Made by a program: the position numbers and the translations under genes. Positions 1-64,000 of a stretch of DNA of 64,000 nt are shown here, in pieces. The notes beneath the pieces are model-generated. The model ran no database searches. It was not told where the DNA came from and saw only the letters and a list, made by a program, of their open reading frames with translations. This DNA is from an uncultured bacterium (GTDB taxonomy: Bacteria > Acidobacteriota > HRBIN11 > JAKEFK01). The stretch is from the NCBI GenBank assembly GCA_963777505.1, contig CAVZQN010000004.1:416001-480000 (forward strand). The letters run 5' to 3'. How positions within the stretch are numbered: position 1 is the first letter of the stretch; each line of letters starts with the position of its first letter.

Positions 1-874
1 ATCTAATTTCGGAAAGCCGCCTCCCGATTACATTTTGTTTCGATGCAAACACACGCAAGTAATCAAGATGTGTCCGGTCTTTTACGATTTTGCCATGTGA
101 CTTTTCACCGATCATCGCACAGGCCGTATCTAGAGCCGAAGTATCTTCACTTCCTAAAAACAATATGTCGCTTCCGGAAAGAACATATTCAGCTCTGGGA
201 ATTTGATTTTTATCTTTAGTGCGGATAGCTAGTATTTTTACAGTAGATGGAAGATCCTTCGTTAAATCTGAAATGCTCATGCCTGCAACAGCAGATGATT
301 CGACTTCAATCGTCTTAAGCTGCGTTTGCGCAAAATTGTCGGTCTTTGGTTTGACAAAGAGCTGCATGAAATACATTCCGAGTATCGTGCCGAGAAGTCC
401 GACTGGAAAAGCCACACTGTAACCAACGGCCGGGTCATTACTTTTTGCAGCATCAATCGCTGACATTACAGCGGCAGCGGTAGTTGTTGCGCCCGCGAAT
501 AGTCCCGCCATATACGTAATTGGAGTCGAGGTAAACTTCATTACGACAATTGTCATTACGGTAGTCGCAATGAGTGCGATTAATGCAAGAATGTTGTAAC
601 GAATACCTATCGCGCTGGTCAATCCAGCAAAAAATTGTTTGCCGTAAGAAATGCCAATTCCGTAAAGGAACAGCACGATCCCAAGTGTGCCGATAATAGC
701 CGGAGGTTGGCTGGCTGGACTAATAGCGCCTATTGCCAGTCCGGCAAACAAGACAGCTCCTACGCCAAGCGAAAAGCCCTTTATATTGATGTGGCCGATT
801 GCGTATCCAAGAGCGATCACAAAGAACAACGCGAGCATCGGTTGTTGTTCCAGAAATTTGGCAACAGCTTCCAT
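1..874 (-). CDS. AspT/YidE/YbjL-family transporter (aspartate:alanine antiporter-like), 3' end outside the window
   Basis: Not in the ORF track; translated by hand from ATG at 874: MEAVAKFLEQQPMLALFFVIALGYAIGHINIKGFSLGVGAVLFAGLAIG...LGIVLFLYGIGISYGKQFFAGL...AGLFAGATTT...DPAVGYSVAFPVG, typical of the family N-terminal membrane domain. Confidence 0.85.
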   Translation of the reverse strand, partial: MEAVAKFLEQQPMLALFFVIALGYAIGHINIKGFSLGVGAVLFAGLAIGAISPASQPPAIIGTLGIVLFLYGIGISYGKQFFAGLTSAIGIRYNILALIALIATTVMTIVVMKFTSTPITYMAGLFAGATTTAAAVMSAIDAAKSNDPAVGYSVAFPVGLLGTILGMYFMQLFVKPKTDNFAQTQLKTIEVESSAVAGMSISDLTKDLPSTVKILAIRTKDKNQIPRAEYVLSGSDILFLGSEDTSALDTACAMIGEKSHGKIVKDRTHLDYLRVFASKQNVIGRRLSEIR

Positions 875-886
875 GCTTATTCAAAC

Positions 887-902
887 TGCAAAGAATGAGC
901 CA
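887..902 (-). promoter_or_regulatory. sigma-54 -24/-12 promoter upstream of the AspT-family gene
   Basis: Minus strand TGGCTCATTCTTTGCA, GG-N10-GC spacing; very close to the ATG. Confidence 0.55.
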
Positions 903-954
903 GAACAAGGCGTTCCTTCTGCGACAATCAAGGCGACCATGAATCAGGTTCCAA

Positions 955-990
955 CTCCGTAATTACGGAGCACAATACGCTATTCCGTAG
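955..990. promoter_or_regulatory. Double-box candidate enhancer (UAS) motif, copy 1
   Basis: CTCCG-taatta-CGGAG caca ATACG-ctattc-CGTAG; same layout at 8143, 17818 and 24527. Confidence 0.7.
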
Positions 991-1031
991 ATTTGCTCCG
1001 AGGATACCTCGAGGGGCTGTGTATCTTTCGC

Positions 1032-1047
1032 AGGCATAAATCTTGCC
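1032..1047 (+). promoter_or_regulatory. sigma-54 -24/-12 promoter upstream of the VIT-like gene
   Basis: AGGCATAAATCTTGCC, GG-N10-GC. Confidence 0.55.
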
Positions 1048-1064
1048 GTAGTAAACTCAGTTCA

Positions 1065-1742
1065 ATGAGCGAAAAGCATTCATTTTGGATCAACGCGGCA
1101 ACGATTTCCGGAAGACTGGGTCCCGTAGGCCGTCTCAACGAAATCCTCTTTGGCTTGATTATGGTGCTGACATTTACTTGTTCAATCAGTGCCGCAACAG
1201 CCGGTCGCGAAGAGGTTTCTACAATCTTATGGTCTGCCCTCGGTTGCAATGTTGCCTGGGGTCTTGTGGATTCGTTCATGTATCTGTTTTCTGTTTTGCT
1301 CGAAAGAGGAGAGACGTTTAGCAGTATTCGAAGCATTCGAAATGCAACCACAGAGTCGAGTGCAAACGAAGCAGTGAAAGACGCAATGTCTCCCTTTTTA
1401 TCGCAGATCTTAAAGAAAGAACACCTGACCCATCTCAGCAGCGAAATAAAGAGTTTGCCCGAACCCCCGTTGAAGACTTTTTTAACATGGCGCGATTTTC
1501 GTTACGCTGCAGCAATTTTTCTTTTGGTTTTCTTATCAACGTTCCCTGTTACAATCCCTTTCATCTTTATCAAAGAAGTTCCGATTGCAATACGTGTTTC
1601 TAATGGAATTGCATTGCTTTCGCTTTTTCTTACCGGTGTATATTTGGCTAAGCAAACAGGAAGACAAAAGTTAATATTTGGACTTTCCTTTGCATTCCTC
1701 GGAGCAGTATTAGTAAGCATTACAATGGCGCTAGGCGGATGA
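1065..1742 (+). CDS. VIT1/CCC1-like membrane protein
   Basis: EILFGLIMVLTFT...ALGCNVAWGLVD motif and several TM helices; likely start MSEKH at 1065. Confidence 0.7.
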   Translation: MSEKHSFWINAATISGRLGPVGRLNEILFGLIMVLTFTCSISAATAGREEVSTILWSALGCNVAWGLVDSFMYLFSVLLERGETFSSIRSIRNATTESSANEAVKDAMSPFLSQILKKEHLTHLSSEIKSLPEPPLKTFLTWRDFRYAAAIFLLVFLSTFPVTIPFIFIKEVPIAIRVSNGIALLSLFLTGVYLAKQTGRQKLIFGLSFAFLGAVLVSITMALGG

Positions 1743-2353
1743 AAAATATTCGACCCTTACTTGTATTCTGTGTAGCTTTGATTTTGCCCATTTCAATCTA
1801 TGGGGAAGAAATAAACTCATGGGAATTTGCTGCAATAACCAACCTTTACATGCTTCCCGATGTTACATATTTGAATCCGGTAATTTCAGCAGACAAAAGT
1901 TTGTTACATTTGGAAGCAAGATACAACTATGAGGATTTGGAAACCGGATCTATCTTTGTTGGCTATAACTTTCAAACCGGAACTTCACTTGAATTCAGTT
2001 TTACGCCGATTATCGGTGGGGTATTTGGGAATTCAAACGGAATCGCTCCTGGATTTTCATTTGAGTTGAACTACGGAAATTTGAGCATCTCCAGCGAAGG
2101 GGAATACTTTTTCAGTTCAGACGAAAAAGAATCCAATTTCTTCTACAGTTGGTCAGAAATTACTTATTCTCCTGCTGATTGGATTTGGTTTGGTGTGGCA
2201 GGACAACGCACACGTGCTTACGAAACGGATTTGGAAATCCAACGTGGTCTTCTTCTGGGATTCGGTAAAGAAAATATTTCTGTAACCGGTTATGTGATGA
2301 ATCTAGGCTGGGATGATCCATTCGGAATGATAAGCGTGGAATACAGTTTTTGA
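1739..2353 (+). CDS. Exported, probable outer-membrane beta-barrel protein
   Basis: Signal peptide, alternating aromatic beta-strands, C-terminal ..EYSF; ATGA overlap with the upstream gene. Confidence 0.65.
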   Translation: MKNIRPLLVFCVALILPISIYGEEINSWEFAAITNLYMLPDVTYLNPVISADKSLLHLEARYNYEDLETGSIFVGYNFQTGTSLEFSFTPIIGGVFGNSNGIAPGFSFELNYGNLSISSEGEYFFSSDEKESNFFYSWSEITYSPADWIWFGVAGQRTRAYETDLEIQRGLLLGFGKENISVTGYVMNLGWDDPFGMISVEYSF

Positions 2354-2365
2354 TTGGGTGAATCA

Positions 2366-2516
2366 TAGCCCACGGCGTAAGCCGGGGGTAAAAGGATTGA
2401 TGTACGAACCAGATCGATTCAAGCGGGCGAAAGACTATTGCTATGAAACTCTTACGCTCGCTTTTACGGGCTAAATCATTACATGCATACTTACCCCCGG
2501 CTTACGCCGAGGGCTA
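2366..2516. repeat. REP/REPIN-like inverted-repeat element between convergent genes
   Basis: TAGCCCACGGCGTAAGCCGGGGGTAA (2366-2391) and its reverse complement at 2491-2516 match 25/26; inner imperfect IR. Confidence 0.75.
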
Positions 2517-2525
2517 GAAACAAAA

Positions 2526-3173
2526 TTATTTTCTCTGTACGTACAAACTGATAAGGCGGGCTACCATCACCGCTAAATAAAGTTGTCCTGCAACTGCTTC
2601 AACAACAGCAACCGAGCGAGCGACATCGCTGACTGGAACGATATCACCATAACCAAGCGTTGCCAGAGTTACAAAACTAAAGTAGATCGCGTTTGGGATT
2701 TGAAAATTACCATTTGTTACGCCTTCCACCAGTAAAGACCCGGGCGAAAATCTTTCGAGAATCCAATAAAAATGCCCTAAGAAAATACCGGCCAATAAAT
2801 ATGCACTGAGTGCGGCATAGATGTGTTCACTGTCCACTTCTTTAGCTTGTAAAGTGAATCGTAGTGCAGAAACGGCAGCGAGTAATGCAACCACCGTTCC
2901 GATTGTCGACGTACCTAAGGAAATTCTCAATTCGATCCAATTACCGCTAAGTTGAACCAGCAAAATCAGAAAAAGAATAACTAAAAGCAGTTTTCTCGCG
3001 AGTCCTGAAGTAATCGGTAAAATTCCCGCGAGTAAATTAAAAGCAAACAGGAATGGTAGAGCACGCTCGATTCGCAAGGCAGAAAATAAAGGGACTGCAA
3101 CGATAGAACACAAGAGCGAGAAGAAGAGGGTTCTATAGCGATGGTTTAAATATGCATTGATCAGCGCATTCAT
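2526..3173 (-). CDS. Potassium channel family protein (Ion_trans_2)
   Basis: Selectivity filter YFSFVTLATLGYGDIVP plus N-terminal TM helices. Confidence 0.85.
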   Translation of the reverse strand: MNALINAYLNHRYRTLFFSLLCSIVAVPLFSALRIERALPFLFAFNLLAGILPITSGLARKLLLVILFLILLVQLSGNWIELRISLGTSTIGTVVALLAAVSALRFTLQAKEVDSEHIYAALSAYLLAGIFLGHFYWILERFSPGSLLVEGVTNGNFQIPNAIYFSFVTLATLGYGDIVPVSDVARSVAVVEAVAGQLYLAVMVARLISLYVQRK

Positions 3174-3207
3174 TGTGAACGTTTACGATCTTAATCGTAC
3201 TTTTGGT

Positions 3208-3687
3208 TTATTGCGCTGCTACGACTTCGTATCCGCCAGCTACTTGTCGATAATATGTATCTCCGCATAGCTGAAATGATTTTCCATTGTAGTTCTGCAC
3301 CACACATCCTGCCGGAAGTTGAGTGACAACTGCGCCAAATGGTGCAGGTACGACTTGATAAACCACGGAAGTACCATCGAATACTTCTGCTAAATAGATA
3401 TTGTTCTCGTAGTAATAGCGGCTACCTTTGACCATCACGGGTACTGCGCTTGAAGGTGCATATTCCAAAATTGTACCGATCGGAATTGCGGGTTCAACCG
3501 GAGTCGTTCCAGCCCATCCACTATAATCAGAATAGTAGCCTCCAACCACCACTGTTCCGTAACCACCGTAGTTTGCTGCTTGTGAGCCTGCTAAGTTTCC
3601 CGAACGCATTTGACGCACACCGGCAAACAATCCATGAGTCATGCTGAACAAAATCACGATAAAAAACAAACGTTTTAGCTGAATCAT
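3208..3687 (-). CDS. DUF6515-like exported protein
   Basis: Signal peptide, Gly/Tyr-rich linker, PIGTIL..P, YQVVPAPFGAVVTQLPAGC..YYR..YEVV repeats. Confidence 0.65.
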   Translation of the reverse strand: MIQLKRLFFIVILFSMTHGLFAGVRQMRSGNLAGSQAANYGGYGTVVVGGYYSDYSGWAGTTPVEPAIPIGTILEYAPSSAVPVMVKGSRYYYENNIYLAEVFDGTSVVYQVVPAPFGAVVTQLPAGCVVQNYNGKSFQLCGDTYYRQVAGGYEVVAAQ

Positions 3688-3698
3688 TTTGAACCCTC

Positions 3699-4466
3699 CT
3701 ATGGATTGTTGGATGTTTGTGTCTGTTGTGAGCCAACTCTTTCAAGAATTGGAATCCGCACGTAACCATCTGGAATTACAGCATCGAATGCATTCTTTTT
3801 TAGTTCCGGTTTCAAATTCCATTTGCTGAAAGTAATTCTATAAAAAGAAATCCCTTTGTCTGCTTTATATTTCATTTCTAATTTGCAAGGAAGCGAATCT
3901 TTATCGTTAATCCATAGCTGCCAATCAACGGAGGGGTTTGTATAGCTCAGGTGACTGCAAGATGAGCCGTCAATAACTTCTTTGCCTGTAAACCCGCCCT
4001 TTGTCTGCTCATCCATAAATGCGTCATAGGGAGAGCTGTAAAGGACATCTGACATTGGGAGATCCAGGTTCAAACGTTGTGCGAGCATATCCAAGGTTTC
4101 ATCAATTGTTGAAGGCATTTCGTGTTGAACGTAAATTCGTTTTTCGCGGGAAATTCCTGTCAGAAGTTTGCCATCATACCAGAATTCAAAATCTCGATCG
4201 CCTTTGTATTTCGTCCAGAAGCCATTCGGTCTCAGAACCATCACATCGCGTGTTACATTCAATTGGACTTTCTGTCCGTTTGGTTTCACACGGTCATGAA
4301 ATTCGATCGTACTGAAACTAAATGACGGAGCCTGCGCGAGTTTGAGGCTCATCGCTTTCAGAATGGTCTTTCCTTTAGCATCATCGGAAGTCTGTGATGG
4401 TGCAGCGCCAACGGCAAGCACAATGACTATAGATAGCAGTGGAATCAAATTCAGTACTCTTTTCAA
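3699..4466 (-). CDS. DUF2092 domain periplasmic protein
   Basis: Signal peptide; LRPNGF..FWYDGK, PSTIDE, VDWQLWI..DSLPCK, FSKWNL motifs; paralog at 23176. Confidence 0.8.
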   Translation of the reverse strand: MKRVLNLIPLLSIVIVLAVGAAPSQTSDDAKGKTILKAMSLKLAQAPSFSFSTIEFHDRVKPNGQKVQLNVTRDVMVLRPNGFWTKYKGDRDFEFWYDGKLLTGISREKRIYVQHEMPSTIDETLDMLAQRLNLDLPMSDVLYSSPYDAFMDEQTKGGFTGKEVIDGSSCSHLSYTNPSVDWQLWINDKDSLPCKLEMKYKADKGISFYRITFSKWNLKPELKKNAFDAVIPDGYVRIPILERVGSQQTQTSNNP

Positions 4467-4475
4467 AACTTACTC

Positions 4476-4739
4476 CTATTGATTACAGTCAGCCAGTGCC
4501 CAACCTCCGCGCAATTTGCTGTTATTGCAGTATGTTTTGCCGACTGTTCCTGCCGTATTCAAGTATTCAAGGATACTTTCACAGGTCTCTTCTTCGCCAG
4601 GAGTCACTGTACAGTGTCCCTGATAACCATCACGCACAAAACAGCAATCGGCTGTTGTTTCTTCTGTTTCTTGTGATCCTAAAAATCCCGGGAGCAACAA
4701 GATGAGAAAAATCATCGCGATCGAAAAATATTTTTTCAT
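4476..4739 (-). CDS. Small secreted Cys-rich hypothetical protein
   Basis: GGAGAG RBS, signal peptide MKKYFSIAMIFLILLL, six Cys in the mature region. Confidence 0.65.
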   Translation of the reverse strand: MKKYFSIAMIFLILLLPGFLGSQETEETTADCCFVRDGYQGHCTVTPGEEETCESILEYLNTAGTVGKTYCNNSKLRGGWALADCNQ

Positions 4740-4772
4740 ATTCTCTCCTTTCATGAACATGTTCGTTTTAGG

Positions 4773-4882
4773 GTTCCTTCCCCTTGGATAAGGGGGAGGT
4801 TAGGAGGGGGTTGAAGTAATTTCCTAAGTAGAAAACTCAATCAACCCCCCTCTAACTCCCCCCTTATCCAAGGGGGGAGAAT
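4773..4882. repeat. REP-like palindromic doublet, family A copy 1
   Basis: TCCCCTTGGATAAGGGGGAGGTTAGGAGGGGGTTGA ... TCAACCCCCCTCTAACTCCCCCCTTATCCAAGGGGGGAG; inverted copies at 10818 and 48526. Confidence 0.8.
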
Positions 4883-4901
4883 CGCTAAACATTCCTTTGT
4901 C

Positions 4902-7018
4902 TCATATATTCGGTTTCTTAATACCGTTCAGAGTTTTGACTACCTCTAACAAATTTCCAGTTTTGTAAAAATCCACAGCGATTAAGTTTGGCATCAAGCG
5001 TCGTTGTTGTTGGCATTCCTGCGCACGTTTGAGAAGAAATTCATAAGAGTTCACGATTTGTGCATTGCTCGGTTTTGGGGTCGGCGTGGTATCAATCCAA
5101 TGGTTCATCAAGAACAACGATCCGGATGTTCCGCCACGATTCGGAATGCAGGAGAATTCCTTTGTATCATGAAATGAGTAAGGCGTTTCTTGCATTGATT
5201 CAAATACTTGATGATACCATTCCACACCTTTACTGTTGTTTTCAGCAAAAACGATAACTCGTTCATCACTAGCAATCATTTCTCGCAAAGTGGGCCATGG
5301 TGGTGCAACAGGACCTCGATAAACAAAGTCGATCAGGCCGCTTTCCTTGAAGGCTGCTTCGATGCTTTCCGGCTTAACGCCTTCATCCTGATTGATGATA
5401 ATGATGACTTCATTCGGATTTGCAATCAGGAATTCTCGCATTTTCTCCAGTACAGGCAACAGCTTTGCAGACCCAAGTTCGCAAAAACCATGACATAAAT
5501 AAATTCCCACATCCTCTTCGCCGCTTCCGATCAGCCGGTCACGGATCCGCATAGCAGCTTCAACTCCTTCTTTGCCAAGAGCCGCTTCATATTTTTTCTT
5601 CGCTAAACCCTCATCCTCCAGGACTGTTTTCACTTTGTCCTGAACAGGTGAACCATAGTGAGTGTCAATCAAGAATGCTCGAATCCCATCTTGAAGTTGC
5701 ATTTGTATTTGTCTTTCATGATTGGGAAACATCCAGCCGGTTATTTCTGCAGCCGACATGGCATTATGCGCGGCAGCAAACACAACTTCATTAAGCCGGC
5801 GGTCGCACAATTCCTCATATCCATTACAAGCATCGATTCTGTTAGGCACATCTGTGCTGGCGTCACTGCGAAATAATATGTACGAGCTTAACCCTATAAG
5901 TATGATTGCAAGAGCCGCTACAACTGTGGTTCGAGCACGATGTTTTTGCGTCACTTCTTTTCGAGCAGGTCGTTTTATTTCCGGAAGCGAACGCAGAGCG
6001 AGACGGAAAAATTCTCGAAGGCCGATAAAGAAAATCAACATTCCTGTAATCAGGTGATGGATGATCATTGCTATTGAAGGGAAAAAAATCATAAATGTTC
6101 CGGCACTCAACAATAACGAAATAATCAAAACACGCTTCACAGTGCTTTTTTCCGTTTCACGAAACCACTGATCGATCGTGTTGACGATCTCAGTAATTTT
6201 TACATGCTCGAACAAAGAGCTGACTGCTGCGCTCAGAACCAGGCCGACCATTCCTAATACGAGTGCCCACGTCATCAATCCACCAAGAAACGACTGCCAC
6301 AAACCGTTCAGCGCATCACCAATTAAAGGATCACGCGCATACAATGCAAGAACATTCCCTCCAAATCGAATGCTCAACCACAACAGCAGTGCTCCCACTG
6401 CAAGAGAGATACCCAGGCGAAGCATTGCTAGTCTTTTTTCGTTCGCTAATGAAACACTGATGATTCCCAAATAAGATGCCAGATAAAAGGAAAGCGATCG
6501 CTCCGAGCCGAAGCCTGCGGATCATTCGTAGAACTTTACTGAACGTATTTCCACCTGGCATTTCATTCAATGATGTTAATAGCGTGTTGAATCGAGCAGG
6601 AATCTTATCTGCCAACTGTGGATGATTTACAAACGCACTTCGAAGAATGATGCCGGTATCAGCTACAGTGAGTGAAATGTTCTTGCTGGTTTCTGATAGC
6701 AACGTCTTGATGACTGATACGAGCTGCACGCCGGATCATGGCACGAAACGGTGCTGAAGAGACAATCGGTTGAGTTGTACCAATGAGAATGGGACGAAAG
6801 GCGATCAAATCGCGATTTTTTTCGATCAAGCCGTCAGCGATACGCGTAGCGATTAACCTCGCAACACCTTCATGCCTGAGACTTTCCGCTGTGCGATCAG
6901 CGAAAGCTCCAGAATTATATAGAGCTCTTCCGATGTACCCCAATAACATCCCAGCGATGATTGTCAGGACAGCCAGAATGCCAATGATTCCTGCAATCAA
7001 TGGACGTGTCCGATTCAT
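4902..7018 (-). CDS. Multi-pass membrane protein with C-terminal PI-PLC-like phosphodiesterase domain, split by two apparent frameshifts (~6708, ~6468)
   Basis: Three overlapping ORFs join into one; ACNGYEELCDRRLNEVVFAAAHNAMS, LCHGFCELG, LMNHWI and PNLIAVDFY are PLC-X-like motifs. Confidence 0.7.
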
Positions 7019-7067
7019 ATTAAATATTTTTCTTTTCGCGGGCGGATCTTAGACCCGTGCCCGCCGT

Positions 7068-7973
7068 TTAATTGCTTTCAATGAAAGTGCGAATATCTTT
7101 CGCAACTTCAGCTGGGAGTTCCCATTGAACAGTATGACCAGCACCTGGATACGATCTAAACTGAGCAGATTGAATTCCTGCGCGCAATCGATCCTGATCA
7201 GCTTTAACGAAAACCTGATCCTGTTCACCCCAGAGTATTAATGTTGGTGTGCTGATACTTGCCAACCGGCTGCTGTTATCTTCAGATAAGACTAACTTCA
7301 TATCCGCTTTCCACACATTCGGTGGTGTTGCGGCACGTTCGTAATCCGATTTGGTTCGCATCACATCAGGAATCGGTAAAATTGTGGTCGTTTCGTTCCA
7401 TTTCGCCAACACTGCCGGATCGGAAAGACCTTTTTGAGTTTGTACGGCTCCATATAAACGGTCATATTTCTCATTCTCAATTCCTTTGTCCGATGAAGAA
7501 ATCAAAATTAATTTCTGTAATCGCGATGGATGATCAACGGCAATGCGCTGAGCGATAAAGCTTCCCATGGAATGACCGACAATTGTAGCGGTATCGATCT
7601 TTAGAGAATCCATAAACGCAATCACATCACTTTCATAATCTTCGACAGTGAAGCAGCATTCCGGATTGCTTGATTGTCCATGACCACGAAGATCCATCGC
7701 AAATACACGGTAAGTGTCCAACAGTTCAGGACCCACAAGATACCAATCCCGGCTTGAACTTCCCGGACCATGAATGAAGATGATTGCTTTTCCATCCTGC
7801 ACTCCGACATCGTGATACTTCAGAACCACTCCAGTTTTTAGGTTCACATCTTTCTTGGCATACTCATTTTTCCAACTATTTTCGATAGGACCGTAGCCTG
7901 CTATCATTCCGCCTGTTGCCGCACAACCGCAGCAAAAAAGTGTTACACAAATTAGTATTGCTAGAAGTCTCAT
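7068..7973 (-). CDS. Alpha/beta hydrolase, probable lipoprotein
   Basis: Lipobox-like CCGC, nucleophile GHSMG, WGEQD and GAGH catalytic motifs. Confidence 0.85.
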   Translation of the reverse strand: MRLLAILICVTLFCCGCAATGGMIAGYGPIENSWKNEYAKKDVNLKTGVVLKYHDVGVQDGKAIIFIHGPGSSSRDWYLVGPELLDTYRVFAMDLRGHGQSSNPECCFTVEDYESDVIAFMDSLKIDTATIVGHSMGSFIAQRIAVDHPSRLQKLILISSSDKGIENEKYDRLYGAVQTQKGLSDPAVLAKWNETTTILPIPDVMRTKSDYERAATPPNVWKADMKLVLSEDNSSRLASISTPTLILWGEQDQVFVKADQDRLRAGIQSAQFRSYPGAGHTVQWELPAEVAKDIRTFIESN

Positions 7974-8027
7974 ATTCCTCCTGTTTCGCTTAATCCTATC
8001 GTAAGAAGGAAAGCGCTTTCTATTACG

Positions 8028-8043
8028 TGCAAATCAAGAGCCA
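8028..8043 (-). promoter_or_regulatory. sigma-54 -24/-12 promoter upstream of the hydrolase
   Basis: Minus strand TGGCTCTTGATTTGCA, GG-N10-GC. Confidence 0.65.
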
Positions 8044-8142
8044 GATTCAGTAGAGTTTTAATAAATAAGCTAAGCTCCATGAGAGCAGTAAGTTACAATG
8101 AACTCCTAATAATTTGAACTGAAGGTTGTCAATGATAAAAAA

Positions 8143-8178
8143 CCACGAAATTGAGTAGGAGACTCCGGTATTTCGGAG
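8143..8178. promoter_or_regulatory. Double-box candidate enhancer motif, copy 2
   Basis: CCACG-aaattg-AGTAG gaga CTCCG-gtattt-CGGAG, about 100 bp from the promoter at 8043. Confidence 0.7.
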
Positions 8179-8206
8179 AATAATTATCAAAGGTCCAAAT
8201 TCTATT

Positions 8207-10804
8207 ATGAACCGGAAAGCAATTCTTTTTGCGCTGCTTGCGGCTACATTGCTATATCGTGGATCTTTTTTCTTTGAAATTTTTGCACGCAACAGTATTT
8301 TCGCCGGAATTCAATGGTCCATTAAGAACCAGACTCTTGTTGCGAAAAAAATAAAACAGACGGATCCATTTGGACGTCCTACGGCTGCAGGTTGGGCGGG
8401 CATTCAGGTTGGAGACCAGATCGTTGAGATCAAAGAATCGAATGGAAATTCGTTTCCTATTCGAAGTCTGAATGATTTTGGTGATGCGATCAGAAAGGTA
8501 CGCGACACCCATGCGCCATCATTCGTTGTTCTTCGAAAAAATCCTTCTGGCATAGATGAACGGATCGAGTTGGTAATCAAATCGCGGCCGGCTGGTGTGC
8601 AAGATCTGAAAGCGTCTTTGCTCACAATTTTCTGGACATCACTTTTACCTCTGGTAGCAATTGTCACTGCCTTTTTCATCGGGTTCAGCAAGCCACAAGA
8701 GAATCATGCATTTCTTGCCAGCCTTTTATTTTTAAGTTTTTCAGCAATCATAACAATCGATATTTATTTGCTTCCGCCAGGCTTACGCGAATTCAGCCGT
8801 TTGTACGAAACGGCATGCATCATTTTCCTGCCTTATCTATTCATGAGATTTTTTCTTCTGTTTCCATCCTCATCATGGATTGAACGCAAATTCCCATGGC
8901 TTAAAACCGCCTTTCTTATATTTACTACACTCTTGTTGATCGTAAGGCTTTTCTCTGAATATTTCCTTCACACTTCGTTTGAACGCTATGCGGAATTTCA
9001 GGAAGCAATCGCGCCGGTCTGGCCAGTATTGAATGTTGGGTGGTTCTCAATGCTGGGAATCGGGGTCATTTCATTGTTAATGAATACTTTTCGCCGGCAG
9101 AGTTTAGATGAAAGGCGGAAGATGCTGATTCTTTTATCAGGTGTTGCCTTGGGAGTTCTTCTTCCCGGTGCGCTGATTCTGTTCATGATTCGCACTGGCT
9201 CTAATTCCATTTTCTTGTTTAGTGCGATCGCTCTATGTGTCACTGCATTTCCTGCGGCCTTTGCGTATGTTGTGATCCGGCATCGTGTGCTTGGAATTCA
9301 GTTGCTATTGCGAAGAGGATTGCAATACCTGCTGATCTCCCGCACATTTTGGATTCTTGAGGCGATTATAATTTTCCTGATTTTGTATTTTGTTGTACTG
9401 CCTGTGTTGATGCCGCTGGTTCCAGGGATTCCCGCTTTTTTGCGTCTGATTCTAGTTGGTGCGCTGACATTGTTGGCCTACTACGGAATTCGTAGGATCA
9501 ATCGGCCGATTATGGAATCGCTCGACAAACGTTTCTTCCGTCAAGCGTACGATGCCCGCGAAATTTTAACCGATCTGAGTCATGCTGTCGGACGTTTCGC
9601 AGCGAGCCCGGCTCAACTTCTTGAACTTGTGACTGACAAAATTTCCCGCTCTTTGCATCCCGATCCTGTAGCAGTTTTCCTCAAGGGTTACGATATTGCT
9701 CCGGATGAAGAAGGAAAAGCCCGCCTTTACCGGATGAAAGAAGATCGTTACTTCTGTGTCTGGATTCAAAAAGGAACACAGACTCCTGCATCTTCCGAAT
9801 ACAAATTGCCTCAAGACGCATTTATTTCGCAACAACTTGAAAAACTTCAAGAACCACAAGCCATGGAAGTTGATCTGGATGATTCCGATCTCCATACAAG
9901 GCTCCTTTTACCTTTATATATGGAAGGAAGATCTATTGGATTCTTCAGCCTTGGAGAAAAACTTTCAGAAGAGCCTTACTCGTCTGAAGATAAAAATTTG
10001 CTTTTAACGGTTGCACAACAAACAGCCATTGCTTTGCATTACTCGAAGCTCATCATGGAAGTGGCGGATCAAGAAAAAACGAAGCGTGAAATTGAAATCG
10101 CAAAACAGGTGCAAGCCCAATTGTTTCCACAAATTTTTCCACCAGTTTTGAATCTTGACTACACCGGATATTGCAGAGCCGCACGAAGTATTGGTGGGGA
10201 CTATTATGACTTCTTAAATCTTGGGCATAACATTCTGGGAATCGGTCTCGGAGATATTTCAGGAAAAGGAATTTCTGCAGCTTTATTAATGTCATCACTT
10301 CAGGCACTTCTGCGCAGCAATGCGCCGGAAAAAGGAAATGCTCTTGATCATTTATTTCAAAAGATGAATGTCCTTCTTTGCAGCTCCGCTTCAAAAGGAA
10401 AGTATGCAACATTTTTTTATTGTGTTTTCGACGGCGAGCATCGATCTATTGTTTATGTAAATGCAGGACACTTACCTCCAATGGTTTTTCGCAAGAATGG
10501 TGATGTGTTGCGTTTGAAAACCGGGGGAATGGTTTTAGGCATGCTTCCGGAAGTCACTTACTCAAAGGAACAGGTTGAATTACGCAGCGGAGATGTGCTT
10601 GTAATTTTTTCAGATGGCGCTTCTGAAGCGATGAATATCAATGATGAAGAGTTCGGTGAGGAGAGACTGATTGAACTTGTAAAGCCAAACCTTGAGAAGT
10701 CATCGGTTGAGATCAAAGACTTGATTCTAGCGGGCATAGAAAAGTTTGTCGGCCACGCTGATCAACATGACGACCTCACACTTGTGGTAGCCTGTGTAAC
10801 CTAA
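8207..10804 (+). CDS. Membrane-bound SpoIIE/RsbU-type PP2C phosphatase with PDZ-like and GAF-like domains
   Basis: AGIQVGDQIVEI (PDZ), many TMs, LGEKLSEEPYSSED (GAF), IGGDYYDF, GDISGKG, FSDG, DDLT. Confidence 0.85.
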   Translation: MNRKAILFALLAATLLYRGSFFFEIFARNSIFAGIQWSIKNQTLVAKKIKQTDPFGRPTAAGWAGIQVGDQIVEIKESNGNSFPIRSLNDFGDAIRKVRDTHAPSFVVLRKNPSGIDERIELVIKSRPAGVQDLKASLLTIFWTSLLPLVAIVTAFFIGFSKPQENHAFLASLLFLSFSAIITIDIYLLPPGLREFSRLYETACIIFLPYLFMRFFLLFPSSSWIERKFPWLKTAFLIFTTLLLIVRLFSEYFLHTSFERYAEFQEAIAPVWPVLNVGWFSMLGIGVISLLMNTFRRQSLDERRKMLILLSGVALGVLLPGALILFMIRTGSNSIFLFSAIALCVTAFPAAFAYVVIRHRVLGIQLLLRRGLQYLLISRTFWILEAIIIFLILYFVVLPVLMPLVPGIPAFLRLILVGALTLLAYYGIRRINRPIMESLDKRFFRQAYDAREILTDLSHAVGRFAASPAQLLELVTDKISRSLHPDPVAVFLKGYDIAPDEEGKARLYRMKEDRYFCVWIQKGTQTPASSEYKLPQDAFISQQLEKLQEPQAMEVDLDDSDLHTRLLLPLYMEGRSIGFFSLGEKLSEEPYSSEDKNLLLTVAQQTAIALHYSKLIMEVADQEKTKREIEIAKQVQAQLFPQIFPPVLNLDYTGYCRAARSIGGDYYDFLNLGHNILGIGLGDISGKGISAALLMSSLQALLRSNAPEKGNALDHLFQKMNVLLCSSASKGKYATFFYCVFDGEHRSIVYVNAGHLPPMVFRKNGDVLRLKTGGMVLGMLPEVTYSKEQVELRSGDVLVIFSDGASEAMNINDEEFGEERLIELVKPNLEKSSVEIKDLILAGIEKFVGHADQHDDLTLVVACVT

Positions 10805-10817
10805 GGAATATTTTCGG

Positions 10818-10928
10818 ATTCTCCCCCCTTGGATAAGGGGGGAGTTAGAGGGGGGTTGATAGAGTTTCGTATTTGGAAATTCTTTTTCAACCCCCTCCTA
10901 ACCTCCCCCTTATCTAAGGGGGAGGAAC
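10818..10928. repeat. REP-like palindromic doublet, family A copy 2
   Basis: Near reverse complement of 4773-4882. Confidence 0.8.
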
Positions 10929-10968
10929 AGGATTATTCTCTTTTAAATTTCTAATAGGGGAAATATCA

Positions 10969-12789
10969 ATGAAATCGATGCCATCAACACCGGAAGTCGC
11001 AAAAAAGATTGCAATCTCTTTGGGCCGCTCTTCATTGTTCCTTGGGATGGACCCAAAATTGTTAGGTGAGATCGCAACTAAAGCAAACCTAGTGCAACTG
11101 GATCCTGGAGAATTTCTAACTCGGGAGGGAGAAACTCCGGATGCTTTCTTTGTGCTGATTAATGGCCAGGCCTCGGTCTTAATCCAACAAAAAGAAAAGA
11201 AAGAAGATGCGGAGATTGCGCAACTTGGCCCGGGAGATACAGCCGGTGAAATTGCCTTACTTCTTTCACAACCATATGGTGCATCTGTAAAGGTAACCAG
11301 TCGTGTTGTTGCTGCACGTTATGATGCAAAGTTTTTTGACAAAATGGCTGAAGAGATTCCAGCTTTCGGAATGATGCTTGCAAAATCAATTGGCATGCGG
11401 TTTCAAAAATTGTTTCGGATGATTCCCGTGCCGGAACACAACATCGAAGACGGCAGTCCTTCGGAACAGATTGTCAAACTTTTGCCGATTGAATTCATGA
11501 GAAGGCATCGAGTTCTTCCAATCAAAAAAGAAGGGAACAATTTAACTCTTGGTTTCGTGGATGAACCCTCCAGTTCCGTTCTTCAGAGTGTCCGAAATTA
11601 TCTAACCGGTATGGAGCTTTTACCGGTTAGAATCGATTCTGCGTTATTCGAATCGACTTTGCGGGCACGTTCCGGCGCCGCTGACAAACCGCAACCCGCA
11701 GCAGTTCAGAAAAAAGAATCCACGCCACTTTCACTGGAACAACTTCTGCGATCGATGATCACGGAAGGAGCATCGGATCTTCATCTTTCGGCAGGACAAC
11801 GTCCCCGGTGGCGAATCGATGGTCAGATGCAGGAAATTGTTGATACACCCATGTTGGAGGCCAACACAGTCTTCGAACTTTTGATTCCTTTGATTGATCG
11901 CCGATTCAAAACGCAGTTTGAGGATACCAACGATACTGATTTTGCTTATACACTTGGAGAAGGAGCCCGATTCCGCGTCAATCTTTTTCGAAATGCGAAT
12001 GGATCTAGCGCTGTCTTTCGTCATATTCCTTTGCAGATTCCAACCCTGGAACAACTCGGCATGCCTGATGTCGTTCGGCGGTTCTGCGAAGAACCAAAAG
12101 GGCTGATTTTGGTTACTGGACCTACTGGCAGCGGAAAATCAACGACTCTCGCAGCAATGGTTGATTTGCTGAATAAAAGCCGGAGAGATCACATCATTAC
12201 ACTGGAAGATCCGATTGAATTTGTTCATCCAAGTCAAAGTGCATTGATCAATCAGCGCGAGGTTGGTGCTCATACGGCATCTTTTGCGCGAGCACTTCGC
12301 GCCGCTTTGCGTGAGGATCCTGATATTGTTCTTGTTGGGGAAATGCGCGATCTTGAAACCATTTCGATGGCTCTGGAAACTGCCAATACAGGACATCTCG
12401 TACTGGGAACACTGCACACATCAACTGCTGTAATGACAGTGGACCGCATTGTTAACCTCTTTCCAGCGGATCAACAAAATCAAATTCGCTCCACACTTTC
12501 TGATGTGCTGCGAGGCGTAATCTGCCAGAATCTCTGCCGGCGTATTGGAGGAGGACGCGTTGCGGCTTTAGAAGTTCTTGTTGTAAATCACGCTGTTTCC
12601 AGTTTGATCCGTGAAGGGAAGACAATACAAATTCCAAATATTATGCAGACAGGAAAGGCGCTGGGGAATCAACTCCTGAATGATTCTCTGGTGAATTTGG
12701 TTCAAACACAAAAAGTAGAATACGAAGAAGCGCTGAGCAAAGCCGTAGACAAAGCAGATATCGCAAAACGTTTGAAGCGTACTCCATAA
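10969..12789 (+). CDS. pilT: PilT/PilU-family type IV pilus ATPase with N-terminal cNMP-binding and T2SSE_N domains
   Basis: Walker A GPTGSGKS, TLEDPIE, Walker B DIVLVGE, His box TGHLVLGTLH, SLIREGK; N-terminal GEFLTREGE..GDTAGEIALL; LLPIEFMRRHRVLPIKKEGNNLTLGFVD. Confidence 0.85.
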   Translation: MKSMPSTPEVAKKIAISLGRSSLFLGMDPKLLGEIATKANLVQLDPGEFLTREGETPDAFFVLINGQASVLIQQKEKKEDAEIAQLGPGDTAGEIALLLSQPYGASVKVTSRVVAARYDAKFFDKMAEEIPAFGMMLAKSIGMRFQKLFRMIPVPEHNIEDGSPSEQIVKLLPIEFMRRHRVLPIKKEGNNLTLGFVDEPSSSVLQSVRNYLTGMELLPVRIDSALFESTLRARSGAADKPQPAAVQKKESTPLSLEQLLRSMITEGASDLHLSAGQRPRWRIDGQMQEIVDTPMLEANTVFELLIPLIDRRFKTQFEDTNDTDFAYTLGEGARFRVNLFRNANGSSAVFRHIPLQIPTLEQLGMPDVVRRFCEEPKGLILVTGPTGSGKSTTLAAMVDLLNKSRRDHIITLEDPIEFVHPSQSALINQREVGAHTASFARALRAALREDPDIVLVGEMRDLETISMALETANTGHLVLGTLHTSTAVMTVDRIVNLFPADQQNQIRSTLSDVLRGVICQNLCRRIGGGRVAALEVLVVNHAVSSLIREGKTIQIPNIMQTGKALGNQLLNDSLVNLVQTQKVEYEEALSKAVDKADIAKRLKRTP

Positions 12790-12800
12790 GAAACAACGGA

Positions 12801-12866
12801 TGCCACGGATTCACACGGATGAACGTGTTTATCCGTGGTTGATTAAATCTGTGTTGATCTGTGGTA
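12801..12866. repeat. Short REP-like repeat between convergent genes
   Basis: CCACGGATTCACACGGAT ... ATCCGTGG ... ATCTGTGTTGATCTGTGG inverted pairing. Confidence 0.55.
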
Positions 12867-12877
12867 AAAAATGAAAT

Positions 12878-13381
12878 CTACTTTTTTCCTGGCGGGAAAT
12901 CTGCAAACATTTTTGCGACTGCCTTGGTGATGGTCGTCTGCATCTTCGCCAGATCGGTTTTCACAGTATCCTGAGCTGTACCTCTCCAGACCAGAGCATT
13001 TTTCGCAGAACCTACAAGATCCACTACTAAAGTGCCGACCTTAACTGGTTCGTGTTTCTTTTTCTGATCTCCCCATTCGCCCACAGAATAGCCCGCTTGA
13101 TCTGCTTTCACTTCCGTTTCTGTTGAGCCATGATAAGTCACAAATAGATCGGGAGCTTTATCGGTTTTTGTGAAGCCTTTCGCGATCAATTGTTTTTCGA
13201 TTTCTGCAATGATCATCTTGTTAACTTCTGGCCGGGTTGCTGGCGTTCCTGGTTTCCAGTTAAATGTCTTTAAGTAAGGAAAATGGATCCGTGGATCAAA
13301 TTCAACATCTACAGTTTGTCCAAAAACAATATTAGGAAACACAGCTAAGAGAAATAAAACTATCAGTTTGTACATCCTCAC
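12878..13381 (-). CDS. DUF4136 domain exported protein
   Basis: Signal peptide; YLKTFNW, IEKQLIAKGF, GTLVVDLV..LVWRGTA, AVAKMFADFPP. Confidence 0.8.
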   Translation of the reverse strand: MRMYKLIVLFLLAVFPNIVFGQTVDVEFDPRIHFPYLKTFNWKPGTPATRPEVNKMIIAEIEKQLIAKGFTKTDKAPDLFVTYHGSTETEVKADQAGYSVGEWGDQKKKHEPVKVGTLVVDLVGSAKNALVWRGTAQDTVKTDLAKMQTTITKAVAKMFADFPPGKK

Positions 13382-13397
13382 GATACCTCCTGTGAGA

Positions 13398-14888
13398 TCA
13401 TTTGCTTGTCATAGAAAAGATGGATGCTTTCCACGGTGATTCATCCATATATAGTCCACGCGCATGTAGATCGTTGCCATCACGCTCGTAAACTGCAGTA
13501 CCGAGCAAATCCTGAAGACGCCAATTTCTGTCAGCGATTTCCGGGAATGGCAGCCGGACGTAACACTGACTCTGGTTAGGAGCATAGTTGACTACGGTGA
13601 GCAGTTTTCTTCCATTCTCTCCCTGCCATGCGAAGGCCACAAAACAATCCCATGTCCAGTTTCCTTCCCAGGCAGGTACACATCCAAGTAATTGCCAGTC
13701 ACCCTGACGAACAATAGGCTCACGCAGTACTGCAAGCAACCGCTCATAAAATTGCTTGAGTGTTTCATCGACATCTTCTTCTGGTGCTCGAACAAGATGA
13801 GGCGAGATACGCTTCTTTCGGCCTTCGAACTGACCTTGATGAAAGAAACGCAATCCAGAAGACAGAAAAGTGATGACGGCGGCAGCTTGATGAACATCCG
13901 GAGAAAAAGTAGTGGCCGCACGCGGCTCATCATGATTTTCCAGAAAGCGAGCCATCTTCTTTTGATAATCAAGGCCAGCGTGGAAGTGTTCACGCACAGG
14001 TTTCGAATGACCTTCGCGCAAGCGATCATAAAGGCGTTTGTCGTATGTGTAATCGAATCCTTGTTGTTGAAGGTCCCATTCGAGGTCCCAATAAACTTCA
14101 GCCATGAAAGTGAAATCCTTTACTTGCTCTCGCACGAGCTCTGTAGCTTTCGGCCAGAATGGCTGAGGTGTAATCCCCCATGTTCGTTTAAACACTTCGG
14201 GCAATATCAGCATCGCCATATCGCAGCGCACACCGTCACACTGTCCTGCAATTTTCAGAAGTTCCGTGATCATTGCTTCCTGTGTGGCTGAGTTGCCGTA
14301 GTTGAGTTGAAGAGTGTCGGGCCAACCGGGAAAATATGGATCGCGTCCATGAGCAAATATCATGCGATCCTTAACGCGATTAACGTAAGTGAAGTTTTTG
14401 GGTTCTCGCGAAAGATCTTCTTCAGTTCCGGCGATAAAAAATTCGGGATGTTCCTCCACCCAGGGGTGATCCATGCCAGTGTGGTTTGGAACAAAATCGA
14501 GCATCAATTTTAGGCCGCGCTTTTTAAGTCGTTTGCGTAGTTTAGCTAGAGCCGCGTCTCCACCTAAAGCTTGATGAACTGTATAACCTGTGATCGCAAA
14601 TCCAGATCCTTCAATGTCTTCTTCACGAAGGTCTGACAATGTCTCTTCGAATTCTTTGCGCCATTCCGGATCGGTGCGCGATACGCGCTGCCCTGCCAGA
14701 CCAGTCTGCCATACACTCAGTAACCAGACCCAGTCAAAACCTCTTTCTTTAACAAGATCTAACTCGGAATCGGGAATGTCATCTAAAGTCGCGGTCCGGC
14801 CCAACTCTCGCGACAATTGTGTGAGCAATACACGCGTATTCATTTGGTAGAGCAACGGATGTTGATTGGTTTTAATCTTCTTTGGCAT
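13398..14888 (-). CDS. Alpha-amylase family (GH13) glycoside hydrolase
   Basis: LMLDFVPNH, DGVRCDMAM, FMAEVYW, FLENHDEPR conserved regions. Confidence 0.9.
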   Translation of the reverse strand: MPKKIKTNQHPLLYQMNTRVLLTQLSRELGRTATLDDIPDSELDLVKERGFDWVWLLSVWQTGLAGQRVSRTDPEWRKEFEETLSDLREEDIEGSGFAITGYTVHQALGGDAALAKLRKRLKKRGLKLMLDFVPNHTGMDHPWVEEHPEFFIAGTEEDLSREPKNFTYVNRVKDRMIFAHGRDPYFPGWPDTLQLNYGNSATQEAMITELLKIAGQCDGVRCDMAMLILPEVFKRTWGITPQPFWPKATELVREQVKDFTFMAEVYWDLEWDLQQQGFDYTYDKRLYDRLREGHSKPVREHFHAGLDYQKKMARFLENHDEPRAATTFSPDVHQAAAVITFLSSGLRFFHQGQFEGRKKRISPHLVRAPEEDVDETLKQFYERLLAVLREPIVRQGDWQLLGCVPAWEGNWTWDCFVAFAWQGENGRKLLTVVNYAPNQSQCYVRLPFPEIADRNWRLQDLLGTAVYERDGNDLHARGLYMDESPWKASIFSMTSK

Positions 14889-14902
14889 TATTCAGGCCTT
14901 CA

Positions 14903-17641
14903 TTACTTTTTTACTGACTGCTCTCCGGTCACTTGTTCCCTCATGATTCGCGCCATAAGGATCTCGCGTTCAGTGTCCAGCAGATACTTAGCGTCAACAC
15001 GGCCAAAAAAATCCATCAGTGGAGCGACAAGACTAGTCCATCCGGTTTGGTGACTTGCCCCAAGCCCAGCCCCGTTGTCGCCATGAAAATATTCATAAAA
15101 TAGGATCAAATCGCGCCAATGAGGATCTTCCTGAAACTTGGATGTACCTCCATAGACCGGACGTTTTCCATTAGCATCTCTCAGGAAGATGCCTGCTAAG
15201 CGCCGCGAGATTTCCTTCGACACTTCAAACAACGTCATGTATTTGCCGGAACCAGTCGGACATTGCACTTTGAAATCGTCGCCATAAAAAGAGTAAAGGT
15301 TCACCAACGCTCGGATGATCAGAATATTCACCGGCATCCATACTGGACCACGCCAATTAGAATTTCCTCCGAACATTCCTGTATTCGATTCCGCCGGCAG
15401 ATACTGTACCTTGAACTCCTCATGTCCAACCCAAAACGTAAATGGATGATCAAGGTGGTATTTTGAAAGTGACCGAATTCCATGTGGCCCCAAGAACTCA
15501 TTTTCATCAAGTAAGTAACCAAGCACACGCTCCAGTTTTTTCTTGTTGAGAATTGACAAGAGGCGTCTTCCTTTGTATCCAATGAAACCTGTGTCCGTCG
15601 GCATCACTTGGGAGGCTAACTGTGGATGACGTTTCCGGAAAAGGTCGATCATTTCCAGCAGTTTTGGATGTTGTGTCAGGATATCCTGGTGGAATACAGT
15701 AGATGCACAAAGTGGAAGAAGACCCACCATCGATCTCACTTTCAAACGGACCGGCTGACTGTTTGGTGCCCGCAGCAGATCATAGAAGAAACCATCCTGT
15801 TCATCCCACATTTCATCGTGATTCTCACCGATGCGGTCCATTGCATAAGAAATCCAAAGGAAATGCTGTATGAACTTGAAAGCGATTTCTTCATACATCG
15901 CGTCATAATCGCTTAAAATAACTGACATCTCCAACATGCACTGGCAATAAAACGCCATCCACGCCGTACCATCCGCCTGCTCAAGCGATCCACCTGTTGG
16001 AAGTTGCGAACTACGGTCGAATACTCCAATGTTATCCAGACCAAGAAAGCCACCGGCGAAAACATTGCGGCCAGACGGATCCTTCCGGTTCACCCACCAA
16101 TTAAAATTGAGCATCAATCCCTGAAAGGATCGTTCCAGAAAGCGGATGTCTGCCCTGCCTAGCGTTTGCTCCATCTTATACAGGTAGATTGTTGCCCATG
16201 CATGAACCGGTGGATTTACATCGCTAAAGTTCCATTCGTAAGCGGGAATTTGTCCATTGGGATGGAAATAGAGACCGCGCAACATGAGCAGCAATTGCTC
16301 TTTGGCAAAATCGAAGTCGACCAATGCAAGACTGATAGTATGAAACGCAAGGTCCCATGCTGCATACCATGGGTATTCCCATTTGTCCGGCATCGAGATG
16401 ACATCCGCATTCAACATGTGAAACCATTCCGTATTGCGAACATCGCTGCGGGCAGATTCCAACAGGGGATGACTTTTGTGTTCACTTAACCACTTCTCCA
16501 GATCGAAGTAGTAGAACTGCTTGCCCCACATCATACCCGCTAGCGCCTGCCGATGGACTCGTCGTTCATCTTCAGTCAGCGATTGCGGCGTAATCCGCGT
16601 ATAAAATTCGTCTGCGTCCGCAATCCCGTTTTTAAATGCCTTCTCAAAACTGCCAAAAGGATCGCTTGCTTTCGACTTGGTCAGACGCAGACGGATCGTT
16701 TTGCTTCCACCTGCAGGCACATTAAGCACATAGTGCGCCGCAGCTTTGGTTCCAACCTTGTTGGGATTTACTGCTCCTTTCTCTCCGGAAATGATGTAGC
16801 GGTGAAATGCATCCTTTACATAAGGAGATATATTGGGCTGATTCCATAAACTCTGTGCATTACTTTCGTTTTCAGTAAATAGAAGTTCCGGCGCTTCATC
16901 GCAATACAACGAGTATTCGCCAAGCTCATGATGTGATGTGGAGATCATGCCCGGCGCCTGTTCACGAATCGACGGCTTTGGATCACCATTGCCCCAGGAC
17001 CATGTGTTCCTGAACAAAAGTGTGGGTAACACACGAAGCCGTGCGGCTTCCGGTCCACGGTTGTGAACGGTTACACGAATCAGGATGTCTTCTGGTTCTT
17101 GCTTGGTGTACTCAACGAACACGTCAAAGTAACGATTGTCATCAAATATGCCTGTATCAAGCAACTCATATTCGAACTCCTCTCGCGATCGCCGATTTTT
17201 TTCAAGAAGGTTTTGATATGGAAATTCACGCTGCGGATACTTGTATAAATACTTCATGTACGAGTGCGTAGGAGTACTATCGATGTAAAAGTAATACTCT
17301 TTGACGTCTTCACCATGGTTCCCTTCACTGTTGGTTAGACCGTAAAGGCGTTCTTTCAGAATTGGATCCTTTTCGTTCCACATCGCGAGTGAAAAACAGA
17401 GCTTTTGCTTGTCATCCGAAATTCCGCCCAATCCATCTTCACCCCATCGATATGCACGCGAGCGCGACTGCTCATGCGAGAAATAGTCCCAGGCATTGCC
17501 GTTCTCACTATAGTCTTCGCGAACTGTTCCCCACTGCCTTTCGCTAAGATAAGGACCCCATTTCTTCCAGGGGATTCCTTTCTCACGCGCATCATTTAAC
17601 CGCTTTTGTTCTACTACATCGATAGATTTTGGGTCAGCCAT
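14903..17641 (-). CDS. MGH1-like/GH63 glucosidase
   Basis: WGPYLSERQWGTVREDYS, MPDKWEYPWYAAWDLAFH, GFLGLDNIGVFDR, EYFHGDNGAGLGASHQTGWT. Confidence 0.9.
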   Translation of the reverse strand: MADPKSIDVVEQKRLNDAREKGIPWKKWGPYLSERQWGTVREDYSENGNAWDYFSHEQSRSRAYRWGEDGLGGISDDKQKLCFSLAMWNEKDPILKERLYGLTNSEGNHGEDVKEYYFYIDSTPTHSYMKYLYKYPQREFPYQNLLEKNRRSREEFEYELLDTGIFDDNRYFDVFVEYTKQEPEDILIRVTVHNRGPEAARLRVLPTLLFRNTWSWGNGDPKPSIREQAPGMISTSHHELGEYSLYCDEAPELLFTENESNAQSLWNQPNISPYVKDAFHRYIISGEKGAVNPNKVGTKAAAHYVLNVPAGGSKTIRLRLTKSKASDPFGSFEKAFKNGIADADEFYTRITPQSLTEDERRVHRQALAGMMWGKQFYYFDLEKWLSEHKSHPLLESARSDVRNTEWFHMLNADVISMPDKWEYPWYAAWDLAFHTISLALVDFDFAKEQLLLMLRGLYFHPNGQIPAYEWNFSDVNPPVHAWATIYLYKMEQTLGRADIRFLERSFQGLMLNFNWWVNRKDPSGRNVFAGGFLGLDNIGVFDRSSQLPTGGSLEQADGTAWMAFYCQCMLEMSVILSDYDAMYEEIAFKFIQHFLWISYAMDRIGENHDEMWDEQDGFFYDLLRAPNSQPVRLKVRSMVGLLPLCASTVFHQDILTQHPKLLEMIDLFRKRHPQLASQVMPTDTGFIGYKGRRLLSILNKKKLERVLGYLLDENEFLGPHGIRSLSKYHLDHPFTFWVGHEEFKVQYLPAESNTGMFGGNSNWRGPVWMPVNILIIRALVNLYSFYGDDFKVQCPTGSGKYMTLFEVSKEISRRLAGIFLRDANGKRPVYGGTSKFQEDPHWRDLILFYEYFHGDNGAGLGASHQTGWTSLVAPLMDFFGRVDAKYLLDTEREILMARIMREQVTGEQSVKK

Positions 17642-17703
17642 GATTCCTCCAATTTTTCCGAAGACACTTCTTGAATTTTAGGTGAAGTATTTTGCTACTG
17701 ATG

Positions 17704-17719
17704 TGCAAGTCTGAGGCCA
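17704..17719 (-). promoter_or_regulatory. sigma-54 -24/-12 promoter of the glucosidase-amylase operon
   Basis: Minus strand TGGCCTCAGACTTGCA, GG-N10-GC. Confidence 0.65.
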
Positions 17720-17817
17720 GAATATGAAATGACATCAGGGAGCGTGCTAACTATTTTAATTCTAATAGCTTGGCTACTATCAAAACGCCACGAATGTATT
17801 CCGGATAATTAACTTGA

Positions 17818-17853
17818 CCACGGGATAGAGTAGCAGCCTCCGCTATTACGGAG
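17818..17853. promoter_or_regulatory. Double-box candidate enhancer motif, copy 3
   Basis: CCACG-ggatag-AGTAG cagc CTCCG-ctatta-CGGAG, between divergent sigma-54 promoters. Confidence 0.7.
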
Positions 17854-17915
17854 GTTGCTAATACAATAAAACCAGCATCTCTTGCGGCATCCTCGAGGAA
17901 CATTTTTTGATTTCA

Positions 17916-17931
17916 TGGCACATTAGTTGCT
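17916..17931 (+). promoter_or_regulatory. sigma-54 -24/-12 promoter
   Basis: TGGCACATTAGTTGCT, near consensus TGGCAC-N5-TTGC. Confidence 0.75.
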
Positions 17932-17949
17932 CTCTCAGGAGGCCAGGTT

Positions 17950-18036
17950 ATGATCTCACTAAAGCCTTCCGTCAATTGGCTTTTGATTTTTATACCCATC
18001 ACACTCGCACTTGAATACGTAAGCACACTTACGTGA
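17950..18036 (+). pseudogene. 28-codon ORF resembling the N-terminus of a Ca2+/H+ exchanger (CAX/ChaA)
   Basis: MISLKPSVNWLLIFIPITLALEYVSTLT*; CAGGAGG upstream; NWLLxFxPxxxxLE recalls the first TM of CAX proteins (recognition from memory). Confidence 0.45.
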
Positions 18037-18054
18037 TACAAATAAAAGGAAGCA

Positions 18055-21000
18055 ATGGGCTCGGGGCACAGTTCAGTAGAATTTAGTCGAACACAAGGAA
18101 TCCTTTCTGCTACAGCTCTTGGTGGAAACGTAATCCTTGGACTGGGCGTTTTTGTAGCAGGCGGGCAACTTGTACTGCAAACTGGCGGTGATGCGCCTCT
18201 TGTTTTTTGCGTTGCCGCACTCCTTTTCCTTCCATTCATTTTTAGCTGCGTTCAACGCAGTTCCGGAGCGGCATCAAGTGCCAGCTTTTATGCCGCTGCT
18301 CGCTCATCCGGCTCTTCATTACGATTGTTTTTTACAACATGGCTGATGCTCGCAGGTTATGTAACATTGGGAGCACTCCTGGCTTATGGCGCTGCATTAC
18401 GCGCAAACACTGGCCTGGAACGGGTCCTCGGCTTAGAAGTTGGGATCGAACTGGTTCTCTTTCTGATTGTTGCAATCGCTTTCGTCAAGGAGCTCTTCAC
18501 AAAAGTTGAAGGGTGGCGAAGCAGAACAATAATGTTTTGGACTTGTGCGCTTTTTCTCATGGTGCTGGCCGTTTTAGCATCTCTTGCGCGATTTCGAACG
18601 GGCGCCAGTATTCCAAAGATACAACCTCTGCAACATTGGCTAATCGGCGTTTCCATGCTGGCTTCCACTCTCTGGAGCATCGATATCGTTTTGAACTATC
18701 GCGGACAATTCAGGAATCCTAATCGCACAATTACCTTGAGTCTAATAATCATATTTGTGGGCGGAAGTCTTTTAAGTGCTCTAACGTCTGTAGAAGTCTT
18801 GCGCAATCCTTCTTTATTGATGCAAAACTGGCTCGAAGTACTTACCTGGAATGAAAGCCGCCTAGAGTTGCTGGTTCTAATTGCGGGTTTTTTGATCTGT
18901 GTTTCCGGTCTTTTGCGTGCGATGACTCGCATCACACGCCTTCTTGGATCGATGATTTTGGATGGTGCGCTGCCGAAATCAAATGATACTGGAAGAAGTC
19001 TTCAATACTATTCAGGGATATTGGTTGTTCTTCTTGCATCGTCCGCAATTTTTCTTTCAATATCGTATCTACTTCTCATTTCAGGTTTCGCGGCCCTGGT
19101 GGCTATGGTGCTTTATCTACAACCGTTGCTGAAAAAGGATCTGTCCCGAATCGTGCAGATTTCGCTTCCATTCCATCCTTTGATCCCAATGTTATCGATC
19201 GCAATGTCGATTTTCTTAATGTGGATTCTTCCCCTTCAAAATCTGTTCATACTTGGAATCTGGTTAATCGCAGGCGCAATCCTCTATTTCAGTTATGCAC
19301 GGAAAAAGATGTTACCCGCAATGCAACAAGAGCATGTATTTACCGCTCAAGGAGCCAAGCCATCGACTGAAGTATATCGAGTGTTGGCCTGTTTGAGTAA
19401 CGATGAAATAAACGAAAGTTTGGTATTGATTGGGTCCTCAATTGCTGCTTCAAAAAATGGAGAGCTTTTGGTTTTACGTATTCTGGAGACATCAGAATTT
19501 GTTCCAATGGAGTTACAACAGAGACGTGGAAAAACCGAATGGGATCGAATCCAGGATCAATTGCAAAAGCATCAATTGTCCGGGCGGGTTACAGTACCCG
19601 TTGTTCGAATGGCTCCAGATTCAATCTCAGGAATTAAAGCAACAATAAGAGAATTCGCGCCGGATTTTATTTTGGTAGAGTGGCCCGAAGAACCTGTTGA
19701 ACGAGTGCGCAAAAATCGATTGCAAAGTCTGTTGCAGTTAACTGCCCGGCCTCTTGGAATTCTAAAAGGTCAAATCAGTGAAAAGCCCAAAAAGCTGACA
19801 GTTGCATGCGGAAGCAGTGCCCACACGATTCAGGCAATACAGCTTGGAGAAGCGATTGCATCCGCAAATGAATCCACAATTGAAGCTTTGAGGATTTTCA
19901 AAAGAGCCGAATCTGATCAAATCGCAAAAGAGACAATTCAATCAGCGATCGATCAATCCGAAACAAAAATTCCTCCAAAAATAGTTGTTCATGCAGAAAA
20001 CGATCTTGAAGAAGGAATCCTGAAACAGGCAGAAACCAGCGATCTGCTTTTATTGGGAGCATCGGATGACCCAATTTCCGGACGGCCATTGCCCGATGGG
20101 CAGTCCATGGAGATCGCTCGCCAAAGAAAACAAGCCACTCTTATTGTGAAAAGCAAAGAAGAGTCAGGCAGGTTTCTGGTACGGCAGATGCTGGCTCAAT
20201 TGACAAATCGAGTGACGGCTCTAACACCGAAAGAACGATCGGAATTGTTGAGTCAATTAAGAGTTGGACTGCAAGCCCGCACAGATTTTTATTTGATGGT
20301 CGCTCTCGCAGCATCAATTGCGATTACGGGACTGATCATGAATGACGGCAGCATAGTTTTAGGAGCTATGCTCGTTTCACCATTAATGAGTCCTATTGTT
20401 GGAATTGCATGTGGAATTGCTTTAGGCAACCTTGATCTGATGCGACGTTCAAGTGCATCTACCTTTAAAGGCATGTTTCTTGTACTGGGTGTGGGCGTGC
20501 TGATGACATTTATTCTTCCAACCGGAGAGCCTACAGACCAAATTCTGTCCCGAACTCATCCCGGGATTTATGATTTGCTGGCTGCTCTTGCAGCGGGAGC
20601 TGCGGGTGCTTATTCGCTTGGCAGACGACCGGTTGCAGGCGCGCTTCCAGGAGTTGCTATGTCGCTTTCGCTGGAGCCTCCTCTTGCTACTGCCGGTTAT
20701 GGATTGAGTACTTCCCAATTTTGGATTACAGGCGGAGCGCTCTTGCTTTTCTTAACGAACCTGGCTGCGATTGTACTTTCGGGTGTTGGAGTCTATATAT
20801 TGCTCGGACTGCGTCCCCCAAAAAAATCTGGTGTATCGATTGTCGGGAAAGCGGTTGCCAGCGTGATTCTTGTTACTCTCATTCTGATTGTTCCGCTTGG
20901 ACTTGGCACTTATAGTGCGGTACAAAAGGGCCATCTTAAGTTCCAGATAGAATCGCAATTTCGAGATGCGGCTTTGCATGAACGTTTTGAACTACTGAAA

Positions 21001-21192
21001 TTGAAAATCTCAGAACATGAAAACGGTTTCTTAATTCATCCCACGGTGCTCGCATCAGAAGAAGTGACTTCAGAAAAAATTGAAAAGTTTCGAAAGGCTA
21101 TTGAACAGAAAGTAGGATCGCCGATTCAGATTGACGCAATAATCCTGCAAACAAAACGGATTGAATCCCCATCAACAAACAAGAAGGAATGA
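18055..21192 (+). CDS. Fusion protein: APC-family permease + two USP-like domains + DUF389
   Basis: About 12 N-terminal TMs ending PFHPLIPMLSI; YRVLACLSN and KKLTVACGSSAH USP-like segments; FYLMVALAASIAITGL..IVLGAMLVSPLMSPI (DUF389). Confidence 0.75.
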   Translation: MGSGHSSVEFSRTQGILSATALGGNVILGLGVFVAGGQLVLQTGGDAPLVFCVAALLFLPFIFSCVQRSSGAASSASFYAAARSSGSSLRLFFTTWLMLAGYVTLGALLAYGAALRANTGLERVLGLEVGIELVLFLIVAIAFVKELFTKVEGWRSRTIMFWTCALFLMVLAVLASLARFRTGASIPKIQPLQHWLIGVSMLASTLWSIDIVLNYRGQFRNPNRTITLSLIIIFVGGSLLSALTSVEVLRNPSLLMQNWLEVLTWNESRLELLVLIAGFLICVSGLLRAMTRITRLLGSMILDGALPKSNDTGRSLQYYSGILVVLLASSAIFLSISYLLLISGFAALVAMVLYLQPLLKKDLSRIVQISLPFHPLIPMLSIAMSIFLMWILPLQNLFILGIWLIAGAILYFSYARKKMLPAMQQEHVFTAQGAKPSTEVYRVLACLSNDEINESLVLIGSSIAASKNGELLVLRILETSEFVPMELQQRRGKTEWDRIQDQLQKHQLSGRVTVPVVRMAPDSISGIKATIREFAPDFILVEWPEEPVERVRKNRLQSLLQLTARPLGILKGQISEKPKKLTVACGSSAHTIQAIQLGEAIASANESTIEALRIFKRAESDQIAKETIQSAIDQSETKIPPKIVVHAENDLEEGILKQAETSDLLLLGASDDPISGRPLPDGQSMEIARQRKQATLIVKSKEESGRFLVRQMLAQLTNRVTALTPKERSELLSQLRVGLQARTDFYLMVALAASIAITGLIMNDGSIVLGAMLVSPLMSPIVGIACGIALGNLDLMRRSSASTFKGMFLVLGVGVLMTFILPTGEPTDQILSRTHPGIYDLLAALAAGAAGAYSLGRRPVAGALPGVAMSLSLEPPLATAGYGLSTSQFWITGGALLLFLTNLAAIVLSGVGVYILLGLRPPKKSGVSIVGKAVASVILVTLILIVPLGLGTYSAVQKGHLKFQIESQFRDAALHERFELLKLKISEHENGFLIHPTVLASEEVTSEKIEKFRKAIEQKVGSPIQIDAIILQTKRIESPSTNKKE

Positions 21193-21199
21193 CCATCAA

Positions 21200-21838
21200 A
21201 TGAAAGAAATAAACAAAATATTCCAGAACAATCAAACATGGGCTGCACAAAAGTTAAAAACCGATCCGCAATATTTTAAGAAATTATCCAAAGGACAAAA
21301 TCCAAAATTACTCTACATCGGATGTTCGGATAGCAGAGTTGCTGCAGAAGAGTTGATGGGATTGCAGCCTGGTGAAATTTTCGTTCAAAGAAATATCGCG
21401 AACCTTGTGGTGAGTACTGACAATAATCTCAATGCTGTTGTGCAATATGCCGTTGAGCATTTGAAAGTAAAACACATCATCGTTTGCGGCCATTATGATT
21501 GTGGCGGAGTGAAAGCTGCCTTACATCCCAGTGATATGGGACAACTGAATAGCTGGTTACAAACACTACGTGATGTATTCCGTTTGCATCAGGCAGAATT
21601 GAATAGCATTCAGAATGCCCGCGAGCGATTTGACAGATTAGTGGAATTGAATGTGACAGAACAATGCATCAACCTCATCAAAATTGATCACGTTCAGCGT
21701 TCCTGGTACAAAACAGGATTCCCTAAAGTTCACGGCTGGGTATTTGATGTGCGCACAGGTGTTTTGAAAGACCTGCGTATAAAGCTGGAAGAAGTATTTG
21801 GCGAGATCCGAACGATTTATGATTTAAAGCCGGTTTGA
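21200..21838 (+). CDS. can: Beta-class carbonic anhydrase
   Basis: Zn ligands IGCSDSRV and CGHYDCGG; RNIANLV; 7 bp after the fusion gene. Confidence 0.92.
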   Translation: MKEINKIFQNNQTWAAQKLKTDPQYFKKLSKGQNPKLLYIGCSDSRVAAEELMGLQPGEIFVQRNIANLVVSTDNNLNAVVQYAVEHLKVKHIIVCGHYDCGGVKAALHPSDMGQLNSWLQTLRDVFRLHQAELNSIQNARERFDRLVELNVTEQCINLIKIDHVQRSWYKTGFPKVHGWVFDVRTGVLKDLRIKLEEVFGEIRTIYDLKPV

Positions 21839-21851
21839 AAGTTTGTAGTAA

Positions 21852-21961
21852 GTTTGTAGTAAGGCACGCTGGCGAATCTGCCGAAGGCAGATGAGGCAGT
21901 GCCGTGTAGTCAGCTCACGGCACTGTCTCGCATACGCTCGACTGCGTGCCTTACTACAAAC
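21852..21961. repeat. GTAG-type REP/MITE-like structured element between convergent genes
   Basis: Perfect 18-bp terminal IR GTTTGTAGTAAGGCACGC / GCGTGCCTTACTACAAAC with inner hairpins ATCTGCCGAAGGCAGAT and CAGTGCCGTG..CACGGCACTG. Confidence 0.7.
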
Positions 21962-21976
21962 AGCCAGCGTACCTAA

Positions 21977-23116
21977 CTACAAACATTTTATTAATACGAT
22001 TGTTCTATCATCAGATTGCGGTGCCGATCCGACGAATGCTTCCAACGCACTCTGAATTTCTGGAAGGATTTGGTCCGGTGACTTCTGTGCATTGCTTTTT
22101 AAAATGTCCTTCAACCGCTCATCTCCAAATTCCTGATCCTCGACATTGAACCCTTCAGTAATGCCATCGGTGTAAAGCAAGATTACATCTCCATGATCGA
22201 TTTCAATCTGTTCTTGTGTACATTGCATCGATTCCATGATTCCCACGACAGATCCGGTTGGGCTCAATTCAAAAATATCGTCTTGACTCGCTCTATACCA
22301 GTATGGGGGATTGTGTCCGCAGTTTACATACGTAAGGAGCCTTTTTTCCGGATCAATTTCTACATAAAAAACAGTGACGAACATGCCTCGGGCTGCATCT
22401 GCGCAGATCAAAGCGTTGGACTGAGTGAAAATTTCGGCAGGAGTGAGTGATGTTTGTGCTTTTGCTCGCACAATGCTTCGGATCGAAGCCATGAACAATG
22501 CTGCCGGCATACCTTTGCCCGAAACATCTGCAATAACAATTCCCTGACGGTCTTTACTTCGAATAAAGTCGTAATAATCACCGCTGACTTCGCGCGCCGG
22601 CTGCCAGTTCGCTGCAAACTCCCATCCCGGAATTTGTGGCATGTTGAGTGGAATCAACTGCGATTGGACGCGATATGCCATTTCACGTTCTCGTTTATGA
22701 GCGCGAGCCAGTTCCTCATTTTTCTCCGCCAGACTGCGACGCAACTGATCCATACTCAGGTGTGTATTGATACGCGCCAGCAATTCATGCGGATTAAAAG
22801 GTTTTCCAACATAATCCACCGCACCAACTTCAAAGCCGGAAACGATGTCAGCCGTTTCTGTTTTGGCTGTCAGGAAAATAATCGGAATGTTGCGCAAGGT
22901 TTCTGACTTTTTGATTTGCCGGCAGGTTTCAATACCATCAAGTTCCGGCATCATCACATCCAGCAGTATCAGATCTGGCTGAACTTTTTCCAGCACCTGG
23001 AGTGCTTGTTTCCCATTGGTCGCGATACTCAGTTGGTATCCTTTTTCCTTGAGAATTCCAGACAATATCTGAATGTTCGCGGGTGTGTCATCGACAATCA
23101 GAATGCGTTCGTTCAT
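21977..23116 (-). CDS. Response regulator receiver + SpoIIE/RsbU PP2C phosphatase
   Basis: ILIVDD, LLDVMMP receiver; VSGDYYDF, ADVSGKG, YTDG, SDDRT. Confidence 0.9.
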   Translation of the reverse strand: MNERILIVDDTPANIQILSGILKEKGYQLSIATNGKQALQVLEKVQPDLILLDVMMPELDGIETCRQIKKSETLRNIPIIFLTAKTETADIVSGFEVGAVDYVGKPFNPHELLARINTHLSMDQLRRSLAEKNEELARAHKREREMAYRVQSQLIPLNMPQIPGWEFAANWQPAREVSGDYYDFIRSKDRQGIVIADVSGKGMPAALFMASIRSIVRAKAQTSLTPAEIFTQSNALICADAARGMFVTVFYVEIDPEKRLLTYVNCGHNPPYWYRASQDDIFELSPTGSVVGIMESMQCTQEQIEIDHGDVILLYTDGITEGFNVEDQEFGDERLKDILKSNAQKSPDQILPEIQSALEAFVGSAPQSDDRTIVLIKCL

Positions 23117-23175
23117 AACTTAACAATGATAAACTAAGATTTCGATTTACTGCAAAGAATGAGAACACTCAACAA

Positions 23176-23970
23176 ATGAAAATATTGAAGTCAATAAAAG
23201 TGAAGTTTTTGCCTGGAACATTGGTTGTTGCGATGATTTTTTGTGTCCCTTTAACTCTCATCGCTCAACAGTCTCCTGCAACTCCGCAAGCACAGACAAC
23301 CATTAATCCGATTGAACCTGTTGCACTTGAAACACTCCAACGCATGAGTGATCTTCTGAAGAACGCCACGAAAATCACTTTTACAGCAAACACAACACGC
23401 GAACAGCCAGCCACAACCGGGCAACTGCTGGAGTTTTTTTACACTTCACGCGTGTCACTGGTTCGACCAAATCTATTTCGAGTCGACGTTGAAGGAGACA
23501 TCTGGACTGCGAGCATCTGGTACGATGGAAAAAAAATAACCTTAATGGATCCAAGAACAACTTTTTATGCACAAGCGGATGCTCCACCTACAATCGATGA
23601 CACAGTAATGTTTCTTGTTGAGAAATTTCAAGCACCTTTACCCCTGGCAGTGCTTCTGATGTCTGACATATCAAAAAAAGCTGTTGAAGGGTTAAAAACC
23701 GGCTTCGAAGCCGGAGTTGTTATGGTTAATGGAATCAAGTGCCGCCAGCTTGCCTTTACAGAAGTCGAAGCTGACTGGCAACTTTGGATTGAAGATGGCC
23801 CCAATCCTCTTCCACGGAGATTATCGGTAACCTACAAAAAGATGGAAGGATCCCCTCGCGTATCGATTTCGTTTTCGGATTGGAATTTGGATGCCGTGAT
23901 TCCTGCTAATACTTTCGTTTTTAACAAGCCAGAGGGAGCTACAAAAGTGGATGTGAAGCCAGTTCAGTAA
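23176..23970 (+). CDS. DUF2092 domain periplasmic protein (second copy)
   Basis: VRPNLFR..WYDGK, APPTIDD, ADWQLWIEDGPNPLP, FSDWNL. Confidence 0.8.
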   Translation: MKILKSIKVKFLPGTLVVAMIFCVPLTLIAQQSPATPQAQTTINPIEPVALETLQRMSDLLKNATKITFTANTTREQPATTGQLLEFFYTSRVSLVRPNLFRVDVEGDIWTASIWYDGKKITLMDPRTTFYAQADAPPTIDDTVMFLVEKFQAPLPLAVLLMSDISKKAVEGLKTGFEAGVVMVNGIKCRQLAFTEVEADWQLWIEDGPNPLPRRLSVTYKKMEGSPRVSISFSDWNLDAVIPANTFVFNKPEGATKVDVKPVQ

Positions 23971-23989
23971 TCGCACATCAAAGGAGACT

Positions 23990-24465
23990 ATGAAAAAGTT
24001 ATTGTTATTTTTTTTAGCTTGTTCTTGATTGCCTTGTGTGTAATTCCGGCAGATGCGTGGGTTGCGTCTGGAGGCGCTTACAATGGTGCGGCTGTTGGTC
24101 CACGTGGCGGATCGGTTTACGGCCCGAATGGGGGTGGCGTTGGAGCACGTCCCTATGGAGGATGTTGCTCTGGAGGTTATAACGGTTATAACGTTGCAGG
24201 CCCCAGTGTTGCTACTGCTAAAGGTGGAGCAGCTCCAGCGGACGGAAGTGTTACAAAATCATCCGTGCCTGGGACAACCTTTTTCGTAGCACCGGAACCG
24301 ACTGGGCCAAAGGCCGCCATTGGTACGATTCTTTATAGCTTACCAAATGGATGCATCTCCACATTTACGAATGGTATTTCTTATTATCAGTGTGGTAACG
24401 ACTACTACCGAACTTTTTATCAGGCAGGTACGCTCGTATACGAAGTTGTTCCGAAACCGTATTGA
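23990..24465 (+). CDS. DUF6515-like exported Gly-rich protein; apparent -1 frameshift in a T8 run at 24008-24015
   Basis: AAGGAG RBS and ATG at 23990; one extra T restores MKKLLLFFFSLFLIALCVIPADA; C-terminal IGTILYSLPNGC..YYQCG..YEVV. Confidence 0.65.
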
Positions 24466-24526
24466 TACTCTTACCTTGCTTCGACATCACAATTGTTTTT
24501 CCATCCTCCGGATTATCTGGCCCCAG

Positions 24527-24562
24527 CCACGGAAATACGGAGTTTGCTACTTTATTCCGTAG
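24527..24562. promoter_or_regulatory. Double-box candidate enhancer motif, copy 4 (weaker third box at 24506)
   Basis: Minus strand CTACG-gaataa-AGTAG caaa CTCCG-tatttc-CGTGG. Confidence 0.7.
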
Positions 24563-24602
24563 GTAGATCGACCTCGTCCTCCAATTCTCGACGTGCTCGG
24601 AC

Positions 24603-24618
24603 TGGCACGAGCCTTGCC
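24603..24618 (+). promoter_or_regulatory. sigma-54 -24/-12 promoter of the serine-to-acetate operon
   Basis: TGGCACGAGCCTTGCC matches consensus TGGCACG-N4-TTGC. Confidence 0.8.
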
Positions 24619-24706
24619 TAAATCGAAGGAGGAAGAACTCTATATCCAATAATCCTGACCCGAGGAATCGTAATTGTTCTAAGTTATTCGTTAATGGAGA
24701 ACAACA

Positions 24707-26323
24707 ATGGAAAAGGATGAAGAAGTTAAGACGCCTGAAAATATTGAAGATCCGCTTGGTCGCACAGACCAGCTGACTTCGCAAGAGATTCCACCTGGAG
24801 TGGATCGTCGAACTTTTATGATGCGAAGCGCTGTCGTTGGAGCTACAGCGGTCATTACAGGCCGCTATCTGTCTGCAGAGGAAAAGACAAAAAGAGCAAC
24901 AGGAACACCGCCGAAATTAGATCCCACTCTCAATGTGGTGAAGAAGGGTAAAGGTCCAGTGATGACGACTCTGGAAGAATTCTACAAAGTTGGACCAGGC
25001 CCATCAAGTTCGCACACAATCGGTCCGATGCGAATTACGTATGATTTCTATCAACGTTGCACAAAACTTCCAGCGGATCAACTCGCCAAAGCAACAGCAT
25101 TGAAAGTTCACTTGTTCGGCAGCCTCAGTGCCACGGGCAAGGGTCATGGCACGGAACGCGCAGCGCTTGCGGGTGTGGTAGGCAAAGAACCGGCAACAGT
25201 CGATCCCGCATTTCTGGATGGCTTGCGCGACAACCCAAATCAAACTTTCCCGGTCAAGCTTGGCACATCAACAATCAACGTTACTTTGAAAGATGTTGTT
25301 TACGATGCCGAAAAGGGTGACTTTAAACACCCGAACACGATGACTGCAAAACTCCTTGCTGGAAACGATGTTCTGCTTGAGCAGGAATATTACTCTGTGG
25401 GCGGAGGATTTATTGAGTGGAAAGGGTACACACCTCCGAAGAAAAATCCGCCAAAGTATCCTTATGCAACGATGAAGGAACTGCGAGAACACGCAGAGAA
25501 AAACAAGTTGTCGATTGCGCAAGTCATTCTTGCGAATGAGATGGCAATCACTGGAAAAAGTGAACAGGAAATTTATGCTTTCATCGACAAGATCACCGGT
25601 GCAATGGTTGCGATCGTAAAGTCAGGGCTTGGTGCTCCGGAAGATTCCGTGCTCCCAGGGCCGATCAAACTGAAAAGCAAAGCAGCGACCGTGTACAGAC
25701 GCGCGATGGACGAGTCTTACCAGTCCGATCGCGGGATTGGTGCGTTGTCCGCGTATGCATTGGCTGGATCTGAAGAAAACGGACGAGGTCATCTTGTAGT
25801 TACCGCACCGACTGGAGGATCCGCTGGAGTTTTACCAGCTCTTGTCTACGGTTTGGGTGAAGGCGGACGAAAGCTTTCACAGGACAAAATCCGGCAGGGG
25901 ATGCTTGCTGCAGCAGCAATCGGATATTTGTGTAAGCACAATGCGACCTTTCTGCTGCCGAAGGCGGATGCCAGGCAGAAATCGGTGTTGCATCAGGAAT
26001 GGCTGCTGCATTAGTCGCAACTGCCCATGACTCGAGTCCCAGGGTCGTTGAGAATGCAGCGGAATCGGCAATCGAACATCATCTAGGAATGACATGCGAT
26101 CCAGTTGCTGGATACGTTCAAATCCCATGTATTGAGCGCTGTGCATTCGGCGCCGTCAAAGCGTGGACTGCTTACGCAATAGCTAGCAATGAACTTGAAT
26201 CCCAACATCGCGTAACTTTGGACGAAACGATCACAGCATTAGCTCAGACCGCGAAGGACATGAACACCAAGTACAAGGAAACAAGCGAAGCTGGACTTGG
26301 CCCTTTCCGTAACTCTCTGCTGA
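24707..26323 (+). CDS. sdaA: Fe-S L-serine ammonia-lyase (single chain) with twin-arginine N-terminal extension; apparent frameshifts at ~25948 and ~26299
   Basis: VGPGPSSSHTIGPM, GSLSATGKGHGT, VTAPTGGSAG, (S)AAEGGCQAEIG after correction, EHHLGMTCDP, QIPCIERCA, KYKETSEAGL; corrected end ALSVTLC*. Confidence 0.85.
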
Positions 26324-26371
26324 TTGAGTTGTCCGGTTCGAAAACGTTAGTAGCAATAACTCGGAGGATTT

Positions 26372-27310
26372 ATGGTTCAAAAAACCGGAACTGGAAAATA
26401 CGAACAACTTCTTGTGAGATGTCAGAGTCTTGAACCCATTCCAACCGCAGTCGCACATCCTTGTGAAGCTTCCGCTTTAGAAGGTGCAGTTGAGGCAGGT
26501 GAAAAGGGACTGATCAAACCAATTCTAGTGGGGCCTGCTTCCAAGATTCAAGAAATTGCGAAATCCTTGAAAATCGATCTCGGTGGAATCCAAATCGTGG
26601 ATGCTTCGCATAGTCATGAATCTGCTACGAAAGCAGTGCAGTTAGTTCGTGAAGGAAAAGCGGAGCTGCTCATGAAAGGCAGCCTGCATACGGATGAGCT
26701 CATGTCCGCGATTGTTTCTCGTGAAGGTGGACTTCGCACGGGGCGTCGCATCAGTCATGTATTTGTTATGGATGTTCCCACCTATCACAAAGTTTTAATC
26801 GTTACTGATGCAGCAATCAACATCGCTCCGACATTGGAAGATAAAGTAGATATCCTTCAAAACGCAATCGATCTAGCCATCTCACTCGGTCTGGAAAAAC
26901 CGAAAATTGCAATTCTTGCTGCAGTGGAAACAGTGACATCCAAAATGCCCGCGACAATTGATGCAGCAGCACTATGCAAGATGGCGGATCGCAAACAAAT
27001 CACAGGCGCCATTCTGGATGGACCGCTGGCATTTGATAATGCGATCAGCAAACAAGCTGCAGAAACAAAAGGAATTAAATCCGAGGTTGCTGGTGATCCT
27101 GACATTCTTCTTGCGCCGGATTTAGAATCTGGAAACATTCTGGCGAAACAACTCAGTTTTCTTGCAAACGCTGATAGTGCGGGCCTTGTCCTTGGAGCAA
27201 AAGTACCTGTAATTCTTACAAGTCGTGCCGACAGTGTTCGATCCCGAATCGCAAGTTGTGGCGTCGCTATGCTTGCGGCGCATGCAAGACGTCAAGCAGT
27301 TGCAAAGTGA
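26372..27310 (+). CDS. Phosphate acetyl/butyryltransferase
   Basis: LMKGSLHTDE, TDAAINIAP, DGPLAFDNA, PDLESGNILAK, LTSRADS. Confidence 0.9.
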   Translation: MVQKTGTGKYEQLLVRCQSLEPIPTAVAHPCEASALEGAVEAGEKGLIKPILVGPASKIQEIAKSLKIDLGGIQIVDASHSHESATKAVQLVREGKAELLMKGSLHTDELMSAIVSREGGLRTGRRISHVFVMDVPTYHKVLIVTDAAINIAPTLEDKVDILQNAIDLAISLGLEKPKIAILAAVETVTSKMPATIDAAALCKMADRKQITGAILDGPLAFDNAISKQAAETKGIKSEVAGDPDILLAPDLESGNILAKQLSFLANADSAGLVLGAKVPVILTSRADSVRSRIASCGVAMLAAHARRQAVAK

Positions 27311-27319
27311 GGTGATTTT

Positions 27320-30300
27320 ATGGCTGCCAAGAATCGTATGACGATTGATGCAAATGAGGCTGCGGCCTCCGTTGCATTTCGATTCAGTGAAGTGATCGCA
27401 ATTTATCCGATTACTCCAAGTTCTCCAATGGCGGAAGTTTGTGATGAATGGGCCAATAAAAAGAAAACGAATCTCTGGGGAGTAATCCCTGAAATAGCTG
27501 AAATGCAATCAGAAGGCGGTGCTGCAGGAGCTGTTCATGGTGCTCTGCAAGCAGGTGCATTGTCAACTACGTTCACCGCTTCTCAAGGCTTGCTGTTGAT
27601 GATCCCCAATATGTACAAAATTGCAGGGGAGTTGTCACCGTTCGTGATGCATGTCACTGCTCGTACATTGGCAACACATGCACTTTCGATTTTTGGCGAT
27701 CATTCGGATGTGATGGCCTGCCGCCAAACAGGGTTTGCACTTTTATGTTCAAACTCAGTGCAGGAAGCGCACGACCTCGCGGCGATTTCGCACGCCGCCA
27801 CGTTGGAGTCTCGCATTCCTTTCATGCATTTCTTCGATGGCTTTCGTACTTCACATGAAGTCGCAAAGATTGAAACACTGAGCGATGACGATCTGCGAAG
27901 CCTTATTTCGGAAGCAAACATTGAAGCGCATCGCAAGCGCGCTCTGACACCAGATCATCCGTTGCTTCGTGGCACAGCTCAGAATCCGGATGTTTTCTTT
28001 CAAGCGCGTGAAGCCGCAAATCTTTTTTATAATGCCTGCCCGGACATCGTTCAACGCTTGATGAACAAGTTCGCAGAACTCACTGGACGTTCCTATAAAC
28101 TTTTCGAATACGTCGGACATCCTGAAGCCGAACGTGTGATCGTCATCATGGGATCTGGCGCGGAAACAGTACACGAAACTGTAGAACATTTAGTAAATCA
28201 AGGGGAGAAAATTGGTTTACTCAAAGTTCGGCTCTACAGGCCTTTTGTGCGAGCCGCATTCATCGCCGCATTGCCTCGCAGTGTACAGAACATTGCAGTA
28301 CTGGATCGGACTAAAGAGCCAGGGGCTCTGGGTGATCCACTCTACCTGGATGTAATGACTGCCCTCGCTGAAGCACGTGCGGAAGGTGAATCATCATTCA
28401 AGACGGAACCGCGAGTCATCGCAGGCCGATATGGACTTTCATCGAAAGAGTTTACTCCCGCGATGGTGAAATCTGTTTTTGATGAGTTAGGAAAAAAGGA
28501 TGCTCGCCGCCACTTTACAATCGGTATCAAAGACGATGTGACTCACACTTCATTGGATTGGGATCCCTCGTTTCGAACCGAGGCGAACGATGTATCAAGA
28601 TCATTGTTTTATGGCCTTGGTGCCGATGGAACGGTTGGCGCAAACAAGAACTCAATCAAAATTATCGGCCAGGAAACTGAACGTTATGTGCAAGGTTACT
28701 TTGTTTATGATTCAAAAAAATCGGGAGCGATTACAATTTCGCACTTGCGTTCGAGTCCGCGCCCGATCCGTTCGGCATATCTAATCGATCTTGCCAGTTT
28801 CGTAGCCTGTCATCAATTCGAGTTCATTGATAAGTTCGATTTGCTTGAATATGCGGCGCCAGGTGCTGCATTTTTGTTGAATGCTCCAGGTGATGCAGAA
28901 AAAGTTTGGGATCAACTTCCTCGCGAAATGCAGCAGCAAATGATTGAGAAAAAGCTCCGGTTTTATGCAATTGATGCCTATACATTGGCAAAGCAAGTAG
29001 GAATGGGTGGAAGGATTAACACGATTATGCAAACTTGCTTTTTTGCTATCTCCGGAATTTTGCCGCGCGATGAAGCAATCACTCACATTAAGAAAGCGAT
29101 TGAAAAAACGTATGGGAAACGGGGTCCTGAAGTTGTTAAACGGAACTGGGAAGTAGTAGACCAATCGTTGGCGCATCTTCATGAAATTCCAGTACCTGCG
29201 GCAATCAGTGCTACACGAAATCGTCCACCGATTGTTTCCGAAAAAGCGCCCGATTTTGTTCAGAAGATCACAGCAGTCATGCTTGCTGGTAAAGGCGACA
29301 TGCTTCCGGTGAGCGCTTTTCCAGTTGATGGCACATGGCCAACAGCAACTGCGAAGTGGGAGAAGCGGAATCTCGCACTTGAAATTCCAGTATGGGATTC
29401 AAAGGTATGTATTCAATGCAACCAGTGTGCGCTGGTTTGTCCGCATGCTGCGATCCGCGCAAAGGTATATGACGGCGCATCTCTCGATGATTCACCATCA
29501 GCATTCAAATCCACTGCCTATAGAGGAAATGAATACAAAGGGAAGATGTTTACAATCCAGGTTGCGCCAGAGGATTGCACCGGCTGCAACTTATGTGTGA
29601 ATGTTTGTCCCGCAAAAGATAAAACAAATCCTAAACACAAAGCGATCAATATGGAAGCTCAAGCTCCGATACTCGATTCGGAGCGCATTAACTATGATTT
29701 TTTCCTTAACCTTCCTGAAATGGAACGAACCGATATTGTGAAACTTGATCATAAAGGTTCACAGTTCATGGAACCACTTTTTGAGTACTCCGGAGCTTGC
29801 AATGGTTGCGGTGAAACGCCGTATCTCAAAATGCTGACCCAGCTTTTCGGTGACAGGTTGCTGATTGCCAATGCCACCGGTTGCTCATCTATATATGGTG
29901 GGAATTTGCCAACCACACCTTACACCACAAACCGGGATGGAAGAGGGCCGGCATGGTCCAACTCACTTTTCGAAGATAACGCTGAGTTTGGTTTCGGTTT
30001 TCGCCTAGCTCTTGATGCTCACATCAAAGCGGCTCGTGTGCTTTTAGAACGGCTCGGTTCACAGATCGGTGACACTCTTACTTCAGAATTGCTTGGTGCG
30101 GATCAAACGAACGATGCAGGGATCAATGCGCAACGCGACAGAGTGAAAGCGTTACAAAGCAAACTGACCGGTATTCAGTCTGCGGAAGCGAGACGACTAG
30201 AAACACTATCCGATTATCTTGTGAAGAAGAGTGTATGGCTTGTTGGTGGCGATGGATGGGCTTACGACATCGGTTACGGCGGACTGGATCACGTAATTGC

Positions 30301-30937
30301 GAACCATCGGGACGTCAATATTCTTGTGATGGATACCGAAGTTTACTCCAACACCGGAGGTCAACAATCAAAAGCAACTCCGCTTGGTGCTTCCGCTAAG
30401 TTTGCGGCGTCTGGAAAACCGGTAGGTAAGAAAGACCTTGGTGCATTGGCAAACATGTACGGACATGTGTATGTTGCGCGCATTGCATTCGGTGCAAAGA
30501 TGGCGCAAACCACACAAGCATTCTTAGAAGCCGAGTCCTATCCCGGACCTTCATTGATTATTGCGTACAGTCATTGTATTGCGCACGGTTACGACATGGC
30601 GCAAGGTGTTGCACAACAAAAGTTGGCTGTATCTTCAGGTGTTTGGCCACTCTATCGTTTCGACCCCAGACGGTTGGTTAAAGGTGAGCCACCCTTGAAT
30701 CTGGACTACGGTCCACCCAAAGGAAATGTTGCTGAATACATGCAGAATGAATCGCGCTTTCGAATGATTGAACGCGCAGATCCTGAACGTTACAAACATT
30801 TCCTTAAAGAATCTCAAGCCGCGGCACAACGCAGATATGCAGTGTATCAACAACTCGCTGGAATTACCGTTCCTGTTATCGAACCAAAAACCGAGGAAGC
30901 CGCATCACCGAATTCGCCAGCGAAGGAGGTTAAATGA
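27320..30937 (+). CDS. nifJ: Pyruvate:ferredoxin (flavodoxin) oxidoreductase
   Basis: YPITPSS, EMQSEGGAAG, two 4Fe-4S motifs (CIQCNQCALVCP, CTGCNLCVNVCP), GGDGWAYDIG, YSNTGGQ. Confidence 0.97.
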   Translation: MAAKNRMTIDANEAAASVAFRFSEVIAIYPITPSSPMAEVCDEWANKKKTNLWGVIPEIAEMQSEGGAAGAVHGALQAGALSTTFTASQGLLLMIPNMYKIAGELSPFVMHVTARTLATHALSIFGDHSDVMACRQTGFALLCSNSVQEAHDLAAISHAATLESRIPFMHFFDGFRTSHEVAKIETLSDDDLRSLISEANIEAHRKRALTPDHPLLRGTAQNPDVFFQAREAANLFYNACPDIVQRLMNKFAELTGRSYKLFEYVGHPEAERVIVIMGSGAETVHETVEHLVNQGEKIGLLKVRLYRPFVRAAFIAALPRSVQNIAVLDRTKEPGALGDPLYLDVMTALAEARAEGESSFKTEPRVIAGRYGLSSKEFTPAMVKSVFDELGKKDARRHFTIGIKDDVTHTSLDWDPSFRTEANDVSRSLFYGLGADGTVGANKNSIKIIGQETERYVQGYFVYDSKKSGAITISHLRSSPRPIRSAYLIDLASFVACHQFEFIDKFDLLEYAAPGAAFLLNAPGDAEKVWDQLPREMQQQMIEKKLRFYAIDAYTLAKQVGMGGRINTIMQTCFFAISGILPRDEAITHIKKAIEKTYGKRGPEVVKRNWEVVDQSLAHLHEIPVPAAISATRNRPPIVSEKAPDFVQKITAVMLAGKGDMLPVSAFPVDGTWPTATAKWEKRNLALEIPVWDSKVCIQCNQCALVCPHAAIRAKVYDGASLDDSPSAFKSTAYRGNEYKGKMFTIQVAPEDCTGCNLCVNVCPAKDKTNPKHKAINMEAQAPILDSERINYDFFLNLPEMERTDIVKLDHKGSQFMEPLFEYSGACNGCGETPYLKMLTQLFGDRLLIANATGCSSIYGGNLPTTPYTTNRDGRGPAWSNSLFEDNAEFGFGFRLALDAHIKAARVLLERLGSQIGDTLTSELLGADQTNDAGINAQRDRVKALQSKLTGIQSAEARRLETLSDYLVKKSVWLVGGDGWAYDIGYGGLDHVIANHRDVNILVMDTEVYSNTGGQQSKATPLGASAKFAASGKPVGKKDLGALANMYGHVYVARIAFGAKMAQTTQAFLEAESYPGPSLIIAYSHCIAHGYDMAQGVAQQKLAVSSGVWPLYRFDPRRLVKGEPPLNLDYGPPKGNVAEYMQNESRFRMIERADPERYKHFLKESQAAAQRRYAVYQQLAGITVPVIEPKTEEAASPNSPAKEVK

Positions 30938-31929
30938 ATCTCAACACAACGTACCTAGGAATTCAGCTGCCCCACCCACTGATTGTTGGTTCGGGGCCGC
31001 TTGGTGACGATATCGATATTGTCAGGGAACTTGAGGATGGAGGTGCTGCAGCTCTCGTATTGCGATCGCTATACGAAGAAGAGATCAAAGGCGAACAGAT
31101 GAAAGCGTTCTTCGATATTGAAAGCCATGAAGAATCCTTTGCCGAAGCAACGAGTTATTCTCCGGATCCTGAATCAGCCTTTGGACCAGATGAGTATCTT
31201 GAACACTTGCGGCGGGTGAAGAATGCGGTGCGCATCCCTGTGATCGCATCCTTGAATGGAATGTCACTTGGCGGTTGGACTTCGTATGCAAGCCTGATGG
31301 AGCAAGCAGGAGCTGATGCGTTGGAACTAAATATCTATCATGCCGCTAGTGATCCCACTTTGAGTAGTGCAGAGGTAGAGCGACAGGTGATCGAAATTGT
31401 GCGTGAAGTGAAACGGACGGTTCGTATTCCAGTTGCTGTTAAGCTGTCGCCTTTGTTAACTGCATTTGCAAACTTCGCTCTTCAACTGGATGCGGCAGGA
31501 ACTGATGGAATTATTCTTTTTACGCGTTTTTATCAGGCTGATATTGATCCAATCGAACTCGAGGTTGTTCGTACACTCGAACTCTCCAACTCTTCGGAGC
31601 TTCGTCTTAGACTCCGGGGTACCGCAGTTCTGTCAGGTCGTGTCAAAGCTTCGCTTGCAATTACTGGTGGTGTTCATACGGCACTGGATGTGATCAAGTC
31701 AACGATGGCAGGCGCGCATGTCACGCAGTTGGTATCAGCTCTTCTGCAAAATGGTCCAGGTCATTTGCGTACTTTGTTAAGCGATATCAAAGGATGGATG
31801 GAAGAGAACGAGTGGAGTTCACTGAATGAAATGCGCGGCAACATGAGCTACCAACGTGTTCCCAATCCGGCCGACTATGAGCGGCAAATTTTTAGGAGTA
31901 TGTTTGCGGCAAGAAATTACCATGGATGA
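30934..31929 (+). CDS. Dihydroorotate dehydrogenase-like flavoprotein
   Basis: LNTTYLGIQLPHPLIVGSGPL, AGADALELN, PVAVKLSP, TGGVH; ATGA overlap with nifJ. Confidence 0.85.
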   Translation: MNLNTTYLGIQLPHPLIVGSGPLGDDIDIVRELEDGGAAALVLRSLYEEEIKGEQMKAFFDIESHEESFAEATSYSPDPESAFGPDEYLEHLRRVKNAVRIPVIASLNGMSLGGWTSYASLMEQAGADALELNIYHAASDPTLSSAEVERQVIEIVREVKRTVRIPVAVKLSPLLTAFANFALQLDAAGTDGIILFTRFYQADIDPIELEVVRTLELSNSSELRLRLRGTAVLSGRVKASLAITGGVHTALDVIKSTMAGAHVTQLVSALLQNGPGHLRTLLSDIKGWMEENEWSSLNEMRGNMSYQRVPNPADYERQIFRSMFAARNYHG

Positions 31930-31930
31930 G

Positions 31931-32040
31931 CGGACCGCGGACATCTTGTCCGCATTAGGGATCGCAGGCATCTTGCCTGCAAAAAAAATTGCGGACTGGA
32001 AGTCCGCGGTCCCTTATGCAGGCCGGAGGCCTGCGGTCCC
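31931..32040. repeat. Cluster of four REP-like palindromes inside the operon
   Basis: GGACCGCGGACATCTTGTCCGCA and GGGATCGCAGGCATCTTGCCTGCA followed by inverted TGCGGACTGGAAGTCCGCGGTCCC and TGCAGGCCGGAGGCCTGCGGTCCC. Confidence 0.75.
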
Positions 32041-32063
32041 TTTAGGTTGAAGGAGAAATTACC

Positions 32064-33251
32064 ATGGATGATTTTGCACTTGTACTCAATGCCGGTTCAT
32101 CAAGTTTAAAATTCTGTGTATTCCAACGGCCAGCAGGAAAAAGTTGGCGGCTTGAAGCACGAGGTCAAATCGAAGGCATCGGCACTTCACCACAACTGTC
32201 AGTTAAAGACGGCGCGGGGACAAAGATTGCTGAAGAAAAGCTGGATCCAAGTGTAAATGATGGACGTAAGGCACTTGATGCTCTGGCTGCATGGCTTCGC
32301 TCTATATATGGAGGGGCTCGGGTATTGGGTGTCGGTCATCGAGTCGTTCATGGTGGAGCCGATTTCACGAAGCCAACCGTAGTAACTCCACAGATTCTGG
32401 AAGATTTGCGCAAACTAATTCCACTCGCGCCGCTTCATCAACCTTACAATCTGGCTGCAATTGAAGCGGTTTTTGAACGGCTCCCGGATGTTCCGCAAGT
32501 TGCTTGTTTCGATACAAGCTTTCATCGCGGCCATTCGGCAGTTGCGGAAGTAGTTCCTCTGCCACGCGAACTCTGTAAAGATGGATTGCTGCGTTACGGT
32601 TTTCACGGATTATCGTACGAATACATCGCTTCGGTATTACCGGAAATTGCTCCTGAAATTGCAAACGCACGCGTTATCGTTGCCCATCTTGGAAGTGGCG
32701 CCAGTTTGTGCGCGTTGAAAGAAGGAAAAAGTATCGAAAATACTCTTGGCTTTACAGCACTGGATGGACTTTGCATGGGCACGCGACCTGGCGCGCTCGA
32801 TCCTGGTGTGGTTCTTTATCTTTTCCAGGGTCTGGGACTCTCCGCAAAAGAAGTAGAAACCATATTGTACAAAAAATCAGGCTTACTCGGAATCTCAGGC
32901 ATCAGCAACGATATGCGCGACCTGCTTGGAAAGAAAGAGCCGGAAGCACGACTCGCTGTGGATTATTTTATCTACCGCATCGCGAAGGAAATCGGTGCAC
33001 TTGCCGCAGTACTAGGTGGTATCGATGCACTCGTATTTACAGCGGGTATTGGCGAGAACTCAGCCGAAATCCGGCAGCGAATTTGTGAGTCTTCGGCATG
33101 GCTCGGTGTGGAACTCGATCACAATGCGAACTCCAGCAAGAGTCAACGAATTTCTCGCAGCGGAAGCAAAGTGTCAGCATGGGTAATTCCGACGAATGAA
33201 GAATTAATGATCGCACGGCACACAGGTTCGCTTCTCGGTTTAAGAAATTAA
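32064..33251 (+). CDS. ackA: Acetate/propionate kinase
   Basis: VLNAGSSSLKF, VGHRVVHGG, LAPLHQP, RYGFHGLS, FTAGIGENS, IPTNEELMIA. Confidence 0.95.
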   Translation: MDDFALVLNAGSSSLKFCVFQRPAGKSWRLEARGQIEGIGTSPQLSVKDGAGTKIAEEKLDPSVNDGRKALDALAAWLRSIYGGARVLGVGHRVVHGGADFTKPTVVTPQILEDLRKLIPLAPLHQPYNLAAIEAVFERLPDVPQVACFDTSFHRGHSAVAEVVPLPRELCKDGLLRYGFHGLSYEYIASVLPEIAPEIANARVIVAHLGSGASLCALKEGKSIENTLGFTALDGLCMGTRPGALDPGVVLYLFQGLGLSAKEVETILYKKSGLLGISGISNDMRDLLGKKEPEARLAVDYFIYRIAKEIGALAAVLGGIDALVFTAGIGENSAEIRQRICESSAWLGVELDHNANSSKSQRISRSGSKVSAWVIPTNEELMIARHTGSLLGLRN

Positions 33252-33270
33252 AAGTGGTGATATGAGGGAT

Positions 33271-33306
33271 CTAACCGGTAAAATGCGATTACCGGTTAGG
33301 TTTTTT
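33271..33306 (+). terminator. Probable intrinsic terminator after ackA
   Basis: CTAACCGGTAA-loop-TTACCGGTTAG followed by a T6 tract. Confidence 0.6.
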
Positions 33307-33383
33307 AAGCTTTCGCAAAAGATGGTTTTGCGCCCGGATTGGGCATTAACAAACAAATAATCTAGATGGACAAGGAGTCTAGT

Positions 33384-33956
33384 ATGAAAATAAGAATGGA
33401 AACAATTCTTCGACTCATGTTGCTGGGTGTCATGGTTCTGATGTTGACATCCCAGAATTCAACGATTGTATTTGCGGATAGCGCAGCAGAAATAGCGCAG
33501 GAATCTAAATCAGCTTTAGATACACTTTATGCAAGCAATCCGGAAATAAAGAAGCTAGGGCAGAAGGCAAAAGCCGTTCTTGTCTTCCCCGAGGTTAAGA
33601 AGGCCGGACTTGTTGTAGGTGGTCAAGGCGGTGAGGGAGCGTTGTTGCAAAACGGCAAGGCTGTTGGCTATTTTAAGACGGCAGCGGCCTCCTTTGGCCT
33701 GCAAGCCGGCGTTCAGGAATTTTCACTCGCGATGTTTTTCATGGATGATGCTTCACTTAAATATCTGCGAGAAAGCGATGGCTGGGAAATCGGTAGCGGC
33801 CCCAGCGTTGTCGTTGCGGACGAAGGCTTTGGAAAGACAATGACGAGTTCAACCATAAAAGACGGAATCTATGCGTTCATTTATGGTCAAAAAGGGCTTA
33901 TGGCAGGTATCGGAATACAAGGCTCAAAAATTTCCAAGATTACTCCGGACAAATAG
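33384..33956 (+). CDS. YSC84/SYLF-like lipid-binding exported protein
   Basis: Signal peptide; AKAVLVFPEVKKAGLVVGGQGGEG, ASFGLQAG, GQKGLMAGIGIQGSKISKI. Confidence 0.85.
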   Translation: MKIRMETILRLMLLGVMVLMLTSQNSTIVFADSAAEIAQESKSALDTLYASNPEIKKLGQKAKAVLVFPEVKKAGLVVGGQGGEGALLQNGKAVGYFKTAAASFGLQAGVQEFSLAMFFMDDASLKYLRESDGWEIGSGPSVVVADEGFGKTMTSSTIKDGIYAFIYGQKGLMAGIGIQGSKISKITPDK

Positions 33957-34195
33957 ATCAGTTCGTCTGACTAAAAACTGTCAGCACAGTTGAAATAATT
34001 GTTCCGTTAGCGATTTTCTTCTTAATCTCTCCGCAATTATACTGGGTAACAGCCAGTATTTTTGCGGATTGTGTGCCCGTACTGTAGCTATAGCTTTGAA
34101 TTAGTGTCGGCGGCTTAGACTCCGGCTGAATGAACATCTTCAAAAAAAATAGTCATGTCCACATTCCTCTTCCAATTTCCAGTAAGGAGTCAACG

Positions 34196-34324
34196 ATGAA
34201 AAGGATTTGCAGAGCGTTCATTTTGATCATACCGACTTTGCTTCTTGTAAGTTTGCTTTTTCCAAATTTTGGTTTTGCTTCTGAAGGTTATCCAATCTTG
34301 ATTTCTACTTCGTTCATATTCTAA
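34196..34324 (+). CDS. 42-aa ORF that is mostly a signal peptide (small protein or gene remnant)
   Basis: AAGGAG RBS; MKRICRAFILIIPTLLLVSLLFPNFGFA-SEGYPILISTSFIF*. Confidence 0.35.
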   Translation: MKRICRAFILIIPTLLLVSLLFPNFGFASEGYPILISTSFIF

Positions 34325-34476
34325 TGAATTAGAATTAATAGCGGGCAAATTCTAAAGTGAAGAGTTTGTCATTCTTCACTCACGGTTCTTTCCAGCTGCT
34401 GACATCTTTCAATTAGGAGGTATTGAGCGGCACATGGAAGTTTCCAGAAGTTACAGTAGCTGAGTAGTAATCATTC

Positions 34477-37400
34477 TTAGTTGTTTCCAATCAAAACAAA
34501 CGAGGCCCAGTAGTAAGGATGACTGTACTTGGAGCTTCGAATCATTTGCAGCCGGGCTTCCTTGAGTGCATCTGCTTTATTTAGCTTCCGCTTTTCCATG
34601 TTTTCGTAAAACGTTTTCATGAAATCAGCGGTTGACCGGTCATAAACATTCCAAAGACTGACCAATACGCTTGGTGTTCCGGCACATAAAAATGCGCGCG
34701 ACAAGCCGCTAACGCCTTCACCACGGATGCGTTTACCGAGACCGGTTTTGCAAGCGGATAAAACGACAAGGTCTGCGTTTAACTTTAGATCAAAAACTTC
34801 TCGCACCGTAAGATAACCGTCTTCTTCATCATCATGTCGCAAAATCAGAGAAGAAAATTGCGGCATTTCTTCATCAATCAAGCCATGACTCGCAAAGTGA
34901 ACGTATTTATAATTCTGCAAATCCAATTGTTTCAGTTTTTTTTCACTCGCTTGCGATCCTATATAGACCGAAGTTTTATCGGCAGAATATAACCGCGCAA
35001 TCCCTTCGACTTCAGGTCTCGAATAAGGTAGAGGCCCGAGAGTCCCCACCCATTCCCTGACAAGTGAGTTTGGTCTGTTTGAAGAATCACCAAAGGCTGG
35101 ATCTGCAAAAGCTAAGAATTGTTTTCTCTCCGTGTCCTCCGGAGAAGTCTTCCGTTCAGAAAAGAGTGAGAAAACAGAAACGGATGGCACATATTGGATC
35201 TGATACTCACGCCCAAGATAGGGAAGTCGTGCAAAATTTGGTGAGGTTGCATCTGTAGTCACAGTCAAAAGACATTCAAAAGGAAGATAATGAAGCGGAC
35301 CATCGGGCGAGATGATCACAAGCTTCTTATCCTGAATTAAAGCTTTCGCGGGCGATATTAATTTTGCATAGAGTTCCCCTGCACTTTGAACAAACTTTGT
35401 ATGCGAACGTTCCGAAATTTGGAAAGCATGATCAGGCTTTTGGATCACATCCCGAATTTGTGAAATGAGGACGGACAAATTTTCTTCGCCAGCCAGATGA
35501 TAAACATTCGCATCTTCACGAGTGACAGCAAAAAGAATTGTTGAGGATTGACCAACAAAATATTCAAGTAAGATTGTTTGATCATCCAGCAGAGCCTGAG
35601 CTTGCTTCAAGCTTGTAGGCTGAGGATATTGAGCCTCTGCAACCTGAGGATTCTGGCGCCGGATCTCAAGTAAAATAGTGGAGTATTGTTCCTCAAAATC
35701 CATTCTGTTTTTCTCAAGCTGCTGTAGTTTTGCATTTTGCGGATTTTCCTTTTGCTTTTCCTCATTGATTTGTGACTGAATTTCAACAAGCTGATTGATT
35801 ACATTTTCTTTACGCTCTTGCAAATCAGGCGGAAGAGTTCTGGATGTTTCGACTCGCATTTCAGCAAGTGTGTCAAGAAATCCACGAGCTTTTGATCTCT
35901 GAGCATATTCAAATGCTTCTGCAATCTTTTTGTCCTTCAAAGTTACATGAATCAAATCCTCGTATGCTTCAAGTCTTGCGCTCAAATAGCCTTCTTTATT
36001 CTCGGGAAGCTCAAAGTCGGAACGGATTGATTCGATAACATCCACAGCCTCCCGAAATGCTTTCGCAGCCTCTTCTGTTCTTGCAGTGTCTCTAAAAATC
36101 TGCCCTTGTATGTGAAGTGAATGCCAATGCGCGGTGCGGTTACTAGTCTTCTTTGCAATTTCAACTGCTTTTGCGGCAGATTTTAATGCTTCAGATATTT
36201 CTTTCCTCGCATATTGTACTGCGGCCATCTCATTGTAAGCGTCGGCCATAGGATTCATAAGACCATTTTGCTCACTAATCGAAAGGGAATCCTTAAGGGT
36301 TTGCATTGCGCGATCGAAATCACCGAGTTTGTAATACACTTCAGCGACATAATTCAAATTATAAGCCGCCCCATTCTTATCATCGATTTCCGTACGAATT
36401 CGTAGAGCGCGCTCATAGTATTTCAGTGCAGCAGCATAATCACCAGACTCAAATGAGTACAATCCCAATTCATTCAAAGCGTACGTAAGGTTAAACTTGT
36501 CTCCAACTTCCTCCAAAAGCTTTACTGCCTTTTGAAGATAGCTGAGAGCCGTAGCGCTATTTCCGAAGTCCATATGCAACATTGCTACGCCAACCATACC
36601 ACCGGCGAAAAGACGCTTGTTTCCGATCTCTTCAGCCAGCTGAGTTCCTTTTAGAAGAGCATCGTATGATTTTGTAAAGTCATCCAGGTCGTAATATGCA
36701 GCGCCGGTGTTCAGCAGAAGGACACATTGTTGGAGGCGATCTCCTATTTCTTCAGCCAGCTTTGTGGCCTGAGTGTTGTATTCGATCTGGAGATGGCGGT
36801 CTCCTTGAGCATCAAACACAAGACCCAGGCCACTCAATATTCGTGATTGAATTCTTTTTGACTGGATTTTTTCAGCTATACTCCAACCTTTTTCAAGAGA
36901 CGCTTTTGCTTTTAGTAATTCACCGCCACGGTAATAAATGATTCCTTCATCCTTTAGACTCATTGCGATGCCCCATTGGTCCTGAATTTCCTGTGCAATG
37001 GCCAACGAGTTGTTCACATAATCAGCAGCTTTCTTAAATTCTCCTTTGTTCACATAAGCTAATCCGATATTTCTCAGAGTATCTGCTTCACCTTTTCTGT
37101 TCCCCGCTTCGCGATGCAGCCGTAATGCGGTTTCAGAAATTGATATTGATTCATTTGTGTTTGCACGAAGTAATTCGGTATTCGCTTTCTCAGTCAGATC
37201 AAAAGCGATAGCTTCCTTGGTCCTTAAAGTTGTATGTAACTTTTCAGCACGTGTTAGCGCTTCAAATGCTTTCTGATATTGAGCGAGCAAGTTGTAGCAG
37301 ATCCCAATTTTGTATAACGCATCTGCAGCCGTTTTCGCATCTTGTTGCTCTTCAGATTGTTTCAAAACTAATTCGAAATTTGCGAGTGCCTCAGGAAAAT

Positions 37401-37551
37401 TTTCTTTCAGCAACAAATCATTCGCTTTTCCAAGGAGATCTTCCACCTCGGACGGATTGCAGATTGATGCCGTTAAGAGAAAGAAAATGAAGATAAGCGT
37501 TGAATGACTCAACATATTGTTTCGGATGTATACAGCTGAGACTCTGCCCAT
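34477..37551 (-). CDS. TPR-repeat CHAT (caspase-like protease) domain protein
   Basis: Signal/TM segment, many TPRs, ISPDGPLHYLPFE, VHFASHG and VVLSACKTGLG (His/Cys dyad), HPYYWASF. Confidence 0.9.
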   Translation of the reverse strand: MGRVSAVYIRNNMLSHSTLIFIFFLLTASICNPSEVEDLLGKANDLLLKENFPEALANFELVLKQSEEQQDAKTAADALYKIGICYNLLAQYQKAFEALTRAEKLHTTLRTKEAIAFDLTEKANTELLRANTNESISISETALRLHREAGNRKGEADTLRNIGLAYVNKGEFKKAADYVNNSLAIAQEIQDQWGIAMSLKDEGIIYYRGGELLKAKASLEKGWSIAEKIQSKRIQSRILSGLGLVFDAQGDRHLQIEYNTQATKLAEEIGDRLQQCVLLLNTGAAYYDLDDFTKSYDALLKGTQLAEEIGNKRLFAGGMVGVAMLHMDFGNSATALSYLQKAVKLLEEVGDKFNLTYALNELGLYSFESGDYAAALKYYERALRIRTEIDDKNGAAYNLNYVAEVYYKLGDFDRAMQTLKDSLSISEQNGLMNPMADAYNEMAAVQYARKEISEALKSAAKAVEIAKKTSNRTAHWHSLHIQGQIFRDTARTEEAAKAFREAVDVIESIRSDFELPENKEGYLSARLEAYEDLIHVTLKDKKIAEAFEYAQRSKARGFLDTLAEMRVETSRTLPPDLQERKENVINQLVEIQSQINEEKQKENPQNAKLQQLEKNRMDFEEQYSTILLEIRRQNPQVAEAQYPQPTSLKQAQALLDDQTILLEYFVGQSSTILFAVTREDANVYHLAGEENLSVLISQIRDVIQKPDHAFQISERSHTKFVQSAGELYAKLISPAKALIQDKKLVIISPDGPLHYLPFECLLTVTTDATSPNFARLPYLGREYQIQYVPSVSVFSLFSERKTSPEDTERKQFLAFADPAFGDSSNRPNSLVREWVGTLGPLPYSRPEVEGIARLYSADKTSVYIGSQASEKKLKQLDLQNYKYVHFASHGLIDEEMPQFSSLILRHDDEEDGYLTVREVFDLKLNADLVVLSACKTGLGKRIRGEGVSGLSRAFLCAGTPSVLVSLWNVYDRSTADFMKTFYENMEKRKLNKADALKEARLQMIRSSKYSHPYYWASFVLIGNN

Positions 37552-37676
37552 TATATGCCTTTATTTTTTCAGAAATTCTCTTGATTCCAATGTTACCCGG
37601 ACTATTGTCGTAATTATCGAAACTAATTCAGGTAAAGATCTTTCACGACACCCCAATTCGTAAAGGAGGATTTACG

Positions 37677-38153
37677 ATGAATAAAAGCCTTCGAGTATTT
37701 TCTATGTTTCTTGCTATTTGCGTCCTGATGATAGGCTTCGCAATAGCAGACGAAGAAAAAGAAACCCCACCCGCTTCTGCGACCGATAATGAACTTGTGA
37801 AATCGATCTCCGAAAAACTTTCAGTGAAACCGGAACAAGCAGCCGGGGGCGTTGGATCAATCTTCAATTATGCGAAAGGTAAGCTAAGCCCTGAAGACTT
37901 TGGAAAAGTTTCCAGCGCGATTCCTGAAATGGATTCTCTGTTAAGTGCAGCGCCTGCAATGGATTCAACAACAGCAACGGCAATGGCGAAATTGGGATCA
38001 AGTGCTGCAGGCATTGCAAGTCTGGGTAGTTCATTTGAAAAACTTGGTTTATCACCAGACATGGTTGGGAAGTTTGTGCCTGAAATTCTGAACTATACCC
38101 AACTCAAAGGCGGCGACGCTACCAAGAATATTCTTGCAAACGTTTTAAAGTAA
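37677..38153 (+). CDS. DUF2780-family exported protein
   Basis: QAAGGVGSIFNYAKGKLSPEDF..AIPEMDSLLSAAP, SFEKLGLSPDMVGKFVP. Confidence 0.75.
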   Translation: MNKSLRVFSMFLAICVLMIGFAIADEEKETPPASATDNELVKSISEKLSVKPEQAAGGVGSIFNYAKGKLSPEDFGKVSSAIPEMDSLLSAAPAMDSTTATAMAKLGSSAAGIASLGSSFEKLGLSPDMVGKFVPEILNYTQLKGGDATKNILANVLK

Positions 38154-38324
38154 GCAGACTTTCAATAGTTCATTTATTTTCCTCGATTAGAAGGCTTGCT
38201 CTGACGGAAGTGTCAGTGCGATGCCCGACACACCTTTAGTGTCTCCAATAGTTAAGTCCCGCATTAATGGTTAGACTTTTAGGCCTTCCAAAGACAAAAA
38301 TAGTTATACTTACTCCTTTATATT

Positions 38325-40708
38325 ATGTTGAGCGGCGATACAGTTTCGAATTACAAGATTATCAGGGAAATCGGTGGCGGAGGAATGGGCGTCGTTTATG
38401 AAGCTGAAGACCTGACTCTTCGCCGTAACGTCGCATTGAAGTTTCTTCCCGATCATCTAGCGCAGAACGCAGATGCATTGAAACGTTTTCAGGTAGAAGC
38501 GCGTTCCGCATCGGCTCTCAATCATCCAAACATTTGCATCATTCATGAGTTTGGCGAATACGAAGGTCGTCCATTCATTGTGATGGAATTCATTAAGGGT
38601 GGGACGCTGAAGCAGATGATTGATGGAAAGCCGATGGAAATAGATCGCGCAGTAGATTTGGCAATTCAAATTGCCGATGCATTGGATGCTAGCGCACAAA
38701 GAAGGGATCATTCATCGTGACATCAAACCTGCCAACATTTTTGTAACAGATCGCGGAGTTGCAAAACTTTTAGACTTTGGTCTGGCAAAGCAAGTTGGAC
38801 TTGAAATTGCCCCCGGTGATCAACCTACTGGGACACTCTCAGAGTCACTGACTGGTGTAGGTTCAATTATGGGGACATTTGCCTATATGTCACCTGAACA
38901 AGCAAAAGGACAGGCACTTGATGCTCGCACTGATTTATTTTCCTTCGGTGTTGTTTTGTATGAGATGGTCAGCGGTGCACAAGCCTTTCCAGGCCGAACA
39001 ACTGGTGAGATGTTGGAGGCACTCTTTATGCGTGAACCACCCTCACTGGAAAATCTGAATACGAGTGTGCCTGTAAACTTGCAGAAAATTATTGCAAAGA
39101 CATTACAGAAGGATCGGAACTTCCGGTATCAAAGTGCAGCAGATTTGCTGAATGACCTTCAAGGCTTGAAGAACAATTCTTCAGTGCTAACTAATGACAA
39201 TGCTGCAATCTCATTCAAAAAAGAAATGCCCCAACGCAAGAGTCTATATTTGGTAATTGGAATTGCTTCTCTGATTCTTGCCGTCGTTGCAGGGCTTTGG
39301 CTGAATTATAGAAAACCAAAGATCGAGTCCGTAGCGGCCGTGCAGGCTGGTTCTCCGTCCATTGCTGTTCTTCCTTTTGTTAATATGAGTACCGATAAAG
39401 ACCAGGATTTTTTTTCTGACGGTCTTACCGAAGAGTTACTCAACGATCTTGCAAAAATTCCGGGACTTCATGTGACAGGGCGAACTTCTTCATTTCAGTT
39501 CAAAGGACAAAAAGAAGACCTTCGCGTGATTGCAAAAAAATTGAATGTCGCCAACATCCTTGAAGGGAGCGTACGGAAAGATGGAAAACGTGTTAGGGTG
39601 ACGGCACAACTTGTCAGCGCAGAAGATGGTTTTCATAAGTGGTCAGAGACGTATGACAGAGAATTGAACGACATCTTTGCTGTACAAGAAGAGATCTCCC
39701 GCAATGTAGCCGAAGCTCTCAAAGTGAAACTTCTCGATCAAAAAGTATCTTTGACACAGAAGAAAAATGGCGATGCATACAGTGCGTATCTTCAAGGACA
39801 ATACTTTAACGACCGGTTAACGACCGAAGATTTGCAAAAGGCGATTACGTATTATCAGAAAGCAATCGAGATTGATCCTAACTACGCTCCGGCTTGGACC
39901 GGGCTGGCCAGGATTTATCGAATCCAGGCAAATCGGGGAGATTTGGAGAATGACGAAGGCTATCGTAAAGCTCGCGAGGCTGTAGAGAAAGCATTCGCAC
40001 TTGATGAAAATCTTGCAACAGCGCATTCCGAAATGGGATGGATCAAGAGAAGTTATGATTGGGATTGGAGTGGTGCTGAAGCGTCTTTCCAGCGCGCTCT
40101 CAAGCTTGAGCCAGGGAATGCAACAATCGTACGCGGGGCAGCTGTACTTCCCGGAACACTCGGACGTTTTGAGGAAGCAATTGAGTTAGATCAAAAGGCA
40201 TTAGAGCTCGACCCACTGAACCCGATCATTTATAACAATCTCGGTCTTCATACTTATCGCTCTGAACAATACGACGAATCAAGTAAGGCATTCAAAAAAG
40301 CGTTGGAGCTAAACCCTGAGTATCCTGAAGTCCATGTATATCTTGGGCGAGTTTATTTAATCCAATCACGAAACGATGAAGCTCAAGCCGAAATTGCAAA
40401 AGAAAGAAATCCGCTTTGGCGGACTTATGGGTTTGCTTTGGCATATCATGCATCAGAAAAGAAAAACGAGGCAGACGCAGCCCTCAAAGAGCTTACCGAA
40501 AAATATCAAAGCCGTGCAGCTTTTCAGATTGCCGAAGTACATGCCTTTCGCGGCGAAACAGATCAGGCATTTCAGTGGCTTGAACGTGCCTTATTCCCAG
40601 CGGGAAAGTGATGTGACCTATGTAAAAGGGGATCCATTGCTGAAAAACATAGAGAATGATCCACGCTACTCATCCTTCCTTGTAAAAATGCGCTTGCCTG
40701 TCGACTAA
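38325..40708 (+). CDS. Hanks-type Ser/Thr kinase + TM + TolB-like/TPR domain, copy 1; apparent frameshifts at ~38691 and ~40591
   Basis: GGGGMG, VALK, HRDIKPAN, DFGLAK, YMSPEQ; SIAVLPFVNMS..FSDGLTEEL; TPRs; three ORFs join colinearly with copy 2. Confidence 0.85.
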
Positions 40709-40761
40709 TTGCAAGCCGTGATCCGTCTTATTAAACTTCATCCTGAGGTTATAGCTCTGTT

Positions 40762-43172
40762 GTGATTGGCGAAACAATTTCTAACTACCGAATTATTAAG
40801 GAACTTGGCGGCGGCGGAATGGGAGTTTTGTATGAAGCGGAGGACGTTATACTTCGCCGCCATGTAGCGTTGAAATTTCTACCCGATCATTTGGCAAACA
40901 ACATTGACGCTTTGAATCGTTTTCAGCGTGAAGCACGCTCTGCATCGGCTCTCAATCATCCAAACATCTGCGTCATTCATAAGATCAGCGATTATGAAGG
41001 GCGTCCATTCATCGTAATGGAAATGATGAAAGGGAATCCGTTAAAGGACTTGATTGATGGAAAGCCGATGCCGACCGATCGTGTGTTGGATTTGGGAATC
41101 CAGATTGCAGATGCACTGGATGCCGCCCATAAAGAAGGGATTATTCATCGTGACATCAAACCTGCCAACATTTTTGTAACAGAGCGAGGAATTGCAAAAC
41201 TTCTTGATTTTGGACTGGCCAAGCAAACTGGAATACAGGTTGTTGCCGATCAAGATCGCCCCACTCAAGGCGTTGAAGATGCTTACACCGGAATCGGAAC
41301 GATCATGGGTACGATTGCATACATGTCGCCTGAACAGGCAAGAGGCGAGGAACTCGATGCCCGCACTGATATCTTCTCATTCGCTATTGTGTTGTATGAA
41401 ATGCTTAGCGGTATACAACCGTTTCCAGGTAAGACTATGGGGGAAATGCTTGAAACGCTATTTACGCGTGAACCGCCCTCGTTATCAAGCCTGAATCTTA
41501 GTTTGCCACCAAAATTACAGGAAATTCTTACTAAAGCGTTAGAGAAGGACCGCAACGTCCGCTACCAAAACATTGGAGATATGCTGAATGATTTGCGGAG
41601 CTTAAAAAGCGACACCGCAATCATGAAAAAAGGGGAGCGGACTTCCGGATTACGTACAGCCGAACACGGTCAATCTATACTGGATGTCCAGAAACCTCGC
41701 AGCAGAAGTTTGTATTTCGTAGTAGGAATTCTTTTGTGTTCCTTGCTGTCATCGTAGGACTATGGCTGAACTACAAAAAGAAGCCAGAGATTGAACCTGT
41801 ATCAGCCGTGCAATCTGGTTCTCCTTCCATCGCTGTTCTTCCTTTTGTGAACATGAGTACCGATAAGGATCAGGAATTCTTTTCCGATGGACTTACTGAA
41901 GAGCTAATCGATGATCTTGCAAAAGTTCCGGGACTTCGCGTAACAGGAAGAACTTCTTCATTTCAGTTTAAAGGAAAAAAAGAAGATCTTCGGGTGATTG
42001 CAAAAAAATTGAATGTAGCAAATCTGCTGGAAGGAAGTGTTCGAAAAGAAGGATCCCGTGTGAGAATCACTGCACAGCTTATCAGTGCAGCAGATGGCTT
42101 TCATAAATGGTCAGAAACGTATGACAGAGAATTGAACGATATTTTTGCCGTTCAAGATGAAATCTCTCGAAATGTAGCCGAAGCGCTCAAAGTCAAACTC
42201 CTCGATCAAAAAGTGTTAACACAAGGTAAAAGTGGTGATGCATATAATGCTTTTTTGCAAGGACGATACTTCAATGACAGGTTTACAGCAGAAAATCTTC
42301 AGAAGGCAATCACGTACTATCAAAAAGCAATTGAGATAGATCCGAATTATGCGCCTGCCTGGACCGGTCTTGCAAGAGTGCACCGTATTCAAGCAAATCG
42401 CGGCGAGATTCCGTATGACGAAGGATACAGAAACGCCCGGGAGGAAGTCGAGAAAGCACTAATGCTGGATGAAACTCTTGCGGTATCTCATGCCGAAAAG
42501 GGATGGATCAAAAGAAGTTATGACTGGGATTGGGATGGAGCAGAAGTTTCTTTCCAACGCGCACTCAAGCTTGAACCAGGAAACGCAACCATCGTTCGGG
42601 GTGCTGCGGTAGTCCCCAGCACGCTCGGACGTTTCGATGATGCGATTGAGATGAGCCACCGTGCATTAGAGTTGGATCCGCTAAGCCCACTTATTTATAA
42701 CAACCTTGGACTTCAAACCTATTACGCCGGACGATATGAAGAATCGATTTCGGCATTCAAAAAAGCGTTAGAGCTCAATCCTGAGCTTTCAGAAATCCAT
42801 GTGTACCTTTGCCGCGTTTACTTGTTGCAGTCTCGCTTTGCAGACGCATTTGATGAAATAGCGAAGGAAAAAGATTCACTCTGGCAATCGTATGGTTATG
42901 CTCTGGCACATCATGCAAGCGGAAAGAAAAACGAAGCAGATGCAGCACTCAAAGAGCTGACTGAAAAATATCAGAGCAGGTCAGCGTTCCAGATTGCTCA
43001 GGTGCATGCATTTCGCGGCGAAAACGATCAGGCGTTTCAGTGGCTTGAGCGCGCCTATTCCCAGCGCGAAAGTGATGTAACCTACGTAAAAGGCGATCCA
43101 CTGCTGAAGAACATAAAGAACGACCCACGCTACAAATCGTTCCTTACCAAAATGCGCCTGCCCGTTGACTGA
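40762..43172 (+). CDS. Hanks-type Ser/Thr kinase + TM + TolB-like/TPR domain, copy 2; apparent frameshift at ~41732
   Basis: Same motifs and near-identical C-terminus (KMRLPVD) as copy 1. Confidence 0.85.
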
Positions 43173-43303
43173 TTCTAACCGATAAAGTGATTTTACCGGT
43201 TAGATGCTCTCATCATCAATATAGCCGGTATTGCTGACAATATCCTTGTGTTATTGTTAATTCTGAGTTTGATTGGAATCTGCACCAACTTCCGGACAAA
43301 ACG

Positions 43304-44932
43304 ATGAAAATAAAACTTGTATTATTAACGGCATTTCTAGCAGTCACTGTATTATGTTTCGCACAACAACCAAACGTGGATGAAAAGGTTTCATCCTTAG
43401 AAATTACTCTTGAAGATACGCCTCCTGCAACTTTGTACTACCAGAATCGAGAGATCGTCACACTTCGCGCAACAATAGGAAAGACAAGGCCGGAACAACG
43501 CGTTGCTGGAGCGTTGCGCCGCCTGGAGGGGCTTCCTGATTTTGCCCGAAGAGATAAAGTTCGTCTGGAAAAGATCGCTGAAGGATTGCTTTTAGCGGTT
43601 GGCTCTAACATGATTGTGGGAATCGCACCGCAGGATCTTGATCCGGCTTCCGGTAGAACTCTGGAACAAGAAGGTCAACGTGCAGTATCAAACTTAACAG
43701 CCGCTCTAGAAGCCCAGTGGAAGCAAAAGGATGTTGGGATTCTTGTGCGTGGTATCGCACTATCTGTGCTTGCCACTCTAATATTCCTTTTTGTTTTCCT
43801 CAACTTATTGAAGATGCGTGTCCGTGTGCTTGACTATTTTTCACGGAAAACTGAAGGTGAAAAACTGAGGATTTTTGGTTTTGATCTAAAAAATCAGGTC
43901 TCAGCTCTTGCTCAAGTATTTGTAAGGCTTCTTGTTTTCTCCCTGATATTACTGTCGGCATATTTCTGGTTAACGTTCGTCTTTCAGCAGTTTCCATATA
44001 CATATCCATGGGGAAAGGCCTTGGGTGGCTTTTTCTTGCAGAGCATTGGAACCCTTGCATCTGGCTTCGTTAAAGCGATACCAGGATTGCTCACTGTAAT
44101 TATAATTTTTGGGATCACGCGAGTTATCGCGAGGCTTGTACGTGATTTCTTTCAAGGAGTTGAATCCCGACGAGTCAATGTTCCGGGAGTGTATTCAGAG
44201 ACCGCAGGCGCAACCAGACGCCTTATCATTGTACTGCTGTGGTTGTTCGCACTTGTAATTGCATATCCTTACATTCCAGGGTCCCAAACGGATGCATTTA
44301 AAGGAATCAGTGTCTTTGTTGGTTTGATGTTCACGGTGGGATCTGCCGGTGTTGTGAATCATTTAATGAGCGGCCTCGTTCTGGTTTATTCCCGAGCCCT
44401 TCAGAAAGATGACTATGTCGCAGTCGGAGAAGTAGAAGGAACAGTGCAAGAAGTTGGCCCTCTGTCAGTGAAGATTGCTACGCTCGATCGAAGAGAGATA
44501 ACGATTCCTAACACGGTTATGACGAACACCAACATCGTTAATTATTCCCGCATATCGAAGGAGCAGGGGCTCCTTCTTCGCGCTACAGTAACGATTGGAT
44601 ACGATGCCCCCTGGAGACAGGTGCATGAACTTTTGAAACTCGCTGCCAGCAAAACGGGAGGACTTCGTAAGGATTCAGAACCCTATGTTTTACAGAGTGC
44701 TTTGTCTGACTTTTTCGTTGAATATAAGTTGTGCGTTCCATTGGAGGTTCCTAAAGAACGCTTCCGCAGATTATCGGAGCTTCACGCAAATATTCAGGAT
44801 GCGTTTAATGAATATGGTGTTCAGATTTGCTCACCTCATTTCGAAGCACAACCAGAAGGTAGGGTCGTCGTTCCAAAGTCGAAATGGTTTTCTGCCCCGG
44901 CAGGTGATGAGAATCAAAAAAAAGTGGAATGA
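43304..44932 (+). CDS. MscS-family mechanosensitive channel with periplasmic N-terminal domain
   Basis: SGLVLVYSRALQKDDYVAVG, EITIPN, TVTIGYDAPWRQVH, IQDAFNEYGVQI. Confidence 0.9.
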   Translation: MKIKLVLLTAFLAVTVLCFAQQPNVDEKVSSLEITLEDTPPATLYYQNREIVTLRATIGKTRPEQRVAGALRRLEGLPDFARRDKVRLEKIAEGLLLAVGSNMIVGIAPQDLDPASGRTLEQEGQRAVSNLTAALEAQWKQKDVGILVRGIALSVLATLIFLFVFLNLLKMRVRVLDYFSRKTEGEKLRIFGFDLKNQVSALAQVFVRLLVFSLILLSAYFWLTFVFQQFPYTYPWGKALGGFFLQSIGTLASGFVKAIPGLLTVIIIFGITRVIARLVRDFFQGVESRRVNVPGVYSETAGATRRLIIVLLWLFALVIAYPYIPGSQTDAFKGISVFVGLMFTVGSAGVVNHLMSGLVLVYSRALQKDDYVAVGEVEGTVQEVGPLSVKIATLDRREITIPNTVMTNTNIVNYSRISKEQGLLLRATVTIGYDAPWRQVHELLKLAASKTGGLRKDSEPYVLQSALSDFFVEYKLCVPLEVPKERFRRLSELHANIQDAFNEYGVQICSPHFEAQPEGRVVVPKSKWFSAPAGDENQKKVE

Positions 44933-44971
44933 AAACGTAAAGCGCAAACTCTTGTAAAATAATATTCGAGT

Positions 44972-46243
44972 ATGAATTACGGAATAAAAAAAGGACCCAT
45001 AAGTTCTTGCCTGATTGTGCTGTTTATAATTTCAATTTCAATTGCGGCTGAACCTCAGGTTGATTTTGATCAGCTTCCTAAACTGAAGGCCGATTCCATC
45101 CTCGAAAAGATTTCAGTTCAACGAACTAATTATCAAATCAAAGATCCAGTTTTAAGTGACGGTTACAGTTATGAATTTACAATTGAATCGCAATTCGGGA
45201 GTTTTACAGCGCGAAGTCAGACACAGCTTTTGATCCGATTACACGAAATTGATGCAATTGCACAATTGAAAGAAATTACAGGCGGTGAAGCTTTTGCGAA
45301 AGCAGCGGGGGAAGCCGCAACACATTCTCTTGAGGCCACCGCGAATTTTGTCCAGAATCCTGTAGAGACTGCAAAGGGAATCCCGGGTGGAGTGAAGCGG
45401 AAATTTGAAAATATCGGACGATTCGTTAAGCGGAGCACAGACAGCGATGAAGATGAAGACGAAGAGAAAGATTCAAGCGCTGCTTCCGATGCGACCAAAC
45501 AAGTCCTGGGTGTTAATAGTGCTCTTAGAAGTTGGGCACAAAAAGTCGAAGTCGATCCATACTCTTCAAATGTTGTTCTTCAACAAGAATTGCAACGATT
45601 AGCGAAATATGATTCCGCAGGAAAATTAGCAACCAACATCGTTCGCCCAAAAGTGCAACCGTTGGGAACGACAAGTAAAGTGAATGATCTGGTTTGGGCA
45701 AATGATCCGCAAGCACTGATGAAGCTCAATGAACAGCGCTTGCAAAGTATGGGAGTAGATCCAGAATTAAGCAAAAAGTTTTTGAATCATAGAGTTCTAA
45801 CTCCAACGGATCAAACTTATATTCTTTCTTCACTGGATGGACTGAAACAGGCTGAAGGCCGCGCTGAATTCATCCGTAGTACGCTCACTGCGGAGTCGGA
45901 AGAGGAAGCCTTTCTCTATCGCGATAGCGCTTCTATTCTGGAGAAGATGCAATCAAAAGGCACAACAATTTCACAGTTCCTTCCAAATCCAAGAATTGCC
46001 GTAGTGCAGTCTGGTAAACGCTTTGTCGCAGTGCTTCCCGCTGATGGACTTTATTGGACACGGAGTTTTGCTACTGCGGTGGAGGAATTTACAAAGCGTC
46101 ACAAAAATAGCTTTCAAAATAGCGAATCAAAGGAAATATGGTTATCAGGTGCGGCATCGGAACGTGCACGTTCTCAACTTGCTAAAAAAGGGTGGAAAAT
46201 TCACGAGAATTTATTGCACTCCACAAATGCTGCAAGCGAATAA
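44972..46243 (+). CDS. Exported hypothetical protein
   Basis: 423-aa ORF with signal peptide, in line with neighbours; no family recognised. Confidence 0.7.
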   Translation: MNYGIKKGPISSCLIVLFIISISIAAEPQVDFDQLPKLKADSILEKISVQRTNYQIKDPVLSDGYSYEFTIESQFGSFTARSQTQLLIRLHEIDAIAQLKEITGGEAFAKAAGEAATHSLEATANFVQNPVETAKGIPGGVKRKFENIGRFVKRSTDSDEDEDEEKDSSAASDATKQVLGVNSALRSWAQKVEVDPYSSNVVLQQELQRLAKYDSAGKLATNIVRPKVQPLGTTSKVNDLVWANDPQALMKLNEQRLQSMGVDPELSKKFLNHRVLTPTDQTYILSSLDGLKQAEGRAEFIRSTLTAESEEEAFLYRDSASILEKMQSKGTTISQFLPNPRIAVVQSGKRFVAVLPADGLYWTRSFATAVEEFTKRHKNSFQNSESKEIWLSGAASERARSQLAKKGWKIHENLLHSTNAASE

Positions 46244-46284
46244 AAACTAGGACCATGTTTTGCTTAAAAAAGTGAGGTGATTTC

Positions 46285-48496
46285 TTGAAACAGGCACGCA
46301 TCATTCTAGCCCTCGTCTTTGTGTTGTACTCGGCATTCACATATGCGCAGGAAAGCGCACAAAAACCTCGACCAAAAATTGGCCTTGTTTTAAGCGGCGG
46401 TGGAGCGCGAGGATTTGCTCACATTGGAGCTTTGCAGTGGTTTGAAGAACACCGAATTCCGGTCGATTATGTCGCAGGTACCAGCATGGGTGGATTGATC
46501 GGTGGAATGTATGCCATTGGTAAAACTCCACAAGAGATGAAGGATATTTCCTACAACATAAATTGGATTGATTTGTTTCGACCTGTACCAGCTTATGACG
46601 ATTTGAGTTTCAGAAGAAAACAAGATCGAAGAGCTTATCCAAACGCGATCGAAATGGGATTGAAAAATGGAATTTCATTACCAAGCGGCTTGAATTCCGG
46701 CCACCAGATAGGGATTCTGTTTAGCGATCTCACACTTCCATATTCCAATATTGCAAGTTTCGATGAGTTACCGATTCCATTCCGTTGCATGGCAACCGAC
46801 ATGATTGAAGCCAAGCCTGTCGTTCTACACAGGGGTTCCCTCGCTCTTGCATTGCAGGCTACGATGTCGATTCCAGGAGTTTTTTCTCCCGTTCTAATTG
46901 ATGACAAGATTCTTGCGTCTGATGGAGGTCTGCTCAACAACCTTCCAACAGATGTCATGAAAGAAATTGGAGTGGACATCATTATTGCAGTGGATATCGG
47001 CACACCACTTGGCGATGAGCAAGCGATGAGCAGCATTGGTGGTGTTCTTGGTCAGATGATTGGAGTTGTGACAGCTGAGAATGTACGAAGGAATCGCAAA
47101 CTTGCAGACATTCTGATTACACCAGATTTAAAGCAATATGCAACGATGGATTTTGGTAAAGAACAAGAGATTACTGGACTTGGTTATGACGGGACGGAAA
47201 AAGAATCGTCCAAACTACTTCCTCTTGCGCTGAGCGAAAGCGATTGGCAAGAACACATGAATCAGCGGCGTTCACGCATCCGAAATTCGGTTCCTGAACC
47301 CCAATTTGTTACAGTTACCGGTACGACACCAGGAGCAAAACAGGAAATTGAACACAAATTTAGCGAGCTTGTTGGCAAGCCTGTTGACACGGAAGTTTTG
47401 GATGAGGAGGTAACGAAAATCTGGGGAAATGGTCGATATTCTGCAGTCGGCTATCGAATGACTGAAGTGAATGACCAACCGGGGTTACTGATTCACGCAA
47501 GACAAAAAACGTATGCTCCTCCCTTTTTGAATCTGGCTCTGGAATTGAATAATACAAGCACGGATGTGCTTGATGTAAATCTTCGCGGCCGCGTTACTTT
47601 GATGGATATTCTCAGTGAGGGTTCTGAGATCAGGTTGGATGCCAGTGTCGGGTCCGAATTATCTTTAGGCGCAGAATACTACTATGTTGTAAAACGAACG
47701 CATTTTTTTGTAGCCCCCTATGCATTTGCGCAAAGAACGAAAACGGGAGTTTTTGCTGAAGAAGAACAAGTGGCTCAATATGAAGTTCGAAGATCTGCGT
47801 TTGGTGCTGATCTAGGTTATGAGTTTAGCTCTGCATCTGAGTTTCGCCTTGGTTATCGCGTAGGTCGATTAGAAGCGTCTCGTGAAATTGGTGATCCAGT
47901 TCTTCCTGAAGTAGAAGGCGAAGAATCGCAAGCATCAATGAGATATGCTTTTGATAACACTGATAGTGCGGTCGTTCCAACGCGCGGTTTCTTAATCGGC
48001 AGCAATCTGCGTTATGTCTTGGATTCACCCATACTTGAAGAGTCATTGGATGATAATAGTTTCACTCAATATTCAGCGCGGGCTTCAGGATTTATTCCAT
48101 TCGGTCGAAAAGAACACAATTTTCGTGCTTGGAGAAGGAGATACTTCGTTCGGTTATCAACCCAGTGCGATTGAACAATTCACAATTGGTGGACTCTTCC
48201 GTGTGAGCGGGTTGAGTAATGACGAATTTCGCGGCAATCACGCAATCATCGGTGGTCTGGGTTATTTAAGAAAGCTGGCCGATATGCCGCCATTACTCGG
48301 AGAAAAAATCTCAGCAGGAATCTGGTACGAGTTCGGTTCTGCGTTTGATGACTGGGATGAAAAAGAAATATTCAACAGTATCAGTGCAGGCCTTTTTGTT
48401 GAAACAATTCTAGGGCCAATTTTCATTGGTGGAAGTTACGGTGAACAAGGAAGAACAAACTTCTATTTTGCAATCGGCCGTTTTTTTGGCAGGTGA
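46285..48496 (+). CDS. Patatin-like phospholipase + POTRA + Omp85-type barrel (PlpD/type Vd-like); apparent frameshift at ~48110
   Basis: LSGGGARG, GTSMG, DGG; C-terminal barrel ending FYFAIGRFF. Confidence 0.85.
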
Positions 48497-48525
48497 AATC
48501 ATTAAATTAGTTATGATGTCATGCG

Positions 48526-48623
48526 ATTCTCCCCCTTGGAGTAGAGGGGGTTGATCGAGTTTCGCTTGCCAAAATTTTCATCAACCCCCTCCTAGCCTTC
48601 ACCTTTATCCAAGGGGGAGGAAC
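48526..48623. repeat. REP-like palindromic doublet, family A copy 3 (degenerate, internal deletion)
   Basis: ATTCTCCCCCTTGGA..AGAGGGGGTTGAT..TCAACCCCCTCCTA..CTTTATCCAAGGGGGAGGAAC. Confidence 0.7.
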
Positions 48624-48643
48624 ACATCCTATCGGAAAAAATT

Positions 48644-49807
48644 CTAAGGAGCAACAATTGCGCCGGATGCAAAGCAGAAACGAAGCAGATATTCCGAATA
48701 TAGGTGAACCTTTTCCGGCTTTCTTGCTTCCGATTCTGAAACTGGATTTGTAGGCATGCATTCATCCCTTGCCATTGAGTTATGTTGCGAACAATCCGGA
48801 TCGTCAACAGGGAGTTGTGTAGTGAAAGCGGCATTGAATGGAGGAAATTCCATCACAATGTTATCCAGATCATCAGCGCCCGAGACTCCGAAACCCAGAG
48901 AGAGCCAGGTAAGCGGTGCAACATACGGTGGAGTCTGAGTGCGCGCATGTGCAAGTGCATAGCGAGGCCGGTCTGCACTCACATCAACCAGATCGAGCAT
49001 CCAATCAGCTGGTTGTTCAATTAGACTTGCGTTCAAGCATTCGTCATCGGCACCATCAAATACAACGAGTCCTTCAACTAAAACTTCCTTTGCAATGAGA
49101 GCTGCATGGCCTGCGCCTTGTGAAAAGCCTGCGACTACAATTTTGTTCCAAACAATGTTGTTAAATGAAAGTTCAGTCGCGCCTCCAAGCGGAACATAGT
49201 AGGCATCCCAACCATAATGATTGGTTCCGTCTGCGATATCTTCTTCGTGAAGGCCTACAAGAGTTGTGTAAAGTCTTTCTAGAATTGAATCTGCTTTTTC
49301 GACGACCAGGAGACTCGATCGATCCACTCCAAGAATCGCTTCCTCGCGTACCTTACCGTGACAATCGTCCCCGCAAGCCGAACCAGTGCACATCGACGAA
49401 ACACTTGTAGTGTTGTCGTAGGAAAGTCCAATGGTTCGATAACCTGCATATGCAGCCATACTGAGCACCAGATCATGTTTATCAGGCTCCATGTTCGTTC
49501 CTGGTAAAAAAACTAAGAGGGGATCGCGGGGAGTTAGTGCCGAATTCGGTAAAAGGACATGATGAAGTGAACAGGGTGCTCTTCGTGTTGAAGCCGAACC
49601 AGGATTCAGAGTGCACCACGACTGAGATGTCGCGGGTCCGTATTGCATGAGATCAACCGGATCATAAGTTCGCATGACAGGTCTGAAGGTAGTGATTAAA
49701 CGTGGGTCAGGACAAGACTTAGTTTGTGCCTGTGCCAAATTCAAAAACATTAGAAGCAATAGCAAGAACGCCGCGATCATTACAGTTATAAGTTTTTTCG
49801 TAAACAT
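48644..49807 (-). CDS. Secreted Cys-rich alpha/beta hydrolase-fold protein (BPSS1187-like)
   Basis: Signal peptide; LLVFLPGT, WNKIVVAGFSQGAGHAA (GxSxG). Confidence 0.7.
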   Translation of the reverse strand: MFTKKLITVMIAAFLLLLLMFLNLAQAQTKSCPDPRLITTFRPVMRTYDPVDLMQYGPATSQSWCTLNPGSASTRRAPCSLHHVLLPNSALTPRDPLLVFLPGTNMEPDKHDLVLSMAAYAGYRTIGLSYDNTTSVSSMCTGSACGDDCHGKVREEAILGVDRSSLLVVEKADSILERLYTTLVGLHEEDIADGTNHYGWDAYYVPLGGATELSFNNIVWNKIVVAGFSQGAGHAALIAKEVLVEGLVVFDGADDECLNASLIEQPADWMLDLVDVSADRPRYALAHARTQTPPYVAPLTWLSLGFGVSGADDLDNIVMEFPPFNAAFTTQLPVDDPDCSQHNSMARDECMPTNPVSESEARKPEKVHLYSEYLLRFCFASGAIVAP

Positions 49808-49935
49808 TTGAGTTTTCTCCTATGTGCATACAGAGGTTGCGATTCAAGAGACGGAGTCGATCCTATAGATCAATTGCGTGATTTAAGGGATGGACGGCCT
49901 CTAACAATGGAAGAAGTATTCCTCCACGATTATTT

Positions 49936-50163
49936 TTATGGCTCTTTTTTTAAGACTTGAGGTTTGTGAGGATTTTCATTAGACCATTGATCACGATACA
50001 ACTCTTGCTGATGTGAATTGGTCGCATCAACGGCAGGGAATCCAATTTCTGTGATGAGGCCAGTTTTATGGGAGTTTAAGGAAACGCTTTGTGTTGACTC
50101 TTGTTGTGTGTCAATTCCGTTAGCGGACTGGAACGAATTATTGTTATTTACTCTTGATACCAT
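49936..50163 (-). CDS. Small hypothetical protein
   Basis: GGAGAG RBS before ATG at 50163; 75-aa hydrophilic ORF. Confidence 0.4.
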   Translation of the reverse strand: MVSRVNNNNSFQSANGIDTQQESTQSVSLNSHKTGLITEIGFPAVDATNSHQQELYRDQWSNENPHKPQVLKKEP

Positions 50164-50249
50164 GTTAGTTCTCTCCAAAATTGGGTATTAAAACCCGTCA
50201 ACTGTACATGCGTAAAAATTCACTAACATGGATCAAGATTAATCAGGTG

Positions 50250-51635
50250 TTATTGGTTGCTCGTTCTGACGGCGTTTTGTCCTTTTCGTGAGAAATTGAT
50301 CGATAGACCCAAAATCCGGGCGGATTCCTGCGGCGCGTGAAATCCCGTAGAGTTTTCCGCTTCAATAAAATCTAGATAGAACTGTGCTTTCCGTTGATAA
50401 TCCCTTGCGACCGCCAGTTCTGCATCGGTTTTACCTGAGGCTTTTGCCGCTTTCACATCAGAGATAAGTTCTACCAAAGCATCCATTGCCGTGTTTCGTA
50501 GTTCGTATGTTCTTTCTTGAATGGCTTCGACGCGTGCTTTCAATTCTTCCTCAGGCCACTTATGACAAGTCTGACAAGCATGATTAATGTTTAAGACTGG
50601 ACTTTGCACGTGATGATCGCTGATTTTCAGCGCACCTACGCGTTTATACGGCATATGGCAATCTGCGCATGTCACTCCTGAACGTGAATGAATTCCTTGA
50701 TTCCACATCTCGAATTCAGGATGTTGTGCTTTTAATACATTCGCTCCAGTCTCCGCATGCGTCCAATCCTTAAATTGAATCTCATCATAATAGGCAAGGA
50801 TTTGCTCCACCTTAACTCCTTTTGACCATGGATACGTGAGCTGTTTTTCTGAGCCTTTGAAATAGTATTCAACGTGACACTGTCCGCAAACATATGCGCG
50901 CATTTCCTGGCGTGTTGCCATTGTATTTACATCGTAGTTCTGAATGCCTTGCGAGGCTTTCCATGCGCGAATGCCTTCGATGAAGCCGGGCCGTGTTACA
51001 CGCAATTGCATTGTTTGTGAATCATGACAATCGATGCAGGCAACTGGATGCGTTACGAGTTTGCGCGTTTCGAAATACGGCATCTGATTCATTTTTTCGA
51101 AACCTTTCATGATATCGCCGCCGCCTAGCTTTTTATACGCAACATAAACAGAGGCGTGGCATTGAATGCAGGCGCCGGGCTGTTTTGCTGCTTGCTGCCG
51201 CTCGGTCAATGTTTGATCTTCCAGCATGTAGGCGTGTCCCCTTTCTTCGCGGAAATCTACTGCAAAAGCGTATCCGGCCCACATTGTCTTGAGGCGCGGA
51301 TCTTCTTCAAGTCGGGATTGAGAAACGATAGAACGCGGATCGGCTGATGTTGGAGTTCGGGGAACAGCCTCGCTTCCGCCATATCGAGTCCGGCTTTGAT
51401 CAACGGTACGTTTGTATCCGTCATACTGTAATGGAAAATTTTTTCCCCAAACTTCGGGATCTATCGTTTCATCTGTCAATTCAACAACACGGTAAAATGG
51501 ATTTTTAGCTTCTTGCTTTCTCTCCATAATGTTCACAAGCAAAGCAATACCTGCTGCGGCTGCAAGCGCAGCAAGTCCAATCAGTAAGAAAAAGCGGCGA
51601 CGCCTGACTCTTGCGTTTTTTCCTTCATCGTTCAT
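50250..51635 (-). CDS. nrfA: Ammonia-forming cytochrome c552 nitrite reductase, CxxCH heme-1 variant
   Basis: Five heme motifs CIQCH, CIDCH, CGQCHVEYYF, CADCH, CQTCH; MWAGYAF..REERGH; KAQHPEFE; AENSTGFHAP. Confidence 0.93.
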   Translation of the reverse strand: MNDEGKNARVRRRRFFLLIGLAALAAAAGIALLVNIMERKQEAKNPFYRVVELTDETIDPEVWGKNFPLQYDGYKRTVDQSRTRYGGSEAVPRTPTSADPRSIVSQSRLEEDPRLKTMWAGYAFAVDFREERGHAYMLEDQTLTERQQAAKQPGACIQCHASVYVAYKKLGGGDIMKGFEKMNQMPYFETRKLVTHPVACIDCHDSQTMQLRVTRPGFIEGIRAWKASQGIQNYDVNTMATRQEMRAYVCGQCHVEYYFKGSEKQLTYPWSKGVKVEQILAYYDEIQFKDWTHAETGANVLKAQHPEFEMWNQGIHSRSGVTCADCHMPYKRVGALKISDHHVQSPVLNINHACQTCHKWPEEELKARVEAIQERTYELRNTAMDALVELISDVKAAKASGKTDAELAVARDYQRKAQFYLDFIEAENSTGFHAPQESARILGLSINFSRKGQNAVRTSNQ

Positions 51636-51669
51636 AGCACAACCTCATAACATGAATGGCTTTGAAACA

Positions 51670-52134
51670 TTATTCCAGATGGCCGACCGAAGCATGACAT
51701 CGGACACAAGATAGTTGTTGCGATTTTTCATGACCTTCAATCATTTCAACAATTTCCTGGTGACATTTTCGGCAGGCTTTTTCTGTAATTTCCAGATCGC
51801 GAGGCAGAATATGAATTGGTTCATGAAAGCCGCCAACAGTAAAATAATACGAATGCCAAAAACCATTTCGGGCTTTCGTAAAATATTTTGGAATGAGTCC
51901 TGGAGGTGTATGGCAATCATTGCATACAGCCACTGATCGATGACTCGATTTTCTCCAGCCATCATATTGTTCAGTCATGACATGACAGTTTGCGCATGCG
52001 GCGGGATTATCCGTCATGTACGAAGTTCCCTTGGCATACAGGAACGTGTAACAACAAATTCCAACGGCCGAACCGATAGCAATTCCTAAAATTAATCCCA
52101 TTGCCGTTCGTTTCGTTTCAGACTTTGCAGCCAT
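51670..52134 (-). CDS. nrfH: Cytochrome c nitrite reductase small subunit (tetraheme, NapC/NirT family)
   Basis: N-terminal TM, SYMTDNPAACANCHVM, CNDCH, CRKCH, CVRCH; directly upstream of nrfA. Confidence 0.92.
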   Translation of the reverse strand: MAAKSETKRTAMGLILGIAIGSAVGICCYTFLYAKGTSYMTDNPAACANCHVMTEQYDGWRKSSHRSVAVCNDCHTPPGLIPKYFTKARNGFWHSYYFTVGGFHEPIHILPRDLEITEKACRKCHQEIVEMIEGHEKSQQLSCVRCHASVGHLE

Positions 52135-52150
52135 AAAAATCGTAAAACAG

Positions 52151-54379
52151 TTAGTCGTTTTGGGTTCTAGAAGCAATCGCCAGTTCTAGTTTCTCACGCA
52201 AATCCGAAGCACGATCCAGAAGATTCTGGAAGATATCGCGGTGAAGCGACAACATTACACACGGAGTCAGCGTACGGATGGTGGCGCTTCGCGGAATGTT
52301 TTTGATCAAGGCGATTTCGCCAAAGTAATCACCATCATCCAAAACGCAAATCGTCTTTGGTGTGCCATCTGCACTATCCTTCTCAACTGCGACCTGTCCG
52401 CGCGCGATCAAGTAGAACCGATTTCCTGGCGTGCCCTCTCGCACTACTACTCTGTCTGCAGAATACGATTCCGTAACGAACAGAGACGCAATTTCCTCAA
52501 GCAATTGGTAGTCTACATTTTCGAAAATCGGATAGTGTTTTAGCCTGGATGCCTGAACCTGAGCGGAACCCTCACTGAATGTAAACCCGGTTTGCTTTTG
52601 CCACAATTGAGTGTACAGTCCTTCTCCTCCCAGCAATTCATCATGTCTTCCTTGTTCGATAATAGATCCTTCTTTCAGGAGAAAAATGGAGTCGGCATTG
52701 GTTGCTGAAGACAAACGGTGTGTGACCGAAATCACTGTGCGTCCTTTTCCAACATTCATTAGAGTTTGATTGACTGCGTGTTCTGTTTCCGGATCGAGTG
52801 CACTGGTTGCTTCATCCAGAATTAAGATTTCCGGATTTCTCAGAAGAGCTCGCGCGATGGCAATACGCTGGCGCTGTCCGCCTGAAAGAAACGATCCTCT
52901 TTCACCGACAGGTGTATCGTAACCATCGGGCATTCGTACAATCGAGTCATGCATGCCTGCGGCCTCGGCCGCTGATCGAATCTCTTCTTCGCTTGCGTCT
53001 GGTTTCCCCAGGCTGATATTTTCACGAATTGATGCATTAAACAAAAAGCTTTCCTGAAATACGACTGCCATTTGACCGCGCAGCGATTCTGCGTTGATTT
53101 TTTTTTCGTCTTCTCCATCAATAAATACAGTCCCTTTTCCCGGTTCATAGAAACGTAGCAACAGATTGAGAATTGTAGATTTGCCACAACCACTCGGGCC
53201 GACAAACGCAACGAATGAACCTTTTGGAATCTTCAGATTAATTTTGTTCAGAGTAAGATTGTCAGTGGAATAGCTGAACGATACATCTTGAAATGTAATG
53301 TCAGAAGAGAATCGCTCGATAGAAGGAGCATCTGCCTTCTCGACAACTTCCGGTGATTCTGCAAGCAAGTCTTCTATCCGCTGCAAACCTCCAACGGACC
53401 GTAAAATTACCGGCACCACTTTTGTTAACGCTGTAACAGAAAAACTGATGTGTATATATATGGTATGAAGTGCAACGAGCGTTCCTAACGTGATTTGCCG
53501 CTCATACACAAGAATGACACCTGCTCCTATGACAAGGATTTCGAAAATGAGAATGATAATCGAGGGAATCCGTTCAACATTATCGGCCGAAAAACTGAAC
53601 CTCAGCGAGATGCGTGCCAGGTCTGCAGTTTCCCTGGCAAAGGCCTGGATCGCTTTCTTTGTCAATCCGAATGCTTTTACGACAGCTTGAGCGCTAATAT
53701 TTTCTTGAACTGTTTGTGCCAATCCAGCTTCCTTGGTTTTGAATTCGTACCCCATTGAAGCCGTTTTTCTTGCCAGTCGTATGGGCAGGATCACGCAAAG
53801 AATCAGGCCCAGAAGCGTGATTAATGCAATTCTCCATTCCACTGTAAAAAGCACAATACTTCCAAGAACAACGCCTAACCCCTGCATAATGAGGGTCGGT
53901 GCAGCGTTCGTCACTACATTTTCCAGAGATGTAAGATCAGTAGAGAAACGCGACATGATATCTCCGGTGGTGGTACGCTTGTAATAACTCATCGATAATT
54001 TCTGCAAGTGCTCAAATACCTTTTGACGAATGTCCTTCAGAACATTCGAACTCAGATACGCATAAAGATATCCCCGCGCGACACCGGCAGAAGCTGCAAT
54101 CATCACACCTGCCGTCAACACCACAAGAGTGGTTATCAATACTCGCCAATTACGATCGGCAATGCCGTAATCGATCAAATATTTAAAACTGAGTGGCCAA
54201 CCCATCAGGAAAGCTGTATTGATTAACAAAAGGACTAAAAGAAGGAAAGTTTGAGCGCGGTAGGGTTTTAGATACTTGTAAAGCGCTTTCAGAAAATCAA
54301 CGACGCCCATTACTGGCGTTGATTCTTTACCTGGGATTATGCTCGAGGTAAGCTTCGCTTCTTCTGGATTCTTTTTCAT
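52151..54379 (-). CDS. ABC exporter (TMD+NBD) with C-terminal cNMP-binding domain
   Basis: GPSGCGKS, LSGGQRQR, LILDEATSALD; YFGEIALIKNIPRSATIRT phosphate-binding cassette. Confidence 0.9.
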   Translation of the reverse strand: MKKNPEEAKLTSSIIPGKESTPVMGVVDFLKALYKYLKPYRAQTFLLLVLLLINTAFLMGWPLSFKYLIDYGIADRNWRVLITTLVVLTAGVMIAASAGVARGYLYAYLSSNVLKDIRQKVFEHLQKLSMSYYKRTTTGDIMSRFSTDLTSLENVVTNAAPTLIMQGLGVVLGSIVLFTVEWRIALITLLGLILCVILPIRLARKTASMGYEFKTKEAGLAQTVQENISAQAVVKAFGLTKKAIQAFARETADLARISLRFSFSADNVERIPSIIILIFEILVIGAGVILVYERQITLGTLVALHTIYIHISFSVTALTKVVPVILRSVGGLQRIEDLLAESPEVVEKADAPSIERFSSDITFQDVSFSYSTDNLTLNKINLKIPKGSFVAFVGPSGCGKSTILNLLLRFYEPGKGTVFIDGEDEKKINAESLRGQMAVVFQESFLFNASIRENISLGKPDASEEEIRSAAEAAGMHDSIVRMPDGYDTPVGERGSFLSGGQRQRIAIARALLRNPEILILDEATSALDPETEHAVNQTLMNVGKGRTVISVTHRLSSATNADSIFLLKEGSIIEQGRHDELLGGEGLYTQLWQKQTGFTFSEGSAQVQASRLKHYPIFENVDYQLLEEIASLFVTESYSADRVVVREGTPGNRFYLIARGQVAVEKDSADGTPKTICVLDDGDYFGEIALIKNIPRSATIRTLTPCVMLSLHRDIFQNLLDRASDLREKLELAIASRTQND

Positions 54380-54535
54380 GATGACTTGGCTCTTATGTAC
54401 TGCAACAGAAAATCACAATCATTATTACACATAACTCCGGCTGTGATTTTATTTGGAGTGCTATTCTCTTAAACAATGGAGCGCAGTATTTGATTTTGTG
54501 GAAAAGTATTGATAACTTCATATTGCGGATTTATT

Positions 54536-55465
54536 ATGAAAAACCCTTCCGAACAGGATACTGCGGAATTTTATCTTCCACTTAACAACTTTGATATCCA
54601 ACATCCACGTCCATTTTCCTCAGAGATAAAGGTTAGCTTTGGCGCGGTATCAGATAAAGGAAAAAAACGCGCTAACAACGAAGATGCTTTCTTGATTTTT
54701 CGCACCGGACGTTATTTTAAGAGAGTCATGACGAATGTGCAGGGAGATCTCTTGCCGGAACACCATGAAGAATGCGCTTATGCAATGGCCGTTGCGGATG
54801 GCATGGGCGGACTCGCCGCAGGCGAAGTAGCGAGCAGCATGGTACTTTCGACAGTTGTGAATCTCATGCTCTCTTCTGTGAAATGGGCCTTAAAGCTGGA
54901 CAATCCTGAGTCTAGAGATGAGGAAATTAGGGAAGCGATTCAACGCGGGATTGATTATCTTGCAAAAGCTGATGCCGCCGTTGAAAGCCGCGCTGAACAG
55001 GAACAGTCTTATAAAGGAATGGGGACTACTTTAACTGGTTCTTATAGTTTTGGAGATGATTTATTTATTTTTCATATCGGTGATTCGCGCGCATACCTCT
55101 ATCGCAACGAAAAATTGAGCCAGTTAACTAATGACCATACACTTGCACAAGAACTTGCTGACCGTGGTGATATTTCCCAGGAAGCAGTTGAAAAGCATCG
55201 CCTGAAACATATTTTGACGCGCTCCATTGGACATTCGGCAGGCAAACCAGATGTTGAGATTCACCAACTCAAGCTTCAAAATAATGATCTGGTGTTGATT
55301 TGTTCAGATGGGCTTCATGACATGATCAGCGATCAACAGATTACGCAAGTGATCAACTCAAGAGATTCGGCTCAAGACAAGTGTCAGAATCTTACAGATC
55401 TAGCATTAAAGCATGGTGGGAACGATAACATCACCGTGTTGATCGGCGAATACTTCATTCCTTAA
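54536..55465 (+). CDS. PP2C (Stp1/PrpC-type) Ser/Thr phosphatase
   Basis: RANNEDAF, VADGMGG, GMGTT, HIGDSRAY, CSDGL, GGNDNIT. Confidence 0.92.
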   Translation: MKNPSEQDTAEFYLPLNNFDIQHPRPFSSEIKVSFGAVSDKGKKRANNEDAFLIFRTGRYFKRVMTNVQGDLLPEHHEECAYAMAVADGMGGLAAGEVASSMVLSTVVNLMLSSVKWALKLDNPESRDEEIREAIQRGIDYLAKADAAVESRAEQEQSYKGMGTTLTGSYSFGDDLFIFHIGDSRAYLYRNEKLSQLTNDHTLAQELADRGDISQEAVEKHRLKHILTRSIGHSAGKPDVEIHQLKLQNNDLVLICSDGLHDMISDQQITQVINSRDSAQDKCQNLTDLALKHGGNDNITVLIGEYFIP

Positions 55466-55485
55466 AAATTGTCTTGTGACGCACG

Positions 55486-55839
55486 TTAGTTTTTCGTTGC
55501 TTTCTTGATAGCCTCCACCAGGGCTTCATCCCTGAATGGTTTACTGAGATATGCGATCGCTCCAGTTGCAATCGCATGCTGACGTGTTTCCTCATCATCA
55601 TGTGCAGTCATGAAAATTACAGGGGGATCGAATCCTTGATTAATCATCTCTCGTTGTAACTCGAAGCCGGTGGTTCTCCCAAGGTGAATATCAAGAATAA
55701 TACAATCGATACGTTGATAATCACGTTCAAAAAATTCCTGAGCAGAACCGTAATCTTCTACCTCAAATCCGCGAGAGCGCAAAAGTCGGCCTAAAGCCTT
55801 ACGTACAGAAAGATCATCATCAACAATAGTTATTAACAT
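55486..55839 (-). CDS. Single-domain response regulator (FixJ-like receiver)
   Basis: IVDDDLSVRKALGRLLRS, ILDIHL, FMTAH, YLSKPF. Confidence 0.9.
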   Translation of the reverse strand: MLITIVDDDLSVRKALGRLLRSRGFEVEDYGSAQEFFERDYQRIDCIILDIHLGRTTGFELQREMINQGFDPPVIFMTAHDDEETRQHAIATGAIAYLSKPFRDEALVEAIKKATKN

Positions 55840-55882
55840 TCATTCTCCGCTAGAAAATCTAACAAGGAATAACACCGAGCGC

Positions 55883-55900
55883 TATTGGACTTTAGTCTAA
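55883..55900. promoter_or_regulatory. Imperfect palindrome, candidate regulator site (second motif)
   Basis: TATTGGACTTTAGTCTAA; reverse complement matches 59472-59489 at 17/18. Confidence 0.55.
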
Positions 55901-55972
55901 GAACAGTTTCTGTATTCATTTTTCCTGCTAAAGCAATATATAATCCGCAGTGAACTGGAGGATTACAAAAAA

Positions 55973-56710
55973 ATGCTACACAACTTATTTAAATCTATTT
56001 CACTTGTTGTATTTGGAATACTAATGTTGTCTTCAGTGACAGCTGAGGCACAAGGTTGGAAATTTTCAACCGTCATCTATCTTTGGGGTGCAGGAATGGA
56101 TGGCGAAACTGGTACTAACGATCGAATTGTAGAAGTCGACCAGAGCTTTGGTGACATCCTTAGCAATCTTGAACTCGGATTCATGGGCGGCCTTCTAGCC
56201 CGAAGTGAAACATGGGTCGTAGGCGTCGATTTCATCTACATGGGACTTGGAAACAGTGTAGAAGGTCCTCTTGGTAATTCTATTGAAGTTGATGTGGATC
56301 AGACACTGTTTGGAGCTGACGTTGGATACGCAGTCAGTGAAGCTACCGATCTTTTAGTCGGTGGACGAATCGTTTCTCTTGGAACTGCACTTAATTTTTC
56401 TGGTCCAATAAATCTTGAAATAGAATCAGATCGGACCTGGTTTGATCCATTTATTGGAATCCGGTACAGTCCCTGGCTGAGTGAAAACTGGTCATTGCTA
56501 ACTCGTTTTGATATTGGTGGATTCGATATCGGATCGGACATCGCCTGGCACTTAAATGCAGATGCAGTTTGGCATATCTCGGAACGTTCATCGCTTGCAT
56601 TCGGATACAGAATTATGTCAGTGAAATACGATGATGAGGAAGGCGAGAATGAATTTATTTATGACATGACGAATCATGGTCCGATTGGTGGTTTTATTTA
56701 CACGTTCTAG
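55973..56710 (+). CDS. Outer-membrane beta-barrel protein
   Basis: Signal peptide AEA, YLWGAGMDG, WFDPFIG, DIGGFDIGSD, C-terminal GFIYTF. Confidence 0.75.
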   Translation: MLHNLFKSISLVVFGILMLSSVTAEAQGWKFSTVIYLWGAGMDGETGTNDRIVEVDQSFGDILSNLELGFMGGLLARSETWVVGVDFIYMGLGNSVEGPLGNSIEVDVDQTLFGADVGYAVSEATDLLVGGRIVSLGTALNFSGPINLEIESDRTWFDPFIGIRYSPWLSENWSLLTRFDIGGFDIGSDIAWHLNADAVWHISERSSLAFGYRIMSVKYDDEEGENEFIYDMTNHGPIGGFIYTF

Positions 56711-56764
56711 ATGGAGTCTGAGTTAATTTCTTTTTCTTGAGATTCTTAGTGTTCGTGTGCTTTT

Positions 56765-57487
56765 TTATTTAAGATCCAGTTCGGATTTCAGAGTGAGTGA
56801 TGAATCTTCTTGATGAGGTTCTGCACGAGCAACAATTTTTTCAGGAGTTACGATCAGACTTCTCCCTTGAATGCGATGACCAAAAGTAGTTCCGACGCCA
56901 CATGTTTTTATGAGTGGAGCCCCTGCTGCTTTTGCGCCTTCAAGAAATATTAAACGATCTCTTTCAAATTTTTCTTCAACACTTTCACCCTGTCGATAAG
57001 GAGAAGCTGTAGGCACGAATATGATTTGGCAACCCAGTGCTGCCAATTTTGAAAAGGATGCTGGAAAAAGAACATCGGCGCAAATCAAAACGCCAACGCG
57101 CAAATTATTTATTTCAAAAATCTTAAATTCATTTCCAGGGCGTACGCCAGCAGATTGTTCGCGCGAAGTTGGATTTACTTTTCTGTAAAATCCGACTTCC
57201 TGACCGCGGTCAAATACATAGCAGGTGTTGTAATATCCGTCACTGGTTTTTTCGGTCAGTGTGCCACCAATCAAAACTGTATCCAGGGTGCGTGAAATTT
57301 TACTTAAATAACCTTTCCTTTCAGAAAATCGATCCGCAGCTTGTTCGAGGTTCTGTATTTCCAAAGCAAGAGGGTAATGTTCGGGTAAACAAATGAAGTC
57401 AGGTTTGAATTCCTGAAGTTCGGAAATCGTTTGTTCGGACAAAGGATCGTTTAGCTTTTGTTGACAAGCTACAACTCGTATATTCAT
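56765..57487 (-). CDS. Carbon-nitrogen hydrolase (nitrilase superfamily)
   Basis: Glu-Lys-Cys triad contexts CLPEH, FYRKVN, LICADV. Confidence 0.88.
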   Translation of the reverse strand: MNIRVVACQQKLNDPLSEQTISELQEFKPDFICLPEHYPLALEIQNLEQAADRFSERKGYLSKISRTLDTVLIGGTLTEKTSDGYYNTCYVFDRGQEVGFYRKVNPTSREQSAGVRPGNEFKIFEINNLRVGVLICADVLFPASFSKLAALGCQIIFVPTASPYRQGESVEEKFERDRLIFLEGAKAAGAPLIKTCGVGTTFGHRIQGRSLIVTPEKIVARAEPHQEDSSLTLKSELDLK

Positions 57488-57488
57488 T

Positions 57489-58229
57489 CTAACGACGAGC
57501 ATCTAATATAAGACACACTGGATCGCCAACGCGGATTGTGCCGGTTTGCACCACCGTTCCATAGACGCCCGCGTTGTTCTTGTTCAGCCGGACGACTGTC
57601 TTCAGCACCCGCGCGTCTTGTGTGCCCGTGTCCGGATCGAGGTTGATCATCATACATCGCACGTCGCGCGCCGTCACGCTCACGGCTGGCCTTGGCTCGC
57701 TGTTGCCGAACACCAGTGTCCCGCCAACCCACCCATCCTCGAGAAACGGCTCGCGGTCGTGAGTCTCAAGCACAATGTTGGCTCGGAAGCGCCTGCGATC
57801 GAGATCCACTCCCGCCTCGCCACCGATGCCAGCAATGGTCGCCAGGCTAATCACCGATACCGAGGCATCATCGAAGATCCCGTGCTTGAGCTTCATCAAT
57901 TCCACGCCGCTCCCAAAACGCTCGGCGATCTCGCTCTGGAGCTCTACGCTGCGAAGCTCCACGTGCGTTCCGGCCGGTGTGCGTACGTGAGTTGGCAGGG
58001 GCTCGCCTGTACTCTCGTCGAGACCGAAAGGGTGGTACAGAAGGAGTTCAGCGACGCGGCTCGCGGAAAGCCACGGGAAGCCGCTGTCATCTCCCAAGCG
58101 CCGGAAGGCGAAGCGCCGATCACCATCGAGACCGTGCCACCCGAGAAATGCCGACTCCGTCGCGGTACCAGCCATCGACTTGACGGGATACCGCACAAGT
58201 TCGCAAACATGCCCGAGTTCATTCATCAT
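57489..58229 (-). CDS. MOSC domain protein, high GC
   Basis: RYPVKSM, GDRRFA, RRFRANIV, RCMMINLDP, GVYGTV..G.IRVGD. Confidence 0.88.
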   Translation of the reverse strand: MMNELGHVCELVRYPVKSMAGTATESAFLGWHGLDGDRRFAFRRLGDDSGFPWLSASRVAELLLYHPFGLDESTGEPLPTHVRTPAGTHVELRSVELQSEIAERFGSGVELMKLKHGIFDDASVSVISLATIAGIGGEAGVDLDRRRFRANIVLETHDREPFLEDGWVGGTLVFGNSEPRPAVSVTARDVRCMMINLDPDTGTQDARVLKTVVRLNKNNAGVYGTVVQTGTIRVGDPVCLILDARR

Positions 58230-58247
58230 ACAGTCACCAATCAAAAA

Positions 58248-59279
58248 TCAATTCTGAAGAAATAATTGGATCCAGCGCGCCGTTCGTCGCAAATAACTCT
58301 TTTCAGCATCCTCACCTTTTTTTCCGTAAGCTCCTTCGTAGTTCAAATACCCTTTAACAGGCATTGCCATCCTGACAGCAGGTTCAATTTGTGTTCCTTC
58401 GTGCCATTCATTAAAGCTGAGCACGGCGACGTAATTTGAATCTGATGCCAGCACAGCCTCCCACCAATCATCATAATTTTTTCCATTACGCCGCAAACGC
58501 TGCATTTGCGATCTTTCTCCGAAAGTACGATTGATGTTAAAGCCAGGTGAAACCGAAGGAATAAAAATTCCGCCACGCTTTCTAACTTCATTTGCAATTC
58601 CAGGATAAAGTCTTTCGATGGGTTGATATGCTTCATATGCAAAAATGCCATCAGCGCCTGTACGATCCAGCAATGATGCATCCGTAGATTGCAAGAGTAC
58701 TATGGGATTTTCATCCGTATCATGCAAGTTTGTAACTATGTTTCGTAGACTGTTGTCAGCGTAATCTGGATCATAAATGAAAAACATGGAACGAAGTTGA
58801 GGGTGTGGCTTATTGGGCCATCTCATTTGCAAAAACGCACTGTGTTTACCAAAACGATTTTCAAGATAATGAGTATCGTCACAAATTCGGCGTGGTGTTC
58901 GGCCTAAATATGGTTCTATTAGAAATGCTACTTTGAGGCCGTATTTGGCAGCAGCATCAAACACTGAATCTGCGTTGTAATTTGTATCATCATCGCGTCC
59001 CCACCATGAGTAAATCAAAACTTGAATTCCCATGCGATCGATCCAAAGCATATGCTGATCAATGACTTCAGCACTCCGACTGCTGTATGAACCAAGCTTA
59101 GGATAGTAAGAGGAAGAAATGTCGAAAGGGGGTTGATGATTGTTCTCCTCCCAGTGAGCCCACTTCCCATCGTGCGACAGCGAGGAATACCAGGGGTAGT
59201 AGTAGATAAAGCTAATCTTCTCGCTGCCGGCGTTCAGTGTGATTGGGAAAAGTAGTAGGACGAATAAAAGTTTGTGCAC
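58248..59279 (-). CDS. GH99-like glycoside hydrolase (endo-alpha-mannosidase-like), exported
   Basis: YYYPWY, YYPKLGSYSS, YSWWG, IEPY, SFNEWHEGTQIEPA. Confidence 0.8.
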   Translation of the reverse strand: MHKLLFVLLLFPITLNAGSEKISFIYYYPWYSSLSHDGKWAHWEENNHQPPFDISSSYYPKLGSYSSRSAEVIDQHMLWIDRMGIQVLIYSWWGRDDDTNYNADSVFDAAAKYGLKVAFLIEPYLGRTPRRICDDTHYLENRFGKHSAFLQMRWPNKPHPQLRSMFFIYDPDYADNSLRNIVTNLHDTDENPIVLLQSTDASLLDRTGADGIFAYEAYQPIERLYPGIANEVRKRGGIFIPSVSPGFNINRTFGERSQMQRLRRNGKNYDDWWEAVLASDSNYVAVLSFNEWHEGTQIEPAVRMAMPVKGYLNYEGAYGKKGEDAEKSYLRRTARWIQLFLQN

Positions 59280-59306
59280 GGGTTAAGTATAGTGTGAATG
59301 GATAAG

Positions 59307-59375
59307 GCAAGGGAGCAGGGGAGAAAGGGAGCAGGGGTGCAGGGGAGCAGAAGTGAAAGGGAGAAAGGGGGAGAG
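59307..59375. repeat. Purine-rich degenerate octamer tandem repeat
   Basis: GGGAGCAG GGGAGAAA GGGAGCAG GGGTGCAG GGGAGCAG AAGTGAAA GGGAGAAA. Confidence 0.6.
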
Positions 59376-59471
59376 ATTTTGTGGTTAAATTGCACATAAA
59401 CAAAGCCAAGATTCCGCAGGTTAGGAGTTTGACCTATCCGAGCGTGGTATCATTTTAGTTCCAAATTTGAA

Positions 59472-59489
59472 TTAGACTAAAGTCCTATA
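59472..59489. promoter_or_regulatory. Second copy of the TTAGACTAAAGTCC motif, upstream of DUF3604
   Basis: TTAGACTAAAGTCCTATA. Confidence 0.55.
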
Positions 59490-59560
59490 TGTTGACTTCA
59501 AAAGAATACGATAAGCTCTTCCCGAGTTGGTATCAACGGGAATCTACGTAAGAGGTGGTC

Positions 59561-61480
59561 ATGAAATCCAAAATCTTTGCATTGTGGTTCTACATTTGCA
59601 TGGCGGTTACTTTGTCAGTGTTTGCGCAGGATGCAGGTACGCCAGACAAGGAATCGGTGGAAAAAGCATTTGCCAAAAAACCATATTCCCCTTACGCAGG
59701 ACGCAATTTTCCAACGCGTCCTTATTTCGGCGATACACATCTTCATACTGGATTTTCCATGGATGCTGGAGCGTTTGGTTGCCGTCTCAGTCCCGCAGAT
59801 GCATATCGTTTTGCGAAAGGTGAAGAAATTATGGCTTCCTCTGGCCAGCAGGTAAAACTTTCGCGACCCCTCGATTTCCTTGTTGTCGCCGATCATTCCG
59901 ACAACATGGGATTTTTTCCACAACTATTTGCCGGTGACCCAAAAATGCTAGCAGACCCAACAGGCCGCAAATGGTACGACATGGTCCAAAGCGGAAAAGG
60001 TGCCGAAGCAGCAATTCAAATTATTCAAGCCTTTTCTCAAGGAACATTCCCAAAAGCCCTGGAATTTCTTCCAGGAACATCTGCATATCAGGAGGCATGG
60101 CAGAAAACGATTAAAGCGGCAGAAGACGCGAATGATCCTGGACGATTTACGGCGTTCATCGGTTATGAATGGACTTCAAATACGGGTGGAAATAATCTTC
60201 ACCGAAACGTGATCTTCCGTGAAGATGCATCAAAAGCAAGTCAAGTTGAACCTTATACTACTCAGAAACCTTATGGAAGCGACAACCCACGCGATCTATG
60301 GAAATGGATGGCTTCGTTTGAACAGAAAACTGGTGGAAATGTTCTGGCCATTGCCCACAATGGGAATCTCAGCAATGGCAGAATGTTTCCAATCATCGAA
60401 TCCTTCACAGGTAAAAAAATAGACCGCCAATATGCGGAGCAACGGGATCGTTGGGAACCTCTTTACGAAGCAACACAAATTAAAGGTGATGGTGAAACCC
60501 ATCCTTTTCTCGCCAAAAATGACGAGTTCGCGAATTATGAAAAATGGGACAAAGGGAATCTCGATCTTAGTGAGCTGAAGAAACCAGAAATGCTTGAATT
60601 TGAATATGCTCGCTCCGCTTTAAAGAATGGGTTAAAAATGGAGAAAGAGCTTGGTGTCAATCCTTACAAATTTGGAATGATAGGGAGCACCGATGCTCAT
60701 ACAGGTTTGGCGGCAGTTGAGGAAGACAACTTCTTTGGTAAGACCAGCAGTTCGGAACCGAGCCCGGTACGAGCAACGCATCCTTTCGTTAAGGCTGCGA
60801 AAGCTACGATTATGGGATGGGAACAGACTTCTTCCGGTTATGCCGGAGTTTGGGCTACTGAAAATACGCGCGAAGCAATTTTCGATGCGATGGAACGTCG
60901 CGAAACCTATGCAACCACAGGTTCCCGGCTGGCGGTGCGATTTTTCGGCGGCTGGGATTTCGATGCTAAAGATGCGGAAAGCCGGATGCCCGCTAAAGTA
61001 GGTTACATGAAAGGGGTGCCAATGGGCGGCGATATGATTTCTGCACCATCAGGCAAAGCTCCAACATTTTTAGTTGCCGCACTAAAAGATCCGATTGGCG
61101 CAAATCTGGACCGCATTCAAATCATAAAAGGATGGATGGATGCGAAAGGTGAACTTCAAGAAAAAATCTATGATGTTGCCGTTTCCGATGGCCGCAAAAT
61201 CGATGCAGATGGCCGCTGCAAAACTCCAGTTGGAGATACAGTGGATGTTGCAAATGCATCATGGACGAACACGATTGGTGCTACTGAATTAATCACAGTG
61301 TGGAAGGATCCGGAGTTTGATGCAGGTCAACGTGCTTTTTATTATGCCCGAGTTCTCGAAATTCCGACTCCGCGCTGGACAGCCTATGATGCTAAATTCT
61401 ATAGTGTTCAGATGTCGAAAGAAGTTCCAATGACCCAGCAGGAACGCGCATACACTTCGCCAATCTGGTATACACCATAA
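59561..61480 (+). CDS. DUF3604 domain protein (PHP-like metallohydrolase), exported
   Basis: YFGDTHLHT..SMDAG, RPLDFLVVADH, IGYEWTS..NLHRNV, IAHNGNLSNG, GSTDAHT, QERAYTSPIWY. Confidence 0.9.
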   Translation: MKSKIFALWFYICMAVTLSVFAQDAGTPDKESVEKAFAKKPYSPYAGRNFPTRPYFGDTHLHTGFSMDAGAFGCRLSPADAYRFAKGEEIMASSGQQVKLSRPLDFLVVADHSDNMGFFPQLFAGDPKMLADPTGRKWYDMVQSGKGAEAAIQIIQAFSQGTFPKALEFLPGTSAYQEAWQKTIKAAEDANDPGRFTAFIGYEWTSNTGGNNLHRNVIFREDASKASQVEPYTTQKPYGSDNPRDLWKWMASFEQKTGGNVLAIAHNGNLSNGRMFPIIESFTGKKIDRQYAEQRDRWEPLYEATQIKGDGETHPFLAKNDEFANYEKWDKGNLDLSELKKPEMLEFEYARSALKNGLKMEKELGVNPYKFGMIGSTDAHTGLAAVEEDNFFGKTSSSEPSPVRATHPFVKAAKATIMGWEQTSSGYAGVWATENTREAIFDAMERRETYATTGSRLAVRFFGGWDFDAKDAESRMPAKVGYMKGVPMGGDMISAPSGKAPTFLVAALKDPIGANLDRIQIIKGWMDAKGELQEKIYDVAVSDGRKIDADGRCKTPVGDTVDVANASWTNTIGATELITVWKDPEFDAGQRAFYYARVLEIPTPRWTAYDAKFYSVQMSKEVPMTQQERAYTSPIWYTP

Positions 61481-61489
61481 GCACGAGAC

Positions 61490-62107
61490 TTATTTCTGTT
61501 CCAGAGCAACGGTGAAGTCGAGCTTCATTAATAGGTGGGAATCGAGTACTTCAATTTTGGAAACGTTGAATTTTTCTAACTTCAATTTGTATTGAAGTTG
61601 TCCTTGATTCAAAATTTGTGAGAGTTGTTGTGTGTCCGATTGAACCGGAACTGCGAGTGTTTCATCCAGGCTTTGAGCAAAACTCTTCAACACTGGCCCG
61701 AAGACTGTATCGGCAACGCTGTTCTTGAATTGCAGTTTAGGATCTTCAAACCATACTGAACCTTGCCGATAGGTTGGCACTCCCGAAATGATGATCTTGA
61801 AAGACTTGCCTACACCAGCACACTTGCCAAGTACTTCCTTTCCTTTTTTTCCATGAAACGTCGCTTCTATTGCCAAACGTCCAGCTTGTGCAAACACACG
61901 CGGGTTCTCCAGATAAGCATAATCACATGAAGAGCTTGGCCCACCTGACAGATAACTGCGGCCTGTGGTAAACATCTGCTCCTCCAACTCTTTTTGGATC
62001 AACGGATAAGGAATCTTGATTTCCTGGGCACCACAAACCAGACCTGTTGTGATCAGAAGAAAGAAGCAAAGGACTGCTTTGAATGAAGTAGTTTTTTCAA
62101 CACGCAT
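61490..62107 (-). CDS. Exported hypothetical protein
   Basis: 205-aa ORF with signal peptide, in an apparent operon. Confidence 0.65.
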   Translation of the reverse strand: MRVEKTTSFKAVLCFFLLITTGLVCGAQEIKIPYPLIQKELEEQMFTTGRSYLSGGPSSSCDYAYLENPRVFAQAGRLAIEATFHGKKGKEVLGKCAGVGKSFKIIISGVPTYRQGSVWFEDPKLQFKNSVADTVFGPVLKSFAQSLDETLAVPVQSDTQQLSQILNQGQLQYKLKLEKFNVSKIEVLDSHLLMKLDFTVALEQK

Positions 62108-62132
62108 GCATCTTCAAGACTCCCTGGATTTC

Positions 62133-62729
62133 TTACGGTTGAGGTAGACTGGCCGGTTGTTGGAGACGAAATTCTAGCAACGTTCCTGCCGGTATACTCA
62201 CCTGTTCACCTCTTGTTATCAAGGACATTCCAGTCCTTACGACAGCACTGGTAGCAGCTCCAGTTGCAGCTCCTGCTGGGCCGCCCCTGATGGCTCCAAT
62301 TGCTGCGCCCAGACCTACACCACGCACAACCTTTTTCGTCGTCTTCTTCGTTTCACTCTTTCCAGCAACACCGTAATCATCGCTCAGTAGAGGATAGGCG
62401 GTGCCTCCAACAACGACGTCTGTTAACTCAATCATCAATTCCGACTTTCCTGTAGCTCTTCCCGCAGATTTTGATTCAGTCAGACGCACATGAATATTTG
62501 AGTCGGATGGGGCTACAACCTGGTCGTCTACCAATAAATCTGTTACCAATTTAGCTGTGAAGCGCTCTCCAACCTTATGCTTTTTGGAATCGATTCCATC
62601 AGTTATTCGAACTAGCAGAGGCGTTCCGGCCGGAATGGTTACCATCGTTTGTTGAGCTTCCGTTGGATAGATCTGTACAAAAAATAAAAACAGAAAACCC
62701 AGATAATGGAACGCGTTTGAGTTTTTCAT
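62133..62729 (-). CDS. Exported protein with VirB10/TrbI-like beta domain and glycine zipper, paralog 2
   Basis: VTIPAGTPLLVR..IDSK..GERFTAKL; GLGAAIGAI; IPAGTLLEFRL. Confidence 0.65.
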   Translation of the reverse strand: MKNSNAFHYLGFLFLFFVQIYPTEAQQTMVTIPAGTPLLVRITDGIDSKKHKVGERFTAKLVTDLLVDDQVVAPSDSNIHVRLTESKSAGRATGKSELMIELTDVVVGGTAYPLLSDDYGVAGKSETKKTTKKVVRGVGLGAAIGAIRGGPAGAATGAATSAVVRTGMSLITRGEQVSIPAGTLLEFRLQQPASLPQP

Positions 62730-62747
62730 GTAGCTCCTCGAATTTCT

Positions 62748-63344
62748 TTATTGGCGAGGTAAGCTGGCTGGTTGTTGCAGACGGAATTCCAGCAAGGTTC
62801 CTGCCGGTATACTAACCTGTTCACCCTTTGTTATCGCAGACATTCCAATGCCAACGATACCACCCGTGGCAGCTCCTTTTGCTGCGCCACTACCGCCACC
62901 AGATATGGCTCCAATTGCTGCTCCCAGCCCTACACCACCCGCCGCTTTTTTCGCCGTCTTCTTCGTTTCACTCTGACCGGCAACACTGTAATCATCACTC
63001 AATAGCGCATAAGCAGTACCGGCAACAACGATATCGGTTAACTCAATCTGCAGTTCCGACTTTCCTGAAGTTTTGCCGGCGGATTTTGATTCAGCAAGAC
63101 GTACATAAAGAGTCGAGCCTAGTGGGGCAACTACTTCATCGCCAGCCATTAAATTTGTTTCCAGTTTTGCTGTGAAGCGATGGCCAATCTTGTGTTTTTT
63201 GGAATCGATTCCTTCAGACGTGCGCACCAACAGACGGCTTCCAGCCGGAACAGTAACCATTTCTTTCTGAGCGTCCGCTACAGAAATATGCACAAGCAGC
63301 AAAAAGAGAAGGCACAAACAACTGAACATGTTTGAATTCTTCAT
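62748..63344 (-). CDS. Exported protein with VirB10/TrbI-like beta domain and glycine zipper, paralog 1
   Basis: GGAGGAG RBS; colinear and highly similar to 62133-62729. Confidence 0.65.
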   Translation of the reverse strand: MKNSNMFSCLCLLFLLLVHISVADAQKEMVTVPAGSRLLVRTSEGIDSKKHKIGHRFTAKLETNLMAGDEVVAPLGSTLYVRLAESKSAGKTSGKSELQIELTDIVVAGTAYALLSDDYSVAGQSETKKTAKKAAGGVGLGAAIGAISGGGSGAAKGAATGGIVGIGMSAITKGEQVSIPAGTLLEFRLQQPASLPRQ

Positions 63345-63369
63345 ATTCTCCTCCAAGGTACGGTTTGAA

Positions 63370-63873
63370 TTACTCAATTACAGGCAGCATTGACTGTACT
63401 TGAAGTCTTTCCAGCGTCTCAATTTGATTTTCGACCTGAAAAAACCTGGCTGCTGTAAGCGCTGAGGTTGCTGCTTTCATTTTTTCGTAGTACTTCCGCT
63501 TCAAATCAATTCTTTTCCCTTCGAGTTCAAATGATTTCATCACCAACTCATTTGCTTTTTCGTCGGTCAACTGTGTGTAGTTCTTTACGTAATCCTGGAC
63601 TAACTGATATTGAGTCGAATCCAGACCGTCCAATTCAGCATCGTATTCCTTAAAAACCGGCCAAAATTTTTGAGCTTCCGCATCGTCTAATTGAAGAACT
63701 TCGGAAACGACATTTAATTCGTTTGCCTCAATATCAAGTTTCAACAACTCTGCGTAGGCTTGTTTGTTCAGTTCCTGACTATCCGTCCGAACATTTTGAC
63801 CGAATACTAGACTTGCTGCAAAACTAATGAGAAAAACACAAACAGCAAAAATTGTTCTGGGCATGTAATCCAT
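63370..63873 (-). CDS. Exported helical hypothetical protein
   Basis: Signal peptide; LQLDDAEAQKFWPVFKEY..AARFFQVEN. Confidence 0.7.
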   Translation of the reverse strand: MDYMPRTIFAVCVFLISFAASLVFGQNVRTDSQELNKQAYAELLKLDIEANELNVVSEVLQLDDAEAQKFWPVFKEYDAELDGLDSTQYQLVQDYVKNYTQLTDEKANELVMKSFELEGKRIDLKRKYYEKMKAATSALTAARFFQVENQIETLERLQVQSMLPVIE

Positions 63874-63922
63874 ACGAACACCTCCTGTCTTTAATAAAAA
63901 TTCTCTTGTAGGGAGAATTCAC

Positions 63923-64000
63923 TTAGTCATAAAAGGTGACAACGCCTGATTCCAGATCGTACATGCATCCGGCAATCACGACCTGTCCTGCTTTCACCAT
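63923..64000 (-). CDS. C-terminal end of a probable second beta-carbonic anhydrase (partial)
   Basis: ..MVKAGQVVIAGCMYDLESGVVTFYD*, matching the beta-CA C-terminal G.v.i.Ga.YDl.tG.V pattern. Confidence 0.6.
   Translation of the reverse strand: MVKAGQVVIAGCMYDLESGVVTFYD

Follow-up and report, generated by a model that had tools for sequence, protein, structure and literature searches.

Paired palindromes and promoters in the window

The window analysed here, a 64,000-nucleotide stretch of contig C4 from an uncultured acidobacterium (genome G000, 5.23 Mb), carries four intergenic 36-bp elements, each made up of two palindromic boxes and each adjoined by sigma-54-type (GG-N10-GC) promoters. Promoters were scored by the number of matches, out of seven, to TGGCAC-N5-TTGCW, and gaps are given between site and promoter. 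The leftmost element, site C (955..990), scores 41.4 bits and includes one box that is a perfect palindrome (CTCCGTAATTACGGAG). On the minus strand, the promoter at 887..902 (TGGCTCATTCTTTGCA), 52 bp from the site, precedes, with a leader of only ~2 nt to the predicted start, a gene for an AspT/YidE-like Asp-Al_Ex transporter (2-874, likewise on the minus strand). On the plus strand and at a gap of 41 bp, a weaker promoter at 1032..1047 (AGGCATAAATCTTGCC, 4 of 7) leads to a VIT1-family gene, which ends at 1742 and probably starts at 1065, and to a gene for a 204-aa protein (1739-2353); in the related genome G002, the orthologous VIT1 promoter adjoins a tandem site as well.

Site D (8143..8178), aligned with its orthologue in the related genome G001, lies 99 bp from a minus-strand promoter at 8028..8043 (TGGCTCTTGATTTGCA) that precedes genes for an alpha/beta hydrolase (7068-7973), unknown proteins, a DUF2092 protein (3699-4466), a DUF6515 protein (3208-3687) and a K+ channel (2526-3173). 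The gene at 8207, also beside this site, has no sigma-54 promoter. Site E (17818..17853) is common to two divergent promoters: the minus-strand promoter at 17704..17719 (TGGCCTCAGACTTGCA; 98 bp from the site) leads to genes encoding GH63/MGH1-like (14903-17641), GH13 (13398-14888) and DUF4136 (12878-13381) proteins, and the plus-strand consensus promoter at 17916..17931 (TGGCACATTAGTTGCT; 62 bp from the site) is followed by a 28-codon remnant of a cation-exchanger gene (17950-18036) and then by a permease-DUF389 gene (18055-21192) and a beta-carbonic anhydrase gene (21161-21838). Finally, site F (24527..24562; 37.9 bits) lies 40 bp from a plus-strand promoter at 24603..24618 (TGGCACGAGCCTTGCC) that leads to L-serine dehydratase (24707-26433, in two frames), Pta (26372-27310), PFOR (27320-30937) and a DHO_dh-like gene (30934-31929); AckA (32064-33251) is probably driven by the same promoter.

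A short conserved element, A[CG]TTA[GC], is specific to the long-spacing promoters of the regulon. Read on the promoter strand, it is GCTTAG at 8070..8075 (minus strand), where it precedes the -24 box of the 8028 promoter by 27 nt, and AGTTAG at 17737..17742 (minus strand), at the same distance upstream of the -24 box of the 17704 promoter.

All four elements read as in the original prediction, and its six promoters lie where it had placed them, five scoring 5-7 and that at 1032..1047 scoring 4. The gaps had been put at 53, 42, 100, 99, 63 and 41 bp and measure 52, 41, 99, 98, 62 and 40 bp. Comparison with Pfam upheld most of the predicted targets (AspT-like; VIT1; hydrolase-DUF2092-DUF6515-K+ channel; GH63/GH13; permease-DUF389/carbonic anhydrase; serine dehydratase-Pta-PFOR-AckA), but the labels 'PLC' and 'USP' had no Pfam match.

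Sites and promoters across the genome

The boxes follow the 16-bp palindromic consensus CTMCGnWATWnCGKAG, in which the spacer is AT-rich and its central AT nearly invariant, and the two boxes of each site in G000 are exactly 20 bp apart. Seven tandem sites occur in this genome, all of them intergenic. At up to two mismatches, box pairs were found seven times with the 20-bp period, and the 17 other periods tested (16-33 bp) returned a single pair, at 24 bp, of a different motif. The exact sequence CTCCG-N6-CGGAG occurs four times in G000, always inside the same 51 kb of contig C4 and in three cases in the window; the reversed-pattern control gave no match in this genome. Single exact boxes number 13 in 0.53 Mb of non-coding DNA versus 6 in 4.69 Mb of coding DNA, a 19-fold higher density, and 10 of these 19 belong to the seven tandem sites. 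The scoring matrix was built without the seventh site (C8:429509), which has a score-7 promoter 95 bp downstream.

Ten promoters adjoin the seven sites, with scores of 4-7 (at least 5 in nine cases). Every site has an outward-facing promoter scoring at least 6 at a gap of 40-114 bp, and three of the seven serve divergent pairs. Genome-wide, promoter hits scoring at least 6 number 161, compared to 53 in a reversed control, and an outward promoter scoring at least 4 is encountered at 16% of random positions. The distance from enhancer centre to -12 element ranges over 62-146 bp. Site-to-promoter distances cluster around ~62, 73, 84, 95 and 127-132 bp, with a best-fitting period of ~11 bp; this phasing statistic counts orthologous promoters as independent and comes from a scan of several periods. 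The prediction also depended on the presence of rpoN, which was found as an open frame of 482 aa with a PF04552 match (C6:164924-165397, E = 1.3e-63).

The predicted G000 regulon, comprising these seven sites and ten promoters, includes NH3-releasing amino-acid catabolism (asparaginase, aspartase, two glutaminases and serine dehydratase), transport of C4-dicarboxylates and Asp, acetate fermentation by PFOR-Pta-AckA, and glucan hydrolases. It would also extend to genes for ion transport, together with carbonic anhydrase, to an RND pump, and to exported proteins of no known function.

Conservation in relatives and across the phylum

The related genomes G001 and G002 contain seven and eight tandem sites, respectively, and sites at orthologous promoters are kept in both. 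A promoter-like site faces outward from all 22 tandem sites of the three genomes, with a score of at least 6 at 19 of them; the co-occurrence with -24/-12 boxes that had been proposed for scanning holds in G000, G001 and G002 alike. In alignments of orthologous intergenic regions, where mean column identity is 64%, the boxes and the promoter are the standout conserved blocks. No other conserved dyad was seen between the orthologous regions, the short regulon-specific element aside.

Among the 251 genomes of the phylum sample, the 20-bp-period pattern at up to one mismatch occurs in three, with six sites each, and is absent from the other 248. G054, a 7.7-Mb genome of another family (62% GC), has only two tandem sites; these flank its orthologue of the candidate activator described below, and each has its own sigma-54 promoter, from which orthologues of regulon genes would be transcribed. 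A single match to the tandem pattern was noted in G220. In G109, the same pattern recurs in two perfect tandem palindromes, here with a 19-bp period, beside an HTH_17 gene and with no sigma-54 promoter within 300 bp. Given the lack of such promoters and the HTH_17 neighbour, we judged these palindromes to be the operator of an unrelated regulator; the pattern is therefore not exclusive to the regulon. In 80 loci around homologues of enhancer-binding proteins (EBPs) from other phyla (1.53 Mb), no tandem site was detected at up to three mismatches.

A candidate activator outside the window

G000 encodes ~30 activators with a PF00158 domain. None of these genes lies inside the window and the motif tracks one family outside it, in agreement with the expectation that the activator is encoded elsewhere. 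Two candidates are encoded on the same contig: P0002, a predicted GAF-AAA+-HTH EBP of 532 aa (C4:373836-375434; PF00158 E = 4.5e-70), and its paralogue P0001, 66% identical to it (C4:369727-371370; PF00158 E = 3e-69). The P0002 gene lies ~41 kb upstream of the window. All five orthologues and paralogues share the Walker A sequence GETGTGKE and the GAYTGA loop. Neither P0002 nor P0001 has a Pfam HTH_8 match at E ≤ 0.001; NCBIfam alignments with FhlA and PrdR reach residue 522-527 of 532, and a helix-turn-helix-like sequence at the C-terminus, probably a Fis-type DNA-binding domain, is conserved in all orthologues. For the sensor domain, the Atlas comparison returned generic GAF clusters only.

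Of the seven genomes of the family, G000, G001 and G002 alone encode proteins more than 65% identical to P0002 over the full length (next match at most 49%). Sensor-domain identity of at least 49% is confined to G000, G001, G002 and G054 among the 251 genomes (next best 37%). The P0002 orthologue lies 7.1 kb (G000), 5.3 kb (G001) and 8.7 kb (G002) from the nearest site; no autoregulatory site was detected by the activator genes at up to five mismatches in C4:362000-382400. On account of this phyletic pattern and the linkage to the sites, P0002 is most likely the activator of the tandem sites, with the phyletic-pattern test covering this one family among the ~30 EBPs of G000.

Homologues from outside the phylum were found in a Pseudomonadota MAG (L015) and in Methylomicrobium and Methylotuvimicrobium (L016 and L017); they are 57-63% identical in the best segment and carry an extra inserted domain region. 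All three genomes have no tandem sites at up to three mismatches despite a near-identical recognition helix, which indicates that the helix alone is not predictive of the motif.

Proposed mechanism and alternative explanations

We propose that each 36-bp element is the enhancer (UAS) of one sigma-54 EBP of the P0002 family, a reading that the sequence evidence makes likely. One activator dimer would bind each 16-bp palindrome, in which ~11 bp, or one helical turn, separate the half-site CTMCG from the half-site CGKAG. The palindrome centres are 20 bp apart, or about two turns, so that two dimers would be held on one face of the DNA and could seed the active AAA+ ring. This ring would then contact sigma-54 RNA polymerase at the -24/-12 promoter and use ATP for promoter opening, and a single enhancer would be able to serve two divergent promoters. 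The N-terminal GAF domain presumably holds P0002 inactive until a signal arrives.

If the sites are indeed sigma-54 enhancers, the protein bound there could still be P0001 alone, a mixed P0001/P0002 oligomer, or another of the ~28 EBPs. The number of PF00158 genes in G000 provides candidates, and P0001 and P0002 possess identical recognition helices, by which they are not distinguishable; P0001 may share the tandem sites. Nevertheless, G002 and G054 have sites yet encode a single orthologue each, in both cases more similar to P0002 than to P0001 (76% and 61% identical to P0002 over the full length, respectively), and the recognition helix of the G054 protein is identical to that of P0002. Moreover, no other EBP gene occurs within the site cluster at C4:382-441 kb, and both G054 sites flank the P0002 orthologue. 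We consider a different binder unlikely. Less probable again is an arrangement in which the palindromes are operators of a non-EBP regulator, such as a repressor or global regulator, that co-occur with sigma-54 promoters while the true enhancers lie elsewhere. The palindromes of G109 would be compatible with such a role, and the gene at 8207 starts 29 bp after the end of site D, which is where a repressor operator would typically be placed. However, all 22 sites lie upstream of outward sigma-54 promoters at typical enhancer distances and with apparent helical phasing; besides the short regulon-specific element, the orthologous regions show no further conserved dyad; and presence of the motif follows an EBP gene rather than another regulator.

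We give hardly any credence to the repeats being chance matches or remnants of mobile or hairpin elements, for instance of the CACGGAG heptamer element, which G000 carries in abundance. Many heptamer arrays of the type CCACGGAGTCACGGAG partly resemble a box, but they show neither the invariant central AT nor the 20-bp period, and all of them fail the tandem test. In addition, sites are kept at orthologous promoters in three genomes, and the reversed pattern is absent from G000. Mobile-element origin was rejected on the grounds that sequences flanking the sites are mutually unrelated and that the period is limited to 20 bp. Overall, the paired palindromes are very probably docking sites of one sensor-activator, a well-supported reading of the DNA that would amount to a conventional kind of gene switch.

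The purpose of this switch can be guessed from gene content: the regulon might, tentatively, mediate a change to fermentative, low-oxygen or energy-limited metabolism. A broader version, which we regard as rather doubtful, would cast the GAF activator as the master switch by which these soil Acidobacteriota, commonly taken to be aerobes, enter a fermentative, energy-conserving state at low oxygen or energy, filling through sigma-54 a role like that of FNR/ArcA in enterobacteria, with regulon and regulator forming a conserved supra-operonic island of ~60-70 kb. Fuel would come from amino-acid deamination, aspartate-to-fumarate conversion with C4-dicarboxylate exchange, PFOR-Pta-AckA, phosphoketolase and glycogen breakdown, and in a relative the F-type ATP synthase would also take part.

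What emerges is a regulatory map, precise enough to be tested, for a class of uncultured soil Acidobacteriota represented here by 13 genomes; it consists of 7-8 enhancers per genome, their promoters and operons, and a candidate activator. It ties sigma-54 to central fermentative and amino-acid catabolic metabolism, in contrast to the classic nitrogen, flagella and stress roles. It also gives regulatory context to families of unknown function, namely a ~770-aa exported protein, DUF2092, DUF6515, DUF3300, DUF2950 and DUF4136.

Comparison with known systems

At glnAp2, NtrC binds two adjacent dyad sites ~100-140 bp upstream of a GG-N10-GC promoter and acts by oligomerisation and DNA looping. Paired dyad sites upstream of a GG-N10-GC promoter are common to both systems, but NtrC recognises another motif and works as a phosphorylated response regulator, whereas P0002 would be a one-component GAF sensor; several enhancers here are common to divergent promoters, and in many cases the -12 element is only ~62-95 bp away. 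Among NCBIfam models, the best match of P0002 is FhlA (NF011958), over the AAA+ domain and C-terminal HTH. P0002 falls below the equivalog cut-offs of FhlA (370.7 bits versus 830), NifA (361.7 versus 528.85) and NorR (339.6 versus 476). FhlA of E. coli resembles the candidate activator in GAF-type sensing and in the control of an anaerobic fermentation function, but P0002 has a single GAF domain and 532 aa compared to the 692 positions of the model, and no formate hydrogenlyase genes were seen among the targets.

AauR of Pseudomonas is described as a sigma-54 activator for acidic amino-acid uptake and use that recognises TTCGG-N4-CCGAA (PMC7386598). That motif is likewise a CG-cored inverted repeat, and its targets overlap the Asn/Asp/Gln part of the present regulon. 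As described there, however, AauR is a two-component response regulator with a 4-bp spacer in its motif, and fermentation, glucan and ion-transport targets do not figure in that account.

A literature search found no account of the motif or regulon, consistent with the claim that it is undescribed, and identified an operator closely similar in type, that of PexR from Myxococcus xanthus (PMC12754779). According to that report, PexR (MXAN_1565) is a group III EBP of GAF-AAA+-HTH architecture in which the GAF domain, with its metal-binding His/Cys/Asp residues, autoinhibits; it binds tandem 16-bp interrupted palindromes, CACCG-n6-CGGTG, upstream of sigma-54 promoters, and its regulon is peroxide defence, with ahpC and katB (PMC12754779). 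In G000, CACCG-N6-CGGTG has two isolated matches and no tandem ones, and the genes with Pfam annotation around the sites and the activator include neither ahpC nor katB. Tandem PexR-type repeats were also sought across the phylum; the matches, in 18 of 251 genomes, resemble coding sequence of high GC content, Walker-A-coding stretches being one example, and were set aside. Judged by its operator, PexR is the closest characterised analogue. Both operators have the 5-N6-5 layout and the inner CCG-N6-CGG core; they differ in the outer bases (CTMCG/CGKAG here), in the spacer, which here is rich in AT around a nearly invariant central AT, and in the number of boxes per site (two here versus three or more for PexR), and a metabolic regulon stands here in place of peroxide defence. 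The motif and the PexR operator, as described, diverge chiefly at a single symmetric position, which would make the pair suitable for studying changes of specificity in the DNA-binding domains of bacterial EBPs.

Tandem palindromes and sigma-54 promoters in the source genome

The four 36-bp elements of the original prediction, each consisting of two 16-bp palindromic boxes, were found as written when the sequence was reread (window 955-990, 8143-8178, 17818-17853 and 24527-24562). In the whole source genome G000 (5.23 Mb, 14 contigs, 44% GC), of which the window is C4:416001-480000, the exact sequence CTCCG-N6-CGGAG occurs in only four copies, all within C4:382496 to C4:433838 and three of them in the window. 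A matrix derived from the boxes and run genome-wide for pairs with 20-bp spacing, as had been proposed, returned seven tandem sites. Besides the four already known, two lie upstream of the window on the same contig (C4:382496 and C4:389125), and one, on another contig (C8:429509), was recovered even though it had been left out of matrix building. The box consensus is CTMCGnWATWnCGKAG; C4 and G13 of the consensus never vary across 24 oriented boxes, and all but one of these (23 of 24) keep the central AT. As a control for the period, the IUPAC form of the box was searched throughout G000 at periods of 16 to 33 bp with at most two mismatches per pair, yielding seven pairs at 20 bp and none at the 17 other periods except one at 24 bp, which is a different motif (CTACTC..GAGTAG); the reversed pattern gave no matches in G000. 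This CTACTC-N4-GAGTAG tandem palindrome (G000:C4:1893777-1893900, outside the window), with a third copy ~85 bp off in non-coding DNA, is probably the operator of some other regulator. Exact single boxes number 19 in G000, ten of them inside the seven tandem sites, with 13 in the 0.53 Mb outside long ORFs versus six in the 4.69 Mb within. The exact box is thus 19-fold denser outside long ORFs, rather than equally frequent in coding DNA.

All six predicted GG-N10-GC promoters are present (window 887-902, 1032-1047, 8028-8043, 17704-17719, 17916-17931 and 24603-24618), as is an rpoN gene, on which the prediction depended. Matches to TGGCAC-N5-TTGCW scoring at least 6 of 7 number 161 genome-wide in G000 versus 53 in a reversed-sequence control, and perfect scores 16 versus one. 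All seven sites are accompanied by one or more promoters that point outward and score at least 6, at a gap of 40-114 bp, and three sites (C4:382496, window 955 and window 17818) are flanked by promoters on both sides, giving ten promoters in total. The predicted transcription starts would leave leaders of only ~2 nt at window 872-902 (AspT-like gene) and ~7 nt at window 1032-1067 (VIT1 gene), both lacking a Shine-Dalgarno sequence; if the start codons are right, these messages would be near-leaderless sigma-54 transcripts.

Geometry of the sites

The centres of the half-sites are separated by ~11 bp, and those of the boxes by 19-20 bp. The mechanism of sigma-54 enhancer-binding proteins, which bind palindromes as dimers, is established, and by this precedent the spacing would place two activator dimers on the same DNA face. 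Distances from site centre to -12 element cluster at 62, 72-76, 83-84, 94-95, 109-112, 119, 126-132, 141 and 146 bp, with two at ~250 bp. A Rayleigh scan of these distances peaks at a period of ~11.25 bp (nominal p ~2e-4); because orthologous promoters are non-independent and several periods were scanned, helical phasing is suggestive only. In addition, seven of the nine promoters with 87-100-bp gaps carry an A[CG]TTA[GC] element 13-30 nt upstream of their -24 box (all nine for the looser [CG]TTA[GC]), compared with only two of 153 other sigma-54-like promoters in G000. Elements of this type occur at window 8070-8075 and 17737-17742, L002 ~9224-9230 and L004 ~8607-8613, and may be sites for a bending protein or a third, weak activator contact.

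Conservation across genomes

The tandem pattern, allowing up to two mismatches, was run on 61 related genomes, the class being represented by 13 genomes only. Seven sites were found in G000, six in its congener G001 and seven in G002, from a different genus of the family. The remaining 58 genomes gave 0-2 matches each, always with two mismatches, a background equal to that of the reversed control. At no more than one mismatch, matches in a 251-genome phylum sample were confined to these three genomes, with six sites each, and a 19-bp-period version of the pattern added one site in G001 and one in G002. Sharing by relatives, for which the original prediction proposed a scan, extends to the promoters: an outward-facing promoter-like element accompanies 22 of 22 sites in the three genomes (scoring at least 6 at 19), while an element scoring at least 4 accompanies just 16% of random positions. 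Orthologous intergenic alignments have a mean column identity of 64%; blocks of conservation cover both boxes, one additional short element, the promoter and the region of the start codon.

Apart from these features, the stretches that separate box from promoter are unrelated from site to site, which argues against reading the sites as a repeat or mobile element, or as the CACGGAG heptamer hairpin element. Heptamer arrays (CCACGGAGTCACGGAG / CTCCGTGACTCCGTGG) occur in ~30 copies across G000, often as inverted pairs (e.g. G000:C3:49077-49151); they resemble half-sites, yet failed the tandem test. The pattern of the sites (CCACGAnATnTCGTGG type) recurs in another genome, G109, as two perfect tandem palindromes with a 19-bp period (L102:8568-8602 and L103:8114-8148), one of which has a STAS gene on one side and an HTH_17 gene on the other. 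No sigma-54 promoter lies near either palindrome, and they are probably an operator unrelated to the regulon.

A candidate activator

The activator was predicted to be encoded outside the window, and indeed none of the roughly 30 PF00158 activator genes in G000 lies within it. Two paralogous GAF-AAA+-HTH candidates lie 41-46 kb upstream of the window on the same contig, both encoded on the minus strand: P0002 (L001:11836-13434, equal to C4:373836-375434) and P0001 (L001:7727-9370), which share 66% identity and the same C-terminal recognition helix. Among seven family genomes, full-length matches above 65% identity are confined to G000, G001 and G002, with two copies in G001 and one in G002; these are exactly the motif-bearing members, and the next-best full-length match is at most 49%. 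This phyletic test covered the P0002 family alone among the roughly 30 enhancer-binding proteins of G000. Searched alone, the sensor domain matches 36 genomes of the 251-genome phylum sample, with identity of at least 49% only in G000, G001, G002 and G054 (next best 37%).

Most sites and the activator fall within one ~60-70 kb stretch in each of G000, G001 and G002, the activator gene lying 7.1, 5.3 and 8.7 kb, respectively, from the nearest site. G054, from a different family (62% GC, 7.7 Mb), has exactly two tandem sites, of 19-bp period (control, 0), and these flank an activator orthologue with 61% identity to P0002 over 510 residues and an identical recognition helix: one ends 241 bp before the gene start and the other begins 66 bp past its end. 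Each site has a sigma-54 promoter, the targets being an orthologue of a ~770-aa unknown protein and an ABM-domain protein, both of which head regulon operons in G000-G002. From the phyletic pattern, linkage and the G054 arrangement, the P0002 family likely binds the tandem sites. As a caveat, outside the phylum the motif is missing from homologues whose recognition helix is nearly identical. In G000 and G001 the activator gene is the final member of a co-directional string that begins at a regulon promoter, so autoregulation by read-through is possible. Between the paralogues lies a gene (L001:9595-11760; G000:C4:371595-373760) for a GltP-type sodium:dicarboxylate symporter fused to an SBP_bac_3 amino-acid-binding domain, with neither a sigma-54 promoter nor a tandem site. 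This fusion is a possible hint that the signal of P0001 is an amino acid.

Regulon content and physiology

Predicted targets in G000 comprise an AspT/YidE-like transporter; VIT1 and an unknown protein; a string of alpha/beta hydrolase, unknowns, DUF2092, DUF6515 and a K+ channel; GH63-like, GH13 and DUF4136; permease-DUF389 and beta-carbonic anhydrase; serine dehydratase, Pta, PFOR and DHO_dh-like (and AckA); an RND efflux pump with DUF4136; the ~770-aa unknown, DUF3300, DUF2950, SulP-STAS and the activator; ABM, amidohydrolase, DcaP, two glutaminases and DcuA/B; and aspartase, asparaginase and a porin. Most are common to G001 and G002, which add PPK2, CHAD, a cNMP-binding T2SSE ATPase, malic enzyme, glycogen phosphorylase with PGM, and phosphoketolase; in G002 an F-type ATP synthase operon also belongs to the set.

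In E. coli, asparaginase II, aspartase, the Dcu carriers and Pta-AckA are induced anaerobically, and we therefore tentatively favour, with considerable doubt, a fermentation programme for low oxygen or energy limitation. An acid-stress response is an alternative to which NH3 release, the ATPase, the K+ channel and carbonic anhydrase would be suited, and another is that Asn, Gln or Asp act as inducing substrates.

A GAF-SpoIIE phosphatase gene (window 8207-10804) starts 29 bp after the site at window 8143-8178 and has no sigma-54 promoter; activator bound there might occlude the gene's own promoter. In G001 the equivalent position is taken by a sigma-54 promoter that would drive the gene of the cNMP-binding T2SSE ATPase, a gene that in G000 lies one place further along (window 10969-12789).

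Many genes are split or truncated (window 24707-26433, L002:3866-7034, L001:4303-7464 and L002:2056-2390). The serine dehydratase alpha chain (window 24707-26433) is spread over two frames, AcrB occupies two ORFs, as it does in G001 and G002 with breaks at different places, two DUF3604 genes are each in two pieces, and the ~770-aa protein lacks its N-terminus in frame. This suggests indel errors in these assemblies, not true decay. Behind the 17916 promoter lies a 28-codon cation-exchanger remnant (window 17950-18054), intact as Na_Ca_ex in G001.

Comparison with known systems

By NCBIfam, P0002 is nearest FhlA, NifA and NorR, scoring far below each equivalog cut-off. The regulon had been put forward as possibly undescribed and the motif as unrecognised, and no description of either was found in the main texts of the open-access literature searched. 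The finding is genuine and has good support, and it represents no new kind of system; Kazakov et al. 2015 (PMC4641369) show that such reconstructions are routine for other phyla. AauR, with the operator TTCGG-N4-CCGAA (PMC7386598), is a partial functional analogue. The closest published operator, in a comparison made at operator level, is that of PexR from Myxococcus, a GAF-type bEBP whose binding sites are CACCG-n6-CGGTG palindromes in tandem, placed upstream of sigma-54 promoters (PMC12754779); G000 contains no PexR-type tandem sites. The two systems share their layout and the CCG-N6-CGG core, and differ in the outer bases, the AT-rich spacer found here, the repeat number and the regulon.
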